From NCBI GenBank assembly GCA_020060545.1, contig JAGUZX010000134.1, forward strand, positions 29,808-93,807: a DNA stretch of 64,000 nucleotides. The letters are read 5' to 3'. Below the pieces are notes generated by a model. That model had not been told where the DNA came from and did no database searches. It saw only the letters and a program-made list of their open reading frames with translations. Positions 1-64,000 of the stretch are shown here, piece by piece. The stretch comes from Desulfovibrio sp. Its GTDB lineage: Bacteria > Bacillota > Dethiobacteria > DTU022. Position 1 is the stretch's first letter, and each line of letters starts with the position of its first letter. The position numbers were made by a program, and so were the translations under genes.

Positions 1-1084
1 TAGCGTAAATGTTGTTTGTATACACGCATCGGGCCGTGTAGCGCACGTTGGGCACCTTGTAGAGGGAGGAGATCGGCATCATCATCACCGATGGTGTCGT
101 CGCGCCCCACGAAGTATAGGCGCCGTTGTCGAGCACCATCTCGACATCGCGGAATGTGAGCCTGCCCTCCCTGGTGCAGCCCTGTGCTATTTTTGCTTCC
201 ACCTTCTGGCGCGCAGGCGTGGCGAAAAATTCTTCTTCCCTGGAGAAAACGAGCTTTACGGGGCGCCCGGCATAGTAAGCCAGCAGGATGGTGATGAACT
301 CGAACGGATAGGTATCCAGCTTGCTTCCGAAAGCCCCGCCGATCGCGGTTGAAACTACCCGGACCCGCTTGTCTTTCAAGCCCAGCGCCGCCATCGCTTC
401 GAGAAAATCCCGCTGGGCGAGGTAACGGATCTGGGTCGGGCTGTAAACGGTAAGGTTCCCACCCGGCTGGAATTCCGCCAGGCAGCCCGAGGTCCCCAGG
501 CAGCAGTGCGTCACCCAAGGCAGCAAAAAGGTTTCTTCCACCACAAAGTCGGCCTGCCTGCGCCCTTCGTCCGGATCGCCGCAGATCAGCTTCCAGGGCA
601 GTTTAAGGATGTTGCTTCCTTTCTCCTCGTGGATCAGCGGCGCGCCCTCGCGCATCGCTTCCACCGGGTCGAAAACGGCCGGCAGCGGCTCGTATTCAAC
701 CTCGATCAGGCGCACCGCTTCTTCCGCAATTTCCAAGCTTTCCGCGGCGACGGCGGCAACCTCATCCCGGTACTGGCGCACCTTATCCTTTTTCAAGACC
801 GGGTTGTCCTTTAGAAAGCCTACCTTGATCTCCGGGGTGTTGTAACCGGTGATCACCGCCCTTACCCCGGGTAACTTCTCGGCGCGGGAGGTGTCAATAT
901 TAAGGATGCGCGCATGAGCGTGCCGGCTCCAGAGGATCTTGCCGTAGAGCATCCGCGGCATTTTTAAATCGTGGATGTAAACGGCTTTCCCCTGGACTTT
1001 ATCCAGCGCGTCAAGCTTCGGCAACCTCTTTCCGACCGCTTGCAGTGCAACCCCGCCTGATTCCGGTTCAAGAACTTTCGCCAC
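1..1084 (-). CDS. Xanthine dehydrogenase-family molybdopterin-binding large subunit (5' part; runs off the window edge)
   Basis: Not in the ORF track. Manual translation from GTG at 1084 gives MAKVLEPESGGVALQAVGKRLPKLDALDKVQGKAVYIHDLKMPRMLYGKILWSRHAHARILNIDTSRAEKLPGV..., later VSTAIGGAFGSK (Moco-contact motif). Follows the FAD and 2Fe-2S subunits. Confidence 0.93.
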   Translation of the reverse strand, partial: MAKVLEPESGGVALQAVGKRLPKLDALDKVQGKAVYIHDLKMPRMLYGKILWSRHAHARILNIDTSRAEKLPGVRAVITGYNTPEIKVGFLKDNPVLKKDKVRQYRDEVAAVAAESLEIAEEAVRLIEVEYEPLPAVFDPVEAMREGAPLIHEEKGSNILKLPWKLICGDPDEGRRQADFVVEETFLLPWVTHCCLGTSGCLAEFQPGGNLTVYSPTQIRYLAQRDFLEAMAALGLKDKRVRVVSTAIGGAFGSKLDTYPFEFITILLAYYAGRPVKLVFSREEEFFATPARQKVEAKIAQGCTREGRLTFRDVEMVLDNGAYTSWGATTPSVMMMPISSLYKVPNVRYTARCVYTNNIYA

Positions 1085-1550
1085 AGGAACACCCCCTTTT
1101 GCTTGCCGCTGCAACGGCCTCCACGATCTTGGCGTAACCGGTGCACCGGCATAGATTTCCCGCCATCCCCCGCCTGATCTGATCCCGGCTGGGACGAGGG
1201 TTTTCAGCCAGCAGCGCCTTGGCCGACATGATCATGCCCGGGGTGCAGAAGCCGCACTGGACGGCGCCGTGCTCCACAAATGCCTCCTGCAGCGGATCGA
1301 GCCGGCATTGCTTCCCGGCCAAGCCTTCAACGGTCTGCACGCTTTTCCCGTTAACAAAGGCCGCAAGCATCAAACAGGCGTTCACTGCTTCCTGCTCGAC
1401 AAGCACGGTACAGGAGCCGCATTCACCGTAGCCGCAGCCCTCTTTGGCGCCGCGCAGCTCAAAATGCTCCCGGAGCATTTCCAAAAGAGTAACCTGATCG
1501 GGCACTTCCGCGGTCACCGGGTCACCGTTAAGCAGAAACGATATCTTCAC
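1068..1550 (-). CDS. XDH-family (2Fe-2S)-binding small subunit
   Basis: GCGYGECGSC...C and QCGFCTPG...NLCRCTGY motifs. Start trimmed to GTG (VKISF) behind GAAGGGG; 1559 is an alternative start. Confidence 0.93.
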   Translation of the reverse strand: MKISFLLNGDPVTAEVPDQVTLLEMLREHFELRGAKEGCGYGECGSCTVLVEQEAVNACLMLAAFVNGKSVQTVEGLAGKQCRLDPLQEAFVEHGAVQCGFCTPGMIMSAKALLAENPRPSRDQIRRGMAGNLCRCTGYAKIVEAVAAASKRGCSCGESS

Positions 1551-1555
1551 TGCAA

Positions 1556-2437
1556 TCACCCCTTCATCGTTCGTCCCGAGCGCTCGAGAGCCTCGGCGGC
1601 GGCGCGCGGCAGCAGCGCGCAAATCATCTTCTTCCGGTAAGCGGCAGTTGTCCGGAAGCTCGTTCTGGGGCTCGAATCTTCTAGCGCCAGCACTCCCGCT
1701 TCTTCCCACACGGCGCGGTAGAAGGGTTTTCCGGCTACATGCTTCTCCGCCCTGATCGCCCTGATCGGGGTCGGAGCGGCCAGCGTCAACGCAATCCTTG
1801 CTTCTCGACAGATCTCCCCGCCGGCTTCAGGAATCAGCGTGACGGCAACCCCGAGCAGCGGCAGATCCATCGCTTTGCGCCGGGTATGCTTGAGATAGCG
1901 GGAACAGGCCTCCGGCGGAAGCTCCGGGATGATGATCTGTTTCAACACTTCATTGGCGGCCAGCGCGGTTTTACCGGGGCCGCGGAAAAATTCGTTTAAG
2001 GAAATGTTCCTTTCCCCCTCCGGCCCTTCAACCAGGAGTACGGCATCGAGAGCGAGCAGCGGACCCGCCGTATCCGCCGAAGGCGCCCCATTGCAGATAT
2101 TCCCCCCCACGGTGGCCACGTTGCGCACCTGAACAGACCCCAGGTTGTCGACAGCATCAGCCAGCAGGGTGAACCGTTCCCGGATCAGCGGCGAGCGTTC
2201 AATCGCCCGGTGCGTAACCATGGCACCGAGCCGCAAATACCCGCCGCTAAAGTTGATTTCATTAACGCCGGGCACGCTGCGCAAAGATATGACATGATCG
2301 GGTTCCTTTTTCCCCTGCTTCATCTCCACAACCAGGTCTGTTCCTCCCGCAATAAGGCGGGCTTTTTCCCCGTACGCACTCAAAAGATGGACCGCATCTG
2401 CAATCGATTTTGGTTCGTGATAAGTAAACCTTCGCAA
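1556..2437 (-). CDS. XDH-family FAD-binding medium subunit
   Basis: IAGGTDL and QVRNVATVGGN...PSADT motifs of CoxM/XdhB-type flavoproteins. Confidence 0.93.
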   Translation of the reverse strand: MRRFTYHEPKSIADAVHLLSAYGEKARLIAGGTDLVVEMKQGKKEPDHVISLRSVPGVNEINFSGGYLRLGAMVTHRAIERSPLIRERFTLLADAVDNLGSVQVRNVATVGGNICNGAPSADTAGPLLALDAVLLVEGPEGERNISLNEFFRGPGKTALAANEVLKQIIIPELPPEACSRYLKHTRRKAMDLPLLGVAVTLIPEAGGEICREARIALTLAAPTPIRAIRAEKHVAGKPFYRAVWEEAGVLALEDSSPRTSFRTTAAYRKKMICALLPRAAAEALERSGRTMKG

Positions 2438-2455
2438 TGCTTATCCCTCCCCTAA

Positions 2456-2477
2456 TTGGAAGTTGGAAGTTAGAGGT
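2456..2477. repeat. Heptamer tandem run (GGAAGTT-like), inverted relative to the 2641-2673 run
   Basis: ttggaagttggaagttagaggt. Confidence 0.6.
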
Positions 2478-2492
2478 TTGCTGTCGGAAATA

Positions 2493-2535
2493 CCCCTCTT
2501 ACCCTAACCCTCTCCCGCCAGGGGGGGAGAGGGAA
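2493..2535. repeat. Palindromic intergenic repeat of the CCCTAACCCTCTCCC...GGGAGAGGG type
   Basis: cccctcttaccctaaccctctcccgccagggggggagagggaa; stem ccctctccc/gggagaggg. Confidence 0.7.
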
Positions 2536-2640
2536 TCCTCTCTCTCGCTTCCCGCCATCAGAGCGCCATGCGGCTGTCGGCATGCCGAAACCGTCCCCAC
2601 TTTTCTTGCTATCAACAGCTCGAGAGCGGCCTCATTTTTT

Positions 2641-2673
2641 TCCCACTTCCCACTTCTCACTTCCCACCTCTCA
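2641..2673. repeat. Heptamer tandem run (CTCACTT/CCCACTT) overlapping the hydantoinase B stop codon
   Basis: tcccacttcccacttctcacttcccacctctca. Confidence 0.75.
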
Positions 2674-4420
2674 ATACGGCGGTAGCTTTTTCGTCCACAG
2701 TAAAAGTGTCCCTGTCGATGACCACACCGTAATCTTCTCTTGCCTTTTCGAAGGATACGACACCGTTTCTCACGTCGGCAAGAACCTTTTCCGGCGGGCG
2801 CAGGTGCGGGTCGCCGTAACCGCCGCCGCCTCCGGCCTGCTGGTACCAGATTGTCCCTTGCGGGACACCGTGCACCAGCTCCTTGCTCCTCGGAACGTAC
2901 ACGCGTCCGTCCGGGTAGCGCAGCTCGATTCTGTTCAAAGTGCCCGGCTTTCCTCCAAAAAGGCCGAAAGCGGGCTCGACATCGCCGTCGCCAAAAGTGA
3001 CACAGGTAGTATTACCCGCGTTAATAACGAATCCGGTCTCCACGCCCAGCCCGCCGCGCCACCGTCCGGCGCCCGCGGAATCGCAGAGATACTCGTGCTG
3101 GAGCAGCAGGTGGGGATCTTGCAGCTCAAACATTTCATAGTCCTGCGCCAGGACCCCTCCGGAGGCGTCGATCATACCGATATGATCGTAACCGTCAAAG
3201 CCGCGTGTTCCCCCCGAGCCGCCTTTCATGGCCAGGAAAAGAATATCGACGTAGGGTGCGTTCTTCCGGGGATCCTGGCCGGTCACCAGGCCGCACAGCA
3301 GCTGATTCCATCCCGCGGTAACCCGCTCCGGGATGGCCGGGGCAAGCGCCCGGATGATCGCGTCGGCGACCGGCGGGCAGAGATGATTGCCGAAGGTTGT
3401 CGCGGCCGGGAAGGCGGCGTTAAGAATTTTCCCCTCCGGGATGATCATCCGGATTGGCCTGGACATGCCGTCATTGTGCGGGATATCGGGATTGACCATC
3501 TGCAGGAACGTCAGGATCACGGCTGATGCGGAAGAGGTAAAGGTGCCGTTCACAAAAGCAGGCGTCTGGGAGTCGGTTTCTGAGAAATCAAAAGTAATCG
3601 TTTCATCTTCCACGGTGATTTTGACCCGAATTTTGTAGGTTGAACCGATGTTTTTCCCGTCATAATAAACGGTCGATTCGCCAAGGTAGACCCCGTTGGG
3701 GATACTCCTGATCTCCGCCTGCATCATTTTTTCCGTTGAACGGTAAAGATAATCCTTGTGGGCTTCGTATACCGCCAGGCCGTACTTGCCGATCAGTTCC
3801 AGCATCCGCCTTTCGGCCAGGGTGCAGCTGCCGATCTGGGCCGTTAAATCCGCCGGCACGATATCGTAGCGGATATTGGCAAAGATCAGATCCCAGACAT
3901 CCCGGCGCAGTTTTCCTTTTTCGAAAACTTTCACCGGTGGAATCCGCAGGGCTTCCTGCCATACCTCCGTGGCATCGGGATTGTAGCCTCCCGCCACCGC
4001 GCCCCCGATATCGGCCTGATGACCCTTGCAGGCAGCCCAGGCGATAAGCTTTCCCTCGCCGAAAATCGGTTTATATACGGCTACATCATTGTTCTGGTTT
4101 CCGAGGGAGAAAACATCGTTGTGGAAAATCACATCGCCCGGGTAGATCTCGTCCCCAAAATAACGCACAATGTACTCGCATACGGGGCCCAGGGAGAACG
4201 ATAAGATGGGGAGATTCTCGGTTTGTTCCAGCATTTTACCCGCCCCGTCATAAAGGCCGGTGACAAAGTCCTTGGCCTCACAAAGGATCGGGGACCTGGT
4301 TGTCCGGGTAATGGCATGGCTCATCTCCTGGGTGATTGATTTAAACCGCCGCTGAAACACCGAAACGAGAATTTTGTCGATCTTGACCGCGCTTGCCGCA
4401 TCCGTTTTCGCTTCGCTCAT
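2657..4420 (-). CDS. Hydantoinase B/5-oxoprolinase-family subunit (ATP-dependent lactam hydrolase)
   Basis: SPILCEAKDF, KGHQADIGG, EVWQEALRIPPVK, SAGAGRWRGG, AGGGGGYGDP motifs; 587 aa. Confidence 0.93.
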   Translation of the reverse strand: MSEAKTDAASAVKIDKILVSVFQRRFKSITQEMSHAITRTTRSPILCEAKDFVTGLYDGAGKMLEQTENLPILSFSLGPVCEYIVRYFGDEIYPGDVIFHNDVFSLGNQNNDVAVYKPIFGEGKLIAWAACKGHQADIGGAVAGGYNPDATEVWQEALRIPPVKVFEKGKLRRDVWDLIFANIRYDIVPADLTAQIGSCTLAERRMLELIGKYGLAVYEAHKDYLYRSTEKMMQAEIRSIPNGVYLGESTVYYDGKNIGSTYKIRVKITVEDETITFDFSETDSQTPAFVNGTFTSSASAVILTFLQMVNPDIPHNDGMSRPIRMIIPEGKILNAAFPAATTFGNHLCPPVADAIIRALAPAIPERVTAGWNQLLCGLVTGQDPRKNAPYVDILFLAMKGGSGGTRGFDGYDHIGMIDASGGVLAQDYEMFELQDPHLLLQHEYLCDSAGAGRWRGGLGVETGFVINAGNTTCVTFGDGDVEPAFGLFGGKPGTLNRIELRYPDGRVYVPRSKELVHGVPQGTIWYQQAGGGGGYGDPHLRPPEKVLADVRNGVVSFEKAREDYGVVIDRDTFTVDEKATAVLRGGK

Positions 4421-6522
4421 TTCACAACCCTCCCCGCAAATTCTTCCTCTCTCTCTTTGAGGAAGAGCATGAAACTGCCGTACCGATCTACAACTAAAGC
4501 ATACTCGGGGGTCACAAACGCCGTTGTATTGACTTGCTCAATGATCGCCGGTCCCGCAATACGGTTGCCGTATTTAAGCCTGGCGCCGTCAAATACCGGG
4601 ACATCGGCGAACTCCTTTTGGGCGGGCAGGTATACCTTGCGGTGCCGTTTGTATGCCGGCGCGGGGTCGCCGCCCGTAAATTCCTCTTCCATAAACTGCG
4701 GTTTATCCGTGCGGCCGATACAGGAAAGGCGCATATTCAAAAGTTCAATCGGTGTCCCCTCTTTTTCCAGCGAGTAGCCGTAAAGCAGGTTGTGCTTCCG
4801 GTGAAACTGCCGGGCGATCTCTTCGAGGTTAAAATTAAAAACGTCTTCCCGCGAAACCGATACGTTAACCTCGTGATATTGCTTGACGTAGCGCATATCC
4901 AGGCTGTAGCTGTTTTCGACCCTTGTTTCGGGGATTCTTTCATTGCGCAGGTATCCCCTTCCTTCTGCCTCCATTTCTTGATACAGGTTCAAAAACGTTT
5001 CCTTTTGTAAACGCGATAACGGGACGGAATAAGTGCGGACGAAATCGTGTTTCAAGTCGGACATGAGCATCCCGGCCGCGCAGAAAATAGATGACTCCTT
5101 GGGGATAATGATGACCGGTATTTCCAGCTCAAGTGCGATCATGCAGGCATGATTGGGGCCGGCGCCGCCGGCTACCACTAGGGGGAAATCCCGCGGGTCT
5201 TCTCCTCTTTTTACCGACACCTCGCGCACCCCGGCAGCCATATTCACATTGATGATGTTATACATGCCGGCGGCGGCTTCCACCAGATCAAACTTTAATT
5301 GATCGGCGATATGCTTTTTGATCGCCTCCGCAGCCCTGGCATAGTTGAGCTTCATTTTCCCGCCGGCGAAGAAGTCGGCATCCAGGTAGCCCAGGACCAG
5401 ATCGGCGTCGGTACACGTGGGCAGTTCGCCGCCGCGATCGTAGCAGGCGGGGCCCGGTTTTGAACCGGCGCTTTGGGGTCCCATCCGCAACAGCCCGCCC
5501 TCGTCCAACCACCCGATGCTGCCGCCGCCGGCGCCGATGGTAACGATGTCCAGCATCGGCAGAGCCAGGCGGAGCCTGTTGATATCGCCTTCGGTAGTAA
5601 CCAGCGGGGTTTTAGCCTTGATCAGGGCCGCATCGAAACTGGTTCCTCCCATGTCCACGGTAATACAATCGTTGAAACCGTTGATGGAGGTATAGCTTAT
5701 CCCCGCCACCGGGCCGGCCGCGGGGCCGGACAGCAGCGTCACGGCCGCTTCTGCCACGGCGACCTCCGGTGCGACAACACCGCCGTTCGACTGCATAATC
5801 AGAAGCGTCCCTTGAAAGCTGTTTTCCTTAAGCCTTGTGACCAGGCTCTGCAGGTAGCGCCGCAGTACCGGACCCACGTAGGAGTTAAGTACAGTGGTAC
5901 TGAGGCGATCATAAAAACGGATCGAAGGAAGCAGGCTGCTGGAAACGGAGAGATAGCTTTGCGGCATTTGTGAACCGACAATCTCCGCCGCCTGCCGCTC
6001 ATGCTCTTTGTTGGCAAAAGAGTTCATAAAACAGATTGCTACCGCTTCCACCCCTTCTTTTTCAAAGAGCTTGACGGCCTCCGCCACGCTCTCCGGCTGA
6101 AGCGGCATTACTACCGCTCCCCGGTAATCAACCCTTTCCTCCACGGGCCAGCGCAGGTAACGCGGCACCAGCGGCACCACATTCGGGTAACGGTTGTTGT
6201 ACTGCTCTTCCCTGATGCCCCTTCTCATCTCCAGGGCGTCACGCACACCCCTGGTTGTCAAAAGGCCCGTTTTGGCGCCGCTGTAAGTGAGCACGGCGTT
6301 CGTAGTCACGGTAGTGCCGTGCACAATGGTCTCCACCTGCCCCAGGAACTGCGCCAGGGAAAGATCCAGATCGCGGGCCATCTCGTTCAAGCCGTTTAAA
6401 AGCCCGATGGAGGGATCATCCGGAGTGGAAAGCACTTTGTAAATCTTCGAGGTTCCTTCTTCAAAAGCCAGCAGGAAATCGGTGAAAGTTCCTCCCACAT
6501 CGATGCCGATCTTGTATTTCAA
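4417..6522 (-). CDS. Hydantoinase A/5-oxoprolinase-family ATP-binding subunit
   Basis: IGIDVGGTFTD, HGTTVTTNA, LLSGPAAG, DMGGTSFD, TIGAGGGS, GPQSAGSKPGPACY; 4-bp overlap with the B subunit. Confidence 0.94.
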   Translation of the reverse strand: MKYKIGIDVGGTFTDFLLAFEEGTSKIYKVLSTPDDPSIGLLNGLNEMARDLDLSLAQFLGQVETIVHGTTVTTNAVLTYSGAKTGLLTTRGVRDALEMRRGIREEQYNNRYPNVVPLVPRYLRWPVEERVDYRGAVVMPLQPESVAEAVKLFEKEGVEAVAICFMNSFANKEHERQAAEIVGSQMPQSYLSVSSSLLPSIRFYDRLSTTVLNSYVGPVLRRYLQSLVTRLKENSFQGTLLIMQSNGGVVAPEVAVAEAAVTLLSGPAAGPVAGISYTSINGFNDCITVDMGGTSFDAALIKAKTPLVTTEGDINRLRLALPMLDIVTIGAGGGSIGWLDEGGLLRMGPQSAGSKPGPACYDRGGELPTCTDADLVLGYLDADFFAGGKMKLNYARAAEAIKKHIADQLKFDLVEAAAGMYNIINVNMAAGVREVSVKRGEDPRDFPLVVAGGAGPNHACMIALELEIPVIIIPKESSIFCAAGMLMSDLKHDFVRTYSVPLSRLQKETFLNLYQEMEAEGRGYLRNERIPETRVENSYSLDMRYVKQYHEVNVSVSREDVFNFNLEEIARQFHRKHNLLYGYSLEKEGTPIELLNMRLSCIGRTDKPQFMEEEFTGGDPAPAYKRHRKVYLPAQKEFADVPVFDGARLKYGNRIAGPAIIEQVNTTAFVTPEYALVVDRYGSFMLFLKEREEEFAGRVVK

Positions 6523-6545
6523 TTTATCGCCCCCCCTAACACCCG

Positions 6546-6662
6546 AGTATTCAGTGGTCAGAATCAGTAGCCAGAATATTATGGGCGCTAAACCGTTTGC
6601 TCCAATTCCTGATTTCTAAATTCTGACTCCTGGCTCTTGACTTCTGAATTCTGACTCCTGCC
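6546..6662. repeat. Inverted pair of heptamer runs (TCAGAAT-like and TTCTGAC-like)
   Basis: agtattcagtggtcagaatcagtagccagaat ... ttctgac tcctggc tcttgac ttctgaa ttctgac tcctgcc. Confidence 0.7.
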
Positions 6663-6669
6663 TTCTTAG

Positions 6670-8292
6670 TTAAAATATTGACGGTTCTTTATACTCCCCA
6701 AAAACCTCTTTAAAGACCGCTGTCATCTCGCCCACTGTGGCATACGCTTTTACCGCCTCCACCAGGTAAGGCATCACATTCTTCCCGGCCTTGGCTGCAG
6801 CCTCCAAATCTTTCAAAGTGCGCACCACCGTTCTTGAATCCCTGGTGCGCCTGACTTCCCTTAATCTTGCCACCTGTTCATCCAGCGCGGCGGGGTTATA
6901 TTCGTGGAGCTCAACATCCGGCTCATCTTCTTCAACCACGTACTTGTTTACGCCGACCTTCACCAGCGTTCCATCCTGGATCGCCTTTTCCTGTCGGTAA
7001 GCCTGTTTGGCCACTTCTCTCTGGACATAGCCGCTTGAGACCGCCGCGGCCATGCCGCCGATTGCTTCGACATTGCGCATCTCGGCGCTAATTTTTTGCT
7101 CCATCGTGCTGGTGAGAGACTCGATATAATAAGAGCCTCCCAGCGGGTCAACCGTATCCCGCAAACCCATTTCTTCCGCAAGGATATGACTGGTCATTAA
7201 AGAGATCAACGCCGCTTTCGGCGTTGGGATAGTGTAGGCCTCGTCATAAGAGCAGAGCGCCATGGTCTGTGTCCCGCTGAGGGCGGAGATAAGCGCATAA
7301 TAGGCTCCCCGGACGATATTGTTCTCGGGCTGCTGCATGGTCAACCCCGCGCCGCCCCCTCCGGCCAGCATGCGGAACTGCAGCGAACGCTTTTCTTTGG
7401 CGCCGTAGCGCTCCCGAATCGTTTTGGCCCACAGCCGGCGGGCGGCGCGAAACTTGGCCACCTGTTCAAAAAGGTTCCCGTAGATATCGAGATTAAAAGA
7501 AAGGCGGCCTACAAAATCGTCGATACCGAGCCCGCGCGCGAGAACATGCTCGATATAGGTAATCGCAATCTCAAAAGCATAAGCGATCTCCTGGACGGGA
7601 TTGGCTCCCGACTCGCGGATATGGTAACCGCATATGCTGACCGGGTAAGTGCGCGGCATCGCTTTGCAGCTGTATTCAATGGTGTCGCCGATCAGCCGGA
7701 TCGACGGCTCCACCGGGAAAATCCACATCCCCCGGCCCACCATCTCCTTCAGAATGTCATTCTGTGGGGTGGCGCTGATCCGGTCCAGCGGAAAACCGAA
7801 TTTCTCCGCCACCACCTGGTACATGGCCAGGATAATCGAGGCCACGGCATTGACCGTCAGGCCGCTGCCGATGGTGTCCATTTTAATACCCGCAAAGGCA
7901 ATCTCGAAGTCGCGCAAACTGTCTACCGCCATCCCCACGCGTCCCACTTCTCCCTCCGCCATGGGGTCGTCGGAATCCAGGCCCAGTTGCGTCGGCAGGT
8001 CGAAGGCCACATTCAGCCCTGTTTGACCGTGCGAGATAAGGTATTTGAAGCGTTCATTCGTTTCCCCGGGAGTACCGAAACCCGAGTACTGCCGGGTTGT
8101 CCAGGGAAGCTTGCGAAACATTTCCGGGTGAATCCCGCGCGTATACGGAAATTCTCCGGGGTTGCCGAGATCCCTGGCATAGTCGATCTCTTTCAAATCT
8201 TCAGGAGTGTAGATCGGTTTTACGCTTATCCCCGATTCCAGGATGACTTCCTTAATTTCTTCACCATCCTTAATATATCTCGCTCCGCTCAT
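6670..8292 (-). CDS. Adenosylcobalamin-dependent acyl-CoA mutase, substrate-binding large subunit (divergent MCM family; IaaGH-like context)
   Basis: PGEFPYTRG, RQYSGFG, AFDLPTQLGLDSD, QNDILKE, GYHIRESGA, DPLGGSYYIE; atypical FRMLAGGGGAG and TQTMALCSYDEA. Confidence 0.9.
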   Translation of the reverse strand: MSGARYIKDGEEIKEVILESGISVKPIYTPEDLKEIDYARDLGNPGEFPYTRGIHPEMFRKLPWTTRQYSGFGTPGETNERFKYLISHGQTGLNVAFDLPTQLGLDSDDPMAEGEVGRVGMAVDSLRDFEIAFAGIKMDTIGSGLTVNAVASIILAMYQVVAEKFGFPLDRISATPQNDILKEMVGRGMWIFPVEPSIRLIGDTIEYSCKAMPRTYPVSICGYHIRESGANPVQEIAYAFEIAITYIEHVLARGLGIDDFVGRLSFNLDIYGNLFEQVAKFRAARRLWAKTIRERYGAKEKRSLQFRMLAGGGGAGLTMQQPENNIVRGAYYALISALSGTQTMALCSYDEAYTIPTPKAALISLMTSHILAEEMGLRDTVDPLGGSYYIESLTSTMEQKISAEMRNVEAIGGMAAAVSSGYVQREVAKQAYRQEKAIQDGTLVKVGVNKYVVEEDEPDVELHEYNPAALDEQVARLREVRRTRDSRTVVRTLKDLEAAAKAGKNVMPYLVEAVKAYATVGEMTAVFKEVFGEYKEPSIF

Positions 8293-8323
8293 ACTTTACC
8301 TCCTTACCTGGTCAACACTTAGG

Positions 8324-8740
8324 CTAAAGAGCCTGCCGGAGGGCGGGTACCTCTTTTTGGAAAAAATGCGTAATCTCTTCAAACGAAGTGCCGCCGGGGA
8401 AGACTGCTTTTACCCCCAGGGACTTCAAGCGCGCCAGATCACGCCGGGGGATAACCCCCCCGACGGTTACAATGATGTCTCCCAGGCCGGCATGGCGCAG
8501 CTTCGCCATCAGCTTCTCGGTAATCGGGAGATGCGCCCCCGAGAGGATACTGAGCCCGATCACGTCTACGTCTTCTTGAAGAGCGGCTTCCACGATCTGA
8601 TCCACGGTTTTGTGCAGTCCCGTATAAATCACGTCCATCCCCGCGTCCCTCAGTAAATAGGAGATTACCTTCGCGCCGCGGTCGTGACCGTCAAGTCCCG
8701 GTTTTGCAATCAACACACGCACTCTTTTATGCTCGTTCAT
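8324..8740 (-). CDS. Cobalamin-binding small subunit of acyl-CoA mutase
   Basis: [11 protein letters not shown] (DxHxxG), [15 protein letters not shown]. Confidence 0.93.
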   Translation of the reverse strand: MNEHKRVRVLIAKPGLDGHDRGAKVISYLLRDAGMDVIYTGLHKTVDQIVEAALQEDVDVIGLSILSGAHLPITEKLMAKLRHAGLGDIIVTVGGVIPRRDLARLKSLGVKAVFPGGTSFEEITHFFQKEVPALRQAL

Positions 8741-8950
8741 CAGCGCCACCAATCCCTTCACCCGATAGAGGCCATGATGGTGTGCCTTACCGGCCGTATG
8801 ATAATTAGGGTGTCACTCCAACAAAAGAGGCCTCTTGCTGGCATTGTAGCACACCGCCTTTGGAATAGGTATGTTCGTTTTAGGCAAAATAAACCCATCC
8901 CTTTCGTTCCGGTCATACAAATAAAATCAATCTACAAAAACCGTTCGGGT

Positions 8951-10087
8951 TCACAAGTTAAAAAGCCCTCCGGCAATCAAAGCGCGCTGGGCAAAGCCGC
9001 CGCCTTCAAAGAGCTGCAGCGTTTTGGCGTCCCGCATATACTTCTCGACCGGGTACTCCCGGGAATACCCATAACCGCCTAAAACCTGGACGGCATCGGT
9101 CGCGATCCGCATCGCCGCCTCTGTAGCCACAAGCTTGGCCATCGCTGACTGGCCGGTGCAGGGAAAACCCTGGTCCAACAGCCAGGCCGCCTGGTAAACC
9201 AGAAGCTTTGCCGCTTCGATCCCCGCCGCCATTTCCGCCAGCATAAACTGAATCGCCTGGTTTGCGGCGATCGGCTTGCCAAACTGGACCCTCTCACGGG
9301 CGTATTTAACCGCTTCCGCCATGGCCGCCCGGGCCAGGCCCACGCCGGCAGCCCCGGCGAGCACACGGGCAAGGTCGGAGGCTTGCGCGGACAACGCCAT
9401 GCCGTCTCCTTCTTCACCGACACGGTCACCCGCGGGCACCCTGACATTTTTAAAAGAGATTTTTGCGGTATTGACTGCCCGGAGCCCCAGTTTTTTCTCG
9501 GTTTTCTCGATCGTCACCCCGGGAGAGCGGCAATCGACCGTAAAAGCGGAGACTTTTTTATTCTCTTCCCCGCCGCTTGCGGCGAATACAACCAGATAAT
9601 CGGCATAAGCGGCGTTGTTAATGAAAGCTTTTGCCCCGTTAAGAACGTAGTTATCACCATCGCGCCCGTAGCAGGCGGCCAGCGCCGCCAAGTTGGAACC
9701 GGCTTCGCGCTCCTTTAAGGCAAATGAAACCAGTTTTCCCTGGGTGCAAATTAAAGGCAAATATTTCTCTTTTTGGGGCCCGGTGCCGGCGCAAATAAGA
9801 GGATGCAGCGCAACGGCATGGCCAATCACGCTGGCTGCCACTCCGGCACAGCCGCAAGCCAGTTCCTCAATCACCGCGGCGGCGGTAAGGGTATCGATTC
9901 CCGCTCCCCCGTACGCCTCGGGGACGGTCAGGTTGGCGAGGCCCAAGGCGTTCAGTTTTTTAAAAATCTCGCCAGGAAAGCGTTCCGTTTCATCGATAGC
10001 AGCGGCAACAGGCGCAATCTCTTTTACCGTAAAATCGCGAACCATCTTTTTAATGGCCTCTTGTTCTTCGCTGAGCTTGAAATCCAT
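8951..10087 (-). CDS. Acyl-CoA dehydrogenase
   Basis: LNGAKAFI, KLGLRA, RVQFGKPI, QVLGGYGY, YMRDAK..QLFEG. Confidence 0.92.
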   Translation of the reverse strand: MDFKLSEEQEAIKKMVRDFTVKEIAPVAAAIDETERFPGEIFKKLNALGLANLTVPEAYGGAGIDTLTAAAVIEELACGCAGVAASVIGHAVALHPLICAGTGPQKEKYLPLICTQGKLVSFALKEREAGSNLAALAACYGRDGDNYVLNGAKAFINNAAYADYLVVFAASGGEENKKVSAFTVDCRSPGVTIEKTEKKLGLRAVNTAKISFKNVRVPAGDRVGEEGDGMALSAQASDLARVLAGAAGVGLARAAMAEAVKYARERVQFGKPIAANQAIQFMLAEMAAGIEAAKLLVYQAAWLLDQGFPCTGQSAMAKLVATEAAMRIATDAVQVLGGYGYSREYPVEKYMRDAKTLQLFEGGGFAQRALIAGGLFNL

Positions 10088-10192
10088 TATTCCTACCCCC
10101 GTTTATCAAATATCCGGTCTATGGGAGGGCTTGAGCGCTCTTCCGCCCGCAGCGATTAGGGGCCTGAGCAATCCGCGCCCGGCAAGGGCCGC

Positions 10193-11389
10193 TCAGATTA
10201 TTTTCGCTTCACGGAGCGCTGCCAGCTCTTCCCTGCTCAACCCCATGGCGCCGCAATAGGTTTCCTCATTGTGTTCCCCGAGGCGGGGCGGGAAGCTCAA
10301 GACTTTCCCCGTGCCTTTCAGGAAAGCGGTCATATGGGGAGGGGGGGCCAGCGTCAGTTCAATACCGCTGCGCTCATCCCTGGCCCGGAGGATGTTCTTT
10401 TGCACGGCCGTTTCAGCAAGGACCTCGGGAATCGTGTTGACCCTGGAAATGGCGACTTGCGCTTCATTAAAGAGTTCGATCAGCTCAGCGGTCGTAAAAG
10501 TGAGGGTAATTTCGCTTATGGCCCGGTTAAGGTTGTTGACATCGGCGATGCGCCCGGCATTGCGTTGATACTCTTCTTTGGCCAGCACACTAAATGCGGG
10601 TATGGCGGTCACCGACTCCCACTGCCGGTCATTGCCTACGGCGATGTAGACAAAGCCGTCCCGGGTCCGGTAAACGGAAACCGGGGCAAAAAATTCATGG
10701 GTATTCCCGCGGCGGGTAATCCGGTTGCCGAAGCTCTTCGCCAGGCAGAGCGGGACTGTCAGCCAAGAAACTGTGCTCTCAAACATCGCCACATCAATCC
10801 TGCTGCCCTCTCCGGAAATTGCTCTCTTCAGAAGGGCTTTCATGATCAGGCCGTAAGCGTGCTCGCTCGTGCCCATATCGGGAAGGGGAATCCCGGTGAC
10901 AACGGGGCTTCCTTCTTTTTCACCGGTTAGCTCCATCAAGCCGCCCCTTGCCTGCAGAATCGGATCGTAAGCAGCCTCGTTGGATTCAGGGCCGAAACCG
11001 GTAATCCCCACCCAGATCAGGTCTTTTTTTACGGCGGCCAGCCGCTGGTAATCTATCCCCAGTTTGAGATAATTTTTAGGAAGCTGGTTGGTGATGAAAA
11101 CGTTCACTTTCAGCCTGGCGACAATCTCCAGTAAAAGCTGCCGGCCTTTTTCTTCGGCGAGGTTGAGGGTAATCGCCTTCTTTCCGGCATTAATCGCCAA
11201 AAAATAAGTGTTCATACCGTCCTCGTTTAACCTCTTCTCCCCGACATAACGGTTGGGGTCCGGCATGGCGGGGTTTTCAATCCGGATCACCTTCATCCCG
11301 TCCTGGGCCAGGCGGTAGGTCAGATAAGGAGCCACGGTGGCCTGTTCCAGGGCAATAACCGTGATATGCTTAAATAGATCTTCTTCCAT
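10193..11389 (-). CDS. Class III (CaiB/BaiF) CoA-transferase
   Basis: NAGKKAITLNL, ITGFG, AYDPILQARGG, GIPLPD (catalytic Asp position), PPRLGEHN. Start trimmed to MEEDL behind AGAGG. Confidence 0.92.
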   Translation of the reverse strand: MEEDLFKHITVIALEQATVAPYLTYRLAQDGMKVIRIENPAMPDPNRYVGEKRLNEDGMNTYFLAINAGKKAITLNLAEEKGRQLLLEIVARLKVNVFITNQLPKNYLKLGIDYQRLAAVKKDLIWVGITGFGPESNEAAYDPILQARGGLMELTGEKEGSPVVTGIPLPDMGTSEHAYGLIMKALLKRAISGEGSRIDVAMFESTVSWLTVPLCLAKSFGNRITRRGNTHEFFAPVSVYRTRDGFVYIAVGNDRQWESVTAIPAFSVLAKEEYQRNAGRIADVNNLNRAISEITLTFTTAELIELFNEAQVAISRVNTIPEVLAETAVQKNILRARDERSGIELTLAPPPHMTAFLKGTGKVLSFPPRLGEHNEETYCGAMGLSREELAALREAKII

Positions 11390-11592
11390 GGTTATCCCAT
11401 CCTCTATTAAGTATCGGCTCGTCCCGCTCTGTTGCCGCAAGCATCCGCTTGAATGTTTAAACTTGAAGCCCGCAGCACAGCGGGTGTTGGCGCCCTATAA
11501 TTCTGCTATTCTTTTAAATATTCGACCTTGTTTGAATCATTCCTGCATGATCAAACCATTACAATTCCGGTAATCAAGAATAGTTCCGGCCA

Positions 11593-12369
11593 TCATTTCC
11601 CCTTCCACGCCGGTTTTCTCTTTTCCAAAAAAGCGCTGATTCCCTCCCTGAAGTCCTCGCTTTCAAAGCAGCTCCTCTCGATGAGATCGATCGCGGCGCT
11701 GCTTGGGCAGCGGTGATCCGCAGAGCATTGGTTAACCGCCTTTTTCATTCCTTTCACCGCCAGCGGGGCGTTGCCGGCGATGAGCCGCGCCACTTTCAAG
11801 GTCGCCGTTTCGAGTTCCGCTGCGGGAACAACCTGGTTTGCCAGGCCGATGGCGTACGCCCTCGACGCCGGCATCGGCTCCCCGACCAGGAGCATTTCTT
11901 TGGCCGCCGCTATCCCCACCAGGTTCACAAGCCTCTGAATAAGATTATAATTCAGGGAGATGCCGAGTTTTGCGGCGGGGATGCCAAATCTCGCTTCCTC
12001 AGCACAGATTCTCAAATCGCAACTAATGGCCAGCTCGCAACCCGCGCCCATGGCCCACCCGTTAATCATGCCGATGACAGGTTGGGGGCACCCGGTGATG
12101 CTCTCGATGGCCCTTTCCACATTGCTCAGGTACTCGCGGTGCCTTTCTTTACCGGCCAGTTCTTGCAGCTGGGTTATATCCGCCCCGGAGGCAAAAGAGT
12201 TGCCCGCCCCGGTAATGATCACAACAGCGGTCTGCTCGTCAGCGGCCAGCGAAAACATCATTCCTGCAAGCTGGACCCACATAACGGCGTTAAAAGCGTT
12301 GCGTTGTTCGGCACGGTTGATCAGGATTTTGGCAATACCGTCTTTTTTGCTGATCTGAAAATAACTCAA
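11593..12369 (-). CDS. Enoyl-CoA hydratase/isomerase (crotonase) family protein
   Basis: FASGADI, GWAMGAGCELAISCDLR, SEDFREGISAFLEKRKP. Start uncertain (TTG 12369 or GTG 12378). Confidence 0.9.
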   Translation of the reverse strand: MSYFQISKKDGIAKILINRAEQRNAFNAVMWVQLAGMMFSLAADEQTAVVIITGAGNSFASGADITQLQELAGKERHREYLSNVERAIESITGCPQPVIGMINGWAMGAGCELAISCDLRICAEEARFGIPAAKLGISLNYNLIQRLVNLVGIAAAKEMLLVGEPMPASRAYAIGLANQVVPAAELETATLKVARLIAGNAPLAVKGMKKAVNQCSADHRCPSSAAIDLIERSCFESEDFREGISAFLEKRKPAWKGK

Positions 12370-12559
12370 GCCGCTCACTCCTCCATAAATGGCCAAGGTT
12401 AGTTCTTTCACCTGGATTTTACTTAATCGGGCTGATTCGGTCAACTTCGAGGCATAATCTACCGGCTGCGGCAGCATGCCCTCTCCATGGTGACATTTTC
12501 TCAGACCGCTTACAGGGTGACAATATCACAGTCCGATTACACCCGCGGGTAAGGTTTCA

Positions 12560-12588
12560 TTGACTTTGCCTTAACGCGGATTTATAAT
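12560..12588 (+). promoter_or_regulatory. sigmaA/sigma70-type promoter for the carboxyltransferase gene
   Basis: TTGACT-N17-TATAAT. Confidence 0.75.
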
Positions 12589-12747
12589 AAACACAACCTT
12601 GTTCGAGGAAAGGTTGCCGGGAAACATACGGGAAATCCATCTTTTTTGAACACATAGCCCGCTTCGAATAATCAGACACTTCCTGCTCCGATCATTATAC
12701 TCCGGCGGGTTCATCAGAACAGGACTGAAAGATGGAGTGATGAAAGA

Positions 12748-14307
12748 ATGCCAAAAAAAACCTACCAGACTGAAATTGAAAGGCTGCGGGCCTTGCAGGA
12801 AAAAGCAAGGCTGGGAGGTGGGGAAAAGGCCGTCGCGAAGCAGCACAGCCAGGGCAAACTCACCGCCCGGGAAAGAATCGACGTCCTCCTGGATCCGGGC
12901 AGTTTTGTCGAGTTTAATACCCTGGCCGAACACCAGTGTTACGATTTCGATATGCAGGAAAAGAAGTTTCCGGGCGACGGGGTGGTGACGGGTTACGGGA
13001 CCATAGACGGCAGGCTTGTTTTTGTCTTCTCCGAAGATGTAACCGTTCTCGGCGGATCGGTCGGCGCAACCCACGGCGCAAAGATCTGTTATACCATGGA
13101 CAAGGCGATTACCGTGGGCGCTCCTTTAATCGGTCTCTATGAATCCGGCGGCGGGAGGATCCATGAAGGTTTCACCGCTTCCCGCAATGTTGCCGGCATG
13201 TTTCACCGCAACACCAGAGCCTCCGGCGTGATCCCGCAAATCTCGGCGATCATGGGCACCTGCGCCGGGGTGGCCGTCTATTCGCCGGCCATCACCGACT
13301 TTATTTTCATGGTCGAAGGCACCAGCCAGATGTTTATAACCGGTCCCGGTGTGATCAGGGCGGTGATGGGTGAACAGGTTGATCCGGAAAGCCTCGGCGG
13401 CGCCAAAATACACTCCGAATTAAGCGGCAACGCCCATTTTGTTTACCCGAATGACCGGGAGTGCCTCCAGGGCATCAGGAGGCTTTTGAGCTTCCTCCCC
13501 CTCAACAACACGGAGGATCCCCCGTTCGTTGAGACGGGCGATGACCCCAACCGGACCACTGACGACCTGATGGAAATTGTCCCCGACGATTTTCGTTTCC
13601 CTTACGATGTCAAGGCTGTAATTACCCGCATCGTTGATAATGGCGATTTTATGGAAATTCTCCCTAAGTTTGGCAAAACTCTGGTGATCGGCTTGGCCAG
13701 GCTTAACGGCAACACGGTAGGCATTGTCGCCAACCAGCCCCTGGTCATGGCCGGCTGCCTCGATGTTGACTCTTCCGATAAAGGCGCACGGTTCATCCGT
13801 TTCTGCGACGCCTTTAACATCCCCCTGGTTAACCTGGTCGATGTACCGGGGTTCCTGCCCGGGACCAGGCAAGAGTATAGCGGAATCATCCGGCACGGCG
13901 CTAAAATGCTTTATGCTTATTCCGAAGCAACCGTACCCAAGATCACCCTAAACTTAAGGAAAAATTACGGCGGGGCGGTCATGGCCATGTGCTGCAAGGG
14001 CACGGAAGTCGACCAGATGTTCGCCTGGCCGATCGCCCAGCCGGTAGTCCTGGACACGGCGGCTGCCGTGGAGATCATTTTCAGGAAAGAAATTGCGGGA
14101 GCGGCTGACCCGGCGGCGGAAAAAGAAAGGAGGATCAGGGAGTACGACTACTCTTACTCCAACCCCTTTAATCCGGCCGGCAAAATGCTGCTTGACGATG
14201 TGATCGAACCCCGTGAGACCAGAGCCCGGTTGATCTCCGCCTTGAGAATGATGAAAACCAAGCGGGAGGAAAAGCCCTGGCGGAAACACGGCAACATCCC
14301 GCTTTGA
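12748..14307 (+). CDS. Acyl-CoA carboxyltransferase/decarboxylase subunit (PccB/MmdA family)
   Basis: GKLTARERI, PGDGVVTGYG, SGGGRIHEG, KGARFIRFCDAFNIP, DVPGFLPG..QE..GIIRHGAK, KHGNIPL. Confidence 0.92.
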   Translation: MPKKTYQTEIERLRALQEKARLGGGEKAVAKQHSQGKLTARERIDVLLDPGSFVEFNTLAEHQCYDFDMQEKKFPGDGVVTGYGTIDGRLVFVFSEDVTVLGGSVGATHGAKICYTMDKAITVGAPLIGLYESGGGRIHEGFTASRNVAGMFHRNTRASGVIPQISAIMGTCAGVAVYSPAITDFIFMVEGTSQMFITGPGVIRAVMGEQVDPESLGGAKIHSELSGNAHFVYPNDRECLQGIRRLLSFLPLNNTEDPPFVETGDDPNRTTDDLMEIVPDDFRFPYDVKAVITRIVDNGDFMEILPKFGKTLVIGLARLNGNTVGIVANQPLVMAGCLDVDSSDKGARFIRFCDAFNIPLVNLVDVPGFLPGTRQEYSGIIRHGAKMLYAYSEATVPKITLNLRKNYGGAVMAMCCKGTEVDQMFAWPIAQPVVLDTAAAVEIIFRKEIAGAADPAAEKERRIREYDYSYSNPFNPAGKMLLDDVIEPRETRARLISALRMMKTKREEKPWRKHGNIPL

Positions 14308-14316
14308 TCGTTTTCG

Positions 14317-14961
14317 TTATTTGGGGTGAGGGTTGGCCTTGGCGGCATACTTGATAATTTCCCAGTACATCTTTCCCCTGGCCGCGATACCTTTCCAAAA
14401 ACCCAATTTTTCTTCCTTCATCACATGGGAAAGATCGGCCAGGTTTACAATCTTGACCGGAATATTCATTTCTTCAACATAGCGATGCAGCGCCACCTCC
14501 ATCCCGAAACGGGAGAGGTCAAGGTCTGAAATAGATTCCAGGAGTTCCCTGCGTAGCGCTCTCTGCCCTGAAAGAAACGGCGTTATTTTCTGGGCGATAT
14601 CGGTGGCCACCCTGCCCTTTTCAAACAGCCCCACGGTCATGGGACACCGCTCGTTGATTACCGGATCCAGTAGATCGGTCACATGCTTCTCGGTCAGGCC
14701 GATTAAATCGGCATCCAGGAAAAGCAAGATTTCGGCGCGGGCATGATCCAGCCCGGCCTTGATCGCCCCACCCTTGCCACGGTTTTCCAGCAGTTCGATT
14801 ACCTCCACACCGTCATACTGCAGGGCCACCTGCACCGTGCTGTCACTCGAACCGTCGCTGACAACGATAATCTGATTCACTACCGGGCACCGTTTTAAAA
14901 CGCAGAGGACCTCACCGATAGTTCTTGCTTCGTTGAAAGCCGGTATGATGGCAGCGATCAT
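14317..14961 (-). CDS. Glycosyltransferase family 2 protein
   Basis: IIPAFNE, VVSDGSSD, NRGKGGA, FLDAD, LSGQRA. Confidence 0.88.
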   Translation of the reverse strand: MIAAIIPAFNEARTIGEVLCVLKRCPVVNQIIVVSDGSSDSTVQVALQYDGVEVIELLENRGKGGAIKAGLDHARAEILLFLDADLIGLTEKHVTDLLDPVINERCPMTVGLFEKGRVATDIAQKITPFLSGQRALRRELLESISDLDLSRFGMEVALHRYVEEMNIPVKIVNLADLSHVMKEEKLGFWKGIAARGKMYWEIIKYAAKANPHPK

Positions 14962-15005
14962 GGCCCTCTCCTCCAATATTAAATATTGTGCGTAAACATC
15001 GCCTG

Positions 15006-16064
15006 TTATTCCTGAAAAAGGCGGCGCAGCTCTTCCTGAAAAGCATGCAAAATCCGGTCAGAGCGGACAGTGCGGACGACTTCTCCTTTCCGGAAGATGA
15101 TGCCGTGAGCCCGCCCGGCGGAAATGCCAAGATCAGCTTCCCTGGCTTCCCCCGGCCCGTTGACCGCACAGCCCATGACCGCAATTTTAACCGGCCTGCG
15201 GTACCCTGCAATCATCTCCGCTACCTTGTTTACCAGCGGGATCAGGTCGATCTCACAGCGGCCGCATGTGGGACAGGAAATCAGTTCGGGGCCAAATTCG
15301 CGCAAACGCAGCACCTGCAGAATCTGGCGCGCCACACGCACTTCTTCGACGGGATCGGCGCTCAAAGAAACCCGCACGGTGTCCCCGATCCCCTCCGCCA
15401 GCAAAGTGCCGATCCCCACGGCCCCTTTAATCGTCCCGCTCTCCAGAGGGCCGGCTTCGGTAACCCCGACATGCAAAGGATAAGGGATCAGGTTGGCGAT
15501 CATCCGGTATGCTTCAATCGTCGTCACCACATCCGACGCCTTTAAAGAAACGACGACATCGCTGAATCCGGCCTTTTCCAGCGTCTCCAGATAGCCCATG
15601 GCCGATTCCACCAGGGCCGGGGCGGTAGCCCCGCCGTACTTCTTCAGCAGGGATTTTTCCAGTGAACCGGCGTTGACTCCGATGCGGAGCGCCGCTCCCG
15701 CCCCGGCGGCCCGGCGGGCCAGTTCAACCAGTTTTTCTCTCCCTCCGATATTCCCGGGGTTAATCCTGATCTTCGCCGCTCCCCGCTCCAGGGAGAGGTA
15801 GGCCAGGCGGATGTCAAAATGGATATCGGCGATCAGGGGCACACCGCTTTCCGCGGCCAGAAAAGCCAGTGCCGCAGCCGATTCTTCATCCGGCACGGCC
15901 ACCCTGACCAGCTCGCAGCCGGCTTCCACCAGCCGCCGGATCTGGGACAATGTTCCTGCCGCATCTGCGGTTTTGGTATTGGTCATTGATTGGATCGTTA
16001 CCGGCGCCTCGCCGCCGATCACCACATGCCCCACTTTAACCGCCAGGGAACGCCTCCGCTGCAT
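15006..16064 (-). CDS. ispG: 4-hydroxy-3-methylbut-2-en-1-yl diphosphate synthase
   Basis: IQSMTNT, IADIHF, RINPGNIG, HVGVTEAG, ISCPTCGRC, AVMGCAVNGPGEA. Confidence 0.96.
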   Translation of the reverse strand: MQRRRSLAVKVGHVVIGGEAPVTIQSMTNTKTADAAGTLSQIRRLVEAGCELVRVAVPDEESAAALAFLAAESGVPLIADIHFDIRLAYLSLERGAAKIRINPGNIGGREKLVELARRAAGAGAALRIGVNAGSLEKSLLKKYGGATAPALVESAMGYLETLEKAGFSDVVVSLKASDVVTTIEAYRMIANLIPYPLHVGVTEAGPLESGTIKGAVGIGTLLAEGIGDTVRVSLSADPVEEVRVARQILQVLRLREFGPELISCPTCGRCEIDLIPLVNKVAEMIAGYRRPVKIAVMGCAVNGPGEAREADLGISAGRAHGIIFRKGEVVRTVRSDRILHAFQEELRRLFQE

Positions 16065-16102
16065 AAATTCACATCCCATCTCGATCCTGAGAATTAAATC
16101 CC

Positions 16103-16142
16103 TCCTGCCCCCCCCTTTAAATAAGGAAGGGGGTGACTTCCC
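16103..16142. repeat. Palindromic intergenic repeat (CCCCCCTTT...AAGGGGG type)
   Basis: cctgcccccccctttaaataaggaagggggtgacttcc. Confidence 0.45.
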
Positions 16143-16206
16143 GTCACATAAGAGCTCGGGTCGCATTTAAGCATTCAATTTTTGATCAACGCCAATCGGT
16201 ATGGAA

Positions 16207-16241
16207 TCTCACTTTCAACATCTCACTTCTCACTTCTCACA
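16207..16241. repeat. Heptamer tandem run (CTCACTT) directly after the rseP stop
   Basis: tctcactttcaacatctcacttctcacttctcaca. Confidence 0.7.
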
Positions 16242-17255
16242 TTACCGGCGGAGGATATCCCAGCGAATCAGGTCGTTGTAGGTTACCAGAAGGATCAGCA
16301 GGATCAACAGAGCAAAGCCGATAAAGTGGATGAACCCTTCTTTCTCCGGATCCACCGGACGGCCCCGGAGCCCTTCGATCGCCAGAAAAAGAAGCCTCCC
16401 CCCATCCAGGGCTGGAACCGGCAGCAGGTTGATCAAACCCAGGCTGATGCTGATCAAAGCCGTCAGCGAGAGCAGGTTTACAAATCCCGTCTGGGCCACT
16501 TCCCCCACGACAATAATGATCCCGACGGGTCCCGCGACATCCAGGGGAGCCCGGCCGGTAACAACCTGGTAGACCGAAAAAAGCACCATCCTGAATTGCC
16601 TCATACTCGATTGCAGAGATGCCGCAAACTTGTATTTCTGGACCATGGCGGTAATCCCGATCATTCCCCGCCCGGTTTCCGGAGACCTTGCGACAACAAT
16701 ATTGAACTGCTTGATCTCCCCGTTTCTTTTAACGGTCAGGCTGATCTCTTCACCGGGGCGCCCGGAGATTGCGCCCACCACCTCCGTCCACCGGGTTACG
16801 CTTTCACCGTTAATCGCGGTAATCTCGTCGCCCGCCTGCAGGCCTGCCGCCTCCGCCGGCGTTCCGGAGAGCACCGACCCCAGCCGGGAATCATCCTGCA
16901 CAACCCCCACCATGAAGAAGAAAATAACGAAAAACACAATCAAGGCGAGAATGAGGTTCATCCCCGCTCCCGCAGCCAACACGGCGGCTCTTTGCAAAAT
17001 CGGCTTTCGGGTGAAGCTGTCAGGCTGGTCTACTTCTTCGTGGCTTTCGCCGAGCATCCGGCAGAAGCCGCCCAGTGGAAACAGGCGCAGGGAATAATTG
17101 ATTTCATTTTTCCGCCACCCGATTATTTTTGGGCCGAAGCCGATCGCCAGCTCCAGGACCTTAATCCCGCTTAAGCGCGCCGCAAGGTAATGACCTAATT
17201 CATGGGCCAGAATTAAAAAGCCGAAAACAAAAATTGAGGCGATGAACGTCTGCAT
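16242..17255 (-). CDS. rseP: RIP metalloprotease RseP
   Basis: HELGH, PLGGF, PDZ domain, NLLPVPALDGG; position between dxr and ispG. Confidence 0.95.
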   Translation of the reverse strand: MQTFIASIFVFGFLILAHELGHYLAARLSGIKVLELAIGFGPKIIGWRKNEINYSLRLFPLGGFCRMLGESHEEVDQPDSFTRKPILQRAAVLAAGAGMNLILALIVFFVIFFFMVGVVQDDSRLGSVLSGTPAEAAGLQAGDEITAINGESVTRWTEVVGAISGRPGEEISLTVKRNGEIKQFNIVVARSPETGRGMIGITAMVQKYKFAASLQSSMRQFRMVLFSVYQVVTGRAPLDVAGPVGIIIVVGEVAQTGFVNLLSLTALISISLGLINLLPVPALDGGRLLFLAIEGLRGRPVDPEKEGFIHFIGFALLILLILLVTYNDLIRWDILRR

Positions 17256-17273
17256 TAGCCTGCATCTCCCGTC

Positions 17274-18428
17274 TTACTGATCATTAATCAAGCAGAACGC
17301 TTTTGCGCGGGCCCACCGGTCGGCTTCCAGTATATCCGCCAGTTCCGGCTGATTGACTGCCTTATGTTCCGCCATAACCGCGCCGACAACCCTGGGGATA
17401 CCGGTAAAAGAAAGGTTGCCTTTTAAAAACTGCTCCACCGCAACCTCGTTGGCCGCATTCAAACAGGCCGGCATCGTTCCACCGATCTCCCCGGCCTGGT
17501 AGGCATAATCCAGGCAGGGAAAGCGTTCCCTGTCGGGTTCGCCGAAACTCCAGCATTGCCCGTATAAATCGAACCCTGGAAGCACGCTTTCCCGGCGCTC
17601 AGGATAAGTCAAGGCATATTGGATCGGCAGGCGCATATCCGGCGGGCTTATTTGCGCGATCATGGCGCCGTCAATAAATTCAACCATTGAATGAACGGCG
17701 CTCTGGGGATGCACGACCACTCTTATTTGATCCAGGTTTAAGCCGAACAGCCATCGTGCTTCCAGCGCCTCGAACCCTTTGTTCATCATGGTTGCGGAAT
17801 CAACGGTTATTTTAGCCCCCATCCGCCAGTTCGGATGGGCCAGGGCCTGTTCCGGAGTAACCCCGGGCAGCTTTGCCGCCTCCCAGTCCCTGAAGGGACC
17901 TCCCGAAGCGGTAAGCCAGATCCGGCGGACTTGGCTTACTGGCGCTGCACCAATACACTGCCAGATGGCCGAATGTTCGCTGTCTACAGGGTAGATCCGC
18001 TCACGGTCCAGCAGCCCCTGCCTTTGCAGCAGCTCACCGCCCACCACCAGCGCCTCTTTATTGGCCAGGGCGACAGTTTTGCCGCACTGAAGCGCTTTAA
18101 GGACCGGAATAAAACCGCTAAAGCCTACCAGGGCCGCCACGACGATATCAACAGCGGGGTGGCAGGCGGCTGATACCTGTCCTGGCAAGCCGGCTTCAAC
18201 ACGGCAGGCCACTCCTTGCAGTGAACGCGCCAGGGCGTCCGCGGCGGTTAAATCGCTTAAAACCGCCAGCTCAGGCGCGTAGCGCCGGACTTGATCAGCC
18301 AACAGGCCGGCGTTGCCGCCTGCCGTCAGGGCTACAACCCGGTAACCGGCACCGAGGTTGTCAATTACCTGCAGGGTTTGCCGCCCGATCGAACCGGTTG
18401 ATCCCAGGATTGCGATCTTCTTCTCCAC
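17274..18428 (-). CDS. dxr: 1-deoxy-D-xylulose 5-phosphate reductoisomerase
   Basis: ILGSTGSIG, LANKE, PVDSEH, TASGGPF, HPNWRMGAKITVDSATMMNKG. Start trimmed to GTG 18428. Confidence 0.96.
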   Translation of the reverse strand: MEKKIAILGSTGSIGRQTLQVIDNLGAGYRVVALTAGGNAGLLADQVRRYAPELAVLSDLTAADALARSLQGVACRVEAGLPGQVSAACHPAVDIVVAALVGFSGFIPVLKALQCGKTVALANKEALVVGGELLQRQGLLDRERIYPVDSEHSAIWQCIGAAPVSQVRRIWLTASGGPFRDWEAAKLPGVTPEQALAHPNWRMGAKITVDSATMMNKGFEALEARWLFGLNLDQIRVVVHPQSAVHSMVEFIDGAMIAQISPPDMRLPIQYALTYPERRESVLPGFDLYGQCWSFGEPDRERFPCLDYAYQAGEIGGTMPACLNAANEVAVEQFLKGNLSFTGIPRVVGAVMAEHKAVNQPELADILEADRWARAKAFCLINDQ

Positions 18429-18486
18429 ATTTCCCCCCCCCCGGCCGTGGCAGCAGCTTGCGTCAATTACTTTTGCAGCCTTATTT

Positions 18487-19281
18487 CTAGCGGACCAGCA
18501 CAAAAAAAGCATACACAAACGGGGCCGCCAGCATCAGGCTGTCAAATCGATCCATGACGCCCCCGTGTCCGGGGATTAACTGTCCCGTATCTTTAACCTG
18601 AAACTGGCGCTTTAGCGCCGATTCCATCAGATCGCCCAGCTGGGCGAATACCGCCGTTCCGAATCCAAGCAGGACGGCCTTCCATGCCGGTAAAGGGATT
18701 AACCAGGGGATGAACCAGACGGCCAGAAGCGCCGCCAAAACTGTCCCGCTGATCCCCGCCAGCGCGCCTTCCACCGACTTCTGGGGGCTGATCCGGGGAG
18801 CCAGTTTGTGCCTTCCCCATTTAATCCCGACGAAATAGGCAAAAGTATCGTTTAGCCAAACCCCGATCAGGAGCATATAGGTGTAAACAGCGCCTTGCGG
18901 GAGCATGCGCAGAAGGAGCATAAACCCCAACAGCCCGCCCAGATAGATTATACCCCAGAAAATAACCGCTGATTCCCAGAAGTTTATCTTTTCAAAATAG
19001 ATCAGCACGGCCATGAAAAGGAGAACCAGGATCAGCATGATCAGGTGAAAAAGCAACGCCGGTTGCTGCCAGAATAATAAAACGATGATGGCGCTGGCTC
19101 CAAAATAACCCGGCCAGGCCGGCAAACCGAAGCCGCGCGCCCTGAGCATGCGGGTATACTCGTAAATGCCGAGGTTTGCTACCAGCAGTAAAAACAGGCA
19201 GTACCAGGCCTCTCCCAGGTAGACTGCGCCCAGGATGAGCGGAATTCCGACCATGGCCGATAAAATGCGGAGATGCAGCAT
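18487..19281 (-). CDS. cdsA: Phosphatidate cytidylyltransferase
   Basis: ISPQKSVEG, GDLMESALKR..VKDTGQLIPGHGGVMDRFDS. Confidence 0.96.
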   Translation of the reverse strand: MLHLRILSAMVGIPLILGAVYLGEAWYCLFLLLVANLGIYEYTRMLRARGFGLPAWPGYFGASAIIVLLFWQQPALLFHLIMLILVLLFMAVLIYFEKINFWESAVIFWGIIYLGGLLGFMLLLRMLPQGAVYTYMLLIGVWLNDTFAYFVGIKWGRHKLAPRISPQKSVEGALAGISGTVLAALLAVWFIPWLIPLPAWKAVLLGFGTAVFAQLGDLMESALKRQFQVKDTGQLIPGHGGVMDRFDSLMLAAPFVYAFFVLVR

Positions 19282-19305
19282 AGGCCACCACCTTCACAAA
19301 CTTTT

Positions 19306-20043
19306 TTACACCTTGCCGAAACGGCGCTCCCTTTGCTGGAAGTCATAGACAGCCTGGAGCAGGTGGACAGGGTTAAAATCAGGCCAGTAAACATCCGTAA
19401 ACCACAGTTCAGTATAAGCCAGCTGCCAGAGCAGGAAATTGCTGAGGCGGTATTCACCGCTGGTGCGAATGAGCAGGTCCGGGTCAGGCAGGCCGGCGGT
19501 GTAGAGATACGAAGTAAAAAGCGCCTCGTTGACGGGCCCTCTCAACTTTCCCTGCCGGTCCGCTTCCACCATGGCCTGGGCCGCCTGGACTATTTCCATC
19601 CGCGAGCCGTAATTAAGGGCAAAATTGAGAGTCATCCCTGTGTTTCCCCCGGTATCGCGCAAGCCCTTGTCGATCGCTCTTCGCACCGGCTCGGGCAGTC
19701 TGGCCGGATCGCCGATCAATTTAACCCGCACATTTTTCTTTACCAGCTCAGGCAGCTCCGAGTGCAGGTACTGTTCGGGAAGGCTCATCAAAAAATTAAT
19801 CTCCCAGGCCGGACGGCGCCAGTTTTCCGTCGAAAAGGCGAACAGTGTCAACACCTTGATCCCCAGTTCACTGCTGAAGCGCACTATTTGCCTGACCGTC
19901 TCCACTCCCTGCCGGTGCCCGGCGGAGCGGGGCAGGCCTCTTTCCTTGGCCCAACGTCCGTTACCGTCCATGATCATCGCCACATGGCCGGGGATCCGGT
20001 CCGGGTCAATTTTTTGACGCCATTCACTTTCGCTGGTACTCAC
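19306..20043 (-). CDS. uppS: Undecaprenyl diphosphate synthase
   Basis: HVAMIMDGNGRWA, AFSTENWRRP, IRTSGEYRLSNFLLWQ. Confidence 0.96.
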   Translation of the reverse strand: MSTSESEWRQKIDPDRIPGHVAMIMDGNGRWAKERGLPRSAGHRQGVETVRQIVRFSSELGIKVLTLFAFSTENWRRPAWEINFLMSLPEQYLHSELPELVKKNVRVKLIGDPARLPEPVRRAIDKGLRDTGGNTGMTLNFALNYGSRMEIVQAAQAMVEADRQGKLRGPVNEALFTSYLYTAGLPDPDLLIRTSGEYRLSNFLLWQLAYTELWFTDVYWPDFNPVHLLQAVYDFQQRERRFGKV

Positions 20044-20154
20044 CGGCTACCCCACCGTTCAATAGTAGCGGCTCCCTCATTCATCTAAGAGAGCCGCTTC
20101 TGTATTCATCCAGCTGCCACCGGTCTCTCCCTCCGTCCCCGGAGCATCGGTGTG

Positions 20155-20712
20155 TCAAACTTCCATGATCTCTTTCTCTTTAGCCTGCAGGATACCGTCG
20201 ATTTCCTTGATCTTCTCATCGGTCAGTTCCTGGATCTCATCCTGGGCGCGCCTGCGCTCGTCCTCGGTGAGATCACCGTCTTTTTCCAGCAGCCTGATCG
20301 ACTCATTGGCGTCACGGCGCACATTCCGGACCCCGACCTTGCATTCTTCCGCTTTCTTTTTTACATATTTAACCAGTTCCCGCCGGCGTTCTTCGGTCAG
20401 CTGGGGGATGGACAGCCTGATTACCGATCCGTCGTTGACCGGATTAAGGCCGAGGTCTGATTTGAGGATGGCTTTTTCAATGTCCTGAATTGACTTCTTG
20501 TCCCACGGCTGGATTACCAAAAGCCGCGGCTCAGGCGCGGTTATTCCGGCCAACTGCTTTAACGGAGTCATCGTATCGTAGTAGTTTACCTCGATCCGGT
20601 CCAGAAGCGCCGGTGTCGCCCTGCCCGCCCGCAAAACGGCCAGCTCTTTCTGGAAAGCGGCAATCACTTTGTCCATCCGTTCTTCGGCCTCAAGATAAGT
20701 TTCCTCGAACAT
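20155..20712 (-). CDS. frr: Ribosome recycling factor
   Basis: [32 protein letters not shown]. Confidence 0.97.
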
Positions 20713-20715
20713 AAA

Positions 20716-21438
<723 letters not shown>

Positions 21439-21457
21439 TCAAGACCTCCATCGTCTT

Positions 21458-21485
21458 ATTCGACAATTTGCCGTAATTATCCTTT
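21458..21485 (-). promoter_or_regulatory. sigmaH-like promoter upstream of pyrH
   Basis: Minus strand AAAGGATAATTACGGCAAATTGTCGAAT (AGGA...GAAT spacing), just downstream of the tsf terminator. Confidence 0.45.
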
Positions 21486-21490
21486 AGCGC

Positions 21491-21522
21491 AAAAAAAGAA
21501 CACCTTTTCGAGTGTTCTTTTT
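21491..21522 (-). terminator. Intrinsic terminator after tsf (possibly bidirectional)
   Basis: aaaaaaagaacac-cttttcga-gtgttcttttt. Confidence 0.8.
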
Positions 21523-21529
21523 GCAGTGC

Positions 21530-22156
21530 TCACGCTTCTTTTCCGGCTTGTTCGCCAGTAGCGACTTCGCCGACGGCAAAACGGCTGAACCTCCGGACCA
21601 CGATATTTTCGCCGATCCTGGCAATCAGGTCCGCCAGGAGTGCATTAATCGTGATCTCTGGATCTCTGATAAAAGGCTGCTCCAGCAGGCAGTTTTCCCG
21701 GTAGAACTTCTCAATTTTGCCTTCGACAATTTGATCGACCACTTTTTCCGGTTTTTTTTCATTAAGCGCCTGGGCCCGCAGGATTTGTTTTTCTTTTTCC
21801 ACTACCTCCGCCGGAACGTCCGCCCTGGCGAGGTACTGCGGGTTCGCCGCGGCGACCTGTAGGCAGATATCACGGACAAAGGACCGGAATTGGTCGTTGC
21901 GGGCGACAAAATCAGTTTCGCAGTTCACCTCTACCAGAACACCGACCTTGCCCCCCAGATGGATATAGGAATCAACAATCCCCTGAGCGGCGACCCTCCC
22001 CGCGCGCCGCGCGGCCGCCGCGAGCCCCTTCTCCCGGAGAATGGTTACCGCTTTTGCTTCGTCGCCGCCAGCTTTCTGCAGCGCTTTTTTACAATCCATC
22101 ATCCCCGCTCCGGTTTTCTCCCGCAGCGCCTTTACTAATTTCGCATCAATATCCAC
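21530..22156 (-). CDS. tsf: Elongation factor Ts (short form)
   Basis: [29 protein letters not shown] start behind AGGAGG. Confidence 0.96.
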
Positions 22157-22267
22157 TTTGTTCCCTCCTGTATTCGTTACCACAGCCCTCACGGGGTTGG
22201 AGCTACGGCGCAAGTGCTTTTTTGCGGCGCGCCTTTCGAGCGGTAAGCAAAACTGCGGCTCCGCTTA

Positions 22268-23113
22268 TTATTCTGCTTCGTCTGTTTCTGACCGGACTTC
22301 CGTCGCCGGGACCGGGAATTCAAAAAGCGATTCCTCTTCCGCCTCCGGTTTCAGTTCTGCGCTGTCTTCTTCAACTGCATGCCGGCGTCCGGATCCGCGG
22401 CTCTGATCTTGCTCGTCCCTTTCATCCGTCAGGCTTTGCTTCCCTTCGATCACGGCATCGGCTAGACAGGCGGTAATCAGCTTGACCGCCCTGATCGCAT
22501 CATCGTTGCCCGGGATGATGTAATCGACCTCGTCGGGGTCGCAGTTAGTGTCCACGATGGCAATGATTGGTATACCCAGTTTGCGCGCTTCGGCGATGGC
22601 GATCTTCTCTTTGCGCGGATCGACCACGTAAATGGCATCCGGGAGCATTTTCATGTAGCGGATTCCACCCAGGAATTTGAGTAGCTTCTCCTGTTCGTGC
22701 TTCAAGGTGAGAACTTCTTTTTTCGGCAGGCGATCAAAAGTACCGTCAGCTTCCATTTTCTCCAACTGATTTAAGCGGTCGATCCGCTGGCGGATGGTCT
22801 TGAAATTGGTAAGCATCCCCCCCAGCCAGCGCTGGTTAACGTAATGCATACCGCATCTTTCAGATTCGGCTTTAATCGATTCCTGCGCCTGCTTTTTCGT
22901 TCCTACAAAAATAACGCTGCCGCCTTGCGCAACGAGATCGCGCAGGTAATTGAAAGCAACCTCCATCAACCGGACCGTCTTTTGCAGGTCGATAATGTAA
23001 ATCCCGTTCCGTTCGGTAAAGATATAGCTTTTCATTTTGGGGTTCCAGCGGCGGGTTTGGTGCCCGAAATGAACCCCCGCTTCCAGCAACTGCTTCATAC
23101 TTACTACGGCCAC
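22268..23113 (-). CDS. rpsB: 30S ribosomal protein S2
   Basis: [44 protein letters not shown]. Confidence 0.98.
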
Positions 23114-23119
23114 ATTAAT

Positions 23120-23210
23120 TCCTCCTTAGCGGTTTTTGCCACCGCCCGTTTCTTTACCGCCCCCAAGCCTCGGCCAACCCGGGACAGGTTCCACGGACGT
23201 GTGTATTTGT
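23120..23210 (-). ncRNA. rpsB 5' leader (t44/S2-leader-like cis element)
   Basis: Minus strand ATACACACG...GGCGGTGGCAAAAACC..AAGGAGG between the promoter and rpsB, the usual position and end motifs of this leader. Confidence 0.55.
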
Positions 23211-23225
23211 AAATTACCATGAGGT

Positions 23226-23254
23226 AGTATAGCACAGTTCCTTACAAATGGCAA
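23226..23254 (-). promoter_or_regulatory. sigmaA promoter of rpsB-tsf
   Basis: Minus strand TTGCCA-N17-TATACT with extended TG. Confidence 0.7.
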
Positions 23255-23348
23255 TTAGTTGACGGAGGGACGGGGTTGTTGTCAACTTTTCTAATCAGTG
23301 ACAGGGGACAGTTGTTGACGCCTTTACCGCTAATGAGAAACGGGGATA

Positions 23349-23377
23349 TTGACAATGATTTTTATCTTACATAAAAT
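23349..23377 (+). promoter_or_regulatory. Near-consensus sigmaA promoter of the RAYT gene
   Basis: TTGACA-N17-TAAAAT ending 17 nt before the ATG. Confidence 0.75.
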
Positions 23378-23394
23378 GGTTTCGGGGTGTTATC

Positions 23395-24156
23395 ATGCCC
23401 AGAACGGCCAGAAAAAAAAGTTCAAGCGGGATTTACCACATAATCATGCGAGGAATCAATCGGCAAAGTATCTTTGAAGACGAAGAAGATAATTGGAAAT
23501 TTCTTCAAACCCTGAGGCGCTATAAAAAAATAAGCGGCTTTTGGATTTTTGCTTATTGTTTAATGGGTAATCATGTTCACTTGTTGTTGAAAGAAGGTCT
23601 GGAACCCTTAGAGCAAGTAATGCGCAGGTTATGTGGAAGCTACGTTTATTGGTATAACCGGAAATATGAAAGGATCGGAAATCTCTTTCAAGACCGTTTT
23701 AAAAGCGAGCCGGTAGAAGATGATCCCTTTTTTATAACAGTATTGAGGTATATTCACCAGAATCCGTGTCAAGCCGGCCTAGTCAAAGAGATCGGCCACT
23801 ACCGCTGGAGCAGCTATCATGAATATCTCCAGCCAACGTCGTTTGTCGATATAGATTTTGCGCTCAACCGATTTCATACTGACCGGGAAAAAGCGGTGGA
23901 AATCTATATTGCTCACCAGAGTGCGCCAAAAAATGATCGCTGTCTTGAACTGGAAGAAAAACATCATTTTTCGGACCAAGAAGCCAGAGCTATTATTAAG
24001 AAAGTATGTAACATCATGAACGCACCTGATTTGCAAAGGCTGGAAAGACAAAGCAGAAACGACTGCTTGAAAAAGCTAAAAGAAGAATATAACCTTTCCG
24101 TCAGGCAAATCTCAAGACTGACCGGAATCGGAAGAGGGGTTGTCTTTAAAGCATAA
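23395..24156 (+). CDS. REP-associated tyrosine transposase (Y1 HUH, IS200-like) with C-terminal HTH
   Basis: YHIIMRGINRQSIF, YCLMGNHVHLL (HUH), LFQDRFKS, RYIHQNP..AGLV, YRWSS, C-terminal LSVRQISRLTG. Confidence 0.9.
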   Translation: MPRTARKKSSSGIYHIIMRGINRQSIFEDEEDNWKFLQTLRRYKKISGFWIFAYCLMGNHVHLLLKEGLEPLEQVMRRLCGSYVYWYNRKYERIGNLFQDRFKSEPVEDDPFFITVLRYIHQNPCQAGLVKEIGHYRWSSYHEYLQPTSFVDIDFALNRFHTDREKAVEIYIAHQSAPKNDRCLELEEKHHFSDQEARAIIKKVCNIMNAPDLQRLERQSRNDCLKKLKEEYNLSVRQISRLTGIGRGVVFKA

Positions 24157-25143
24157 AGTTGACAACAACCCCGTCCCTCCGTCACCTACGTCACCCTCCG
24201 CATCCCATTTACCGCAGCGGCTGCCCCAACGGGAGGCCAGTTCTCCCTGGATATAGATTTCGCTTAACTCGCAGCTGTTGGCGCAGCCGGTACAGACAAA
24301 ACCTCGCGGCCGGCAATCCCCCGCGGCCACATTGGCCACGCCGCGGAAGGCGCTCCGCCCGATCTCGCCGCCCAAAAAATTTTGCCGCGCCAGCAGCGCC
24401 GCCCCCAGGGCGCCCATCACTTTGAAATGCTCCGGGATCCGGAGTTCTACTTTCAGCAAACTTTCCAGAGCCCAGCGGATGCCGGCATTGGCCGCAACCC
24501 CTCCCTGGAACAGCACCACCGGCTCGACTTTACGGTTTCGGGCCACATTGGTCAGGTAATTTTTGGCCAGGGCCATGCACAATCCGGCAATCAGGTCCTC
24601 TTTGCGATAGCCCATCTGCTGCTTGTGAATAAGATCCGACTCGGCAAAGACGCCGCACCGCCCGGCGATCGCCACCGGGTTCCTGGAGCGCAAGGCATAG
24701 TCGCCGAACTCTTCGATCGGGATATTGAGGCGTCCGGCCTGGTGGTCCAGAAATGAGCCGGTCCCGGCCGCGCAAACGGTATTCATGTTGAAACCCACCG
24801 AAACGCCGTTTTGCAAGTAGATTATTTTTGAATCCTGGCCGCCGATATCGATTACCGTTTGGACCCGTGGTTCCACTGCCCTGGCGGCCAGGGCATGCGC
24901 GGTTATTTCATTGACTACCACGTCGGCTCCGATAATCACCGCCGCCAGCCGCCTTCCCGAGCCGGTAGCCCCCGCCGCCGCGATCGGGTAGCGTTTGGCG
25001 CCGAGAGCCGCAAAGCTTTTTTGGATCGCCTCGATCGGCCCCCCGTCATTCCGGCGGTAGGCGGTAAAAACGATCTCCCGGTTTTGCTTGAGCAGTGCGA
25101 TCTTGGTGGTCAGGCTTCCGACATCGACACCCAGGAAAAACAT
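24112..25143 (-). CDS. CoA-substrate-specific enzyme activase (HgdC/BcrAD-BadFG ASKHA ATPase, 4Fe-4S)
   Basis: GVDVGSLTTK, ATGSGR, NEITAH, IDIGGQDSK, MNTVCAAGTGSF, CGVFAESD, C-terminal CxxCxxxC...RC. Confidence 0.9.
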   Translation of the reverse strand: MFFLGVDVGSLTTKIALLKQNREIVFTAYRRNDGGPIEAIQKSFAALGAKRYPIAAAGATGSGRRLAAVIIGADVVVNEITAHALAARAVEPRVQTVIDIGGQDSKIIYLQNGVSVGFNMNTVCAAGTGSFLDHQAGRLNIPIEEFGDYALRSRNPVAIAGRCGVFAESDLIHKQQMGYRKEDLIAGLCMALAKNYLTNVARNRKVEPVVLFQGGVAANAGIRWALESLLKVELRIPEHFKVMGALGAALLARQNFLGGEIGRSAFRGVANVAAGDCRPRGFVCTGCANSCELSEIYIQGELASRWGSRCGKWDAEGDVGDGGTGLLSTLCFKDNPSSDSGQS

Positions 25144-27344
25144 CTTTTCCGGACCTCCTTCTCTTCCCTTCGTTCCCGCAGGACGTGCGCAAAGGACTCC
25201 ACACGCGTTTGCAACCCCGCTTCACCGGTCTGCTCGTTAATAATCACCGTCAACAAGGGAATTTCCAAGTCGCGCACTACACGGGTGAGAATGCTCTGGG
25301 CGATGATCTCCGGCATACAGGTAAAGGGCCACAGGTGCACGACGCCGTCGATTCCTTCCCGCGGCGCCAGAGCGGTCAGCCCGACGCTTTCCAGACCGTG
25401 CCCTCCCACCATATCGTGCAGATACGGCCGCGCGGCCCGGGTAACCTGGCGGTACCGCCGCAGTGCGGCGGGGCTGTGCAGAATGTGGTGCCTGAACCAG
25501 TTGATCACGGTGATCTCCCGTTCCACTTCGATGCGTACATCTTTCAGCGTGCCGAGAGTACGCGCGATTTCATGGTTGACATAGTCCTCGAAGACGGCAT
25601 AAATTTCGCCGATCAACCTTACTTTGAACGGAGGCGGCCCGTTTTCACGGGGCAGCAAAGCACAAGACTGCTTGAAGCGGCGAAAAGCCGCCGTCAATGA
25701 ACCGAGCGAAGCCGCCTCTTTTGCTTCCGCCAGGAACAGCCGGTAGGTCCGGTCCGCTTCGCCGCGCCGGCTCTCCCTGGCCCGCAGAACGTAGAGCGCC
25801 TCTTCCGCCTTCTCGGTAAGTGCGGCCTTGTAGAACGCCAGTAAAGCGCTCCAGGCGGCCCGCCGGCCCATGCGCATGCCGAATAACTGGCGCATCACCT
25901 TCACGAACGGCTGGTAATTTTTATTTAAGGGGAGCGGTGAATTAATCACCAGCATTTCAAAATCATAACCGGCTCTTCTGAGCAGCGTTTCCTGCATTTC
26001 GGCATACCAGCCGAGGCGGCAACGGCCCTTCCCCCCGACCATGACCAGGGTATTCGCTCCCGCCTCCAGGCACTGGCGCATCTGACCAACCGTCACAGTA
26101 AGCGGGTAGCAGATAAATTCGGGTGCCAGTGCGGCTCCAAGTTCCGTGGTTAGGCGGGTGATGGGGAGCGGCCCCACTGCTTTTACCAGCTCGCCGTTGA
26201 AGATCGTGGCCAGGGCGCCGCCGAGTTTGCCAAGGGTGGGGAAGCCAAGTACCCGGGTTTCAGGCACAGGCGGAGGGATAAACCTGGGCCCCGGGGAAGC
26301 GGCAGCCGGCAGGTCTGGTTTTTTCTCCAGTACCTTTTGCACCGTTTTCCCCGCCGCCGTAACGGTATCCAAAAAGGCTTCCAGCCGCGTCACCAAACCG
26401 GCCTCCCCGGTTTGCTCGTCTACCGTTAAGATCAGCAGTGGAACGCCGTGTTTTCGCGCTTCCTCTTCCAAAAAGACTTCAATTACCGCTTCGGGACCGC
26501 ATTCAAAAGGACTGAGCAGGATCAGGCAGTCGATCATCTGCTGATGGAGCCAGTAGAGGGCGCTGCCGACAATAATCTGCTCGAAGCTCCAGAGTTCCTT
26601 GCCGTAGCTTGTGCCGGCCAGCACCCTGGCTGCCGCCCGGGGTGGAACCATCTCCGGGACGAATACCACGGCATGCTCTTTAAGGCGGTCAGCCAGGTTG
26701 TGCGCGATATAGTCGTAAAGGATGTAACTGTGCCCGGCAACTCCAACCCGCAGGGACCGGTTAAAACGGGCCCGCCGGTTGTAGGGATGGCTGCGCTTAA
26801 AACTTTTAATCCCGACCACCTTTTCGAGGGCTTCGGGAAAAGTTAAACCTTGCTCTGCCGTAGCCGCGCTAAACCGGTTTTGACAGCGCCAGGCGTCACG
26901 CAGGGCAGCCCGGGTTTGCCTTTCGCCGGCGCCCAGCCTTCTGCCGGCGGCGGCGAGTGAATCGAGGCTGGCGCGGGGGTTGCAGCGCCAGTCGATTTGC
27001 GGGGTGAGGAAAAGATCTTCCGGCAGCGCCAGGCCGTTGCGCAGCATCGCCGGCGCCCCGATATGCTTGGGGCAGTAGTAGCTGTAACGATCCCGGCTGA
27101 CCAGGGTTGGCATAAACAAGAAGTCCACTTTCTTTTCAACTAGCTCCAGGGTATGCGGAAAAGCCAGCTTAACCGATATGCAAGGCTCATCGGTGGGGCA
27201 TACCGTTAAGTTTTCCAGGGTCCTCGGTCCGGTAGGGCTGGAGAGGACCACCGCGGCGCCCAACCTCTCCAGGAACACCTTGTAAAACGGCAGATAATAG
27301 AAAAAAGATAATACCCGGGGAATCCCAACTTGCATTATCTTCAC
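25110..27344 (-). CDS. Fused DUF2229 and 2-hydroxyacyl-CoA dehydratase-like reductase protein (activase partner)
   Basis: VGIPR, EPCISVKLA, YCPK, GHSY, FECGPE, DEQTGEAGLVTRLEAF. The second half repeats the pattern: PEFICYP, GRCRLGWY, GEIY, PFTCMPE, NEQTGEAGLQTRVESF. Confidence 0.82.
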   Translation of the reverse strand: MKIMQVGIPRVLSFFYYLPFYKVFLERLGAAVVLSSPTGPRTLENLTVCPTDEPCISVKLAFPHTLELVEKKVDFLFMPTLVSRDRYSYYCPKHIGAPAMLRNGLALPEDLFLTPQIDWRCNPRASLDSLAAAGRRLGAGERQTRAALRDAWRCQNRFSAATAEQGLTFPEALEKVVGIKSFKRSHPYNRRARFNRSLRVGVAGHSYILYDYIAHNLADRLKEHAVVFVPEMVPPRAAARVLAGTSYGKELWSFEQIIVGSALYWLHQQMIDCLILLSPFECGPEAVIEVFLEEEARKHGVPLLILTVDEQTGEAGLVTRLEAFLDTVTAAGKTVQKVLEKKPDLPAAASPGPRFIPPPVPETRVLGFPTLGKLGGALATIFNGELVKAVGPLPITRLTTELGAALAPEFICYPLTVTVGQMRQCLEAGANTLVMVGGKGRCRLGWYAEMQETLLRRAGYDFEMLVINSPLPLNKNYQPFVKVMRQLFGMRMGRRAAWSALLAFYKAALTEKAEEALYVLRARESRRGEADRTYRLFLAEAKEAASLGSLTAAFRRFKQSCALLPRENGPPPFKVRLIGEIYAVFEDYVNHEIARTLGTLKDVRIEVEREITVINWFRHHILHSPAALRRYRQVTRAARPYLHDMVGGHGLESVGLTALAPREGIDGVVHLWPFTCMPEIIAQSILTRVVRDLEIPLLTVIINEQTGEAGLQTRVESFAHVLRERREEKEVRKRCFSWVSMSEA

Positions 27345-27475
27345 CCCTGAAAGGTAATCTAGAAAAGCTTAAGCTATTTTAGCCCAATCTAGCTTTGCCT
27401 ATTCTTTAGCCTGGCTTGAAAAGGAAATTACTGCTATCAGTTTCCTGAGCCGGGAGGAGGTGTGGGATTTCGAAG

Positions 27476-27790
27476 ATGCAGGATATTGAATATATCGTCC
27501 GGCAATCCCTTTTTGTCGTCATCCTGCTTTTAGAAATCTACGGCAGTTTTATCATCGTTTTTTCTTCGAACCGCATTTTCATGCTCTTTTTGCGCACCGC
27601 CAGGGATGGTACCGAAGCGCGGCTTAATCTGGCCAGCCACCTGGCCATGGGGCTCGAATTTCTGCTTGCCGCCGAAATAATTCGCACGATTGTCATCCGC
27701 AGCTGGACGGAGCTGCAGATTTTAGGCGCGGTACTGCTGCTCAGGGCGATCCTTTCGGTGTTGATCATCTGGGAAATCAAGCAAGGTTAG
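27476..27790 (+). CDS. DUF1622-family membrane protein
   Basis: RLNLASHLAMGLEFLLAAEIIRT...LGAVLLLRAILS...EI. Confidence 0.82.
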   Translation: MQDIEYIVRQSLFVVILLLEIYGSFIIVFSSNRIFMLFLRTARDGTEARLNLASHLAMGLEFLLAAEIIRTIVIRSWTELQILGAVLLLRAILSVLIIWEIKQG

Positions 27791-27870
27791 CTCGAGGTAA
27801 AAACTGATATTGCGCAGGGTCTAAAATTATAATAAGATGACGGTAAATGTTAATTGAAAGGCGCGTAAAC

Positions 27871-29148
27871 ATGGCCGTCATCATCCCTTTTAAAGGAATC
27901 CGCTTCAACCTGGACCGGGTCGGAGACCTGGCGGCGGTAATTACCCCGCCCTACGACGTAATCGGTCCCGCTGAGCAGGAGCTCTATTACCGGCGCAGCC
28001 CTTATAATCTCATCCGCCTGGAATATGGCAAAACCGGACCCGAGGACAACGACTCGAACAACCGCTACACCCGCGCCGCCGCCACCCTGCAGGCATGGCT
28101 GGAAGAAGGGGTACTCCTGCGGGAGGAGGAGCGCCTTTTTTACCTTTTTGAGCAGGAATTTAATTACCATCATATGCTATTTCGCCGCACCGGGATCGTG
28201 GCCGCCCTGAAGCTGGAGCCTTACACCAACGGGGTTGTGATCCCCCACGAGAGAACAATGGCCCAACCAAAGTTTGACCGTCTGCAGCTGCTGCGGCACT
28301 GCCGCACCAACTTCAGCCCCATCTTCGGGCTTTTCGCCGACCAGGACGGCCGTTTGGCGGAGTTCAGCACCCCTGTGCGTAAAACGGTGCCATTGAGCGA
28401 TTTTCGGGCAGACGACGGGCAGCGCTACCGCCTCTGGGCCGTGCGCGGTTCTTCCCGCCAGGAAGCGCTGGCGCGCCTCCTGGCCCCGCTTCCTGTATTT
28501 ATCGCCGACGGGCACCATCGTTATAAAACAGCGCTGCGCTTCGCCCGCGAGCTTAACGGCAATCAAGCGCTGCCGCCCGGTTCCGGCTATGTCCTTTCCG
28601 TACTGACCGGCCTGCAGGATCCCGGCTTGTTAATCCTCCCCACCCACCGCCTGCTGCACGGTCTTACCGCCGTGCAGCTGGAAGAGCTGCCCCGGATTAT
28701 CGCGGAAAGCTTTGACACCCGGGTCCTGGGCGATTTAACAAAACTCGAGATGCGTAAATTTACCGCGCTGTTGGAGCGGGAAGGCCGGAGCGCTCCGGTC
28801 ATCGGGCTATTGCTAGCGGGGCGGGCCTGGCTGCTGACGGCAAAGCCGGGGGCAACCGGAAATAACCTGGATGTAATCACCCTGCAGGAGCGGATCCTGA
28901 GGCCAATCCTGCAGGATACAGACCCCGAGCTATATCTTACCTACACCAGGGACGAAACGGAAGCGCGACAAGCGGTCCTCTCCGGGGCGGTACAGGCCGC
29001 CTTTATCCTTAACCCGGCTCCAATCGAAAGGGTAACCGCACATGCCTTGCAGGGTGAAATATTGCCGCAAAAATCAACCTATTTCTACCCCAAACTGCCC
29101 AGTGGCCTGGTACTTTACCACCACACCTTAAGTTATTCCGATCGCTGA
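27871..29148 (+). CDS. DUF1015-family protein
   Basis: PPYDVI, IPHERT, NFSPIF, IADGHHRY, ILPTHR, PQKSTYFYPKLPSGLV. Confidence 0.88.
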   Translation: MAVIIPFKGIRFNLDRVGDLAAVITPPYDVIGPAEQELYYRRSPYNLIRLEYGKTGPEDNDSNNRYTRAAATLQAWLEEGVLLREEERLFYLFEQEFNYHHMLFRRTGIVAALKLEPYTNGVVIPHERTMAQPKFDRLQLLRHCRTNFSPIFGLFADQDGRLAEFSTPVRKTVPLSDFRADDGQRYRLWAVRGSSRQEALARLLAPLPVFIADGHHRYKTALRFARELNGNQALPPGSGYVLSVLTGLQDPGLLILPTHRLLHGLTAVQLEELPRIIAESFDTRVLGDLTKLEMRKFTALLEREGRSAPVIGLLLAGRAWLLTAKPGATGNNLDVITLQERILRPILQDTDPELYLTYTRDETEARQAVLSGAVQAAFILNPAPIERVTAHALQGEILPQKSTYFYPKLPSGLVLYHHTLSYSDR

Positions 29149-29281
29149 CCTGGCAAAACCAGGCTGTATTTTTATCTGGACGGGCTGCGACACGTCCGTA
29201 TCTTCATTTCTGCAAAAACAGCTGTACGTGAGCATTGAACATTACGTGCAGCTAGGCCGGGTCCTGCCGGGTTTCATAACG

Positions 29282-29312
29282 TCTCACATCTCACTTCACT
29301 TCTCACCTCTCA
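29282..29312. repeat. Heptamer tandem run (CTCACTT) overlapping the deacetylase stop codon
   Basis: tctcacatctcacttcacttctcacctctca. Confidence 0.7.
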
Positions 29313-30360
29313 AAGGCCAGTATTGCGACTGCACCTGCAGCACCTCTTCAAGGCGGCGCAAAGTCGCCGGGGCCGGTTCCCGGGGCGGGTTTTCTTCGGG
29401 AACGGGGAGCCCCCAGCGGCCGATGGCATTCAGGACCTGAAGCACCGCTCCCGCCTGCCCCTGGAGGTGGTAGCCGCCCTCGAGACAGAGAAGCATTCTC
29501 CCGCTGCAGCAGGCGGAGGCGGTTTTAGACAGCGCTTCCGCCATGCGGTAATAGCCTGAGTGCGTCAGTGACATCCCGGCCAGGGGATCGCGGTAATAGG
29601 CATCCTGCCCGGCCGATATGACCAGCAAATCCGGTTTAAACCGCTCCAAAACCGGTAAAATTACCCGTTCAAAAAAGAGAAGATAGTCCGCATCGCCGGA
29701 TCCGGCGGGCAGGGGGATATTGATGGTGTAACCTTCCCCTGCGCCGCAGCCCGTTTCCCGGAGCTGCCCGGTGCCCGGATAAGCCGGGCTCTGGTGCAGC
29801 GACAGGTAAAGGACATGCGGGTCTGCCTCAAAGATGTGCTGGGTCCCGTTGCCGTGGTGGACATCCCAGTCGATTACAGCCACCCGTTCCAGGCCGTAGT
29901 CCCGGCAGGCCGAGCGCGCCGCCACGGCCGCATGGTTAAAAATACAGAAGCCCATGGCCCGGTTTCTTTCGGCATGGTGCCCCGGCGGCCGGGTTAAAGC
30001 AAATACTTTCCGGCACTCTCCTTCCAGGACTTCTTTCAGCCCGGCCACTGCGCCACCGGCGGCCAGAAGAGCTACCTCGTAAGAGCGGCTGACAATGTAT
30101 GTATCCATGTCCAGAAAACGCCGGCCCTGGCGGCAGGCCTCATCGATCGATTCAATATACCCCGGATCGTGAACCAGGGCGACCGTCCCCAGCTCTGCCG
30201 GCAGCGGCGTAATTTTCTTGATTTTGTTCTCGAGAGGATGCGCCTCGAGCGTGGAAAGGATCTGCTCCAGCCGTTCCTTCCGCTCGGGGTGGTGTTCCTG
30301 ATTGTGAACAAGGTAGTCAGGATGATAGACCAGTCCGATTCGCTCTCCGCTATTTGGCAT
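29296..30360 (-). CDS. Histone deacetylase-family (Zn-dependent) deacylase
   Basis: HPE, RPPGHHA, GFCIFN, DWDVHHGNGTQ, YPGTG, SAGQD, LEGGY. Confidence 0.92.
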   Translation of the reverse strand: MPNSGERIGLVYHPDYLVHNQEHHPERKERLEQILSTLEAHPLENKIKKITPLPAELGTVALVHDPGYIESIDEACRQGRRFLDMDTYIVSRSYEVALLAAGGAVAGLKEVLEGECRKVFALTRPPGHHAERNRAMGFCIFNHAAVAARSACRDYGLERVAVIDWDVHHGNGTQHIFEADPHVLYLSLHQSPAYPGTGQLRETGCGAGEGYTINIPLPAGSGDADYLLFFERVILPVLERFKPDLLVISAGQDAYYRDPLAGMSLTHSGYYRMAEALSKTASACCSGRMLLCLEGGYHLQGQAGAVLQVLNAIGRWGLPVPEENPPREPAPATLRRLEEVLQVQSQYWPLRGEK

Positions 30361-30374
30361 CTGTTCCTTTCCCT

Positions 30375-30806
30375 TCATTTTTTGTCGCCGTGAGCTTCAT
30401 CCATGGCCTTGCACAGCCGCCCCCACAAAAAAGGGCTGTGCTTGCGCAGCACCACGGGGCGCCCGGTGGAATTGACAAAGGCGTGCTCCGTGCTTCCCCG
30501 GGCCAAAAGCTCTTCCTCCCGGCGCACTTCATAGCCAAAGACGACCCTCACTTCTTGAAGGCTCTCAATCCAGGTTAGAAGGGCGATTTCATCGTCGTAG
30601 CGCGCCGGCACCTTGTAATCACAGGAAACCCTGATTACCGGCAAGTAGAGGTTATTTTTCTCAAACTCCCGGTAAGGCATCCCCAGCCTGCGCATCAGCT
30701 CTGTGCGCCCGATTTCAAACCAGACGAGATAATTGGCGTAATAGACTATCCCCATCTGGTCGGTGTCTTTGTAGCGCACCCTGATCCTGCTTTCATCGCG
30801 CATCAT
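30375..30806 (-). CDS. Acyl-CoA thioesterase (YbgC/4HBT hotdog family)
   Basis: RVRYKDTDQMGIVYYANYLVWFEIGRTE. Confidence 0.9.
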   Translation of the reverse strand: MMRDESRIRVRYKDTDQMGIVYYANYLVWFEIGRTELMRRLGMPYREFEKNNLYLPVIRVSCDYKVPARYDDEIALLTWIESLQEVRVVFGYEVRREEELLARGSTEHAFVNSTGRPVVLRKHSPFLWGRLCKAMDEAHGDKK

Positions 30807-30863
30807 CCCAGTTTTCGCCTCCCGTATCAAAATAACCGGTAAAAGGAAGAATTTACCCGGCAG

Positions 30864-32612
30864 TTAGAGGACGTTCGCCCGGCCCCGGTAGATTAAGCCC
30901 CGGATTGGATCCACGGTGATCAGTTCACCGGGCCGGATCAGGCCGGTGGCCTTTTCCGCACCGACCACGGCCGGTTTCCCCAGGTTCAGGGCGATGATGG
31001 CGCCGTGGGAGGTAAGCCCCCCTTCCTCGGTGACCACGGCGGCCGCCTTTTCCAGGGCCGGCAGATAATCCCGGTTGGTGCCGCGAGTTACCAGGATCTG
31101 CCCTTCCCGGATGCCGGCCGGGATTTTACCACCGGCAACGACAAAGGCCGTCCCGCTGACCGCCTTCTGGCCCACCCCTGTTCCCTGGGCCAGAACCTCG
31201 CCGATCGTTTCCACCCGCAGCAGGTTGGTGGTACCGGTAACGCCCACCGGCACACCGGCGGTAATTACCACCAGGTCCCCCTCCTTGATCAGCCCCTCCT
31301 GCATCGCCGCCCGGGTCGCGGCGACAAACATTTCGTCCGTAGATTCCACCGGCGGGTAAAGGACCGGGTAGATTCCCCAGGTCAGCTTGAGCTGTGCGGC
31401 AACCTTGAGACGCGAAGTTACGGCGATTACGGGCGCTTTCGGCTTGTATTTGGACACCATCCGCGCCGTGTGCCCCGATTGGGTGGAAGTGATAATCGCG
31501 TCGGCGCCGAGTTCCTGGGCTGTGTGGCAGGTGGCGTAGCTGATCGCGTCGGTCACCGTTTTACTCATGGCCGCTTCCAGGCTTTCAAGGATCTTCTTAT
31601 AATCGAGCGCTTCCTCGACCCGCACGGCGATTCGGCTCATCGTCTGGACAGCTTCCACCGGAAAACGCCCCACGGCCGTTTCCCCGGAAAGCATCACCGC
31701 ATCGGTGCCGTCAAAAATGGCGTTGGCCACATCGCTGGCTTCGGCCCTGGTGGGGCGGGGATTGCGGATCATGCTGTCCAGCATCTGGGTGGCGGTAATT
31801 ACCGGCTTTCCGGCCCGGTTGCAGCGGTAAATAATTTTTTTCTGCAGCAGCGGGACCTCTTCGGTGGGGATTTCGACCCCCAGATCGCCGCGGGCGACCA
31901 TCATCCCGTCCGCTACATCCAGGATGGAATCAAACTGCTGCATCCCTTCCCGGCTTTCAATCTTGGCGATCAGCATCGCCTCGCCGCGCAAATCCTCCAT
32001 CAACTGCCTGATTTCCAGGATGTCTTCCCGGCTGCGGGTAAAAGAGGCGGCGATAAAATGGATCTCCTGCTCCAAAGCGGCCTTGATGTCAGCCCGGTCC
32101 TTGGGGCCGAGAGCGGGCAGGTTTATCCTTGTCCCGGGCAGGTTTAAGCCCTTGTAGCTTCTTAGCTCCCCGCCGTGAATCACCCGGCAAAAAATTTCCT
32201 CGCCCTGGATCTCAAGCACCTGCAGGGTAATCATCCCGTCATCAATTAAAACAGTGCGCCCCGGGGCGAGATCTCCCGGCAGCCCCGGGTAGGTCACCGA
32301 AACCCGCCGGTTATCCCCCGGGACAGCCGCCGCGGTAAGGATGAAGCCCTGCCCGTCTTCTAAAGATACGCTCTCCTCCACCAGCGTACCGGTGCGCACT
32401 TCCGGGCCGCGGGTATCAACCAGCAACGCCACGGTCTGTTTCAGCTGCCGGCCCACTTCCCGGATCATCTCCACCCTCCGCCAATGCTCCTCGCTCCGGC
32501 CGTGGGAAAGGTTCAGGCGCGCCACATCCATCCCCGCTTCAATCAAGGCTGCGATCCGATCCGGTGTATCAGTACTGGGACCGATCGTGCACACAATCTT
32601 TGTCCTGCGCAT
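30864..32612 (-). CDS. pyk: Pyruvate kinase with C-terminal PEP-utiliser domain
   Basis: RTKIVCTIGP, AKIE, MVARGDLGVE, ATQMLDSM, MLSGETA, EEGGLTSH. Confidence 0.97.
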   Translation of the reverse strand: MRRTKIVCTIGPSTDTPDRIAALIEAGMDVARLNLSHGRSEEHWRRVEMIREVGRQLKQTVALLVDTRGPEVRTGTLVEESVSLEDGQGFILTAAAVPGDNRRVSVTYPGLPGDLAPGRTVLIDDGMITLQVLEIQGEEIFCRVIHGGELRSYKGLNLPGTRINLPALGPKDRADIKAALEQEIHFIAASFTRSREDILEIRQLMEDLRGEAMLIAKIESREGMQQFDSILDVADGMMVARGDLGVEIPTEEVPLLQKKIIYRCNRAGKPVITATQMLDSMIRNPRPTRAEASDVANAIFDGTDAVMLSGETAVGRFPVEAVQTMSRIAVRVEEALDYKKILESLEAAMSKTVTDAISYATCHTAQELGADAIITSTQSGHTARMVSKYKPKAPVIAVTSRLKVAAQLKLTWGIYPVLYPPVESTDEMFVAATRAAMQEGLIKEGDLVVITAGVPVGVTGTTNLLRVETIGEVLAQGTGVGQKAVSGTAFVVAGGKIPAGIREGQILVTRGTNRDYLPALEKAAAVVTEEGGLTSHGAIIALNLGKPAVVGAEKATGLIRPGELITVDPIRGLIYRGRANVL

Positions 32613-32622
32613 ATCTTCTCCT

Positions 32623-32678
32623 CCGAAAAAGTTCATTTGGTGCCTGGCACCGAATGAACTTTTTCGGCGCCAGGCACC
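32623..32678. repeat. REP-like palindrome with GGTGCCWGGCACC core, plus a partial second copy
   Basis: ccgaaaaagttcatttggtgcc-t-ggcaccgaatgaactttttcgg then ggcgccaggcacc. Confidence 0.8.
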
Positions 32679-32687
32679 TGAGTTTTT

Positions 32688-33650
32688 TTACATGGAGAGG
32701 ATGAGGGCCAGTTCGTAGAGATCTGCCGGGAAGGCACGGCCTGCCGTTAACGCTTCCAGCAGCGGCACCGGGTGGATTGCGCCGCCCTTGGCGGCGGTGA
32801 TCATGCCGCCCCGCCCCTCCCGCAGCAGGTCTACCGCCGCGGCACCCATCCGGCTGGCCAAAAGGCGGTCCGCCGCGGAAGGGCTTCCGCCGCGCTGGAT
32901 ATGGCCGAGCACGGTGACCCGGGTCTCCAGGCCGGTCTTCTGTTCAATCTGCGCGCCGACACAAAAGGCGCTGGCCGCCCCTTCCGCCACCAGGATAATG
33001 CTGTGCGTCTTTTGGCGGCGGACCCCCTTTACCAACCGCCGGCAGATCTGATCCAGGTCGAACTCTATCTCCGGCACCAGGATTACCTCGGCCCCTCCGG
33101 CCAACCCCGCCGCCAAGGCGATAAACCCGTTGTGCCGCCCCATCACTTCCACCACAAAAACCCGGCCGTGGGAGGTGGCCGTATCCCTGAGCCGGTTCAA
33201 TGCATCCAAAACAGTATTCACCGCCGTGTCGAAGCCGATGGTGCTGTCTGTGCCGTAAATATCGTTGTCGATCGTGCCGGGTATGCCGACCGCCTTAATC
33301 CCCAGCACGTCCAGGGCCTGAGCGCCCCGGAATGAACCGTCGCCGCCGATTACCACGATCCCTTCGATGCCCCGCTCCCGAAGGCGGGCGGCGGCCTTTT
33401 CCTGAACTGCTTTTTCCATAAATTCGGGCGCCCGGGCCGTGTGCAGGATCGTCCCGCCACGGTGGATAATCCCGGCCACCGAACTGAGCTCCATCTTTCG
33501 CCAGGGCGACGGGTTTATCAGCCCGGCAAAACCCCTTTCAATACCGTAGATTTCCATCCCGCAGTAAATCGCTTTGCGCACCGCCGCCCTGATCGCGGCA
33601 TTCATCCCGGGGGCGTCGCCGCCGCTGGTTAAGATCGCTATTTTACGCAT
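32688..33650 (-). CDS. pfkA: ATP-dependent 6-phosphofructokinase
   Basis: LTSGGDAPGMN, GGDGS, PGTIDND, EVMGR, LGHIQRGG. Confidence 0.97.
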   Translation of the reverse strand: MRKIAILTSGGDAPGMNAAIRAAVRKAIYCGMEIYGIERGFAGLINPSPWRKMELSSVAGIIHRGGTILHTARAPEFMEKAVQEKAAARLRERGIEGIVVIGGDGSFRGAQALDVLGIKAVGIPGTIDNDIYGTDSTIGFDTAVNTVLDALNRLRDTATSHGRVFVVEVMGRHNGFIALAAGLAGGAEVILVPEIEFDLDQICRRLVKGVRRQKTHSIILVAEGAASAFCVGAQIEQKTGLETRVTVLGHIQRGGSPSAADRLLASRMGAAAVDLLREGRGGMITAAKGGAIHPVPLLEALTAGRAFPADLYELALILSM

Positions 33651-36600
33651 TTTTTTGTTCACTCTTTGATAGCATACTCCATAAATTAGATTTTATATCC
33701 TCCACCTTCGCCGCGCCCCGGCCCAGCAGCCTTTCCAGGCGCTGCCGGCAGCTCTGGAGATCGGAAACCCAGTATTCTTCCGGCAGAAAAATGACCTTCT
33801 TCTCCCGGACGAAGTACAAGGAGACCGGGATCTCTCCTTCGCCGGAACTTAAAATCCTTTTCAGCTCGGCCAAGGTGTCGGGGCCGTGCGCGGGTTTAAT
33901 CAAGAGGCAGAGCTGCCTCGGCTCCCGGGGCAGGGGAGTGACCGATTCGGCAATGATTTTGGCCTCTTCTTCCTCTTTGAGGTCGGTCTTTCCCCTGATC
34001 AGAACGAGGCTGTCTTCTTTGAAGAGGCCGGATTCACGCTCGTAAAGATCGCTGAAAACCACCACCTCGACACTTCCCGTCAGGTCCTCCAGTTTTACGA
34101 AGGCCATCGGCTTTCCTTTCTTGGTATAAATTGAGCGGACGGCGGCGACGATACCGCCCACCGTTACCTGGCGCCCGTCTCCCGCCTCCGGCAACTCCGC
34201 GCAAGCTGTCACCCGCTGCATCCGCTCCAGGAACGGGCGGTACTGCTCCAAGGGATGGCCGGAAATATAGAGCCCGAGCATCTCTTTTTCCAGGGTTAGC
34301 CTCTCCTTGACGGAGAAATCTTCAATTTCCGGCAGGCGGTCCCGGAGCAGGTCGTCCTGGCTCGCCTCGTCCATCAGCGAAAACATGGAAATCTGGCCGT
34401 TTTCCCTTTCCCGCTGGGCTGACTGGCCCCGGGCCAGGATCTCATCCAGGCAGGCCAGGTATTGGGCCCTGCTGCCGCCCAGTGAGTCGCAGGCGCCGCA
34501 TTTGATCAGGCTTTCCACCACTTTGCGGTTGCAGAGGCGGGAATCCACCCGGGCCGTGAAATCACTTAAAGAGAGAAACGGTTTCTCGCGGCGCGCCGCC
34601 AGGATCGACTCGATCGCGCCAAGGCCCACATTTTTTACCGCCGCCAGCCCAAAACGAATCCGCTTTTCACCCACAACCGTGAAGTTTGTTTCACTCTCGT
34701 TGAGATCCGGCGGCAAGACCTCGATCCCCTGGCGCTTGCAGTCGGCGATATAGAGGGCCACCTTGTCGCTGTTCGCATAATAGCCGGTCATAAGGGCGGC
34801 CATGAATTCCACCGGGTAGTTCGCTTTCAGGTATGCCGTCTGGTAGGCGATCAGGGCGTACGCCGCCGCGTGGGATTTGTTGAAACCGTAAGAGGCAAAT
34901 TTTAAGATCAGGTCATAAACCTCCTGCGCCAGCTCCCGCGAATAGCCTTTAGCCAGGCTGCCCTCGATAAAGCGGCTCTGCTGTTCGTCCAGGATCTCCT
35001 TTTTCTTTTTGCCGATCGCCCGCCGCAGCAGGTCCGCCTGTCCCAGGGTGAAGCCGGCCATGCGGGCGGCAATCTCCATGATCTGCTCCTGGTAGACGAT
35101 CACGCCGTAGGTTTCATTTAAAACCGGCTCCAGGACCGGGTGCAGGTATTGGAACGGCTCCTTCCCATGTTTGCTGTTGATAAAGACGGGGATCTGCTCC
35201 ATCGGTCCCGGGCGGTAAAGCGCCACCACGGCGACGATATCCTCAAACTTGTTCGGCTGCAGTTCGCGCAGCGCGCCGCGCATCCCGCTGCTTTCCAACT
35301 GAAAAGTACCGGTGGTTTCGCCCTGTGACAAGAGGCGGTAAGTCCGGGCATCGTCAAGAGGGATGCCTTCGGCGGTAAGCGTCAGGCCGCGCCGCCGCCG
35401 GATATTGAGCAGGGTCTCGTTGATAATGGTCAATGTTTTCAGCCCGAGAAAGTCCATCTTCAGCAGGCCCAGCTCCTCCAGGGTGCCCATCGGGAACTGG
35501 GTGACCACAGTGCCGTCGGATGTCTTCAATAAAGGCACATGGTTCACCAGCGGTTCGCGGGCGATTACCACCCCTGCCGCATGGATCGAGGCATGCCTGG
35601 GCATCCCCTCGACCGCGATAGACGTGTCGAGGAGCAGGCGGTAACGTTCTTCTTCCCGGTAAAGCGACTGCAATTCCTTGCCCTGTTCCAGCGCTTTCGG
35701 GATCGTCATCCCGGCTTCGACGGGGATCAACTTGGCGATCCGGTCTACCTCTCCATACGGAAAAGCCAGCGCCCTCCCGACATCGCGCACCGCCGCCCGC
35801 GCGGCCATGGTGCCGAAAGTAATGATCTGGGCCACCCTTTCCTGCCCGTATTTCGCAAAGACATACTGCAGCACCCGGTCCCGCTTGTCGTCGCAGAAAT
35901 CGATGTCGATATCCGGCATCGAGATCCGCTCCGGATTGAGGAAGCGTTCAAAGAGCAGCCCGTGCCGGAGGGGATCGATGTTGGTAATGCCGAGGGTATA
36001 GGCCACCAGGCTGCCGGCGGCGGAGCCTCTCCCCGGCCCGACCATAATTCCCTCCTGGCGGGCGAAGCGCACCAGGTCCCAGACAATAAGGAAATAACTG
36101 GAGTAGCCCATTTGCCGGATAATGCCCAGCTCGTACTCCAGGCGCCGCTCAATCGCTTCGCCTCCATCGGGATAGCGTTCCTTCAACCCTTCCCGGCACA
36201 GGCCGGCCAGGTATTCGGCGGCGTCAACCCCTGCGGGGAGGGCGTACTCGGGCAGGTGCAGGCGGTCGAACTGAAAATCGAACCGGCAGCGCGCCGCAAT
36301 TTGCAGCGTGTTCGCCAGCGCTTCGGGACAGTCCTTGAACAACTCCGCCATCTCCAGGGCTGTCTTAAAATAGAGCTCCTGCGATTCGAATTTCAGGCGT
36401 CCCGGCTCATTGATCGTTTTGCCGGTTTGGATGCACAACAGCACGTCATGGACAGCGGCGTCCTCCCGGGAAAGGTAATGCACGTCGTTACTGGCTACGA
36501 GTGGAATCCCTTCTTCCCGGGCGAGCCGGTACAGGTGCCTGTTGACCGCTGCCTGTTCGGAGAGGCCGTGATCGTGCAGCTCCAGGTAAAAGTTTTCCCG

Positions 36601-37131
36601 GCCGAAAAGGTCGCGCAAGTCAAGCGCCACTTCACGGGCTTTGGCGAACTCGTCCCGGGCGAGGAGCGACGGCACCTCGCCGGCCAGGCAGCCGCTCAAA
36701 GCGATCAGGCCGCTTGTGCTCTCCTCCAGCAGGGCGCGGTCGATCCTGGGCTTATAATAGAAACCCTCCAAAAAACCGGCCGATACCAGGCGCATCAGGT
36801 TACGGTAGCCCGCTTCGTTTTCGGCCAGCAAGACCAGGTGGTACTGGAAGTCGTCCAGGCGGGGTTCCTTTTGCCGGCGGGAGCGCGGCGCCACGTAGAC
36901 CTCGCAGCCGATAACCGGGTTAATCCCGGCTTTATGCGCTTCCCGGTAAAAATCGACGACCCCGAACATGGTGCCGTGGTCGGTTACCGCCAGGGCGGGC
37001 ATGCCCAACGCGGCGGTTTTTTCCACCAGTTGCTTAATCCGCGCCGCCCCATCCAGCAGGCTGTACTCGGTATGACAATGCAGGTGGACAAAGTTTGGTT
37101 CAGTCAAATCGGCAAACCCCGTTTCATTCAA
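33643..37131 (-). CDS. dnaE: DNA polymerase III alpha subunit
   Basis: HLHCHTEYSLLDG (PHP), GPGRGSAAGS, MPDIDIDF, KMDFLGL, YGFNKSH. Confidence 0.97.
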   Translation of the reverse strand: MNETGFADLTEPNFVHLHCHTEYSLLDGAARIKQLVEKTAALGMPALAVTDHGTMFGVVDFYREAHKAGINPVIGCEVYVAPRSRRQKEPRLDDFQYHLVLLAENEAGYRNLMRLVSAGFLEGFYYKPRIDRALLEESTSGLIALSGCLAGEVPSLLARDEFAKAREVALDLRDLFGRENFYLELHDHGLSEQAAVNRHLYRLAREEGIPLVASNDVHYLSREDAAVHDVLLCIQTGKTINEPGRLKFESQELYFKTALEMAELFKDCPEALANTLQIAARCRFDFQFDRLHLPEYALPAGVDAAEYLAGLCREGLKERYPDGGEAIERRLEYELGIIRQMGYSSYFLIVWDLVRFARQEGIMVGPGRGSAAGSLVAYTLGITNIDPLRHGLLFERFLNPERISMPDIDIDFCDDKRDRVLQYVFAKYGQERVAQIITFGTMAARAAVRDVGRALAFPYGEVDRIAKLIPVEAGMTIPKALEQGKELQSLYREEERYRLLLDTSIAVEGMPRHASIHAAGVVIAREPLVNHVPLLKTSDGTVVTQFPMGTLEELGLLKMDFLGLKTLTIINETLLNIRRRRGLTLTAEGIPLDDARTYRLLSQGETTGTFQLESSGMRGALRELQPNKFEDIVAVVALYRPGPMEQIPVFINSKHGKEPFQYLHPVLEPVLNETYGVIVYQEQIMEIAARMAGFTLGQADLLRRAIGKKKKEILDEQQSRFIEGSLAKGYSRELAQEVYDLILKFASYGFNKSHAAAYALIAYQTAYLKANYPVEFMAALMTGYYANSDKVALYIADCKRQGIEVLPPDLNESETNFTVVGEKRIRFGLAAVKNVGLGAIESILAARREKPFLSLSDFTARVDSRLCNRKVVESLIKCGACDSLGGSRAQYLACLDEILARGQSAQRERENGQISMFSLMDEASQDDLLRDRLPEIEDFSVKERLTLEKEMLGLYISGHPLEQYRPFLERMQRVTACAELPEAGDGRQVTVGGIVAAVRSIYTKKGKPMAFVKLEDLTGSVEVVVFSDLYERESGLFKEDSLVLIRGKTDLKEEEEAKIIAESVTPLPREPRQLCLLIKPAHGPDTLAELKRILSSGEGEIPVSLYFVREKKVIFLPEEYWVSDLQSCRQRLERLLGRGAAKVEDIKSNLWSMLSKSEQKNA

Positions 37132-37219
37132 GTATTCAGAATTCAGACTGTTTATTTCTCCTTCCCGGCAAGTATTTCCTTTATCACCGCGGCATAATTA
37201 TGCATTAAAAGGAGCGCGG

Positions 37220-37513
37220 ATGATGGATAAATTTCTGCCGGGCTTAATCCTTACTTTTTGCGTGGCCCTGGGGGTCAACCTGGGCGGCAGCCTTATGGGC
37301 ACCCTGGGCGCAATATTCACCCATCGCCCGCCCCTGAAAACAATGCTGGAACTGGCGGTCGAACTGAAAATATGGGCGTTGGTGGCTGCCCCGGGAGAGA
37401 CTTTTGGGGTAATCAAAACTTTTGAAGCGGGTGTCTTTGGCAAGCAGTTTACCGGCTTAGTCAAACAGCTTTTTATGATCGGCGGCGCTTTCCGGGTGAA
37501 ATTGCCGCGGTAA
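37220..37513 (+). pseudogene. ytrH: YtrH-family sporulation membrane protein, 3'-truncated
   Basis: ALGVNLGGSL...PPLKTM..LA.ELKIWALVAA.G.TF...FE.G...KQ..I..AF, divergent from dnaE as in Bacillus. The last transmembrane segment appears missing. Confidence 0.7.
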
Positions 37514-37755
37514 AGGTTGAACTCGAAGGGCCTGTTGGCGCCTTCGCCAAGCTCGAACTGCAGCGCCTGATTGGCGAAATTACCACCGAGCTGGTCGGTG
37601 AAAAAATTGAAAACCTTAACCCCGCCTTGATCCTGGCGCTGCTGCACCGGCGCAAGCTGACCGTTGAGGAGAAAGACTACCTGCTCAGCGTGAACTGGAT
37701 CATTTTCAGCCGTGAGACTATTTTCAATCTAACCGCCTCTCCCGCTCCGCCATAA
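37492..37755 (+). pseudogene. ytrI: YtrI C-terminal-domain remnant without a start codon
   Basis: Manual translation PGEIAAVKVELEGPVGAFAKLELQRLIGEITTELVGEKIENLNPALILALLHRRKLTVEEKDYLLSVNWIIFSRETIFNLTASPAPP*, in a different frame from ytrH. Confidence 0.6.
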
Positions 37756-38035
37756 GGGTAAACCGGGCCTGCCCGGTAAGCGCCCGCCGCCGTGATCCGG
37801 TTTTCCAAACGCCGCGCCTTTTGCCGGAGCGCCAATGTTTCCGGTATGCTTTCAGCTTTTCCCGCCGCCACAGTTCCTTCCCGAACGCCAGGGCGGAAGC
37901 CAGCGCCACCAGCAGCCAGAGCGCGGTGAAAACAGCCGGGACTGAACCGAATCCCGGTTCCGGCAGCAAAAGCAAACCCAAAGCAACCAGCGTCAGCGCC
38001 AGGGTTAACCCGGCGATTGTGAAAAAACCGCGCAT
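37724..38035 (-). CDS. Small two-TM membrane hypothetical protein
   Basis: GAGGTGGTGAGGG RBS, two hydrophobic segments and a basic tail. Confidence 0.6.
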   Translation of the reverse strand: MRGFFTIAGLTLALTLVALGLLLLPEPGFGSVPAVFTALWLLVALASALAFGKELWRREKLKAYRKHWRSGKRRGVWKTGSRRRALTGQARFTLMAERERRLD

Positions 38036-38171
38036 CCCTCACCACCTCTTACTATCTATTAATAAGCTTCAAGTCTGGCATTGATGACAGCCGGCGAAAA
38101 AAACGATCACCGGTTGCTTCAGAAACACAAGCGCCGGAAACGCCACGGGAGGAAGGGGGCCGGAAGAGCGC

Positions 38172-38204
38172 AGAGCGCCGGAGCCCCGCCAGCGCTCTTT
38201 TTTT
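38172..38204 (+). terminator. Intrinsic terminator-like hairpin in a divergent intergenic region
   Basis: agagcgc-cggagccccgcca-gcgctct-tttttt. Confidence 0.5.
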
Positions 38205-38264
38205 AAACCCGGCGTTATGTTAGAATATTTCCAGACCGTTAACAGATGATGAAGGAGTGCCGCC

Positions 38265-39305
38265 ATGCTCGAAGACAAAGAGCTGCGCCTGGCTTTAAAA
38301 ATTGTCCTGACGGCCACCGCGGTAGCCATCCTGCTGTTGGTTTTGCTAAAGTTGGCCCCAATTATTGCTATTTTCGTGATCGCCCTTTTTATCGTTTACT
38401 GTATCGCGCCCCTGGTAAATTTCCTGATCAGGCAAAAATTGCAGCCGCTGCTGGCCGCGATCTGCGCCGTCCTGATTATCCTGCTGGCGATGTTTTTCTT
38501 TTTCTCCCTCCTGGTGCCGGGGCTGATCGTTGAATTCCAGAGGCTGGCGACTTTCCTCACCACCGAAGCGGCTGACCACATTGGCAAGCTGATCGAATGG
38601 CTGGACGAGCTCGACGCGCGGTTTGAACTGCATTTATCCGAAAGTTTTACCGAATACTACACTCAATTCATGCGGCAGCTCCCCAGCCACGTCGAGCAGC
38701 TCCTCAAACAGCTGACCGCCCTTTTCTCCAGGGTCTGGGTTGTCCTGGCCCTGGCGTTCCTGGTGTTTTACCTGGTCCAGGACCTGGAAAAGGCCAAAGA
38801 TAATTTGACCAGGCTCTTCCCGCAGATTTACCGCAAGAACATCACCCGCATCCTCGGGATCGTCGACCAGAAAGTGGGGGCTTATATCCGCGGCACCCTG
38901 CTGAAAAGTGTTTTTGTCGGGGCGCTGACCTGGTTGGGGCTGACGCTCCTGGGTATGCCTTTCGCCCTGCTCCTGGGCATCCTGGCCGGGGGGTTGAATA
39001 TCATCCTTTATATCGGCCCGATCCTGGCCGCCGTCCCGGCGGTCCTGATGAGCATCGTCCCCGGCACGCCAAGTATCTTCCTGGTAATTGCGGTTTATAT
39101 CGTGGTGCAGACTCTCGACGCCTTCGTTTTTACCCCGGTCCTGCTGGGCAAGGCCGTGGACTTAAGCCCTCTTACCGTCGTGGTAGTGGTTTTAATCGGG
39201 GGGCAGCTGATGGGGATAACCGGGATTATCCTGGCCATACCGATTACCGCGATCTTGAAAGTGCTTCTGGCGCACTACTACCTGGACAAAGGAAAAGCAC
39301 CTTAA
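38265..39305 (+). CDS. AI-2E (PerM) family transporter
   Basis: Multi-TM; GAYIRG, NIILYIGP, P.LLGKAVDLSP, GG.LMGITGIILAIP. Confidence 0.9.
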   Translation: MLEDKELRLALKIVLTATAVAILLLVLLKLAPIIAIFVIALFIVYCIAPLVNFLIRQKLQPLLAAICAVLIILLAMFFFFSLLVPGLIVEFQRLATFLTTEAADHIGKLIEWLDELDARFELHLSESFTEYYTQFMRQLPSHVEQLLKQLTALFSRVWVVLALAFLVFYLVQDLEKAKDNLTRLFPQIYRKNITRILGIVDQKVGAYIRGTLLKSVFVGALTWLGLTLLGMPFALLLGILAGGLNIILYIGPILAAVPAVLMSIVPGTPSIFLVIAVYIVVQTLDAFVFTPVLLGKAVDLSPLTVVVVVLIGGQLMGITGIILAIPITAILKVLLAHYYLDKGKAP

Positions 39306-39316
39306 TCGGCAAGCCG

Positions 39317-39784
39317 TCAGCACAGGCCGGGGAAGCCCTGCTGGCGTAAGGCTTCAAAAAGCACGATGGCCGCGGCGTTGGCCAGGTTCAGGGAACGCGG
39401 GATCCCCCCGACCATGGGGATGCGCAGGACAAATTCCGCATCGATCAGCAGTTCTGCGGGAAGGCCGCGGGTTTCGCTGCCAAACACCAGGCAATCCCCG
39501 GGCCGGTACGCCACTTCCGTATACAAAATTTTGCCCCGGGTGGAATAAAAGAAAAAACGCCTTCCCGGGTAAGTTTCACGAAAAGCGCCGAAATCGGGGT
39601 GGATCCGCAGCTGGAGATACTGCCAGTAGTCAAGCCCGGCGCGGCGGACCTCTTTCTCCGCGATCGAGAACCCGAGCGGCTCTACCAGGTCCAGAAACGT
39701 TCCGGTCATCACACAGGTGCGGGCAATATTGCCGGTGTTTTGGGGGATTTCCGGCTCAACCAGGACCAGGTGCATCTGCTTCAC
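39317..39784 (-). CDS. trmL: tRNA (cytidine/uridine-34 2'-O)-methyltransferase
   Basis: LVEPEIPQNTGNIARTC, RRAGLDYW, FGSETRGLP, RSLNLAN. Confidence 0.94.
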   Translation of the reverse strand: MKQMHLVLVEPEIPQNTGNIARTCVMTGTFLDLVEPLGFSIAEKEVRRAGLDYWQYLQLRIHPDFGAFRETYPGRRFFFYSTRGKILYTEVAYRPGDCLVFGSETRGLPAELLIDAEFVLRIPMVGGIPRSLNLANAAAIVLFEALRQQGFPGLC

Positions 39785-39884
39785 CCCAAGCTTAGGCTTT
39801 TAAGCGCTACAGCGCGCAATTTACCATTTATTTATTAAGCCATTGATACATTATGCTTTTTAATACACAGCACTACCTTAAGTA

Positions 39885-39912
39885 TGTCATTGCGAGCGAA
39901 GCGCAGCAATCT
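39885..39912. repeat. Half copy of a GTCATTGCGAG...GCAATC palindromic element
   Basis: tgtcattgcgagcgaagcgcagcaatct. Confidence 0.5.
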
Positions 39913-39979
39913 GACAGACGGTGTGTGCACATTTGTTCACTATTCCGTTGCAGTGATGCGGCAAAGGCATTGTTTAGGT

Positions 39980-42430
39980 TTACTCCCCCGACCCGCAGCA
40001 GCCGTGTTTTTCTTCCCGCTCCCGGCCGGGCAAATCCCCGTCGTCTTTATCCCCGCGCAGGGTTTCGTTAAAACGCTGCAGCTGCGCCAGCACCGCGGCG
40101 TTGAAAGTGCCGGGCGGGAAACCGCCCTCCTCCTGTTCGGTCCCCGCCTCCACGCCGCTCAAAAGCTCCAACCCCTCGTCGACGGTGGAGATACAATAGA
40201 GATGGAAACGGCCCTGTTTCACCGCTTCAATCACCTCTTCATTGAGCATGAGGTGCTTGCTGTTCTGGATCGGGATCACTACGCCCTGGTCGCCCGAAAG
40301 GCCCCTGGTCTTGCAAGCGGCGAAGAAACCCTCGATCTTGCTGTTAATCCCGCCCACCGGCTGGATCTCCCCTTTCTGGTTGACCGAACCGGTAACCGCC
40401 AGGTTTTGCTTCAGCGGGAGGCCGGCGAGGCAGGAAAGCAGGCAGAAAAGCTCCGCCGCCGAAGCGCTGTCCCCATCCACGCCCGCGTAGGACTGCTCAA
40501 AACAGAGGCTGGCGGAGAGGTTCAGGGGGACCTGGCGCCCGTAGCGCAGCCCCAGGTAGCCGCTTAAGATCAGCACTCCCTTGTCGTGGAGGCGCCCGCT
40601 GAGCTGGCTCTCGCGCTCGATATTGACAATCCCCCGGCGGCCCAGGTAAGCCGTGGCGGTAATCCGGGAGGGACGGCCGAACTGGTAATCCCCCAGGTCG
40701 ATCACCGAAAGCGCATTGACCTGTCCGGCTTTTGCCCCTTCCAGGTCGAGTAAAATCTGCCCTTTCTCCACGGCCTCCTGGATCTTCTGCTCATACTTGT
40801 TGGAGCGGTATATTTTTTCCGCCAGCGCTTTTTTGACCTGCTCCGCCCCGACAACCCCGCTGCCGTCCAGTTCGGCCCAGGCGTCCGCCTCGAAGAGAAG
40901 CTCCACGATTTCGTTGAAGCGCGTGCTCAGCTTCTCCTGATGCTCGGCCAGCCTGGCGCTGTATTCGACGACACCGGCCACGGCGCGGCGATCAAAGTGG
41001 CGCAGCCCCTCCCGCTCGCAGTGGTAGGCGATGAAACCGGCCATCTTGGCCATGTTTTCATCATGCAGCTCCATCTCCATGTCGAAATCGGCCTTGATCT
41101 TAAACAGCTTCCGGAAGTCCTCATCGTAGTGATAGAGCAGCTGGTAGAGCTGCGGGCTGCCGATCATGACCACCTTCAGATTTAAAGGTATCGGCTGCGG
41201 GCGCAGGGTCGACATCGCCATCAAGCCGTAGTGTTCGCCCATATTCTCAATACGGATCTCCCTTGTTTTCAGAACCCGTTTCAGGACCTCCCACGACTGC
41301 ATCCCGGTCAGGACGTCCCTGGCCTGGACGATCAGGTAACCGCCGTTGGCCCGGTGCAAGGCGCCGGCCTTGATCATCGTAAAATCGGTCACTACCATCC
41401 CGAAACGGTTCTCATACTCCACCCGGCCCAGCAGATTATAGTAGGACGGGTTGGTTTCATAGATCATCGGCGCCCCCCCGGTCTCCCGGTTGTCCACCAG
41501 CAAGTTTACCTTGTAGCGCTTCTCCGCTTGTTCCTGGCTCTGGCGGCGCATCCACACCAGCGGTAGCTGCTGCTCCTCTTCCTCGCCCCTGAATTCCCCC
41601 ATGCTGGAGAGGACGTCGGCCTGGAAAGCCTGCAGGTACTTCTGCACCGCGGGAAACGAGGCGTATTCTTCAAGCAGTTCGCTGAAAAGGTGGCCGGTAG
41701 CCGCCATCCCGATGCGCTGGTCCAGCCGCTTGAATTTATCCTTGAGCTCCCTTTCGGCAATTTGGATGCGGCGCATGATTTCCACTGCCTTAAGCTGGAC
41801 ATCGGTGGACTTTTTCTCCAGCTCTTCCTTAACCGACTGGTCCAGCTTGGCGTATTCCTCTTCGCCGATCTGCTCGCCGTTCATCACCGGCACCGTGAGA
41901 AAACCGGAACTGGTCCTTTTCAGGGCGAAACCCTGTTCCAGGGCGGCCTTGTTCAGCTCTTCAAACAGCACGGAGCGGGCCTCCTGAAACTCCTTGACAA
42001 AGATCGCTTTCTGGCGCTCGTAATCCTCCCCGTCGAAAGCCTTGGGGATAGCCTGTTTCAAATCATCGAGCAGCTCTTCAACCTGGCGGCAGAAAACGGC
42101 GCCCATCCCCGCCGGAAGGGGCATGGCGATCGGTTCTCCGGGGTTGTCGAAATTATAAACATACAACCAGTCATCCGGAACCGCCTCCGCGGCGGCTATT
42201 TTTTCGACGACGGACCTGGCGTAGCTGGATTTGCCGGTGCCCGTCAGGCCGGTCATAAAGATATTGTAACCGGGGCGCTTGATGCGCAGTCCAAATTCCA
42301 TCGCCTTTACCGCCCGGGCTTGGCCGATCATCCCCTCCAGCAGAGGGACCTCCGCCGTGGTCTCAAAGGGCATCCGGTGCGGATCACAGGTAAACCTCAT
42401 TTCTTTCGCCGACAGCTCTTTCCAGGGCAT
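39980..42430 (-). CDS. Lon-like protease (LonC/AAA_32 type)
   Basis: IGQARA, GLTGTGKS, DWLYVYNF, GALHRANGGYL, GVDGDSAS (Ser), GGINSKIEGFF (Lys). Confidence 0.9.
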   Translation of the reverse strand: MPWKELSAKEMRFTCDPHRMPFETTAEVPLLEGMIGQARAVKAMEFGLRIKRPGYNIFMTGLTGTGKSSYARSVVEKIAAAEAVPDDWLYVYNFDNPGEPIAMPLPAGMGAVFCRQVEELLDDLKQAIPKAFDGEDYERQKAIFVKEFQEARSVLFEELNKAALEQGFALKRTSSGFLTVPVMNGEQIGEEEYAKLDQSVKEELEKKSTDVQLKAVEIMRRIQIAERELKDKFKRLDQRIGMAATGHLFSELLEEYASFPAVQKYLQAFQADVLSSMGEFRGEEEEQQLPLVWMRRQSQEQAEKRYKVNLLVDNRETGGAPMIYETNPSYYNLLGRVEYENRFGMVVTDFTMIKAGALHRANGGYLIVQARDVLTGMQSWEVLKRVLKTREIRIENMGEHYGLMAMSTLRPQPIPLNLKVVMIGSPQLYQLLYHYDEDFRKLFKIKADFDMEMELHDENMAKMAGFIAYHCEREGLRHFDRRAVAGVVEYSARLAEHQEKLSTRFNEIVELLFEADAWAELDGSGVVGAEQVKKALAEKIYRSNKYEQKIQEAVEKGQILLDLEGAKAGQVNALSVIDLGDYQFGRPSRITATAYLGRRGIVNIERESQLSGRLHDKGVLILSGYLGLRYGRQVPLNLSASLCFEQSYAGVDGDSASAAELFCLLSCLAGLPLKQNLAVTGSVNQKGEIQPVGGINSKIEGFFAACKTRGLSGDQGVVIPIQNSKHLMLNEEVIEAVKQGRFHLYCISTVDEGLELLSGVEAGTEQEEGGFPPGTFNAAVLAQLQRFNETLRGDKDDGDLPGREREEKHGCCGSGE

Positions 42431-42431
42431 A

Positions 42432-43106
42432 CTACCCCTCCCCCATAAACTTTTTAATCGATCGCCTTTGCGGACATAGCTCTCCCAAGAAACAGGCGCC
42501 GCATTTGGGGCGGCGGGCCAGGCAGACCTGCCGCCCGTGGGTGATCAGGCGGTGGTGGGCCGCCGCCCACTCCGCCGGCGGCAGCTTGCTCATCAGTTCG
42601 CGCTCCACCTGCTCCACGCCCGGCCCCGCCGCCAAGCCCAGGCGTTTTGAAACACGGTAAACATGGGTGTCCACGGCCAGGGCCGGGATTCCGAAAGCGC
42701 TGCTCAAGACCACGTTTGCCGTCTTGCGCCCCGCTCCCGGCAGTGCCGTCAAATCTTCAAAACGGGCCGGGAGCCTTCCCCCGTGCTCATGAACGATTTT
42801 GCGGCTTGCTTCCACAAGATAACGGCTCTTCTGGCGGTAAAGGCCGCATCCTCTTAAAAACGGTTCGAGCTGATTGGGCTCCATCTGCGCCATCCGGTGC
42901 GGTGTCGGCGCCGCCTTGAAAAGCTCTCCCGTGACCTGGTTGACCTGCTCATCGGTAGTCTGCGCGGAAAGAACGGCGGCCACAAAAAGCTGAAAAGGGC
43001 TGTCGAAATGAAGCCTCGTTTCAGCCCGGGGATAGTTTTCTCGCAGCAGCGCGAAAATCCGCCGGATTCGCATCTGATCCGGACCATCAATTTTTTCTTG
43101 GCACAT
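42432..43106 (-). CDS. nth: Endonuclease III
   Basis: LSAQTTD, LPGAGRKTANVV, AVDTHV, C-x6-C-x2-C-x5-C. Start uncertain. Confidence 0.93.
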   Translation of the reverse strand: MCQEKIDGPDQMRIRRIFALLRENYPRAETRLHFDSPFQLFVAAVLSAQTTDEQVNQVTGELFKAAPTPHRMAQMEPNQLEPFLRGCGLYRQKSRYLVEASRKIVHEHGGRLPARFEDLTALPGAGRKTANVVLSSAFGIPALAVDTHVYRVSKRLGLAAGPGVEQVERELMSKLPPAEWAAAHHRLITHGRQVCLARRPKCGACFLGELCPQRRSIKKFMGEG

Positions 43107-43199
43107 AACCTTATTATAAATCGTCCGCTCAATCCGGTAAAGCCCCCGGTGCCGCAAACATTTGGCCAGATTCAGTGTGGGGTTTGCGCGGCAAACTGG

Positions 43200-43242
43200 A
43201 ATAACTTAATAAACGGTGCCTGGCACCATTTATTAAGTTATT
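43200..43242. repeat. REP-like palindrome with GGTGCCTGGCACC core
   Basis: aataacttaataaa-c-ggtgcc-t-ggcacc-a-tttattaagttatt. Confidence 0.8.
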
Positions 43243-44426
43243 ATGCCATTCATTCGGAGGGAATCGATTTCCGGGCTGGTGTAGCCCAGCGACTGCAATA
43301 TTTCGGCGGTGTGTTCGCCGAGGCGGGGAGGCGGCAGGCGCACCGCGCCGCTGGCACCGGAGAAAAGCAGCGGAAAACCGGGCTGCTTGGCGGACTCGGC
43401 CCCTTCCCCGGCCGCGTCGATCCAGAAGCGGCGCGCCAGGCTGACCGGGTGCTCAGCGGCTTCCGGCAGCTCCAGGACCGGTTCGCAGCAGGCGTCAACG
43501 GAGGCGAAAATTTGGGTCCACTCCGACCTGGTCTTGCTTTTAAACAGTGCTCCCACCGCTTCGATCAGCTCTTCCCGCCCCGTCTGGTCGAACTGCAGCG
43601 TCACCCACTCCGGCTTTGCAACGGCCACGCAAAAGTTCTGCCAGAAGGCCGGTTCCAAGGCGCCGAGGCTCATGTGCCCGCCGTCGGCGGTTTCGTAAAG
43701 GTTGTAGCAGGCGAAAGCCCCGGTAAGGTGCCCCCGGTTGCGCCTGGGCAGGGCTTCGCCGCCGGAGCGGTGGGCGGCGGCATAGGACAAAAACGGCAGC
43801 AGCCCCTGGGTCATGGATACATCCACGTGCGCCCCCCTCCCGTTTTGCGCCCGGGCAAAGAGGGCGAACATAATCCCGGCGAGCGCCATCAGCGACCCCC
43901 CCGCGATATCGGCGATCTGCACCGCCGGCATCACCGGACCCTCCCCGGGAGCGGCGCTCAAGTCCAGCAGCCCGGCCACGGCGGCATAATTGATGTCGTG
44001 GCCGGCCCGCTCCCGGTACGGACCGTCCTGTCCGTAGCCGGAGATGGAGGCGTAAACGAGCCCGGGATTAAGCCTGGCCGCCTCGCCGTAACCGAGGCCC
44101 AGCCGCTCCATCACCCCCGGCCGGAACCCTTCCACCAGGACGTCGCTCCGGGCGGCCAAAGCTTTGAGGATCTCCCTGCCGGCCGGTTCTTTTAAGTTCA
44201 GGGCGACGCTCTTCTTATTGCGGTTCCACTGCCGGAAAAAGGCGCCGCTCCCGTCGATGATCTGCCCCGCCGCCCGGGTGGGATCCCCCAAAACGGGGTC
44301 TTCCACTTTGATCACCTCGGCCCCGTAATCGCCCATGATCATGGTACAAAGGGGCCCCGGCAGCAGCCTGGTCAGGTCCACCACCTTGAGCCCCTTCAAG
44401 ATTGCGCCGCCGGTCTCCCGGCTCAT
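43233..44426 (-). CDS. Class III CoA-transferase / alpha-methylacyl-CoA racemase-like protein
   Basis: DLTRLLPGP, NRNKKS, EGFRPGV, GHDINY, QIADIAGG. Confidence 0.9.
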   Translation of the reverse strand: MSRETGGAILKGLKVVDLTRLLPGPLCTMIMGDYGAEVIKVEDPVLGDPTRAAGQIIDGSGAFFRQWNRNKKSVALNLKEPAGREILKALAARSDVLVEGFRPGVMERLGLGYGEAARLNPGLVYASISGYGQDGPYRERAGHDINYAAVAGLLDLSAAPGEGPVMPAVQIADIAGGSLMALAGIMFALFARAQNGRGAHVDVSMTQGLLPFLSYAAAHRSGGEALPRRNRGHLTGAFACYNLYETADGGHMSLGALEPAFWQNFCVAVAKPEWVTLQFDQTGREELIEAVGALFKSKTRSEWTQIFASVDACCEPVLELPEAAEHPVSLARRFWIDAAGEGAESAKQPGFPLLFSGASGAVRLPPPRLGEHTAEILQSLGYTSPEIDSLRMNGIIT

Positions 44427-46021
44427 CGGTGTGTATACCGCGGCAGCAGGATAGGCGCCACCCTGCCGCCGGCGGATCCGGTGCTTTCGAGTTCTTTCTC
44501 ATAGTTCCAGACATGTTCCAGGCTGAAACCGTCTGGCCGGACTTCCCCGCTCCGGGCGGCGGCGTGACGCCCGGCGCGCCGCCCGAAGACGACGATATCA
44601 AGCAGCGAGTTGCCCATGAGGCGGTTGCGGCCGTGGATCCCGCCGGCCGTTTCGCCGGCCACGTAGAGGTTCTCCACGGTGCTGCGCCCGTGCTCGTCGA
44701 TTAATAGTCCGCCGTTCTGGTAATGAAGTGTGGGGTAGATCAGCATCGGCTCCTTGCGGATATCCACCCCGAACCGGGCAAACTGCCGCAGCATCGCCGG
44801 CAGCTGCCTTTCGATCGTCCCCTCGCCGTGGGTCAGCTCGATCAGGGGCGAATCAAGCCAGACGGCGGTGCTGCCGGTCGGGAGGGGCACGCCCAGGCCC
44901 CGTTCCTTGCACTCGCGGATGATCGCGGAGGACTCCACATCGCGGGTCTCCAGGTGATAGACGAACTGTGCGCCGTTGATATTGAGGGGGGTCCCCCCCA
45001 GGCCCCTGGTTTTCTCCGTGACCAGCAGCCCCAGCAGCTGCGGCGGATAGGCGCCGCCCGTGGGGTGATACTGGATCGAATCGGCAAAGATGGTTTTGGC
45101 CCCGGCGCGGTAGCCGAGCACCAGGCCGTCGCCGGTGGCGCCGTAGTGGTTGCTGGTGGGAAACCCCTGGTAGTGCAGCCGCCCCGATCCCCCGGTGGCG
45201 ATAATTACCGTCTTCGCCCGGGCGATGAGGTACTCTTCCGTTTCCAGGTTGAACAGGACCGCCCCGGCGGCCCTGCCGCTTGAGTCCAGGAGCAGCTCCA
45301 CCGCCGGGCAGAATTCGACGACCTTAATCCCGCGGTTATAAACTTCGTCCCTGAGGGTGCGCATGATTTCGGCCCCGGTGTAGTCGCGGGCCGCGTGCAT
45401 CCGCTTGCGGGAAGTCCCCCCGCCGTGGATGGTGTTCATGGTCCCGTCTTCTTTTTTGTCGAACATGGCCCCCAGGCTTTCGAGCCATTCAATGACCAGC
45501 GGGGCGTCCATGACCAGAGCGCGGGCCAGCTCCGGGACGTTGTAGAACCCGCCGCCGCCGACCACGTCCAGGTAGTGGATACACGGCGTATCGTTCGGTT
45601 TATCCGCGGCCTGGATGCCGCCCTGGGCCATCATGGTGTTGGCGTCGCCGAAGCGAAGCTTGGTCGCCACCATCACCGAGACGCCGGCGGCACAGGCTTC
45701 CAGCGCCGCCGAGGCCCCGGCGCCGCCCCCGCCGATCACCAGCACGTCGACATCGTAAGCGCAACGGTTCAGATCAAGCGCCGCCCCGCGCAGGCGGCTG
45801 CCGGCCTCAAGGATATCGGCCATCTCCAGGGGTACGCGGCTCCCCTTGTCTACCCCTACTTGAAGCTGCCGGAAGCCGGCCTCGATAAAATCAGGGTGAA
45901 ACCGCCGCAGCACCTCCTGGCGTTCCGCGGCGGTCATGCGGGGATAATGCACGCCGACCCGGGAGGGCCTGGTTTCCTCAACCTTCTTCATCAATTCCTG
46001 CAAGTGCGGCGTGTAAACCAC
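44423..46021 (-). CDS. Soluble fumarate reductase/succinate dehydrogenase-like flavoprotein
   Basis: IGGGGAG, AQGG, ATGG, QYHPT, TEKTRG, TRD, HYQNGG, HGRNRLMGNSL. Confidence 0.87.
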   Translation of the reverse strand: MVYTPHLQELMKKVEETRPSRVGVHYPRMTAAERQEVLRRFHPDFIEAGFRQLQVGVDKGSRVPLEMADILEAGSRLRGAALDLNRCAYDVDVLVIGGGGAGASAALEACAAGVSVMVATKLRFGDANTMMAQGGIQAADKPNDTPCIHYLDVVGGGGFYNVPELARALVMDAPLVIEWLESLGAMFDKKEDGTMNTIHGGGTSRKRMHAARDYTGAEIMRTLRDEVYNRGIKVVEFCPAVELLLDSSGRAAGAVLFNLETEEYLIARAKTVIIATGGSGRLHYQGFPTSNHYGATGDGLVLGYRAGAKTIFADSIQYHPTGGAYPPQLLGLLVTEKTRGLGGTPLNINGAQFVYHLETRDVESSAIIRECKERGLGVPLPTGSTAVWLDSPLIELTHGEGTIERQLPAMLRQFARFGVDIRKEPMLIYPTLHYQNGGLLIDEHGRSTVENLYVAGETAGGIHGRNRLMGNSLLDIVVFGRRAGRHAAARSGEVRPDGFSLEHVWNYEKELESTGSAGGRVAPILLPRYTHR

Positions 46022-46042
46022 AGCTTTTCCTCCTCTCGGCCT

Positions 46043-46723
46043 CTACTCAATGTCGCGGTTGTTGTAGAGCTCCTGCAGCCGCGTCTTGTCCGCATCGATT
46101 AACTGCTGCAGCTCGTGATCAAATGCACCGGCTTCGATCGCCCGGACCCTTTCCTTCAGGAAGGCGTCCGGCGGCGCGAGGTAGCGGCTGTAAAGGCGCC
46201 GCGCGGTCAAGGCGGCGTTGTAATGGACGATGTGCGCCGGGCAGCGCGAGACGCAAAGGCCGCACATGACGCAGTCAAAGGAGAGATCCGCCGCTCTGGC
46301 GAAGTCGCCGCGCTGGAGATAGGCGATATACTGCATTACATCGATGTCCTGCGGGCAAACCTTGGTGCACGAACTGCACCCCAGGCAGCGGAATACTTCG
46401 GGATAGAGCCGGGCGAAGTCGGCCACCGAGGGACGGATCCGCTCCAGGTCGAAGAGCGCTTTGCGGCCCGGGAAGAACGGGATCTGGGCCAGGTACATCC
46501 CCGGCTCCACCTTGGTCTGGCAGGCGAGGCCCACTTTCAGCTCAAAATCGCCGGCGATGCGGTAGACGGTGGCGCAGGCGCCGCAGAAACCGGCCCGGCA
46601 GCCGCAGCCCCGCTTGATCTGGTACCCGGCATACTCCAAGGCCTCGATGATGGTCAGCGTTTCGGGGACCGTGTACTGCTTGCCCATGACGTATAGATCG
46701 ATCATCCGGATTGCGTCAGCCAT
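46043..46723 (-). CDS. Fe-S partner subunit (2Fe-2S plus 2x4Fe-4S) of the flavoprotein
   Basis: GCRAGFCGAC...LAC, CLGCSSCTKVCP, CVMCGLCVSRCP. Confidence 0.87.
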   Translation of the reverse strand: MADAIRMIDLYVMGKQYTVPETLTIIEALEYAGYQIKRGCGCRAGFCGACATVYRIAGDFELKVGLACQTKVEPGMYLAQIPFFPGRKALFDLERIRPSVADFARLYPEVFRCLGCSSCTKVCPQDIDVMQYIAYLQRGDFARAADLSFDCVMCGLCVSRCPAHIVHYNAALTARRLYSRYLAPPDAFLKERVRAIEAGAFDHELQQLIDADKTRLQELYNNRDIE

Positions 46724-46741
46724 TTGAAGGTCCTCCTGTGC

Positions 46742-48079
46742 TTACTCTACGGGCGGGGCCGGGATGAAGCCGTGTTCCATGGCCGCCCTGGTCTGCTCCT
46801 GGGCCCGGCGGATGGTTTCCTCCGCCTTCCGGTAGATCTCTTCCCGGCCAAGCTTCAGCCGCGCCACCCCTTCGGCGATCGCCTTAAGCGCGGTGGCGGT
46901 GGCCACCCGGGGGAACACTGCCCACATATCCATGGTCGGCAGGATCTTCTCCGGGTTCATCCCGCCATCCGGCGCGCAGGCCGCCAGTTCTTCCGCCGCG
47001 GCGATGCACATGGCATCGGTAATGGTGGTCGCCTGGACATCCAGGACGCCGCGGAAGATGGCCGGGAAACCGAGGGAGTTATTGACCTGGTTGGGAAAGT
47101 CGGAACGCCCGGTGGATACGATTTTCGCTCCCGCCTCGATCGCCTCCCAGGGCCAGATTTCAGGAATCGGGTTGGCGCAGGCGAAAACGATGGCGTCTTT
47201 CCCCATGCCGGCCACCCACTCTTTTTTGATCGTGTCGGGACCGGGCGTGGAAAGACCGATCGCCACATCGGCCCCTTTGAAGGCCTCCGCCGGGCCGCCG
47301 GTCAGCCCCTGCCGGTTGGTCGTGCGGCAGAGCTCCCACTTGACCGGGTTTTCCGTGGCCAGCTCGGTGCGCCCCCCGTGCAGGATCCCCTTGCTGTCGC
47401 ACATGATCACCTTCCCCGGATCGGCGCCGGCGGCGATGAGCAGGCGGATCGTGCAGATATTCGCCGCTCCGGCGCCGAGCATCACGATTTTTGCTTCGCT
47501 CATCTTTTTCCCGACAATTTTCAGCGCGTTGATCAGGCCGGCCAGGGTTACCAGCGCGGTCCCCTGCTGGTCGTCGTGCCAGATGGGAATATGGCATTCC
47601 TGGCGCAGCCGGTCGAGGACAGCGAAGCATTTCGGGCTCGCGATGTCCTCCAGGTTTACCCCGCCGAAACAGGGCTGCATCATTTTTACGAATTTGATCA
47701 GTTCATCGGCATCCTTGGTATCCACGCAGATCGGAAAGGCGTCCACCCCGCCGAGGTATTTAAACAGCAGCGCCTTGCCTTCCATCACGGGCATGCTCGC
47801 TTCAGGGCCGATGTCACCCAGGCCGAGCACCCGGGTCCCGTCGGAGACGACCGCCACGAAGTTGCCTTTATTGGTGTACTTGTAGACGTCTTCTTTATTT
47901 TTGGCGATCGCTTTACAGGGTTCCGCCACCCCCGGGGTATACCAGATCGCAAAGTCCCCGATACCGCGCACGCAGCTTTTCAAATTGACTTCGATCTTTC
48001 CCCGGTAAAAGGGGTGCAGCCGCATCGCGTCCTGGGCCGGTTTCTTCGCCTTCGCCAGGAGCTCTTCTTTGGTCGTCAT
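46742..48079 (-). CDS. NAD(P)-dependent malic enzyme
   Basis: YTPGVA, SDGTRVLGLGDIGP, MEGK, NLEDI, HDDQQGT, GAGAA, ANPIPE, TGRSDFPNQVNN. Confidence 0.94.
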   Translation of the reverse strand: MTTKEELLAKAKKPAQDAMRLHPFYRGKIEVNLKSCVRGIGDFAIWYTPGVAEPCKAIAKNKEDVYKYTNKGNFVAVVSDGTRVLGLGDIGPEASMPVMEGKALLFKYLGGVDAFPICVDTKDADELIKFVKMMQPCFGGVNLEDIASPKCFAVLDRLRQECHIPIWHDDQQGTALVTLAGLINALKIVGKKMSEAKIVMLGAGAANICTIRLLIAAGADPGKVIMCDSKGILHGGRTELATENPVKWELCRTTNRQGLTGGPAEAFKGADVAIGLSTPGPDTIKKEWVAGMGKDAIVFACANPIPEIWPWEAIEAGAKIVSTGRSDFPNQVNNSLGFPAIFRGVLDVQATTITDAMCIAAAEELAACAPDGGMNPEKILPTMDMWAVFPRVATATALKAIAEGVARLKLGREEIYRKAEETIRRAQEQTRAAMEHGFIPAPPVE

Positions 48080-48192
48080 TCTTCTCCCCACTTTCCTGTT
48101 TTAAGTATAAACTTATCCCCATTGATCCCCTCTAATCATCGGCCACAACACGCGCGCCGGGTCAATTAACTTGATCGGCACCGGCCGCTGCC

Positions 48193-48216
48193 CTCACTTT
48201 CACTTCTCATCTCTCA
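48193..48216. repeat. Heptamer tandem run (CTCACTT) at the fumarase beta stop codon
   Basis: ctcactttcacttctcatctctca. Confidence 0.6.
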
Positions 48217-48765
48217 CCGCGCATACGCTTTTGCTCCTGTTACGTAGAGATCGTTGCCGTAGGCATCGTTAATGACAGTGGCCGGGAAGTCTTCCACCTC
48301 GAGGCGGTGGATCGCTTCGGCGCCCAGCTCGGGGTAAGCCACCACTTCACATTTCTTGACCCGCTTGGAGAGTAATGCCCCCGCGCCGCCGACAGCGGCC
48401 AGGTACAGGCCCTTGTATTTTTGCAGCGCCTCGATTACGGCCGGTTTGCGGAAGCCCTTGCCGATACACCCCTTCATGCCCTGCTCCAGCAAACGCGGCG
48501 TGTAGGCGTCCATGCGCCCGCTGGTGGTCGGTCCGGCGGAGCCGATGGTCTGGCCGGGCCGGGCCGGAGTCGGCCCCACATAATAGATCAACTGCCCCTG
48601 CAGGTTTATGGGCAGCGGCTCGCCCCGATCCAGCAGCTCGACCAGCTTTTTATGGGCCGCGTCCCGCGCGGTATAGATCACGCCGCTGATCAGCACATTA
48701 TCGCCGGCCTTGAGCGCCAAAACATCCGCGTCGCTCAACGGTGCCTTTAAACGCTTCACTTCCAC
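48214..48765 (-). CDS. Class I fumarate hydratase, beta (C-terminal) subunit
   Basis: TARDAAH, GSAGPTTSGRMD, IGKG, ELGAEAI. Confidence 0.92.
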   Translation of the reverse strand: MEVKRLKAPLSDADVLALKAGDNVLISGVIYTARDAAHKKLVELLDRGEPLPINLQGQLIYYVGPTPARPGQTIGSAGPTTSGRMDAYTPRLLEQGMKGCIGKGFRKPAVIEALQKYKGLYLAAVGGAGALLSKRVKKCEVVAYPELGAEAIHRLEVEDFPATVINDAYGNDLYVTGAKAYAR

Positions 48766-48798
48766 ACATGTGCCCTCCTTTCATTAATTGCTCGAGGT

Positions 48799-49644
48799 TT
48801 AAATCACTCTTTCCACGTGGCGGCAGGCATGACAGTTCAGGTTGACCGCCGCCGCCATGCTGGCGATATGGGAGGGAAAGGTCTCGATGTGCACCGCCAG
48901 GGCGGTGATCCGCCCGCCGAAACCCTGCGGGCCGATGCCCAGATCGTTGATCTTTGCCAGTACCTGTTGCTCCAAAGCGGCAAAGAAAGGATCCGGGTGA
49001 GGCTGCCCGAGCGGGCGGAAGAGCGCTTTTTTGGCCAGGACGGCGACCATGTCAAAAGTGCCCCCGATGCCCACACCCACCACGATCGGGGGGCAGGGAT
49101 TGGGTCCCGCCTCCCGGACATGGCTGACGACAAAATTAATCACCCCGTCCACCCCGTCGGAGGGGTTGAGCATCTTGACGGCGCTCATATTCTCACTGCC
49201 GCCGCCCTTGGGGGCGAAAGCGATCTTCACCTTGTCCCCGGCAACCAGGCGCAGGTGGATCACCGCGGGAGTATTGTCGCCGGTGTTCACTCTTTTCCGC
49301 AAAGGGTCGTCCACGATCGATTTGCGCAGGAAACCTTCTTCGTAACCCCGGCGCACCCCTTCGTGAATAGCTTCCTCCAGGGTCCCCCCGGTGAGATGAA
49401 CCTCCTGGCCCCACTCCACAAAAAAAACGGCAAAACCCGTATCCTGGCAGATCGGAATTTGCTCGCCCCGGGCGATCGCCACGTTTTCGATCAGCTGGCG
49501 CAGGACTTCTTTCCCGGTCGGCGACTCTTCCCGTTCAACCGCCTGCTGAAGGGCCCGATAAACGTCTTCGCCCAGGTAGATGTTCGCTTCCCGGCACATT
49601 TGCGCTACCTGGGCGGAAATTTCAGCCCCTGCCAATTCCCGCAT
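48799..49644 (-). CDS. Class I fumarate hydratase, alpha (N-terminal) subunit
   Basis: PICQDTG, NTGDNTP, PKGGGSEN, NPCPP, GIGPQGFGG, CHACRH. Confidence 0.92.
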   Translation of the reverse strand: MRELAGAEISAQVAQMCREANIYLGEDVYRALQQAVEREESPTGKEVLRQLIENVAIARGEQIPICQDTGFAVFFVEWGQEVHLTGGTLEEAIHEGVRRGYEEGFLRKSIVDDPLRKRVNTGDNTPAVIHLRLVAGDKVKIAFAPKGGGSENMSAVKMLNPSDGVDGVINFVVSHVREAGPNPCPPIVVGVGIGGTFDMVAVLAKKALFRPLGQPHPDPFFAALEQQVLAKINDLGIGPQGFGGRITALAVHIETFPSHIASMAAAVNLNCHACRHVERVI

Positions 49645-49794
49645 CACCGCTCGCCTCCTGTGCATTTTATTTATGGCATTTCTTCCTTTTGTTCATAAAT
49701 TCCTGCACCGCCTTATAATTTCTATGATCATTCTAAAATTTATGATCGCCCAGGGGGCGTTTCCCCATCCCGGCGCTGGAAAGGCATTCAAAAT

Positions 49795-49825
49795 AGGGAC
49801 GGGGGACCGCCGGTCCCCCGTCCCT
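49795..49825. repeat. Perfect 14-bp-arm hairpin sharing AGGGACGGGG with the RAYT-flanking repeats
   Basis: agggacgggggacc-gcc-ggtcccccgtccct. Confidence 0.7.
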
Positions 49826-49848
49826 TAATACGCTGCGCCACGCAAGGC

Positions 49849-50745
49849 TTAAAAAGGAGCCGCACCCTCGCCCTGCTGCAGCAGCCTTTCCCAATCGCGG
49901 TCCACGCTGTGCTGCAGCGCTTCCACCTGCCAGCGTTCGAGGCCGCTGAAGCGCCGTTGCAGGGCCAGGTATTCTTCGAGAGGAGCTTTTTGGGGCGGGC
50001 GGTAGGTCAGCTCAACCGTAATACCGTCCCTTATTTCATATAAAGGAAACAGGCAGCTTTCCACCGCCAGGCGGGACAAACGGATCGTTTCGTCGGACTC
50101 GGCGCCCCATCCCGGGGGGCAGGGGATCAACAGGTGGAAAAAGCGGAATCCCTTGATGCCGCGGGCCTTTACAAATTTCTGCGCCAGGTCGTCCGGAAAG
50201 GCGACCGTGGCCGTGGCCGCATACGGGATCCCGTGCGCGGCCATGATCCGCATGATCTCCTTTTTCTGCCTCTCTTTGGTGCGGGGCAGCGGGAGGGTAT
50301 TGGTATGACAGCCATACGGCGTGGCGGAGCTGGTCTGCATGCCCGTGTTCATATAAGCCTCGTTGTCGTAGCAGACAAAGATAAAATCTTCGTTGCGCTG
50401 CGCCGCGCCGGAAAGCGCCTGCAGCCCGATATCAAACGTGCCTCCGTCACCGGCCAGGACCACGACGGTGGTATCACGGTTTCCTTTCTGTTCGAGACCC
50501 CGCTTTACACCGCTCCCCACCGACGCCGCGCTGGGGAAAGGGCAGTGCAGGATCGGGCACTTCAAGGTGGTCAGGGGCGGCCCCCCGGCGATGATACTCC
50601 AGCAGCAAGCGGTGATCACCATAACGATGTCCGGCCCGAGGGCCCGGCTAAAATACCGCACCGCGAGAGCCGCGCCGCAACCCGGGCAGGCCGAGTGACC
50701 GGAGTAAAGTATCTCCGCGCCGGAATCGGTTTCGCGCAAATTCAT
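49849..50745 (-). CDS. 2-oxoacid:ferredoxin oxidoreductase beta (TPP-binding) subunit
   Basis: GHSACPGCG, GDGGTFDIG, YDNEAYMNTG, PCPPGW. Confidence 0.92.
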   Translation of the reverse strand: MNLRETDSGAEILYSGHSACPGCGAALAVRYFSRALGPDIVMVITACCWSIIAGGPPLTTLKCPILHCPFPSAASVGSGVKRGLEQKGNRDTTVVVLAGDGGTFDIGLQALSGAAQRNEDFIFVCYDNEAYMNTGMQTSSATPYGCHTNTLPLPRTKERQKKEIMRIMAAHGIPYAATATVAFPDDLAQKFVKARGIKGFRFFHLLIPCPPGWGAESDETIRLSRLAVESCLFPLYEIRDGITVELTYRPPQKAPLEEYLALQRRFSGLERWQVEALQHSVDRDWERLLQQGEGAAPF

Positions 50746-51893
50746 GCGAGATCCACCCCCCATACTTCTCGATCTGGCCCTCCCCCGCCGGTGAAAAGGC
50801 TCCCGTCCAGGATGCGCTTCAGCATCCACGGGGTTAAGTCGACTCCCCCGGCAAGGATCAGGTTCTGCACGGGCGGCGCGGCGGCGGCGCCGTAAAGGGC
50901 CGCCTTTACTTCCTGGGCCAGGATGCCGCCCAGCCCGGGCGAGCAGTTGCGGTCAACCACGATCACCGTTTCGGCCCCCGACGCTTCGACCCGGGTCCTC
51001 AGCTCCCGGGCCGGAAAGGGGCGCACCGCTTTCAGGCGCAGCAGCCCGGTCCCGTCCAGGGCAGGTAAGACGCTCTTAATCGTTTCGGCGCAGCTTCCTG
51101 CCGTGACTAATAGCGTCTTGGCCCCTTCGCAAGCAACCCCCTCCACGGCAGGGTAACTGCGGCCAAAAAGGGCCGCAAAGCGGTCGTTTATCTCCCGCAG
51201 CGTTTCCCAGACCCGTTCCATCGCCCGGTGGCGCGACAGCACCAGCCGCGACTGCGCCTCGGCGCCGATCAGCCCGTGAAGGTTGGCCGGGCGGCCGGGA
51301 TCCACCTGGGCCGCAAAACAGGACGGCCCCAGAAAGCGGGCCACCGTATCACGGGGCGGTATATCGACAGCCTCGTAGGTGTGGGAAACGTAAAAACCGT
51401 CAAAAACAACCATGCAAGGCAGAAGCACGCTCTCCGCCAGGGCAAAAGCCTGCAGGATTGTATCAAATACCTCCTGGGCATTTGCGCAGTAGAGCTGGAT
51501 CCAGCCGGTATCGCGCTGCGAAAGGCTGTCGATCTGATCCGGTTCCAGGCACCAGGGGGCCCCCATGGCCCGGTTCACGTTGGCCAGCACTATCGGGTGG
51601 CGGGCCCCGGCGCACCAGTGGATCATTTCGTGCATGTAGGCGAGGCCATGGGAAGATGTGGCGGTAAAGGTACGGGCTCCGGCGGACGCCGCCCCGCTGC
51701 AGTAGGCCAGGGAGGCATATTCCGATTCCGCGTTGACGTATTCGCCACCCAGTTCACCCCGGGCCCAGTACTCGGCCAGGGTTTCCACGATCGCCGTCTG
51801 GGGGGTGATCGGGTAAGCGACCACCAGGTCGACGCCGGCCCGTTGCACCGCCGTGGCCGCAGCCTGGCTCCCGGTAATCATTTCAACCGGCAT
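50742..51893 (-). CDS. 2-oxoacid:ferredoxin oxidoreductase alpha subunit
   Basis: AYPITPQT, ESE, TATSSHGL, NRA, DGFYVSHT. Confidence 0.92.
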   Translation of the reverse strand: MPVEMITGSQAAATAVQRAGVDLVVAYPITPQTAIVETLAEYWARGELGGEYVNAESEYASLAYCSGAASAGARTFTATSSHGLAYMHEMIHWCAGARHPIVLANVNRAMGAPWCLEPDQIDSLSQRDTGWIQLYCANAQEVFDTILQAFALAESVLLPCMVVFDGFYVSHTYEAVDIPPRDTVARFLGPSCFAAQVDPGRPANLHGLIGAEAQSRLVLSRHRAMERVWETLREINDRFAALFGRSYPAVEGVACEGAKTLLVTAGSCAETIKSVLPALDGTGLLRLKAVRPFPARELRTRVEASGAETVIVVDRNCSPGLGGILAQEVKAALYGAAAAPPVQNLILAGGVDLTPWMLKRILDGSLFTGGGGPDREVWGVDLA

Positions 51894-53445
51894 AAACCGC
51901 GCCTCCTTCCATCACCAGCACCCGTGCCGGGCATTCCCGCGCGCAGATGCCGCAGCCCTTGCAGTAATCAAGGTTGAAAGAGTACTGTTCATCATCCCAC
52001 AGCACCGCCACATCGGGGCAAAACAGGGCGCAGGCGCCGCAGGAATTGCATGTGCCGCACCCCAGGCAGCGGCCGGCCTCTTCCACCGGTTCCCCCTGGC
52101 GCCGGTTCAGTTGTTTAGCGGGCAGCGACGCCAGGTGCAGATCGGCAAAGGTAACCAGCCGCGGCGCGGCGGCCGGGGCTGCACTGTCAATCCCGGCGCT
52201 CCCGTTTAAGCGTGCGGTGATGGCCGCCGCCGCGATCCGGCCTGCCCGGATCGCTTCCGTGACGGTGGCCGGCCCGCTCACCAGATCTCCCCCGGCAAAG
52301 ACAGGATAGTGCCGCTCCAAGCGGCCGAATACGCTGAAATCCGGTTCCTGCCCGACGGCAAAGATCAGGCTCCCGCACGGAATTTCAAGAGGAGCCCCGC
52401 TTAAAACGTTTACTTTTCCGGCGGCGGTGGCAGTCCGATCGAGGAGCACCGCCTCCGGCTTGCCGCACTCGCCCTGAACGGCCCGGGGGACGACGTTGAA
52501 GAGAAACCGGACCCCTTCCGCCTCCGCCGCCTTAACTTCGTCACGCGAGGCGGGCATCTCCTCCCGGCTGCGGCGGTAAGCCACACTGACCCTCCGGACC
52601 CCTTCCTGCCGCAGCGCCATCCTGGCGGCGTCGACCGCGGCGTTGCCGCCCCCCACCACAACCACCGGTCCGGCAAGGTCGACCCGCTGCCCCCGGTTGA
52701 CGCGGCTCAGGAATTCCAGGGCGCTCCATACCCCGGGCAGTTCCGCTCCGGGTAACACCGGGGTACGGGCCTGCGCGGCGCCCGTGGCCAGGAACACCGC
52801 ATCGTTCTCTTCCAGCAGCTGCTCCAACCCGACGTCTAAGCCCAGGGCGCACCCGGTCACAAACTCAATCCCTTCGTCCGCCAGGATCTGCAGTTCACGG
52901 GAGAGGATCGCCCGGGGCAGCCGGTAATCCGGTATGCCCAGGGCCAAAAGCCCGCCGGCTGCGGCGGCCCGCTCGATGACGGTGACGCGGAATCCTTCCC
53001 GGTTAAGATAATAGGCGCAGCTCATCCCGGCCGGCCCGGACCCGGCGACAGCTACATGGCCGCGCTGCGGCCGGGGCGCGGGCGGCTTCCGGTAATGTTC
53101 CAAACGCCAAAGCCCGACGGCCCTTTCCACGGCCTGGATCTCGATGCCCTCATCCAGGTATTGACGGTTGCAGCTTTCCATGCAGGGATGGAAACAGACA
53201 TAGCCGGTGATCGCCGGGAAGGGGTTCTTCCGCCGTGTAATCCGCCATGCTTCGTCCCAGCGCCCGCGCTTCACCGCTTCCAGCCACTCCGGGATGTCGC
53301 TTTCCAGGAAACAGGCTTCAAAACAAGGCGATCGCCCTTTCACCCTGGCCGGGGCCAGAAACCGCCAGTCTCCGGTTTTATTGGCCAGGGACGGTTTTTC
53401 ACCGCGCGCGTATTCTACTTCCGCCTGCCCTACATTAGCGGACAA
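51883..53445 (-). CDS. PorD-like delta subunit fused with a GltD/DsrL-like FAD/NAD(P) oxidoreductase
   Basis: N-terminal NKTGDWR; PC..AC, VCFHPC..SCNR, GSGPAG, GGGNAAVD, YRR; C-terminal CNSCGAC..FCPD and CKGCGICARECP. Confidence 0.85.
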   Translation of the reverse strand: MSANVGQAEVEYARGEKPSLANKTGDWRFLAPARVKGRSPCFEACFLESDIPEWLEAVKRGRWDEAWRITRRKNPFPAITGYVCFHPCMESCNRQYLDEGIEIQAVERAVGLWRLEHYRKPPAPRPQRGHVAVAGSGPAGMSCAYYLNREGFRVTVIERAAAAGGLLALGIPDYRLPRAILSRELQILADEGIEFVTGCALGLDVGLEQLLEENDAVFLATGAAQARTPVLPGAELPGVWSALEFLSRVNRGQRVDLAGPVVVVGGGNAAVDAARMALRQEGVRRVSVAYRRSREEMPASRDEVKAAEAEGVRFLFNVVPRAVQGECGKPEAVLLDRTATAAGKVNVLSGAPLEIPCGSLIFAVGQEPDFSVFGRLERHYPVFAGGDLVSGPATVTEAIRAGRIAAAAITARLNGSAGIDSAAPAAAPRLVTFADLHLASLPAKQLNRRQGEPVEEAGRCLGCGTCNSCGACALFCPDVAVLWDDEQYSFNLDYCKGCGICARECPARVLVMEGGAVYAG

Positions 53446-54019
53446 CCCCCGACACCTCCTTTACCTTCCGGTAACCTTCAGCTACGGCTTTACTGTTCTG
53501 ATCCCTGCGGGTGGAGATCCTCTTTTCCACCGCCGCCAGGACGCTGTCGAGAGAGGCCAGCCCCGTGATCCGGGCCAGGGCGCCGACCATTACCGTATTG
53601 ACGACCGGGAAAGCGCCGATGGTAAGGTTATGCTGGTCGGCTATCGCCGAAGCATCTACCCGGAAAATCCGGAAAGCCGTTGCGGAATCAAAATCGTTTA
53701 AGTAAGAGAGCTCTCGATCCGGGGCGTTGACCAAAAGCAGCCCCGCTGTTTTCAGCCCGGCCAGGACCGTATCGCCGCTGATCGTGACATCCAGCGCCGC
53801 CACGCAGTCCGGTTCGTAGATCCGGCAGCGCGGCATCAAGGCGGCGCTGCTGACACGCACAAATGCCGTTACCGGGGCGCCGCGGCGTTCGGCCCCGAAG
53901 AGCGAAAAAGCCCGGGCGTAAAAACCTTCGCGAAAGACGGCTTCGGCAAAGACAGCCGCCGCTACGACGATCCCCTGTCCGCCCCGGCCGTGGAGCCGGA
54001 ACTCTGTGATCTTCTCCAT
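53435..54019 (-). CDS. 2-oxoacid:ferredoxin oxidoreductase gamma subunit
   Basis: HGRGGQG, FGAERRGAPV, NTVMVGA. Confidence 0.92.
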   Translation of the reverse strand: MEKITEFRLHGRGGQGIVVAAAVFAEAVFREGFYARAFSLFGAERRGAPVTAFVRVSSAALMPRCRIYEPDCVAALDVTISGDTVLAGLKTAGLLLVNAPDRELSYLNDFDSATAFRIFRVDASAIADQHNLTIGAFPVVNTVMVGALARITGLASLDSVLAAVEKRISTRRDQNSKAVAEGYRKVKEVSGVVR

Positions 54020-54032
54020 ATCAGCGCCTCCT

Positions 54033-54077
54033 TGCAATTTTCTGCAATTTGCATGGAAATGCGTGCAGATATATGCA
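54033..54077. promoter_or_regulatory. Three tandem TGCA-N6-TGC(A/G) boxes; candidate binding sites for the sigma54 activator
   Basis: tgcaattttctgca (54033-46), tgcatggaaatgcg (54050-63), tgcagatatatgca (54064-77). Confidence 0.5.
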
Positions 54078-54085
54078 TGCCTAAA

Positions 54086-55147
54086 TCAAACCCTGGCGGA
54101 TTGCGTCAGGGCGCCGTCATGACGGATCCGCTCTTCGGCCATTAAATCGGCCGCCGCTGCAGGGGTGATCCGCTCTTCCCTGGCCCGTTTGAACAGCGCC
54201 TGCAGCCTGCCCTCGATCCGGGCCACAGCCTGCCGGATCCCCGCCGCATCCGTAACGCCCCGCCGGATCGAATCGACAAAAACCAATCCGCCGGCGTTGA
54301 TGACAAAGTCCGGCGCGTAAAGGATGCCCAGCTGCTGCAGCGCCGCGGCACAGTCTTCCGTCAGAAGGACATTATTGGCCGCCCCTGCCACGATCCGGCA
54401 CTTCAGCAGCGGGATTGTTTGAGGGTTGATTACCGCACCGCCTCCGCAGGGGGCAAAAATGTCGCACTCCTGCGCGTAAATCTGATCCGGGGAAACCGCC
54501 CGGGAGCCCCAGAGTTCGACCACGGTTTTTACCCTGGCCGGATCCAGGTCGGTGACAATCAATTTGGCCCCTTCGTTGGAGAGATACTGGCAGAGGCATC
54601 CGCCAACCCCCCCCAAACCCTGCACCGCAACGGTCATGCCTTTCAGGGAAGGGCTGCCGTACACCTCGGCCGCGCAGGCCTTGATCCCCTGCAGCACCCC
54701 GTAAGCGGTAAATGGTGAAGGGCTGCCGGAAACGGAACCGCCGATCGCGTATGCGGTTTCCAGACGCATCCAGTCAAGGTCCTTTTCATCAATGCCCATA
54801 TCCTCGCCGGTAAAAAAACGGCCCTGCAGCTTTTGCACGCAGCGGCCGTAGGCCCTGAACAGCCCTTCGCTCTTGTCGCGGCGAGGGTCGCCCATGATCA
54901 ACCCTTTGCCTCCCCCTAAAGAAAGTTCCGCCGCCGCCGCTTTATAGGTCATCCCCCGGGCCAGCCGCATGACATCCTCGATGGCTGCTTCTTCAGAAGG
55001 GTATGACCACATGCGGGTGCCTCCCAGGGCCGGCCCCAGTGCCGTGCTGTGAATGGCGATGGCCGCCTTCAGGCCTGTCCCGGGGTCGTAAAACAGCAGC
55101 AGCTCCTCAAACCGGCGGCTCTCCATCTTCAAGAAGTAACCGGTCAT
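54086..55147 (-). CDS. Leu/Val/Phe dehydrogenase
   Basis: IHSTALGPALGGTRM, LARGMTYK, GGGK, GEDMG, QGLGGVG, GAANN, APDFVINAGG. ATG 55147 behind AGGAGG. Confidence 0.92.
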   Translation of the reverse strand: MTGYFLKMESRRFEELLLFYDPGTGLKAAIAIHSTALGPALGGTRMWSYPSEEAAIEDVMRLARGMTYKAAAAELSLGGGKGLIMGDPRRDKSEGLFRAYGRCVQKLQGRFFTGEDMGIDEKDLDWMRLETAYAIGGSVSGSPSPFTAYGVLQGIKACAAEVYGSPSLKGMTVAVQGLGGVGGCLCQYLSNEGAKLIVTDLDPARVKTVVELWGSRAVSPDQIYAQECDIFAPCGGGAVINPQTIPLLKCRIVAGAANNVLLTEDCAAALQQLGILYAPDFVINAGGLVFVDSIRRGVTDAAGIRQAVARIEGRLQALFKRAREERITPAAAADLMAEERIRHDGALTQSARV

Positions 55148-55197
55148 GTTTATACTCTTCCTCCTCTGGTCAAACTTTTTCTCTAGTTTCTTTAATT

Positions 55198-55213
55198 TGC
55201 AATTGGCGTACCA
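55198..55213 (-). promoter_or_regulatory. sigma54 (-24/-12) promoter
   Basis: Minus strand TGGTACGCCAATTGCA, 50 nt upstream of the dehydrogenase ATG and next to an enhancer-binding-protein gene. Confidence 0.85.
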
Positions 55214-55250
55214 CAAGCGAGCCCCAGACCGTTTGACACGGGAATTTTCG

Positions 55251-55290
55251 GAAAATAAAAACGCCGCCCGCCCATTGAGGGGGCGGCGCG
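55251..55290 (-). terminator. Intrinsic terminator after the sigma54 activator gene
   Basis: Minus strand cgccgccc...gggcggcg followed by tttttatttt. Confidence 0.7.
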
Positions 55291-55325
55291 GTCTTGAACG
55301 TGATCGTTGAAAAGCGGGGTGCCGG

Positions 55326-57005
55326 TCAGTTTTCCCGGGCGGAGCCGGCGGGAGGATAAATCCGGTAGCGTTCAATCTTGTTATAGAGGCCGCGGATCGA
55401 TATCTTCAGCCGGCGGGCGGCTTCGCTTTTATTCCAACCGGCTTCGGCAAGCGCTTGCCGGATCATCTCCCGTTCCCAGTTCCGGTGCATCTCCGCCAGC
55501 GATCCGCCCCCATATACCGCGCCGGGCTCCTTTTTTTCAGGCACCGTGGCGAAAGGAATCATCAGGTGCTGCTCGTCAATCCTCACCTCATCGCGCCCCA
55601 GGTTAATCAGCGCCCGCGAGATTACATTCTGCAGTTCGCGCATATTGCCGGGCCAATCGTATTCCTGCAGCCGCCGGTAGACCCGGGGTGATATTTCCAC
55701 GGCCAAGCGCCCGTATTCCTGGCCGTAACGGTTAACATAATAGTCGGCCAGCAGCGGGATATCCTCCTTAATCTCCCTTAAAGGGGGCATCAAGATCGGA
55801 AACACATTCAGGCGGTAGTAAAGGTCCTTGCGGAAAGAGCCTTTCTGCACCATTTCCTCCAGGTCGGCATTGGTGGCGGCGATAACCCTGACATCGATGG
55901 CGCGGGTGCGGGATTCTCCGACGCGGATAATCTCCCCTTCCTGGAGTACCCGCAGCAGCCTGGCCTGGGCTTCCTGGCTCATGGCCCCGATTTCGTCCAG
56001 GAAGAGGGTGCCGCCGTGGGCTTCTTCGAAGTAGCCCTTTCGCCCCCCCTTCCGCGCCCCGGTAAAAGCCCCGTCGGCGTAGCCGAAGAGCTCGCTTTCC
56101 AGGAGGGTGTCCGTAAGCGAAGCGCAGTTGACCCGGATAAACGGCCGCTCGGCCCTCTCGCTGGCATGATGGATGGCGTGGGCGAACAGCTCTTTCCCCG
56201 TGCCGCACTCGCCCCGCAGCAGCACGCTGGCCGGGGTTCTGGCCGCCTGACCGGCCCGTTCCACCGTTTCCAGCAGCCTCTTGCTGCGCCCGATAATATC
56301 TTCAAATGTATAGCGGGACTCCAGGCGGCGCACCAGGCGGCGCGTCCGCTCCAGCTCCTCCATCAGGCGCCTGATCTCGGAAATATCGTGGATTACCCCG
56401 ACACTGCCCTTCATTCTTCCGTTGATCTGCAAAGGGGCGCAGCTCACGACGACGTCACGGCGGTAAGGACCGACCTTCATGCGGACCCCTTTGATCGGCT
56501 TGCCGGTCTTCAGGACCTGGAAATGCACGCTTTCGCCTTCGGCGATATCCACCGTAGCCGGCTGGCGCAGCACCTGCTCCGCGGTCATCCCGGTCAGGCG
56601 GGTATAGGCCCGGTTGATCATCAGCCCCATCCCTTTTTCATCCACCACGGAAACGGCGTCGGAGAGGGAATCGATAATCGCCTGCAGCAACAGCTGCCCT
56701 TCCGCACCGGTTGGCACGTCGGAACACAGCTCGCTCAAGACGATCCAGTATCCGCCGGACGAAATTTCAATTTTAGAAACGGTAAATTTTTGCCCGCCGC
56801 AATCAAAAAGAGCCGGAAAAGAGCCCTTCTGCAGCAGCCCGAGCAGCTGATCCCTTCCCGGGGGAAAAAGTTTTTCATCGCAAAACCGGGCGGCCTGCCG
56901 GTTGTAATATTGAACGCGATGATCGCTATCGCAAAGAACCAGCCCTTCCTCCAGGCTGTTCAGGAGATCGAAGCAGGCGGCGCCGGGCGGGAACTGAGAA
57001 TTCAT
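55326..57005 (-). CDS. PAS-domain sigma54-dependent transcriptional activator (BkdR/RocR-like)
   Basis: PAS region, [46 protein letters not shown]-terminal Fis-type HTH. Confidence 0.93.
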
Positions 57006-57100
57006 CTCATCCCTCCTCGCGATCATGATCTCAGAATTCAGAATATTTAAGGAAGATGTTTCCGGCAATTGCTGGCTTCTGTTCGGGAAAATACAGTACT

Positions 57101-59158
<2,058 letters not shown>

Positions 59159-59355
59159 TCACCCCCAACGGTTGTTGCACAGGCCTGTTTACCGCTGTTT
59201 TGGTTGGATTGAAAATATCTCCTGGCAGTATTATTGCCTGATCCGTCCCCAAAAACGCCTTTCGCCGCACCCCTAACCATAGCGCGGCCACAGGCGGCGC
59301 GCCTGTTTATTTACCGCATCGCATGTGCCTTATCCGGCAGCAGTCATATATTTAC

Positions 59356-59382
59356 ATTCGCCGCCCGGCGCCTATTTCCTGC
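59356..59382 (-). promoter_or_regulatory. sigmaH-like promoter upstream of ligA
   Basis: Minus strand GCAGGAAATAGGCGCCGGGCGGCGAAT. Confidence 0.4.
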
Positions 59383-59523
59383 TGCCGGCTCCTTTCTGCG
59401 CCAGTAAAAAAACATATACCGGGTCGCTGCCGTTTGGGGTGGTTGAAAATGGCCGGTTTGCCCGGCGTAAAATTTAAACGGCCGCTATCCGGGCCGTTTG
59501 CAGCACAGACTGTTGCGCCCCGT

Positions 59524-59925
59524 CTAAATGCAGCGGTCCCTGATGTAGCTGACGATACTTTCCAGGGGATCGCCGGGTGTAAATACCCGGTCGGCGCAGC
59601 CGCTTTGTTTGAGCGCCAGGGCGTCCTCTTCCGGAATGATCCCGCCCACCAGCAGCGGCACCGCCCCGAGCTGCCTCTCGTTCAACAGCTCCTTGATCCG
59701 CGGCACGAGGGTCATGTGCGCCCCGGAGAGGATGCTCAACCCCACCACATCCACGTCTTCCTGCAGCGCGGCTTCGGCCACCTGTTCGGGAGTCTGGTGC
59801 AGCCCCGTGTAGATCACTTCCATCCCCGCGTCGCGCAGCGCCCTGGCGACCACCTTGGCCCCCCGGTCGTGCCCGTCCAGGCCCGGTTTCGCCACCAGAA
59901 CCCTGATCTTCCTCTTGCTGGACAT
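59524..59925 (-). CDS. Cobalamin-binding small subunit of isobutyryl-CoA-type mutase
   Basis: [26 protein letters not shown]. Confidence 0.92.
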
Positions 59926-60025
59926 ATCCAACAACACCCCTACTTTCCCTTGCTCGTTTACTCAACCCACTTCCGAGAAATCGCTTGACTTAATACTGGC
60001 TCCACTCATTTACAGCCATACGCGT

Positions 60026-60261
60026 TCAATTATCTATGCCGGCCCATTGCCGGTATTGCATGGCTTTCTCCTGACCGATCAAAGATTCCAGGAGCAGGGC
60101 GGTAAAGTGGAAGACCCGCGTGCCAAACCCGGTAATGATATGGCCGTCCCGGACCGCAGGTCCCGGCGTCCGGATAGCCCCGGCAAACAAAGGGTGATTT
60201 TGCACTTCGGAGCAAAAGTATTTGCCATCCAGTATCCCCGCTGCGCCCTCAAAACTCTCAT
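60026..60261 (-). pseudogene. DJ-1/PfpI-family relic with an internal deletion
   Basis: GGAGG RBS then ATG AGA GTT TTG (MRVL), joined out of frame to AAGILDGK...PAVRDGHIITG...FTALLLESLIGQEKA, which resembles a DJ-1 C-terminal half. Confidence 0.55.
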
Positions 60262-60288
60262 GCAAATTCGCCTCCAAGCGCTTACCTC

Positions 60289-61962
60289 TCAAAACAGCGG
60301 CTGCTCCCGGTACTCGCCGAAGACCTCTTTCAGGGCGGCGACGATCTCCCCCTCGGTGGCATAGGCCTTGACCGCCTCCAGGATATACGGGATCACATTT
60401 TCAGTTCCGGCGGCGGCCGACTTCAGCCGCTGCAGGCAATTGCCGACGGACACCCCGTCGCGCCGGCTTTTTAGCTCCCGCAGCCGCTCGACCTGTTTCC
60501 GCTCCACCGCCGGGTCGATTCGAAGCAGCTCAATGCTCAGCGGTTCACCGGAGGCAAAACGGTTCACCCCGACCGCCACCCGCTCCCCTTTCTCCACCGC
60601 CTGCTGGTAGGCGTAGGCGGCGTCGGCGATCTCCTGCTGGAAGAAACCGCGCTCGATGGCGGCCAGCACCCCGCCCAGCGCCTCGATGCGCCGGAAATAC
60701 TCTTCCGCCGCCACCTCCATTTCGTTGGTCAGCGCTTCGACAAAATAAGACCCGGCCAGCGGGTCAATCGTATTTGCGGCACCGCTTTCAAAAGCCAGGA
60801 TCTGCTGGGTGCGCAGGGCGATCTTCGCCGCTTTCTCCGTGGGCAGCGCCAGCACCTCGTCCATGGAGTTGGTGTGCAGTGACTGCGTCCCGCCCAGGAC
60901 CGCCGCCAGCGCTTCCAGGGTGGTGCGGACAATGTTGTTTTCGGGCTCCTGCGCCGTCAGCGAACAGCCCGCCGTCTGGGTGTGGAAGCGCAGCATCCAG
61001 GAGCGGGGGTCTTTCGCCCCGTAGCGCTCCTTCATCCGCCTGGCCCAGATCCGGCGGGCGGCGCGGTACTTGCAGATCTCCTCGAAAAAATCGAGGTGGG
61101 CGTTGAAAAAGAAAGAAAGCCGCGGCGCGAAATCGTCCACCTCCAGGCCGGCCTTGATCCCCGCCTCGACATAGGCGAAGCCGTCGGCAAGGGTGAAGGC
61201 GAGCTCCTGCACCGCCGTCGAGCCGGCTTCCCGGATGTGGTAGCCGCTGATGCTGACCGTATTCCAGCGGGGGACGAAGCGGGAGGCGAAGGCGAAGATA
61301 TCGGTAATCAGCCTGAGCGACGGCTCCGGCGGGAAGATCCACGATTTCTGGGCGATGTATTCCTTCAGGATGTCGTTCTGAATCGTGCCGCCGACCCGGT
61401 CCAGCGGCACCCCCTGCTTCTCGGCGTTGGCCAGGTACATGCACCAGATCACGGCCGCCGGGCCGTTGATTGTCATCGAAGTGGTAATCCGGCCCACGGG
61501 GATCCCGGCGAAGAGCACTTCCATATCCTCCAGCGAATCGACGGCCACGCCGCAGCGTCCCACCTCCCCCAGGGAGCGGCAATGATCGGAATCGTAGCCC
61601 ATGATCGTGGGCATATCGAAGGCCACGCTTAGCCCGGTCTGCCCCTGCTCCAAAAGGTAGCGGTAGCGCCGGTTGGAGTCGAAGGCGTCGCCGAAGCCGG
61701 AGAACTGGCGCATCGTCCAGAGCCGCCCCCGGTACATGTCGCCCTGCACGCCCCTGGTGTAGGGGTATTGCCCGGGAAAACCGAGATCCCGCAGGTAATC
61801 AAGGCCCGCGACATCCAGCGGCGTGCAAAGGTCCTTGACCGGCGCGCCGGAAACGGTTAAAAAAGACCTTCCGGCTTCTACCGTCTCTCCCTGCTCTTTC
61901 CGCCAGCGGTTTTCCGCCTCCTTGATCTTTTTAAGCGAGTCCGGCTTTTCGTATGCGGCCAT
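60289..61962 (-). CDS. icmA: Isobutyryl-CoA mutase-type large subunit
   Basis: MRQFSGFG (Phe at the MCM Tyr89 position) and KEYIAQKS (Gln at the MCM Arg207 position); canonical FHTQTAG and TQSLHTN. Confidence 0.82.
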
Positions 61963-61982
61963 TTTCTTTGCCTCCTTGGAGT

Positions 61983-62927
61983 TTACGGGACGGGAAATTC
62001 GATCTGCGCGAGCAGCTCCCGGGCCGCGCTGTAAGGATCCCGCCGGCGCAGGGCGATCTCCTCCACCAGGCTGCCTAGGGTCATCCGTACTTTGATTTTT
62101 TCCCAAACCATCGTTTTAACCAGGTGCTCCACCTGCTCCGTCAACTCGCGGCTGATCCTCTCTTTGCGGATTTCCAGCAGGCGACCGCTTTTTTCCAGGT
62201 ACTCCCGGTGCTCCTGCACCGACTGCCAGAGCGCCCCGATCCCTTCACCGCGGGTTGAGACGGCAGGAACAACCGGCGGGCGCCAGTCACAGCAACTTTT
62301 CAAATCGAGCATCGCGCTCACTTCGGCGGCGGCCCTTTCCGTACCGGGAAGGTCGGCCTTGTTAATCACGAAAATATCGGCAATCTCCATGATCCCCGCT
62401 TTCAGCGTCTGGACGCTGTCCCCGCCCGCCGGGGTCAGCACGACCACGGTAGTGTCGGCCGTTTTCACGATATCCACTTCCGACTGGCCCACCCCCACCG
62501 TTTCCACCAAAATCAGATCTTTTCCGAAAGCGTCCAGGAGCTGGATGGTCTCACGGGTGGCCCGGGAAAGCCCGCCCAGGCTGCCGCGCGTCCCCATGCT
62601 GCGGATGAACACGCCCCGGTCCAGGGCATGATCCTGCATCCGGATCCGGTCACCCAGGATCGCTCCCCCGGTAAAAGGGCTGTTGGGGTCGACGGCGACT
62701 ACCCCCACCGTCAGGCCCGCCCCGCGCATCTCCTGCAGCAACCGGTCCACCAGGGAGCTCTTGCCCGACCCCGGGGCGCCGGTGATCCCGATCACGTACG
62801 CTTTTCCCGTATGCGGGTAGAGGCTCTGCAGGATCTCATTTTTGAGGGGGTCGCCGTTTTCCACCAGCGTAATCAGGCGGGCCAGGGCGCGGCGGTTGCC
62901 TCCCAGTAACTCCGTCACAAGCTGCAT
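61983..62927 (-). CDS. meaB: Mutase-associated GTPase chaperone MeaB/ArgK
   Basis: [52 protein letters not shown]. Confidence 0.94.
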
Positions 62928-62943
62928 CTGCACACCACCCAAT

Positions 62944-63012
62944 AAGTTCATTTCGGTGCCAGGCACCAGATGAACTTTTCAGTTCATTTAGTGCCAGGCA
63001 CCTAGTTCATTT
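62944..63012. repeat. Tandem REP-like GGTGCCAGGCACC palindromes
   Basis: aagttcatttcggtgccaggcaccagatgaactt..agttcatttagtgccaggcacctagttcattt. Confidence 0.8.
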
Positions 63013-63013
63013 T

Positions 63014-63541
63014 TTAGTATTCGATACCCTTGCGGGCCTGGACGCCGGCGGCGTGATGATGCTTGATCGCGAGGATCTCGCTGACCATGTCGGCCCGCTT
63101 CACCAGCTCCGGGGAAGCGCCCCTTCCGGTGAGCACCAGATCGACCAGGGGCGGCTTTTCGTCCAGCAGCGCAAACAGCTCCGCCTCGGCAATTAAGCCG
63201 AAATCGACGGCGACATTAATTTCGTCCAGTACGACCAGGTCGTAGGCGCCGCCGATCGCCTTGCGCGCTGTTTCCAGCCCTTCTTTGGCCAGGGCAACGT
63301 CAACCGGTGCGGGATTGCGCCGGTCGACGAATTCATCCCGCCCGGCCCGGATCACCGTCAGGTCCGGCAGCCGGGCGGCGGCCAGGAACTCGCCGTATTC
63401 ACGCCCCTTCATGAAATGAATCATGCAGACGCGGTAACCGTGGCCCAAGGCCCGGATCGCCTGCCCTACCGCGGCGGTGGTTTTTCCCTTGCCGTCGCCG
63501 GTATAAACCATCACCAAGCCGCGCCTTTTGTTTGCCTCCAT
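63014..63541 (-). CDS. cobO: Cob(I)alamin adenosyltransferase (CobO/BtuR)
   Basis: YTGDGKGKTTAA, FMKG, LDEIN, LTGR, KGIEY. Confidence 0.92.
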   Translation of the reverse strand: MEANKRRGLVMVYTGDGKGKTTAAVGQAIRALGHGYRVCMIHFMKGREYGEFLAAARLPDLTVIRAGRDEFVDRRNPAPVDVALAKEGLETARKAIGGAYDLVVLDEINVAVDFGLIAEAELFALLDEKPPLVDLVLTGRGASPELVKRADMVSEILAIKHHHAAGVQARKGIEY

Positions 63542-63611
63542 CTTTATGGTATGCCCCTTTCGCCGCCCCGGCAAAGTCGCTTAATTTCGATCTGAAAAAT
63601 AGTGCTTTTCT

Positions 63612-63720
63612 ACCCCCACTCCCGGTCCTCCCCCGCCAGGGAGAGAGAGCGGTTGGGTGCCGGCCAGTACGGCTGTTCGATTATAAATTTCCAACATCCA
63701 GCCTCTTATTTCCAACTTCC
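63612..63720. repeat. Degenerate CCCCC...CTCCCCC...GGGAGAG palindrome followed by a TTCCAAC heptamer run
   Basis: acccccactcccggtcctcccccgccagggagagagag ... ttccaacatccagcctcttatttccaacttcc. Confidence 0.5.
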
Positions 63721-63735
63721 AGGAAGCCCGGCTAA

Positions 63736-64000
63736 TTACTCCTGCAGCAGGTAACGGGAGATGACCAGGCGCTGCACTTCGCTGGTCCCTTCGTAGATCT
63801 GGGTGATCTTGGCGTCGCGCATGAACCGTTCCACGGGATAATCCCTGGTATAGCCGTAACCGCCAAAAATCTGGACCGCGTTGGTGGTAACCGCCATCGC
63901 CGTTTCCGAGGCGAAGAGCTTGGCCATGGCTGACGCCTGGCCGTAGGGAAATCCCCGGCTTTCGAGGAAAGCGGCCTGGTAGGTCAGCAGGCGGGCCGCC
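63736..64000 (-). CDS. Acyl-CoA (butyryl-CoA-like) dehydrogenase, 3' part
   Basis: [41 protein letters not shown]. Confidence 0.92.

Follow-up and report, generated by a model that had tools for sequence, protein, structure and literature searches.

Comparison of a gene island in the genome (G000) of an uncultured, Gram-positive, anaerobic member of the Bacillota with related loci from other phyla suggests that the island probably encodes the anaerobic indoleacetate (iaa) pathway in a form specific to its lineage, with the individual steps predicted from gene content. It would follow the known oxygen-free indoleacetate route, but enter it through another enzyme and probably carry out the decarboxylation differently. 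The island spans about 24.6 kb (C23:19536-44114). The stretch of DNA that we analyzed, a window of 64,000 nucleotides, corresponds to C23:29808-93807, and the cluster extends about 10 kb further left of window position 1. All 11 cluster genes named in an earlier, sequence-only reading are present at the stated coordinates, with the Mo subunit gene truncated at position 1 because the window starts at C23:29808. That reading had also suggested that missing beta-oxidation genes may lie beyond the left edge. The left extension does contain another acyl-CoA dehydrogenase (ACAD2) and a fusion of a 3-hydroxyacyl-CoA dehydrogenase with a hydratase, but there is no thiolase in the island. Also to the left are the remainder of the Mo subunit gene, an ATC-hydrolase-like gene, a dedicated copy of indolepyruvate:ferredoxin oxidoreductase (IorAB) and an OYE-type reductase gene, the last with an in-frame TGA.

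According to PMC8360864, iaa operons are marked by an IaaF-type 'GGG' dehydrogenase, ETF, a PaaK-like ligase and a GntR regulator, and the GGG motif is diagnostic of IaaF. Loci of Syntrophorhabdaceae and Desulfobacterota that are syntenic with the island carry these marks. We call such loci iaa-type on the basis of these published features, and the link from the island to the Aromatoleum and Azoarcus Iaa proteins runs through them. Two of these loci, L065 and L020, carry a PaaK-like ligase as well as ETF genes, and L065 additionally has MeaB, an ETF:quinone-oxidoreductase-like gene and a GntR regulator. A search with the mutase returned 76 loci from outside the Bacillota. Of these, 46 have a GGG-motif dehydrogenase, and matches of at least 50% identity occur for MutS in at least 72, for the CoA-transferase in at least 40 and for the Mo subunit in at least 37; the last three counts are lower bounds, since many loci lie on short contigs. 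For the large proteins of the mutase, CoA-transferase and Mo enzyme, identity to the syntenic loci is 58-69%, versus 27-46% for large-protein paralogues. The proposal of an iaa-type pathway in a Firmicute is thus supported by orthology to syntenic loci bearing the iaa operon marks.

The three-subunit Mo enzyme is encoded on the minus strand, as are all the cluster genes of the window except the carboxyltransferase. The window holds the N-terminal 371 aa of the Mo subunit (1..1114; ORF 2-1114), and the whole gene (C23:28576-30921) encodes 781 aa with Pfam Ald_Xan_dh_C, MoCoBD_1 and MoCoBD_2. By its domains it is an XDH-family hydroxylase; among NCBIfam models, 4-hydroxybenzoyl-CoA reductase alpha fits best, with 612 bits against a cut-off of 994. 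When L065 and L020 proteins were used as queries against G000 (reverse search), the top hits for the mutase, CoA-transferase and all three Mo-enzyme subunits were the window's genes; identity for the Mo subunit was 62-63%, versus 36-39% for G000 paralogues. The 2Fe-2S subunit (1068..1709; Fer2, Fer2_2) is 59-60% identical to its counterparts; its coordinates are those of the longest ORF, and the true start is probably internal because family matches begin near residue 55. The FAD subunit (1556..2437; FAD_binding_5, CO_deh_flav_C) is the top G000 match at 38-47%, and for small subunits the margin over paralogues is much smaller than for large proteins.

The family III CoA-transferase (10193..11440, minus; full-length CoA_transf_3) is 58-63% identical to the L065 and L020 proteins, versus 27-30% for the next paralogues, and is a putative IaaL-type arylsuccinyl-CoA transferase. 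The B12 mutase consists of a large subunit (6670..8292, minus; full-length MM_CoA_mutase) and a small B12-binding subunit (8324..8761, minus; B12-binding, TIGR00640) with a DGHDRG motif. In the reverse search the large subunit reaches 66-69% identity versus 43-46% for paralogues, and identity to the non-Bacillota loci as a whole is 63-76%. In the mutase tree it falls in a clade with the 79 related-locus mutases that the tree contains (100% SH-aLRT), apart from the two other mutases of G000. It keeps RQY and GR residues that match a Tyr and an Arg in the aligned human methylmalonyl-CoA mutase; these would bind the carboxylate. We assign it as a putative (2-aminophenyl)succinyl-CoA/(2-aminobenzyl)malonyl-CoA mutase.

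One difference between the Bacillota island and iaa-type loci is its caprolactamase-like lactamase. HydB (2657..4420, minus; full-length Hydantoinase_B) and the ATP-binding HydA (4417..6522, minus; Hydant_A_N, Hydantoinase_A, Hydant_A_C) score 401 and 709 bits with the NCBIfam caprolactamase beta and alpha models, both under cut-off, and the best solved relative of HydA is chain 6yra_A (507 bits). The pair is only 33-35% identical to the prevailing type of iaa-type loci, which counts against the iaa-type reading; it is a paralogous type, not an orthologue of the one prevailing in Desulfobacterota and Syntrophorhabdaceae. The island's own type occurs in some iaa-type loci: HydB is 65-75% identical in three (L019, L050 and L089; 30-33% in other matched loci) and HydA 57-70% in five (34-39% in 31 others), and in L019 it adjoins a GGG dehydrogenase. 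Searching G000 with HydA and HydB of L065 returned no hydantoinase homologue besides island HydA. By sequence, HydAB is a putative ATP-dependent lactam hydrolase.

The gene order of the cluster is conserved in four other Bacillota genomes, in one of them partially. The order CoA-transferase, dehydrogenase, MutS, MutL, HydA, HydB, XdhM, XdhS, XdhL, second dehydrogenase is found in three Bacillota genomes at 63-86% identity, and the fourth is partial on a short contig. The Bacillota island also differs from iaa-type loci in having its own IorAB copy. Among 40 other family genomes, orthologues of island IorA (79-82%) occur only in the three cluster-bearing ones; the remaining genomes have copies at 37-49% or none at that threshold, and the IorA copy that G000 has outside the island (contig C84) is 44% identical. 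Oah/BamA, a marker of the benzoyl-CoA pathway, scores above its cut-off in G000. In the family sample it does so in 6 of 41 genomes, and these six include all four sampled genomes with a mutase orthologue. Within the family sample, the cluster is confined to genomes with this ring-cleavage marker.

The island further differs from iaa-type loci in lacking the GGG dehydrogenase, ligase and ETF. The absence of ligase, ETF, thiolase, transporter and regulator from the island counts against the iaa-type reading. Upstream in G001 and G003 lie genes for a TRAP transporter and a regulator of the PucR type, which suggests free-acid uptake there and likewise speaks against this reading. In the slot between CoA-transferase and MutS, where IaaF stands in iaa-type loci, lies ACAD1 (8951..10087, minus; four ACAD Pfam domains). 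Its motif is FEG, with the catalytic Glu kept and aligned with YEG of chain 1ukw_A, and in the tree it groups with Bacillota proteins only, outside the GGG clade. ACAD1 is not of the IaaF type and is paralogous, not orthologous, to the prevailing iaa-locus dehydrogenase, a further point against the iaa-type reading.

A last difference from iaa-type loci is the carboxyltransferase (12748..14307, plus; full-length Carboxyl_trans), divergently transcribed from a crotonase-fold protein (11593..12477, minus; ECH_1) without the second catalytic Glu. The carboxyltransferase is of the propionyl-CoA carboxylase beta/methylmalonyl-CoA decarboxylase alpha type: it scores 748 bits with TIGR01117 (mmdA), under cut-off, and its closest solved relatives, PCC beta (601 bits), methylmalonyl-CoA decarboxylase alpha (581) and the 12S transcarboxylase (564), act on 2-substituted malonyl-CoA. 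Orthologues (78-87%) occur only in the four other cluster-bearing Bacillota genomes, and a search of 37 further genomes of the family found none; the five cluster-bearing genomes, G000 included, are kin (three genera plus G004), and this co-occurrence is not independent. The crotonase-fold protein reads PAAKLG where chain 5zai_A has PE..LG, so that Ala stands in place of the second catalytic Glu, and this motif is invariant in 5/5 orthologues. It is not a canonical hydratase and is a candidate epimerase or decarboxylase. It always adjoins the carboxyltransferase, and all five cluster-bearing genomes have the pair. Against a link with the pathway, the distance from the core varies: the pair is adjacent in G000, about 7 kb away in G003, past a TrpB-like gene in G001 and on contigs other than that of the core in G002 and G004. 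The four other crotonase orthologues begin at the Met corresponding to 12378. An operon on contig C134 encodes OAD_gamma-like, biotin carrier and OAD_beta proteins and no alpha subunit. A role of the carboxyltransferase in the decarboxylation, as the earlier reading suggested, gains real but indirect support from the missing GGG dehydrogenase, the phyletic pattern and the solved relatives, making it a candidate alpha subunit for decarboxylation of an arylmalonyl-CoA intermediate.

In the pathway that we propose, the island's IorAB, a second copy in this genome, would convert indolepyruvate to indoleacetyl-CoA in place of the IaaB ligase, and the Mo hydroxylase would oxidize C2 of the pyrrole ring. 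HydAB would then open the oxindole ring in an ATP-dependent step to (2-aminophenyl)succinyl-CoA, the CoA-transferase would shift CoA to the other carboxyl group, and the mutase would form (2-aminobenzyl)malonyl-CoA. The carboxyl group would next be lost and the chain oxidized. For this step we tentatively favor a scheme in which the island's carboxyltransferase moves the carboxyl onto biotin, serving as alpha subunit to the orphan Na+-decarboxylase module of the genome. Its crotonase-fold partner would set the stereochemistry, after which ACAD2 or ACAD1, as a conventional dehydrogenase with the catalytic Glu, would form 2-aminocinnamoyl-CoA; together they may replace one-step IaaF. The fusion and a thiolase encoded elsewhere would yield acetyl-CoA and 2-aminobenzoyl-CoA, which would enter the organism's benzoyl-CoA pathway.

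It seems unlikely, though not far-fetched, that within the same core pathway ACAD1 itself performs the IaaF oxidative decarboxylation as a non-orthologous replacement, with the carboxyltransferase and crotonase serving otherwise or hitchhiking. ACAD1 occupies the exact IaaF slot and evolves faster than its neighbors (53-66% identity versus 73-86%). The Glu is lost (YGG) in L012, L013 and 4 of 16 orthologous database clusters, and in L012 and L013 no Glu stands at the alternative helix-G position, which fits a mechanism without need for proton abstraction. The carboxyltransferase/crotonase pairing is moreover a common module, as two of the three other G000 carboxyltransferase paralogues also adjoin crotonase genes. 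However, the window ACAD1 and 12 of the 16 clusters keep the Glu, ACAD1 is distant from the GGG clade, and it would be left unexplained why all five cluster-bearing genomes keep a dedicated carboxyltransferase orthologue that the search of the 37 others did not find.

Degradation of another N-heterocycle or lactam via a substituted succinyl-CoA, instead of indoleacetate, is improbable. In its favor, the hydantoinase resembles caprolactamase models more closely than it does the hydantoinase prevailing in iaa-type loci, the dehydrogenase differs, an IaaB-type ligase is absent, IorAB enzymes accept other arylpyruvates too, and the substrates assigned to the metagenome-derived loci are predicted ones. 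Nevertheless, the unusual chemistry is defined by the Mo hydroxylase, IaaL-type transferase and mutase, and all three have their orthologues in loci with IaaF-type genes; the same hydantoinase type stands beside a GGG dehydrogenase in L019, and island IorA passes the indolepyruvate oxidoreductase equivalog cut-off (798 vs 651 bits). That the genes lie together by chance, or persist as a decaying remnant with no coherent function, is very improbable. The interrupted OYE-type gene, the divergence of ACAD1 and the lack of a regulator or transporter in the G000 copy would fit such a remnant, but the core genes are all intact ORFs with full-length family matches (the Mo subunit being completed left of the window), tightly packed with several overlaps (HydA/HydB, XdhL/ACAD2), and three genera of the family share the gene order, which for the core extends to other phyla.

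The catabolic genes lie in an island of about 24.6 kb (C23:19536-44114; C numbers are contigs) in the genome of an uncultured member of the Bacillota, G000, whose assembly comprises 2.52 Mb in 135 contigs and is 95.5% complete and 2.2% contaminated. ORF listing together with Pfam and NCBIfam scans identified the window genes, and every gene named in the sequence-only reading is present. On the minus strand these are a crotonase (11593-12477), a family III CoA-transferase (10193-11440), an acyl-CoA dehydrogenase (ACAD1, 8951-10087), the small B12-binding subunit of a mutase (MutS, 8324-8761, motif DGHDRG) and its large subunit (MutL, 6670-8292), hydantoinases A (HydA, 4417-6522) and B (HydB, 2657-4420), and the FAD (1556-2437), 2Fe-2S (1068-1709) and Mo subunits of an XDH-family enzyme, the last running to position 1114 within the window and encoding 781 aa as a whole gene. 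A carboxyltransferase gene (12748-14307, plus strand) is divergent from the crotonase gene. All of these are family-level matches, and none scores above an NCBIfam equivalog cut-off.

The 29.8 kb of contig to the left of the window was retrieved and scanned for families. Beyond the edge, in transcription order, follow the remainder of the Mo subunit gene, a second acyl-CoA dehydrogenase (ACAD2) whose start overlaps the Mo subunit stop, a 671-aa 3-hydroxyacyl-CoA dehydrogenase/enoyl-CoA hydratase fusion (C23:25210-27225), an OYE-type Fe-S flavoenzyme, a 143-aa ORF with neither a family match nor a counterpart in relatives, and finally an ATC-hydrolase-like protein that is 87% identical in another cluster-bearing Bacillota genome, G001. 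IorA and IorB are convergent with this operon, and with 798 bits IorA exceeds the TIGR03336 equivalog cut-off (651 bits). The earlier suggestion that the beta-oxidation genes might lie beyond the left edge thus holds for the fusion protein and fails for a thiolase, which is absent from the island. Family scans of C23:19536-44114 likewise found no ligase (no AMP-binding gene of the IaaB type), ETF, MeaB, regulator or transporter. In G001 and G003, a PucR-type regulator and a TRAP transporter stand upstream of the transferase; G000 has neither at this site.

Left of IorA lie a TrpB-like gene, nusA and infB, and right of the carboxyltransferase (window 14317-22213) lie a glycosyltransferase, ispG, rseP, dxr, cdsA, frr, pyrH and tsf. 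With nusA and infB on one flank and the run from ispG to tsf on the other, the catabolic island interrupts a housekeeping array. We considered the TrpB-like gene as a member that would feed indole to tryptophan, and dropped it: orthologues of 71-85% identity are found in many family genomes without the cluster, and the left border is therefore set at IorA. Base composition gives no island signal.

By description, the enzyme set resembles that of the iaa cluster of Aromatoleum aromaticum EbN1 and A. evansii, which comprises the hydantoinase-like IaaCE, the family III transferase IaaL, the B12 mutase IaaGH and an acyl-CoA dehydrogenase step (PMC8360864, PMC8453981, PMC9613470). Compared with that cluster, the island has no IaaF-type (GGG) dehydrogenase, IaaB ligase, IaaM binding protein, GntR/MarR regulator or thiolase, and it adds IorAB, a carboxyltransferase/crotonase pair, the second dehydrogenase, the OYE-type reductase and the ATC-hydrolase-like gene; its host is a Bacillota anaerobe rather than a denitrifying betaproteobacterium. 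A 2012 Aromatoleum study reportedly also found an XDH-family Mo dehydrogenase, a hydratase/dehydrogenase fusion and a thiolase in the cluster.

Our tie between the island and the Aromatoleum genes runs through loci with published iaa features, not through Aromatoleum sequences. MutL was scanned against one genome per GTDB species, and 80 loci were kept, all at 63% identity or more and all in metagenome-derived genomes. Four belong to Bacillota or 'Syntrophomonadaceae' genomes (80-86% identity). The gene set, which it had been proposed to seek in Firmicute metagenome genomes, is present in five Bacillota genomes including G000, in one of them in part, on a short contig. The other 76 loci (63-76%) are non-Bacillota, nearly all labeled Syntrophorhabdaceae, Desulfobacterales, Desulfatiglandales or 'Deltaproteobacteria'. 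Within their flanks, at 50% identity or more, MutS is found in 72/76, the CoA-transferase in 40/76, the Mo subunit in 37/76, and the last two together in 29/76, counts that are lower bounds because many of the contigs are short. The gene order is that of the island: CoA-transferase, dehydrogenase, MutS, MutL, hydantoinase and Mo enzyme. In 46/76 loci, and in 42 of the 56 whose contigs extend 3 kb or more upstream of MutL, an acyl-CoA dehydrogenase has GGG in place of YEG in its active-site motif. ETF genes and a PaaK-like ligase occur in both L065 and L020, two of these loci, and L065 additionally has MeaB, an ETF:quinone-oxidoreductase-like gene and a GntR regulator.

The GGG motif is reported for all IaaF orthologues, which sit in iaa operons, and an ETF paralogue for the iaa operons of strict anaerobes (PMC8360864). 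By these published marks (a GGG dehydrogenase in 46/76 loci, ETF genes in L065 and L020), we treat the non-Bacillota loci as iaa operons. Predicted iaa operons of strict anaerobes are named there for Desulfatiglans anilini, other sulfate reducers and Ferroglobus placidus, and the IaaF carriers named are A. aromaticum, Rhodopseudomonas palustris, F. placidus, strain NaphS2, Desulfocarbo indianensis and a Thermoplasmatales archaeon (PMC8360864). Relative to such operons, represented by our non-Bacillota loci (L015-L090), the island keeps the order, with 58-76% identity in the transferase, MutL and Mo subunit, and lacks the GGG dehydrogenase, the ETF and the ligase. In the large protein database, the IaaF-like dehydrogenase of locus L031 has environmental relatives under generic names, at 84-96% for all 120 matches listed.

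A reverse search with the L065 and L020 proteins against G000 returns the window genes as best matches, with wide margins for the large proteins: 58-63% against 27-30% for the next paralogues for the CoA-transferase, 66-69% against 43-46% for MutL, and 62-63% against 36-39% for the Mo subunit, whose paralogues include the 4-hydroxybenzoyl-CoA reductase on C116. For the FeS and FAD subunits, too, the window genes match their counterparts best, by small margins. The IaaL-type transferase occupies the same position relative to the mutase as in the iaa-type loci, and the fusion protein is 59-66% identical to that of five of them. In the mutase tree, the 79 related-locus mutases placed and that of the window form one clade (100% SH-aLRT) apart from G000's two other mutases, with the five Bacillota sequences as one of three basal lineages. 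The MutL residues RQY and GR align with those of human methylmalonyl-CoA mutase, positions that we take to bind the free carboxylate. A tblastn search of a plasmid collection gave no iaa-type mutase: none of the 338 records reached 60% identity, and the 15 listed stayed under 49%. Another basal mutase lineage consists of L015, L016 and L017, Syntrophorhabdaceae-type loci that have no acyl-CoA dehydrogenase between CoA-transferase and MutS and whose genomes have no carboxyltransferase orthologue; they may represent a third variant of the decarboxylation/oxidation step.

The hydantoinase of the island is the only homologue that the L065 HydA and HydB proteins, used as queries, find in G000. HydA is 33-35% identical to the type that prevails in iaa loci (31 loci fall below 45%) and 57-70% identical to that of five iaa-type loci (L019, L022, L050, L081 and L089), of which L019 combines this close type with a GGG dehydrogenase. 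The best NCBIfam models for HydA and HydB are caprolactamase alpha and beta, at 709 and 401 bits against cut-offs of 1000, and the best solved relative of HydA is chain 6yra_A (507 bits). The caprolactamase CapAB of Pseudomonas jessenii is a two-subunit ATP-dependent lactam hydrolase (PMC8453981; 6yra), as we propose for the putative HydAB, whose context is aromatic acyl-CoA metabolism rather than caprolactam; the same source gives IaaCE as UniProt Q5P602/Q5P600.

None of the added genes (IorAB, the carboxyltransferase/crotonase pair, ACAD2, the OYE-type gene and the ATC-hydrolase-like gene) appears in the flanks of the non-Bacillota loci (0/76). Among relatives of G000, a mutase orthologue (86%) is present in 3 of 60, all of the same family, the others having paralogues of 44-51% or none at threshold. 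Of 40 other family genomes sampled, exactly these three have 79-82% orthologues of IorA, and the remainder have copies of 37-49% or none at threshold; G000 itself has a further 44% copy on C84. The carboxyltransferase follows the same pattern, with 86-87% orthologues in exactly the same three of 40 family genomes and at most 55% in the remainder, and the fifth cluster-bearing Bacillota genome, G004, has a 78% orthologue. Outside the Bacillota, no hit passed E <= 1e-120 in three Syntrophorhabdaceae genomes, and none exceeded 49% in one other genome, a deltaproteobacterial one.

The carboxyltransferase adjoins the crotonase in all five cluster-bearing genomes. The pair's distance from the core varies: it is adjacent to the transferase in G000, about 7 kb away in G003, and beyond TrpB-like, SerA, thioesterase and MeaB genes in G001; G002 and G004 have it on other contigs. 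This pattern should not be over-read: the five genomes are related, representing three genera of a single family and G004, and crotonase neighbours also occur at two of three of G000's other carboxyltransferase paralogues. When the canonical glutamates are counted on the alignment (E113 and E133, 5zai numbering), the island crotonase keeps the first (GAGCELA), and in all five orthologues the second is Ala (PAAKLG), so that one of the two catalytic Glu of a canonical enoyl-CoA hydratase is missing; in the fusion protein, the hydratase domain retains this second Glu (FPEVTLG).

The carboxyltransferase contains a full-length Carboxyl_trans domain and scores 748 bits with TIGR01117 (mmdA; cut-off 999 bits). 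Among solved structures, PCC beta, methylmalonyl-CoA decarboxylase alpha and the 12S subunit of transcarboxylase come closest, and all three act on 2-substituted malonyl-CoA. The protein belongs to the MmdA/PCC beta family, as in the Na+-translocating biotin decarboxylases for methylmalonyl-CoA, glutaconyl-CoA and oxaloacetate; partner genes are not adjacent to it. The only such operon in G000 is at C134:60139-62156 (L108:6140-8157; L numbers are loci or fetched stretches) and encodes OAD_gamma-like, biotin carrier and OAD_beta (Na+ pump) proteins with no alpha gene beside them, so an alpha subunit encoded elsewhere is needed. OAD_beta occurs exactly once in the genome, and four carboxyltransferase paralogues are scattered elsewhere. 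A precedent is glutaconyl-CoA decarboxylase of Acidaminococcus, whose alpha gene belongs to a catabolic operon and is separate from the genes for the membrane subunits. To our knowledge, arylmethyl-malonyl-CoA has not been described as a substrate of Na+-translocating biotin decarboxylases. A role as the glutaconyl-CoA decarboxylase of the lower benzoyl-CoA pathway was dropped in view of the best solved relatives (PCC beta, MmdA and 12S); nor was the carboxyltransferase found in the BamA-positive, cluster-less genomes G007 and G031 (69% complete).

Going by family membership, synteny and phyletic pattern, on which all of our functional assignments rest, the pathway would start with conversion of indolepyruvate to indoleacetyl-CoA by IorAB. 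The Mo enzyme would then hydroxylate C2, HydAB would open the lactam at the expense of ATP, the transferase would shift the CoA, and the mutase would produce (2-aminobenzyl)malonyl-CoA. After removal of the carboxyl group and oxidation of the chain, for which two routes were considered, the fusion protein and a thiolase encoded elsewhere would lead to 2-aminobenzoyl-CoA.

The two routes differ in the role of the dehydrogenases. ACAD1, which fills the IaaF slot, has the motif FEG aligned with YEG of the solved enzyme; ACAD2 also has FEG, and in the tree each falls in a Bacillota-only clade on the butyryl-CoA-dehydrogenase side, outside the GGG clade. By motif and tree, then, the island has no IaaF-type GGG dehydrogenase among ACAD1 and ACAD2. 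We prefer a route in which the carboxyltransferase transfers the carboxyl group to biotin, leaving an arylpropionyl-CoA to be oxidised by a dehydrogenase that has the catalytic Glu, as the sequence-only reading had proposed for the decarboxylation. The carboxyltransferase would presumably assemble with the C134 module, and, more speculatively, the Glu-less crotonase could supply the epimer that carboxyltransferases need. The alternative is that ACAD1 itself carries out the IaaF reaction. Of the core genes, ACAD1 is conserved least (53-66% identity), and its catalytic position reads FEG in G000, IEG in L011, IEE in L014 and YGG in L012 and L013; the YGG variants would suit an IaaF-like reaction, but the majority, 12 of 16 orthologous clusters in the large database, keep the Glu (YGG in 4/16), which speaks against it. 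We also considered that a GGG dehydrogenase encoded elsewhere may act in trans as IaaF. The sole one in G000 (C41:16336-17484; L104:7837-8985) is sister to the IaaF-like clade on a long branch and bears, in addition, the helix-G Glu that typifies isovaleryl-CoA dehydrogenase. Its neighbours (a carboxyltransferase, a biotin carboxylase, a crotonase and a beta-keto-acid cleavage enzyme) form an isovaleryl-CoA/methylcrotonyl-CoA-carboxylase-like context, so this option was dropped as less likely.

Returning to the biotin-dependent route, a fuller version of it would have syntrophic Bacillota run an energy-saving auxin pathway from tryptophan, with a dedicated IorAB, a Na+-pumping arylmalonyl-CoA decarboxylase and a crotonase-fold epimerase; we offer this combination tentatively and regard it as rather doubtful in its entirety. 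Entry would be from tryptophan instead of free indoleacetate, and IorAB would give indoleacetyl-CoA without ligase ATP while yielding reduced ferredoxin. (2-Aminobenzyl)malonyl-CoA would be decarboxylated as a new substrate class of Na+-pumping biotin decarboxylase, with the alpha subunit from the island and the membrane module encoded elsewhere, and the Glu-less crotonase-fold enzyme would be the arylmalonyl-CoA epimerase. If so, the energy wasted by the IaaF reaction would be conserved.

Anaerobic indoleacetate breakdown is reported as biochemically characterised only for denitrifying Aromatoleum/Azoarcus, and the pathway is predicted in other Proteobacteria (R. palustris and sulfate reducers) and in archaea (PMC8360864). 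The literature searched yielded no description of an iaa-type cluster in Firmicutes/Bacillota. If it works as proposed, the island would extend the pathway to Gram-positive anaerobes with benzoyl-CoA pathway markers, would let tryptophan feed the benzoyl-CoA pathway where conditions are methanogenic or sedimentary, and would point to a second solution to the chemically odd arylmalonyl-CoA step, possibly coupled to a sodium pump. It also supplies a concrete candidate for a crotonase-fold epimerase or decarboxylase, and the Bacillota variant may avoid the IaaF electron acceptor problem. As to the benzoyl-CoA pathway markers, C116:11079-18269 (L103) in G000 encodes the ring-cleavage hydrolase Oah/BamA (584 bits; cut-off 464) beside a dienoyl-CoA-hydratase-like crotonase and a true 4-hydroxybenzoyl-CoA reductase alpha subunit (1140 bits; cut-off 995) with its FAD subunit, from which we conclude that the Mo enzyme of the island is a distinct relative. 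BamA exceeds the cut-off in 6 of 41 family genomes, and all four sampled genomes with a mutase orthologue are among these six, a co-occurrence consistent with a pathway that ends in an aromatic acyl-CoA.

The best G000 match to the L065 and L020 ligases is on C84, at 36-39% identity. That contig ends with genes for a PaaK-like ligase and, next to it, an XDH-type FAD subunit (C84:23025-25146), and contig C19 begins with genes for FeS and Mo subunits (C19:275-3069). Together they may form a further ligase and Mo-hydroxylase system that the assembly has divided. Contig C84 also bears a TRAP transporter, along with its IorA copy.

An in-frame TGA (L009:12964-12966) stands at residue 33 of the OYE-type gene (L009:11104-13062, minus strand), about 4.8 kb left of window position 1 and directly after Cys (KYAAC-TGA-VSNYNS). 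Read through this codon, the product matches the full 650-aa G001 homologue at 42% identity. G000 has a SelB gene, no tRNA-Sec among its 42 tRNAs, and at the TGA no SECIS by fold support (z-score 0.0) or Rfam match; the codon may encode selenocysteine or else reflect a nonsense mutation or an error in the assembly.

Outside the island there are 10 Thiolase_N matches above cut-off, the nearest at C23:96290-97066. Between it and the island, a second split acyl-CoA mutase with MeaB and two YEG dehydrogenases spans window positions from about 59530 to 64000 and beyond (C23:89337-94689). This mutase is 43-44% identical to the iaa-locus MutL queries and 48% to the window's MutL, and together with the nearby thiolase it looks like a separate cluster for acyl-CoA rearrangement and beta-oxidation.
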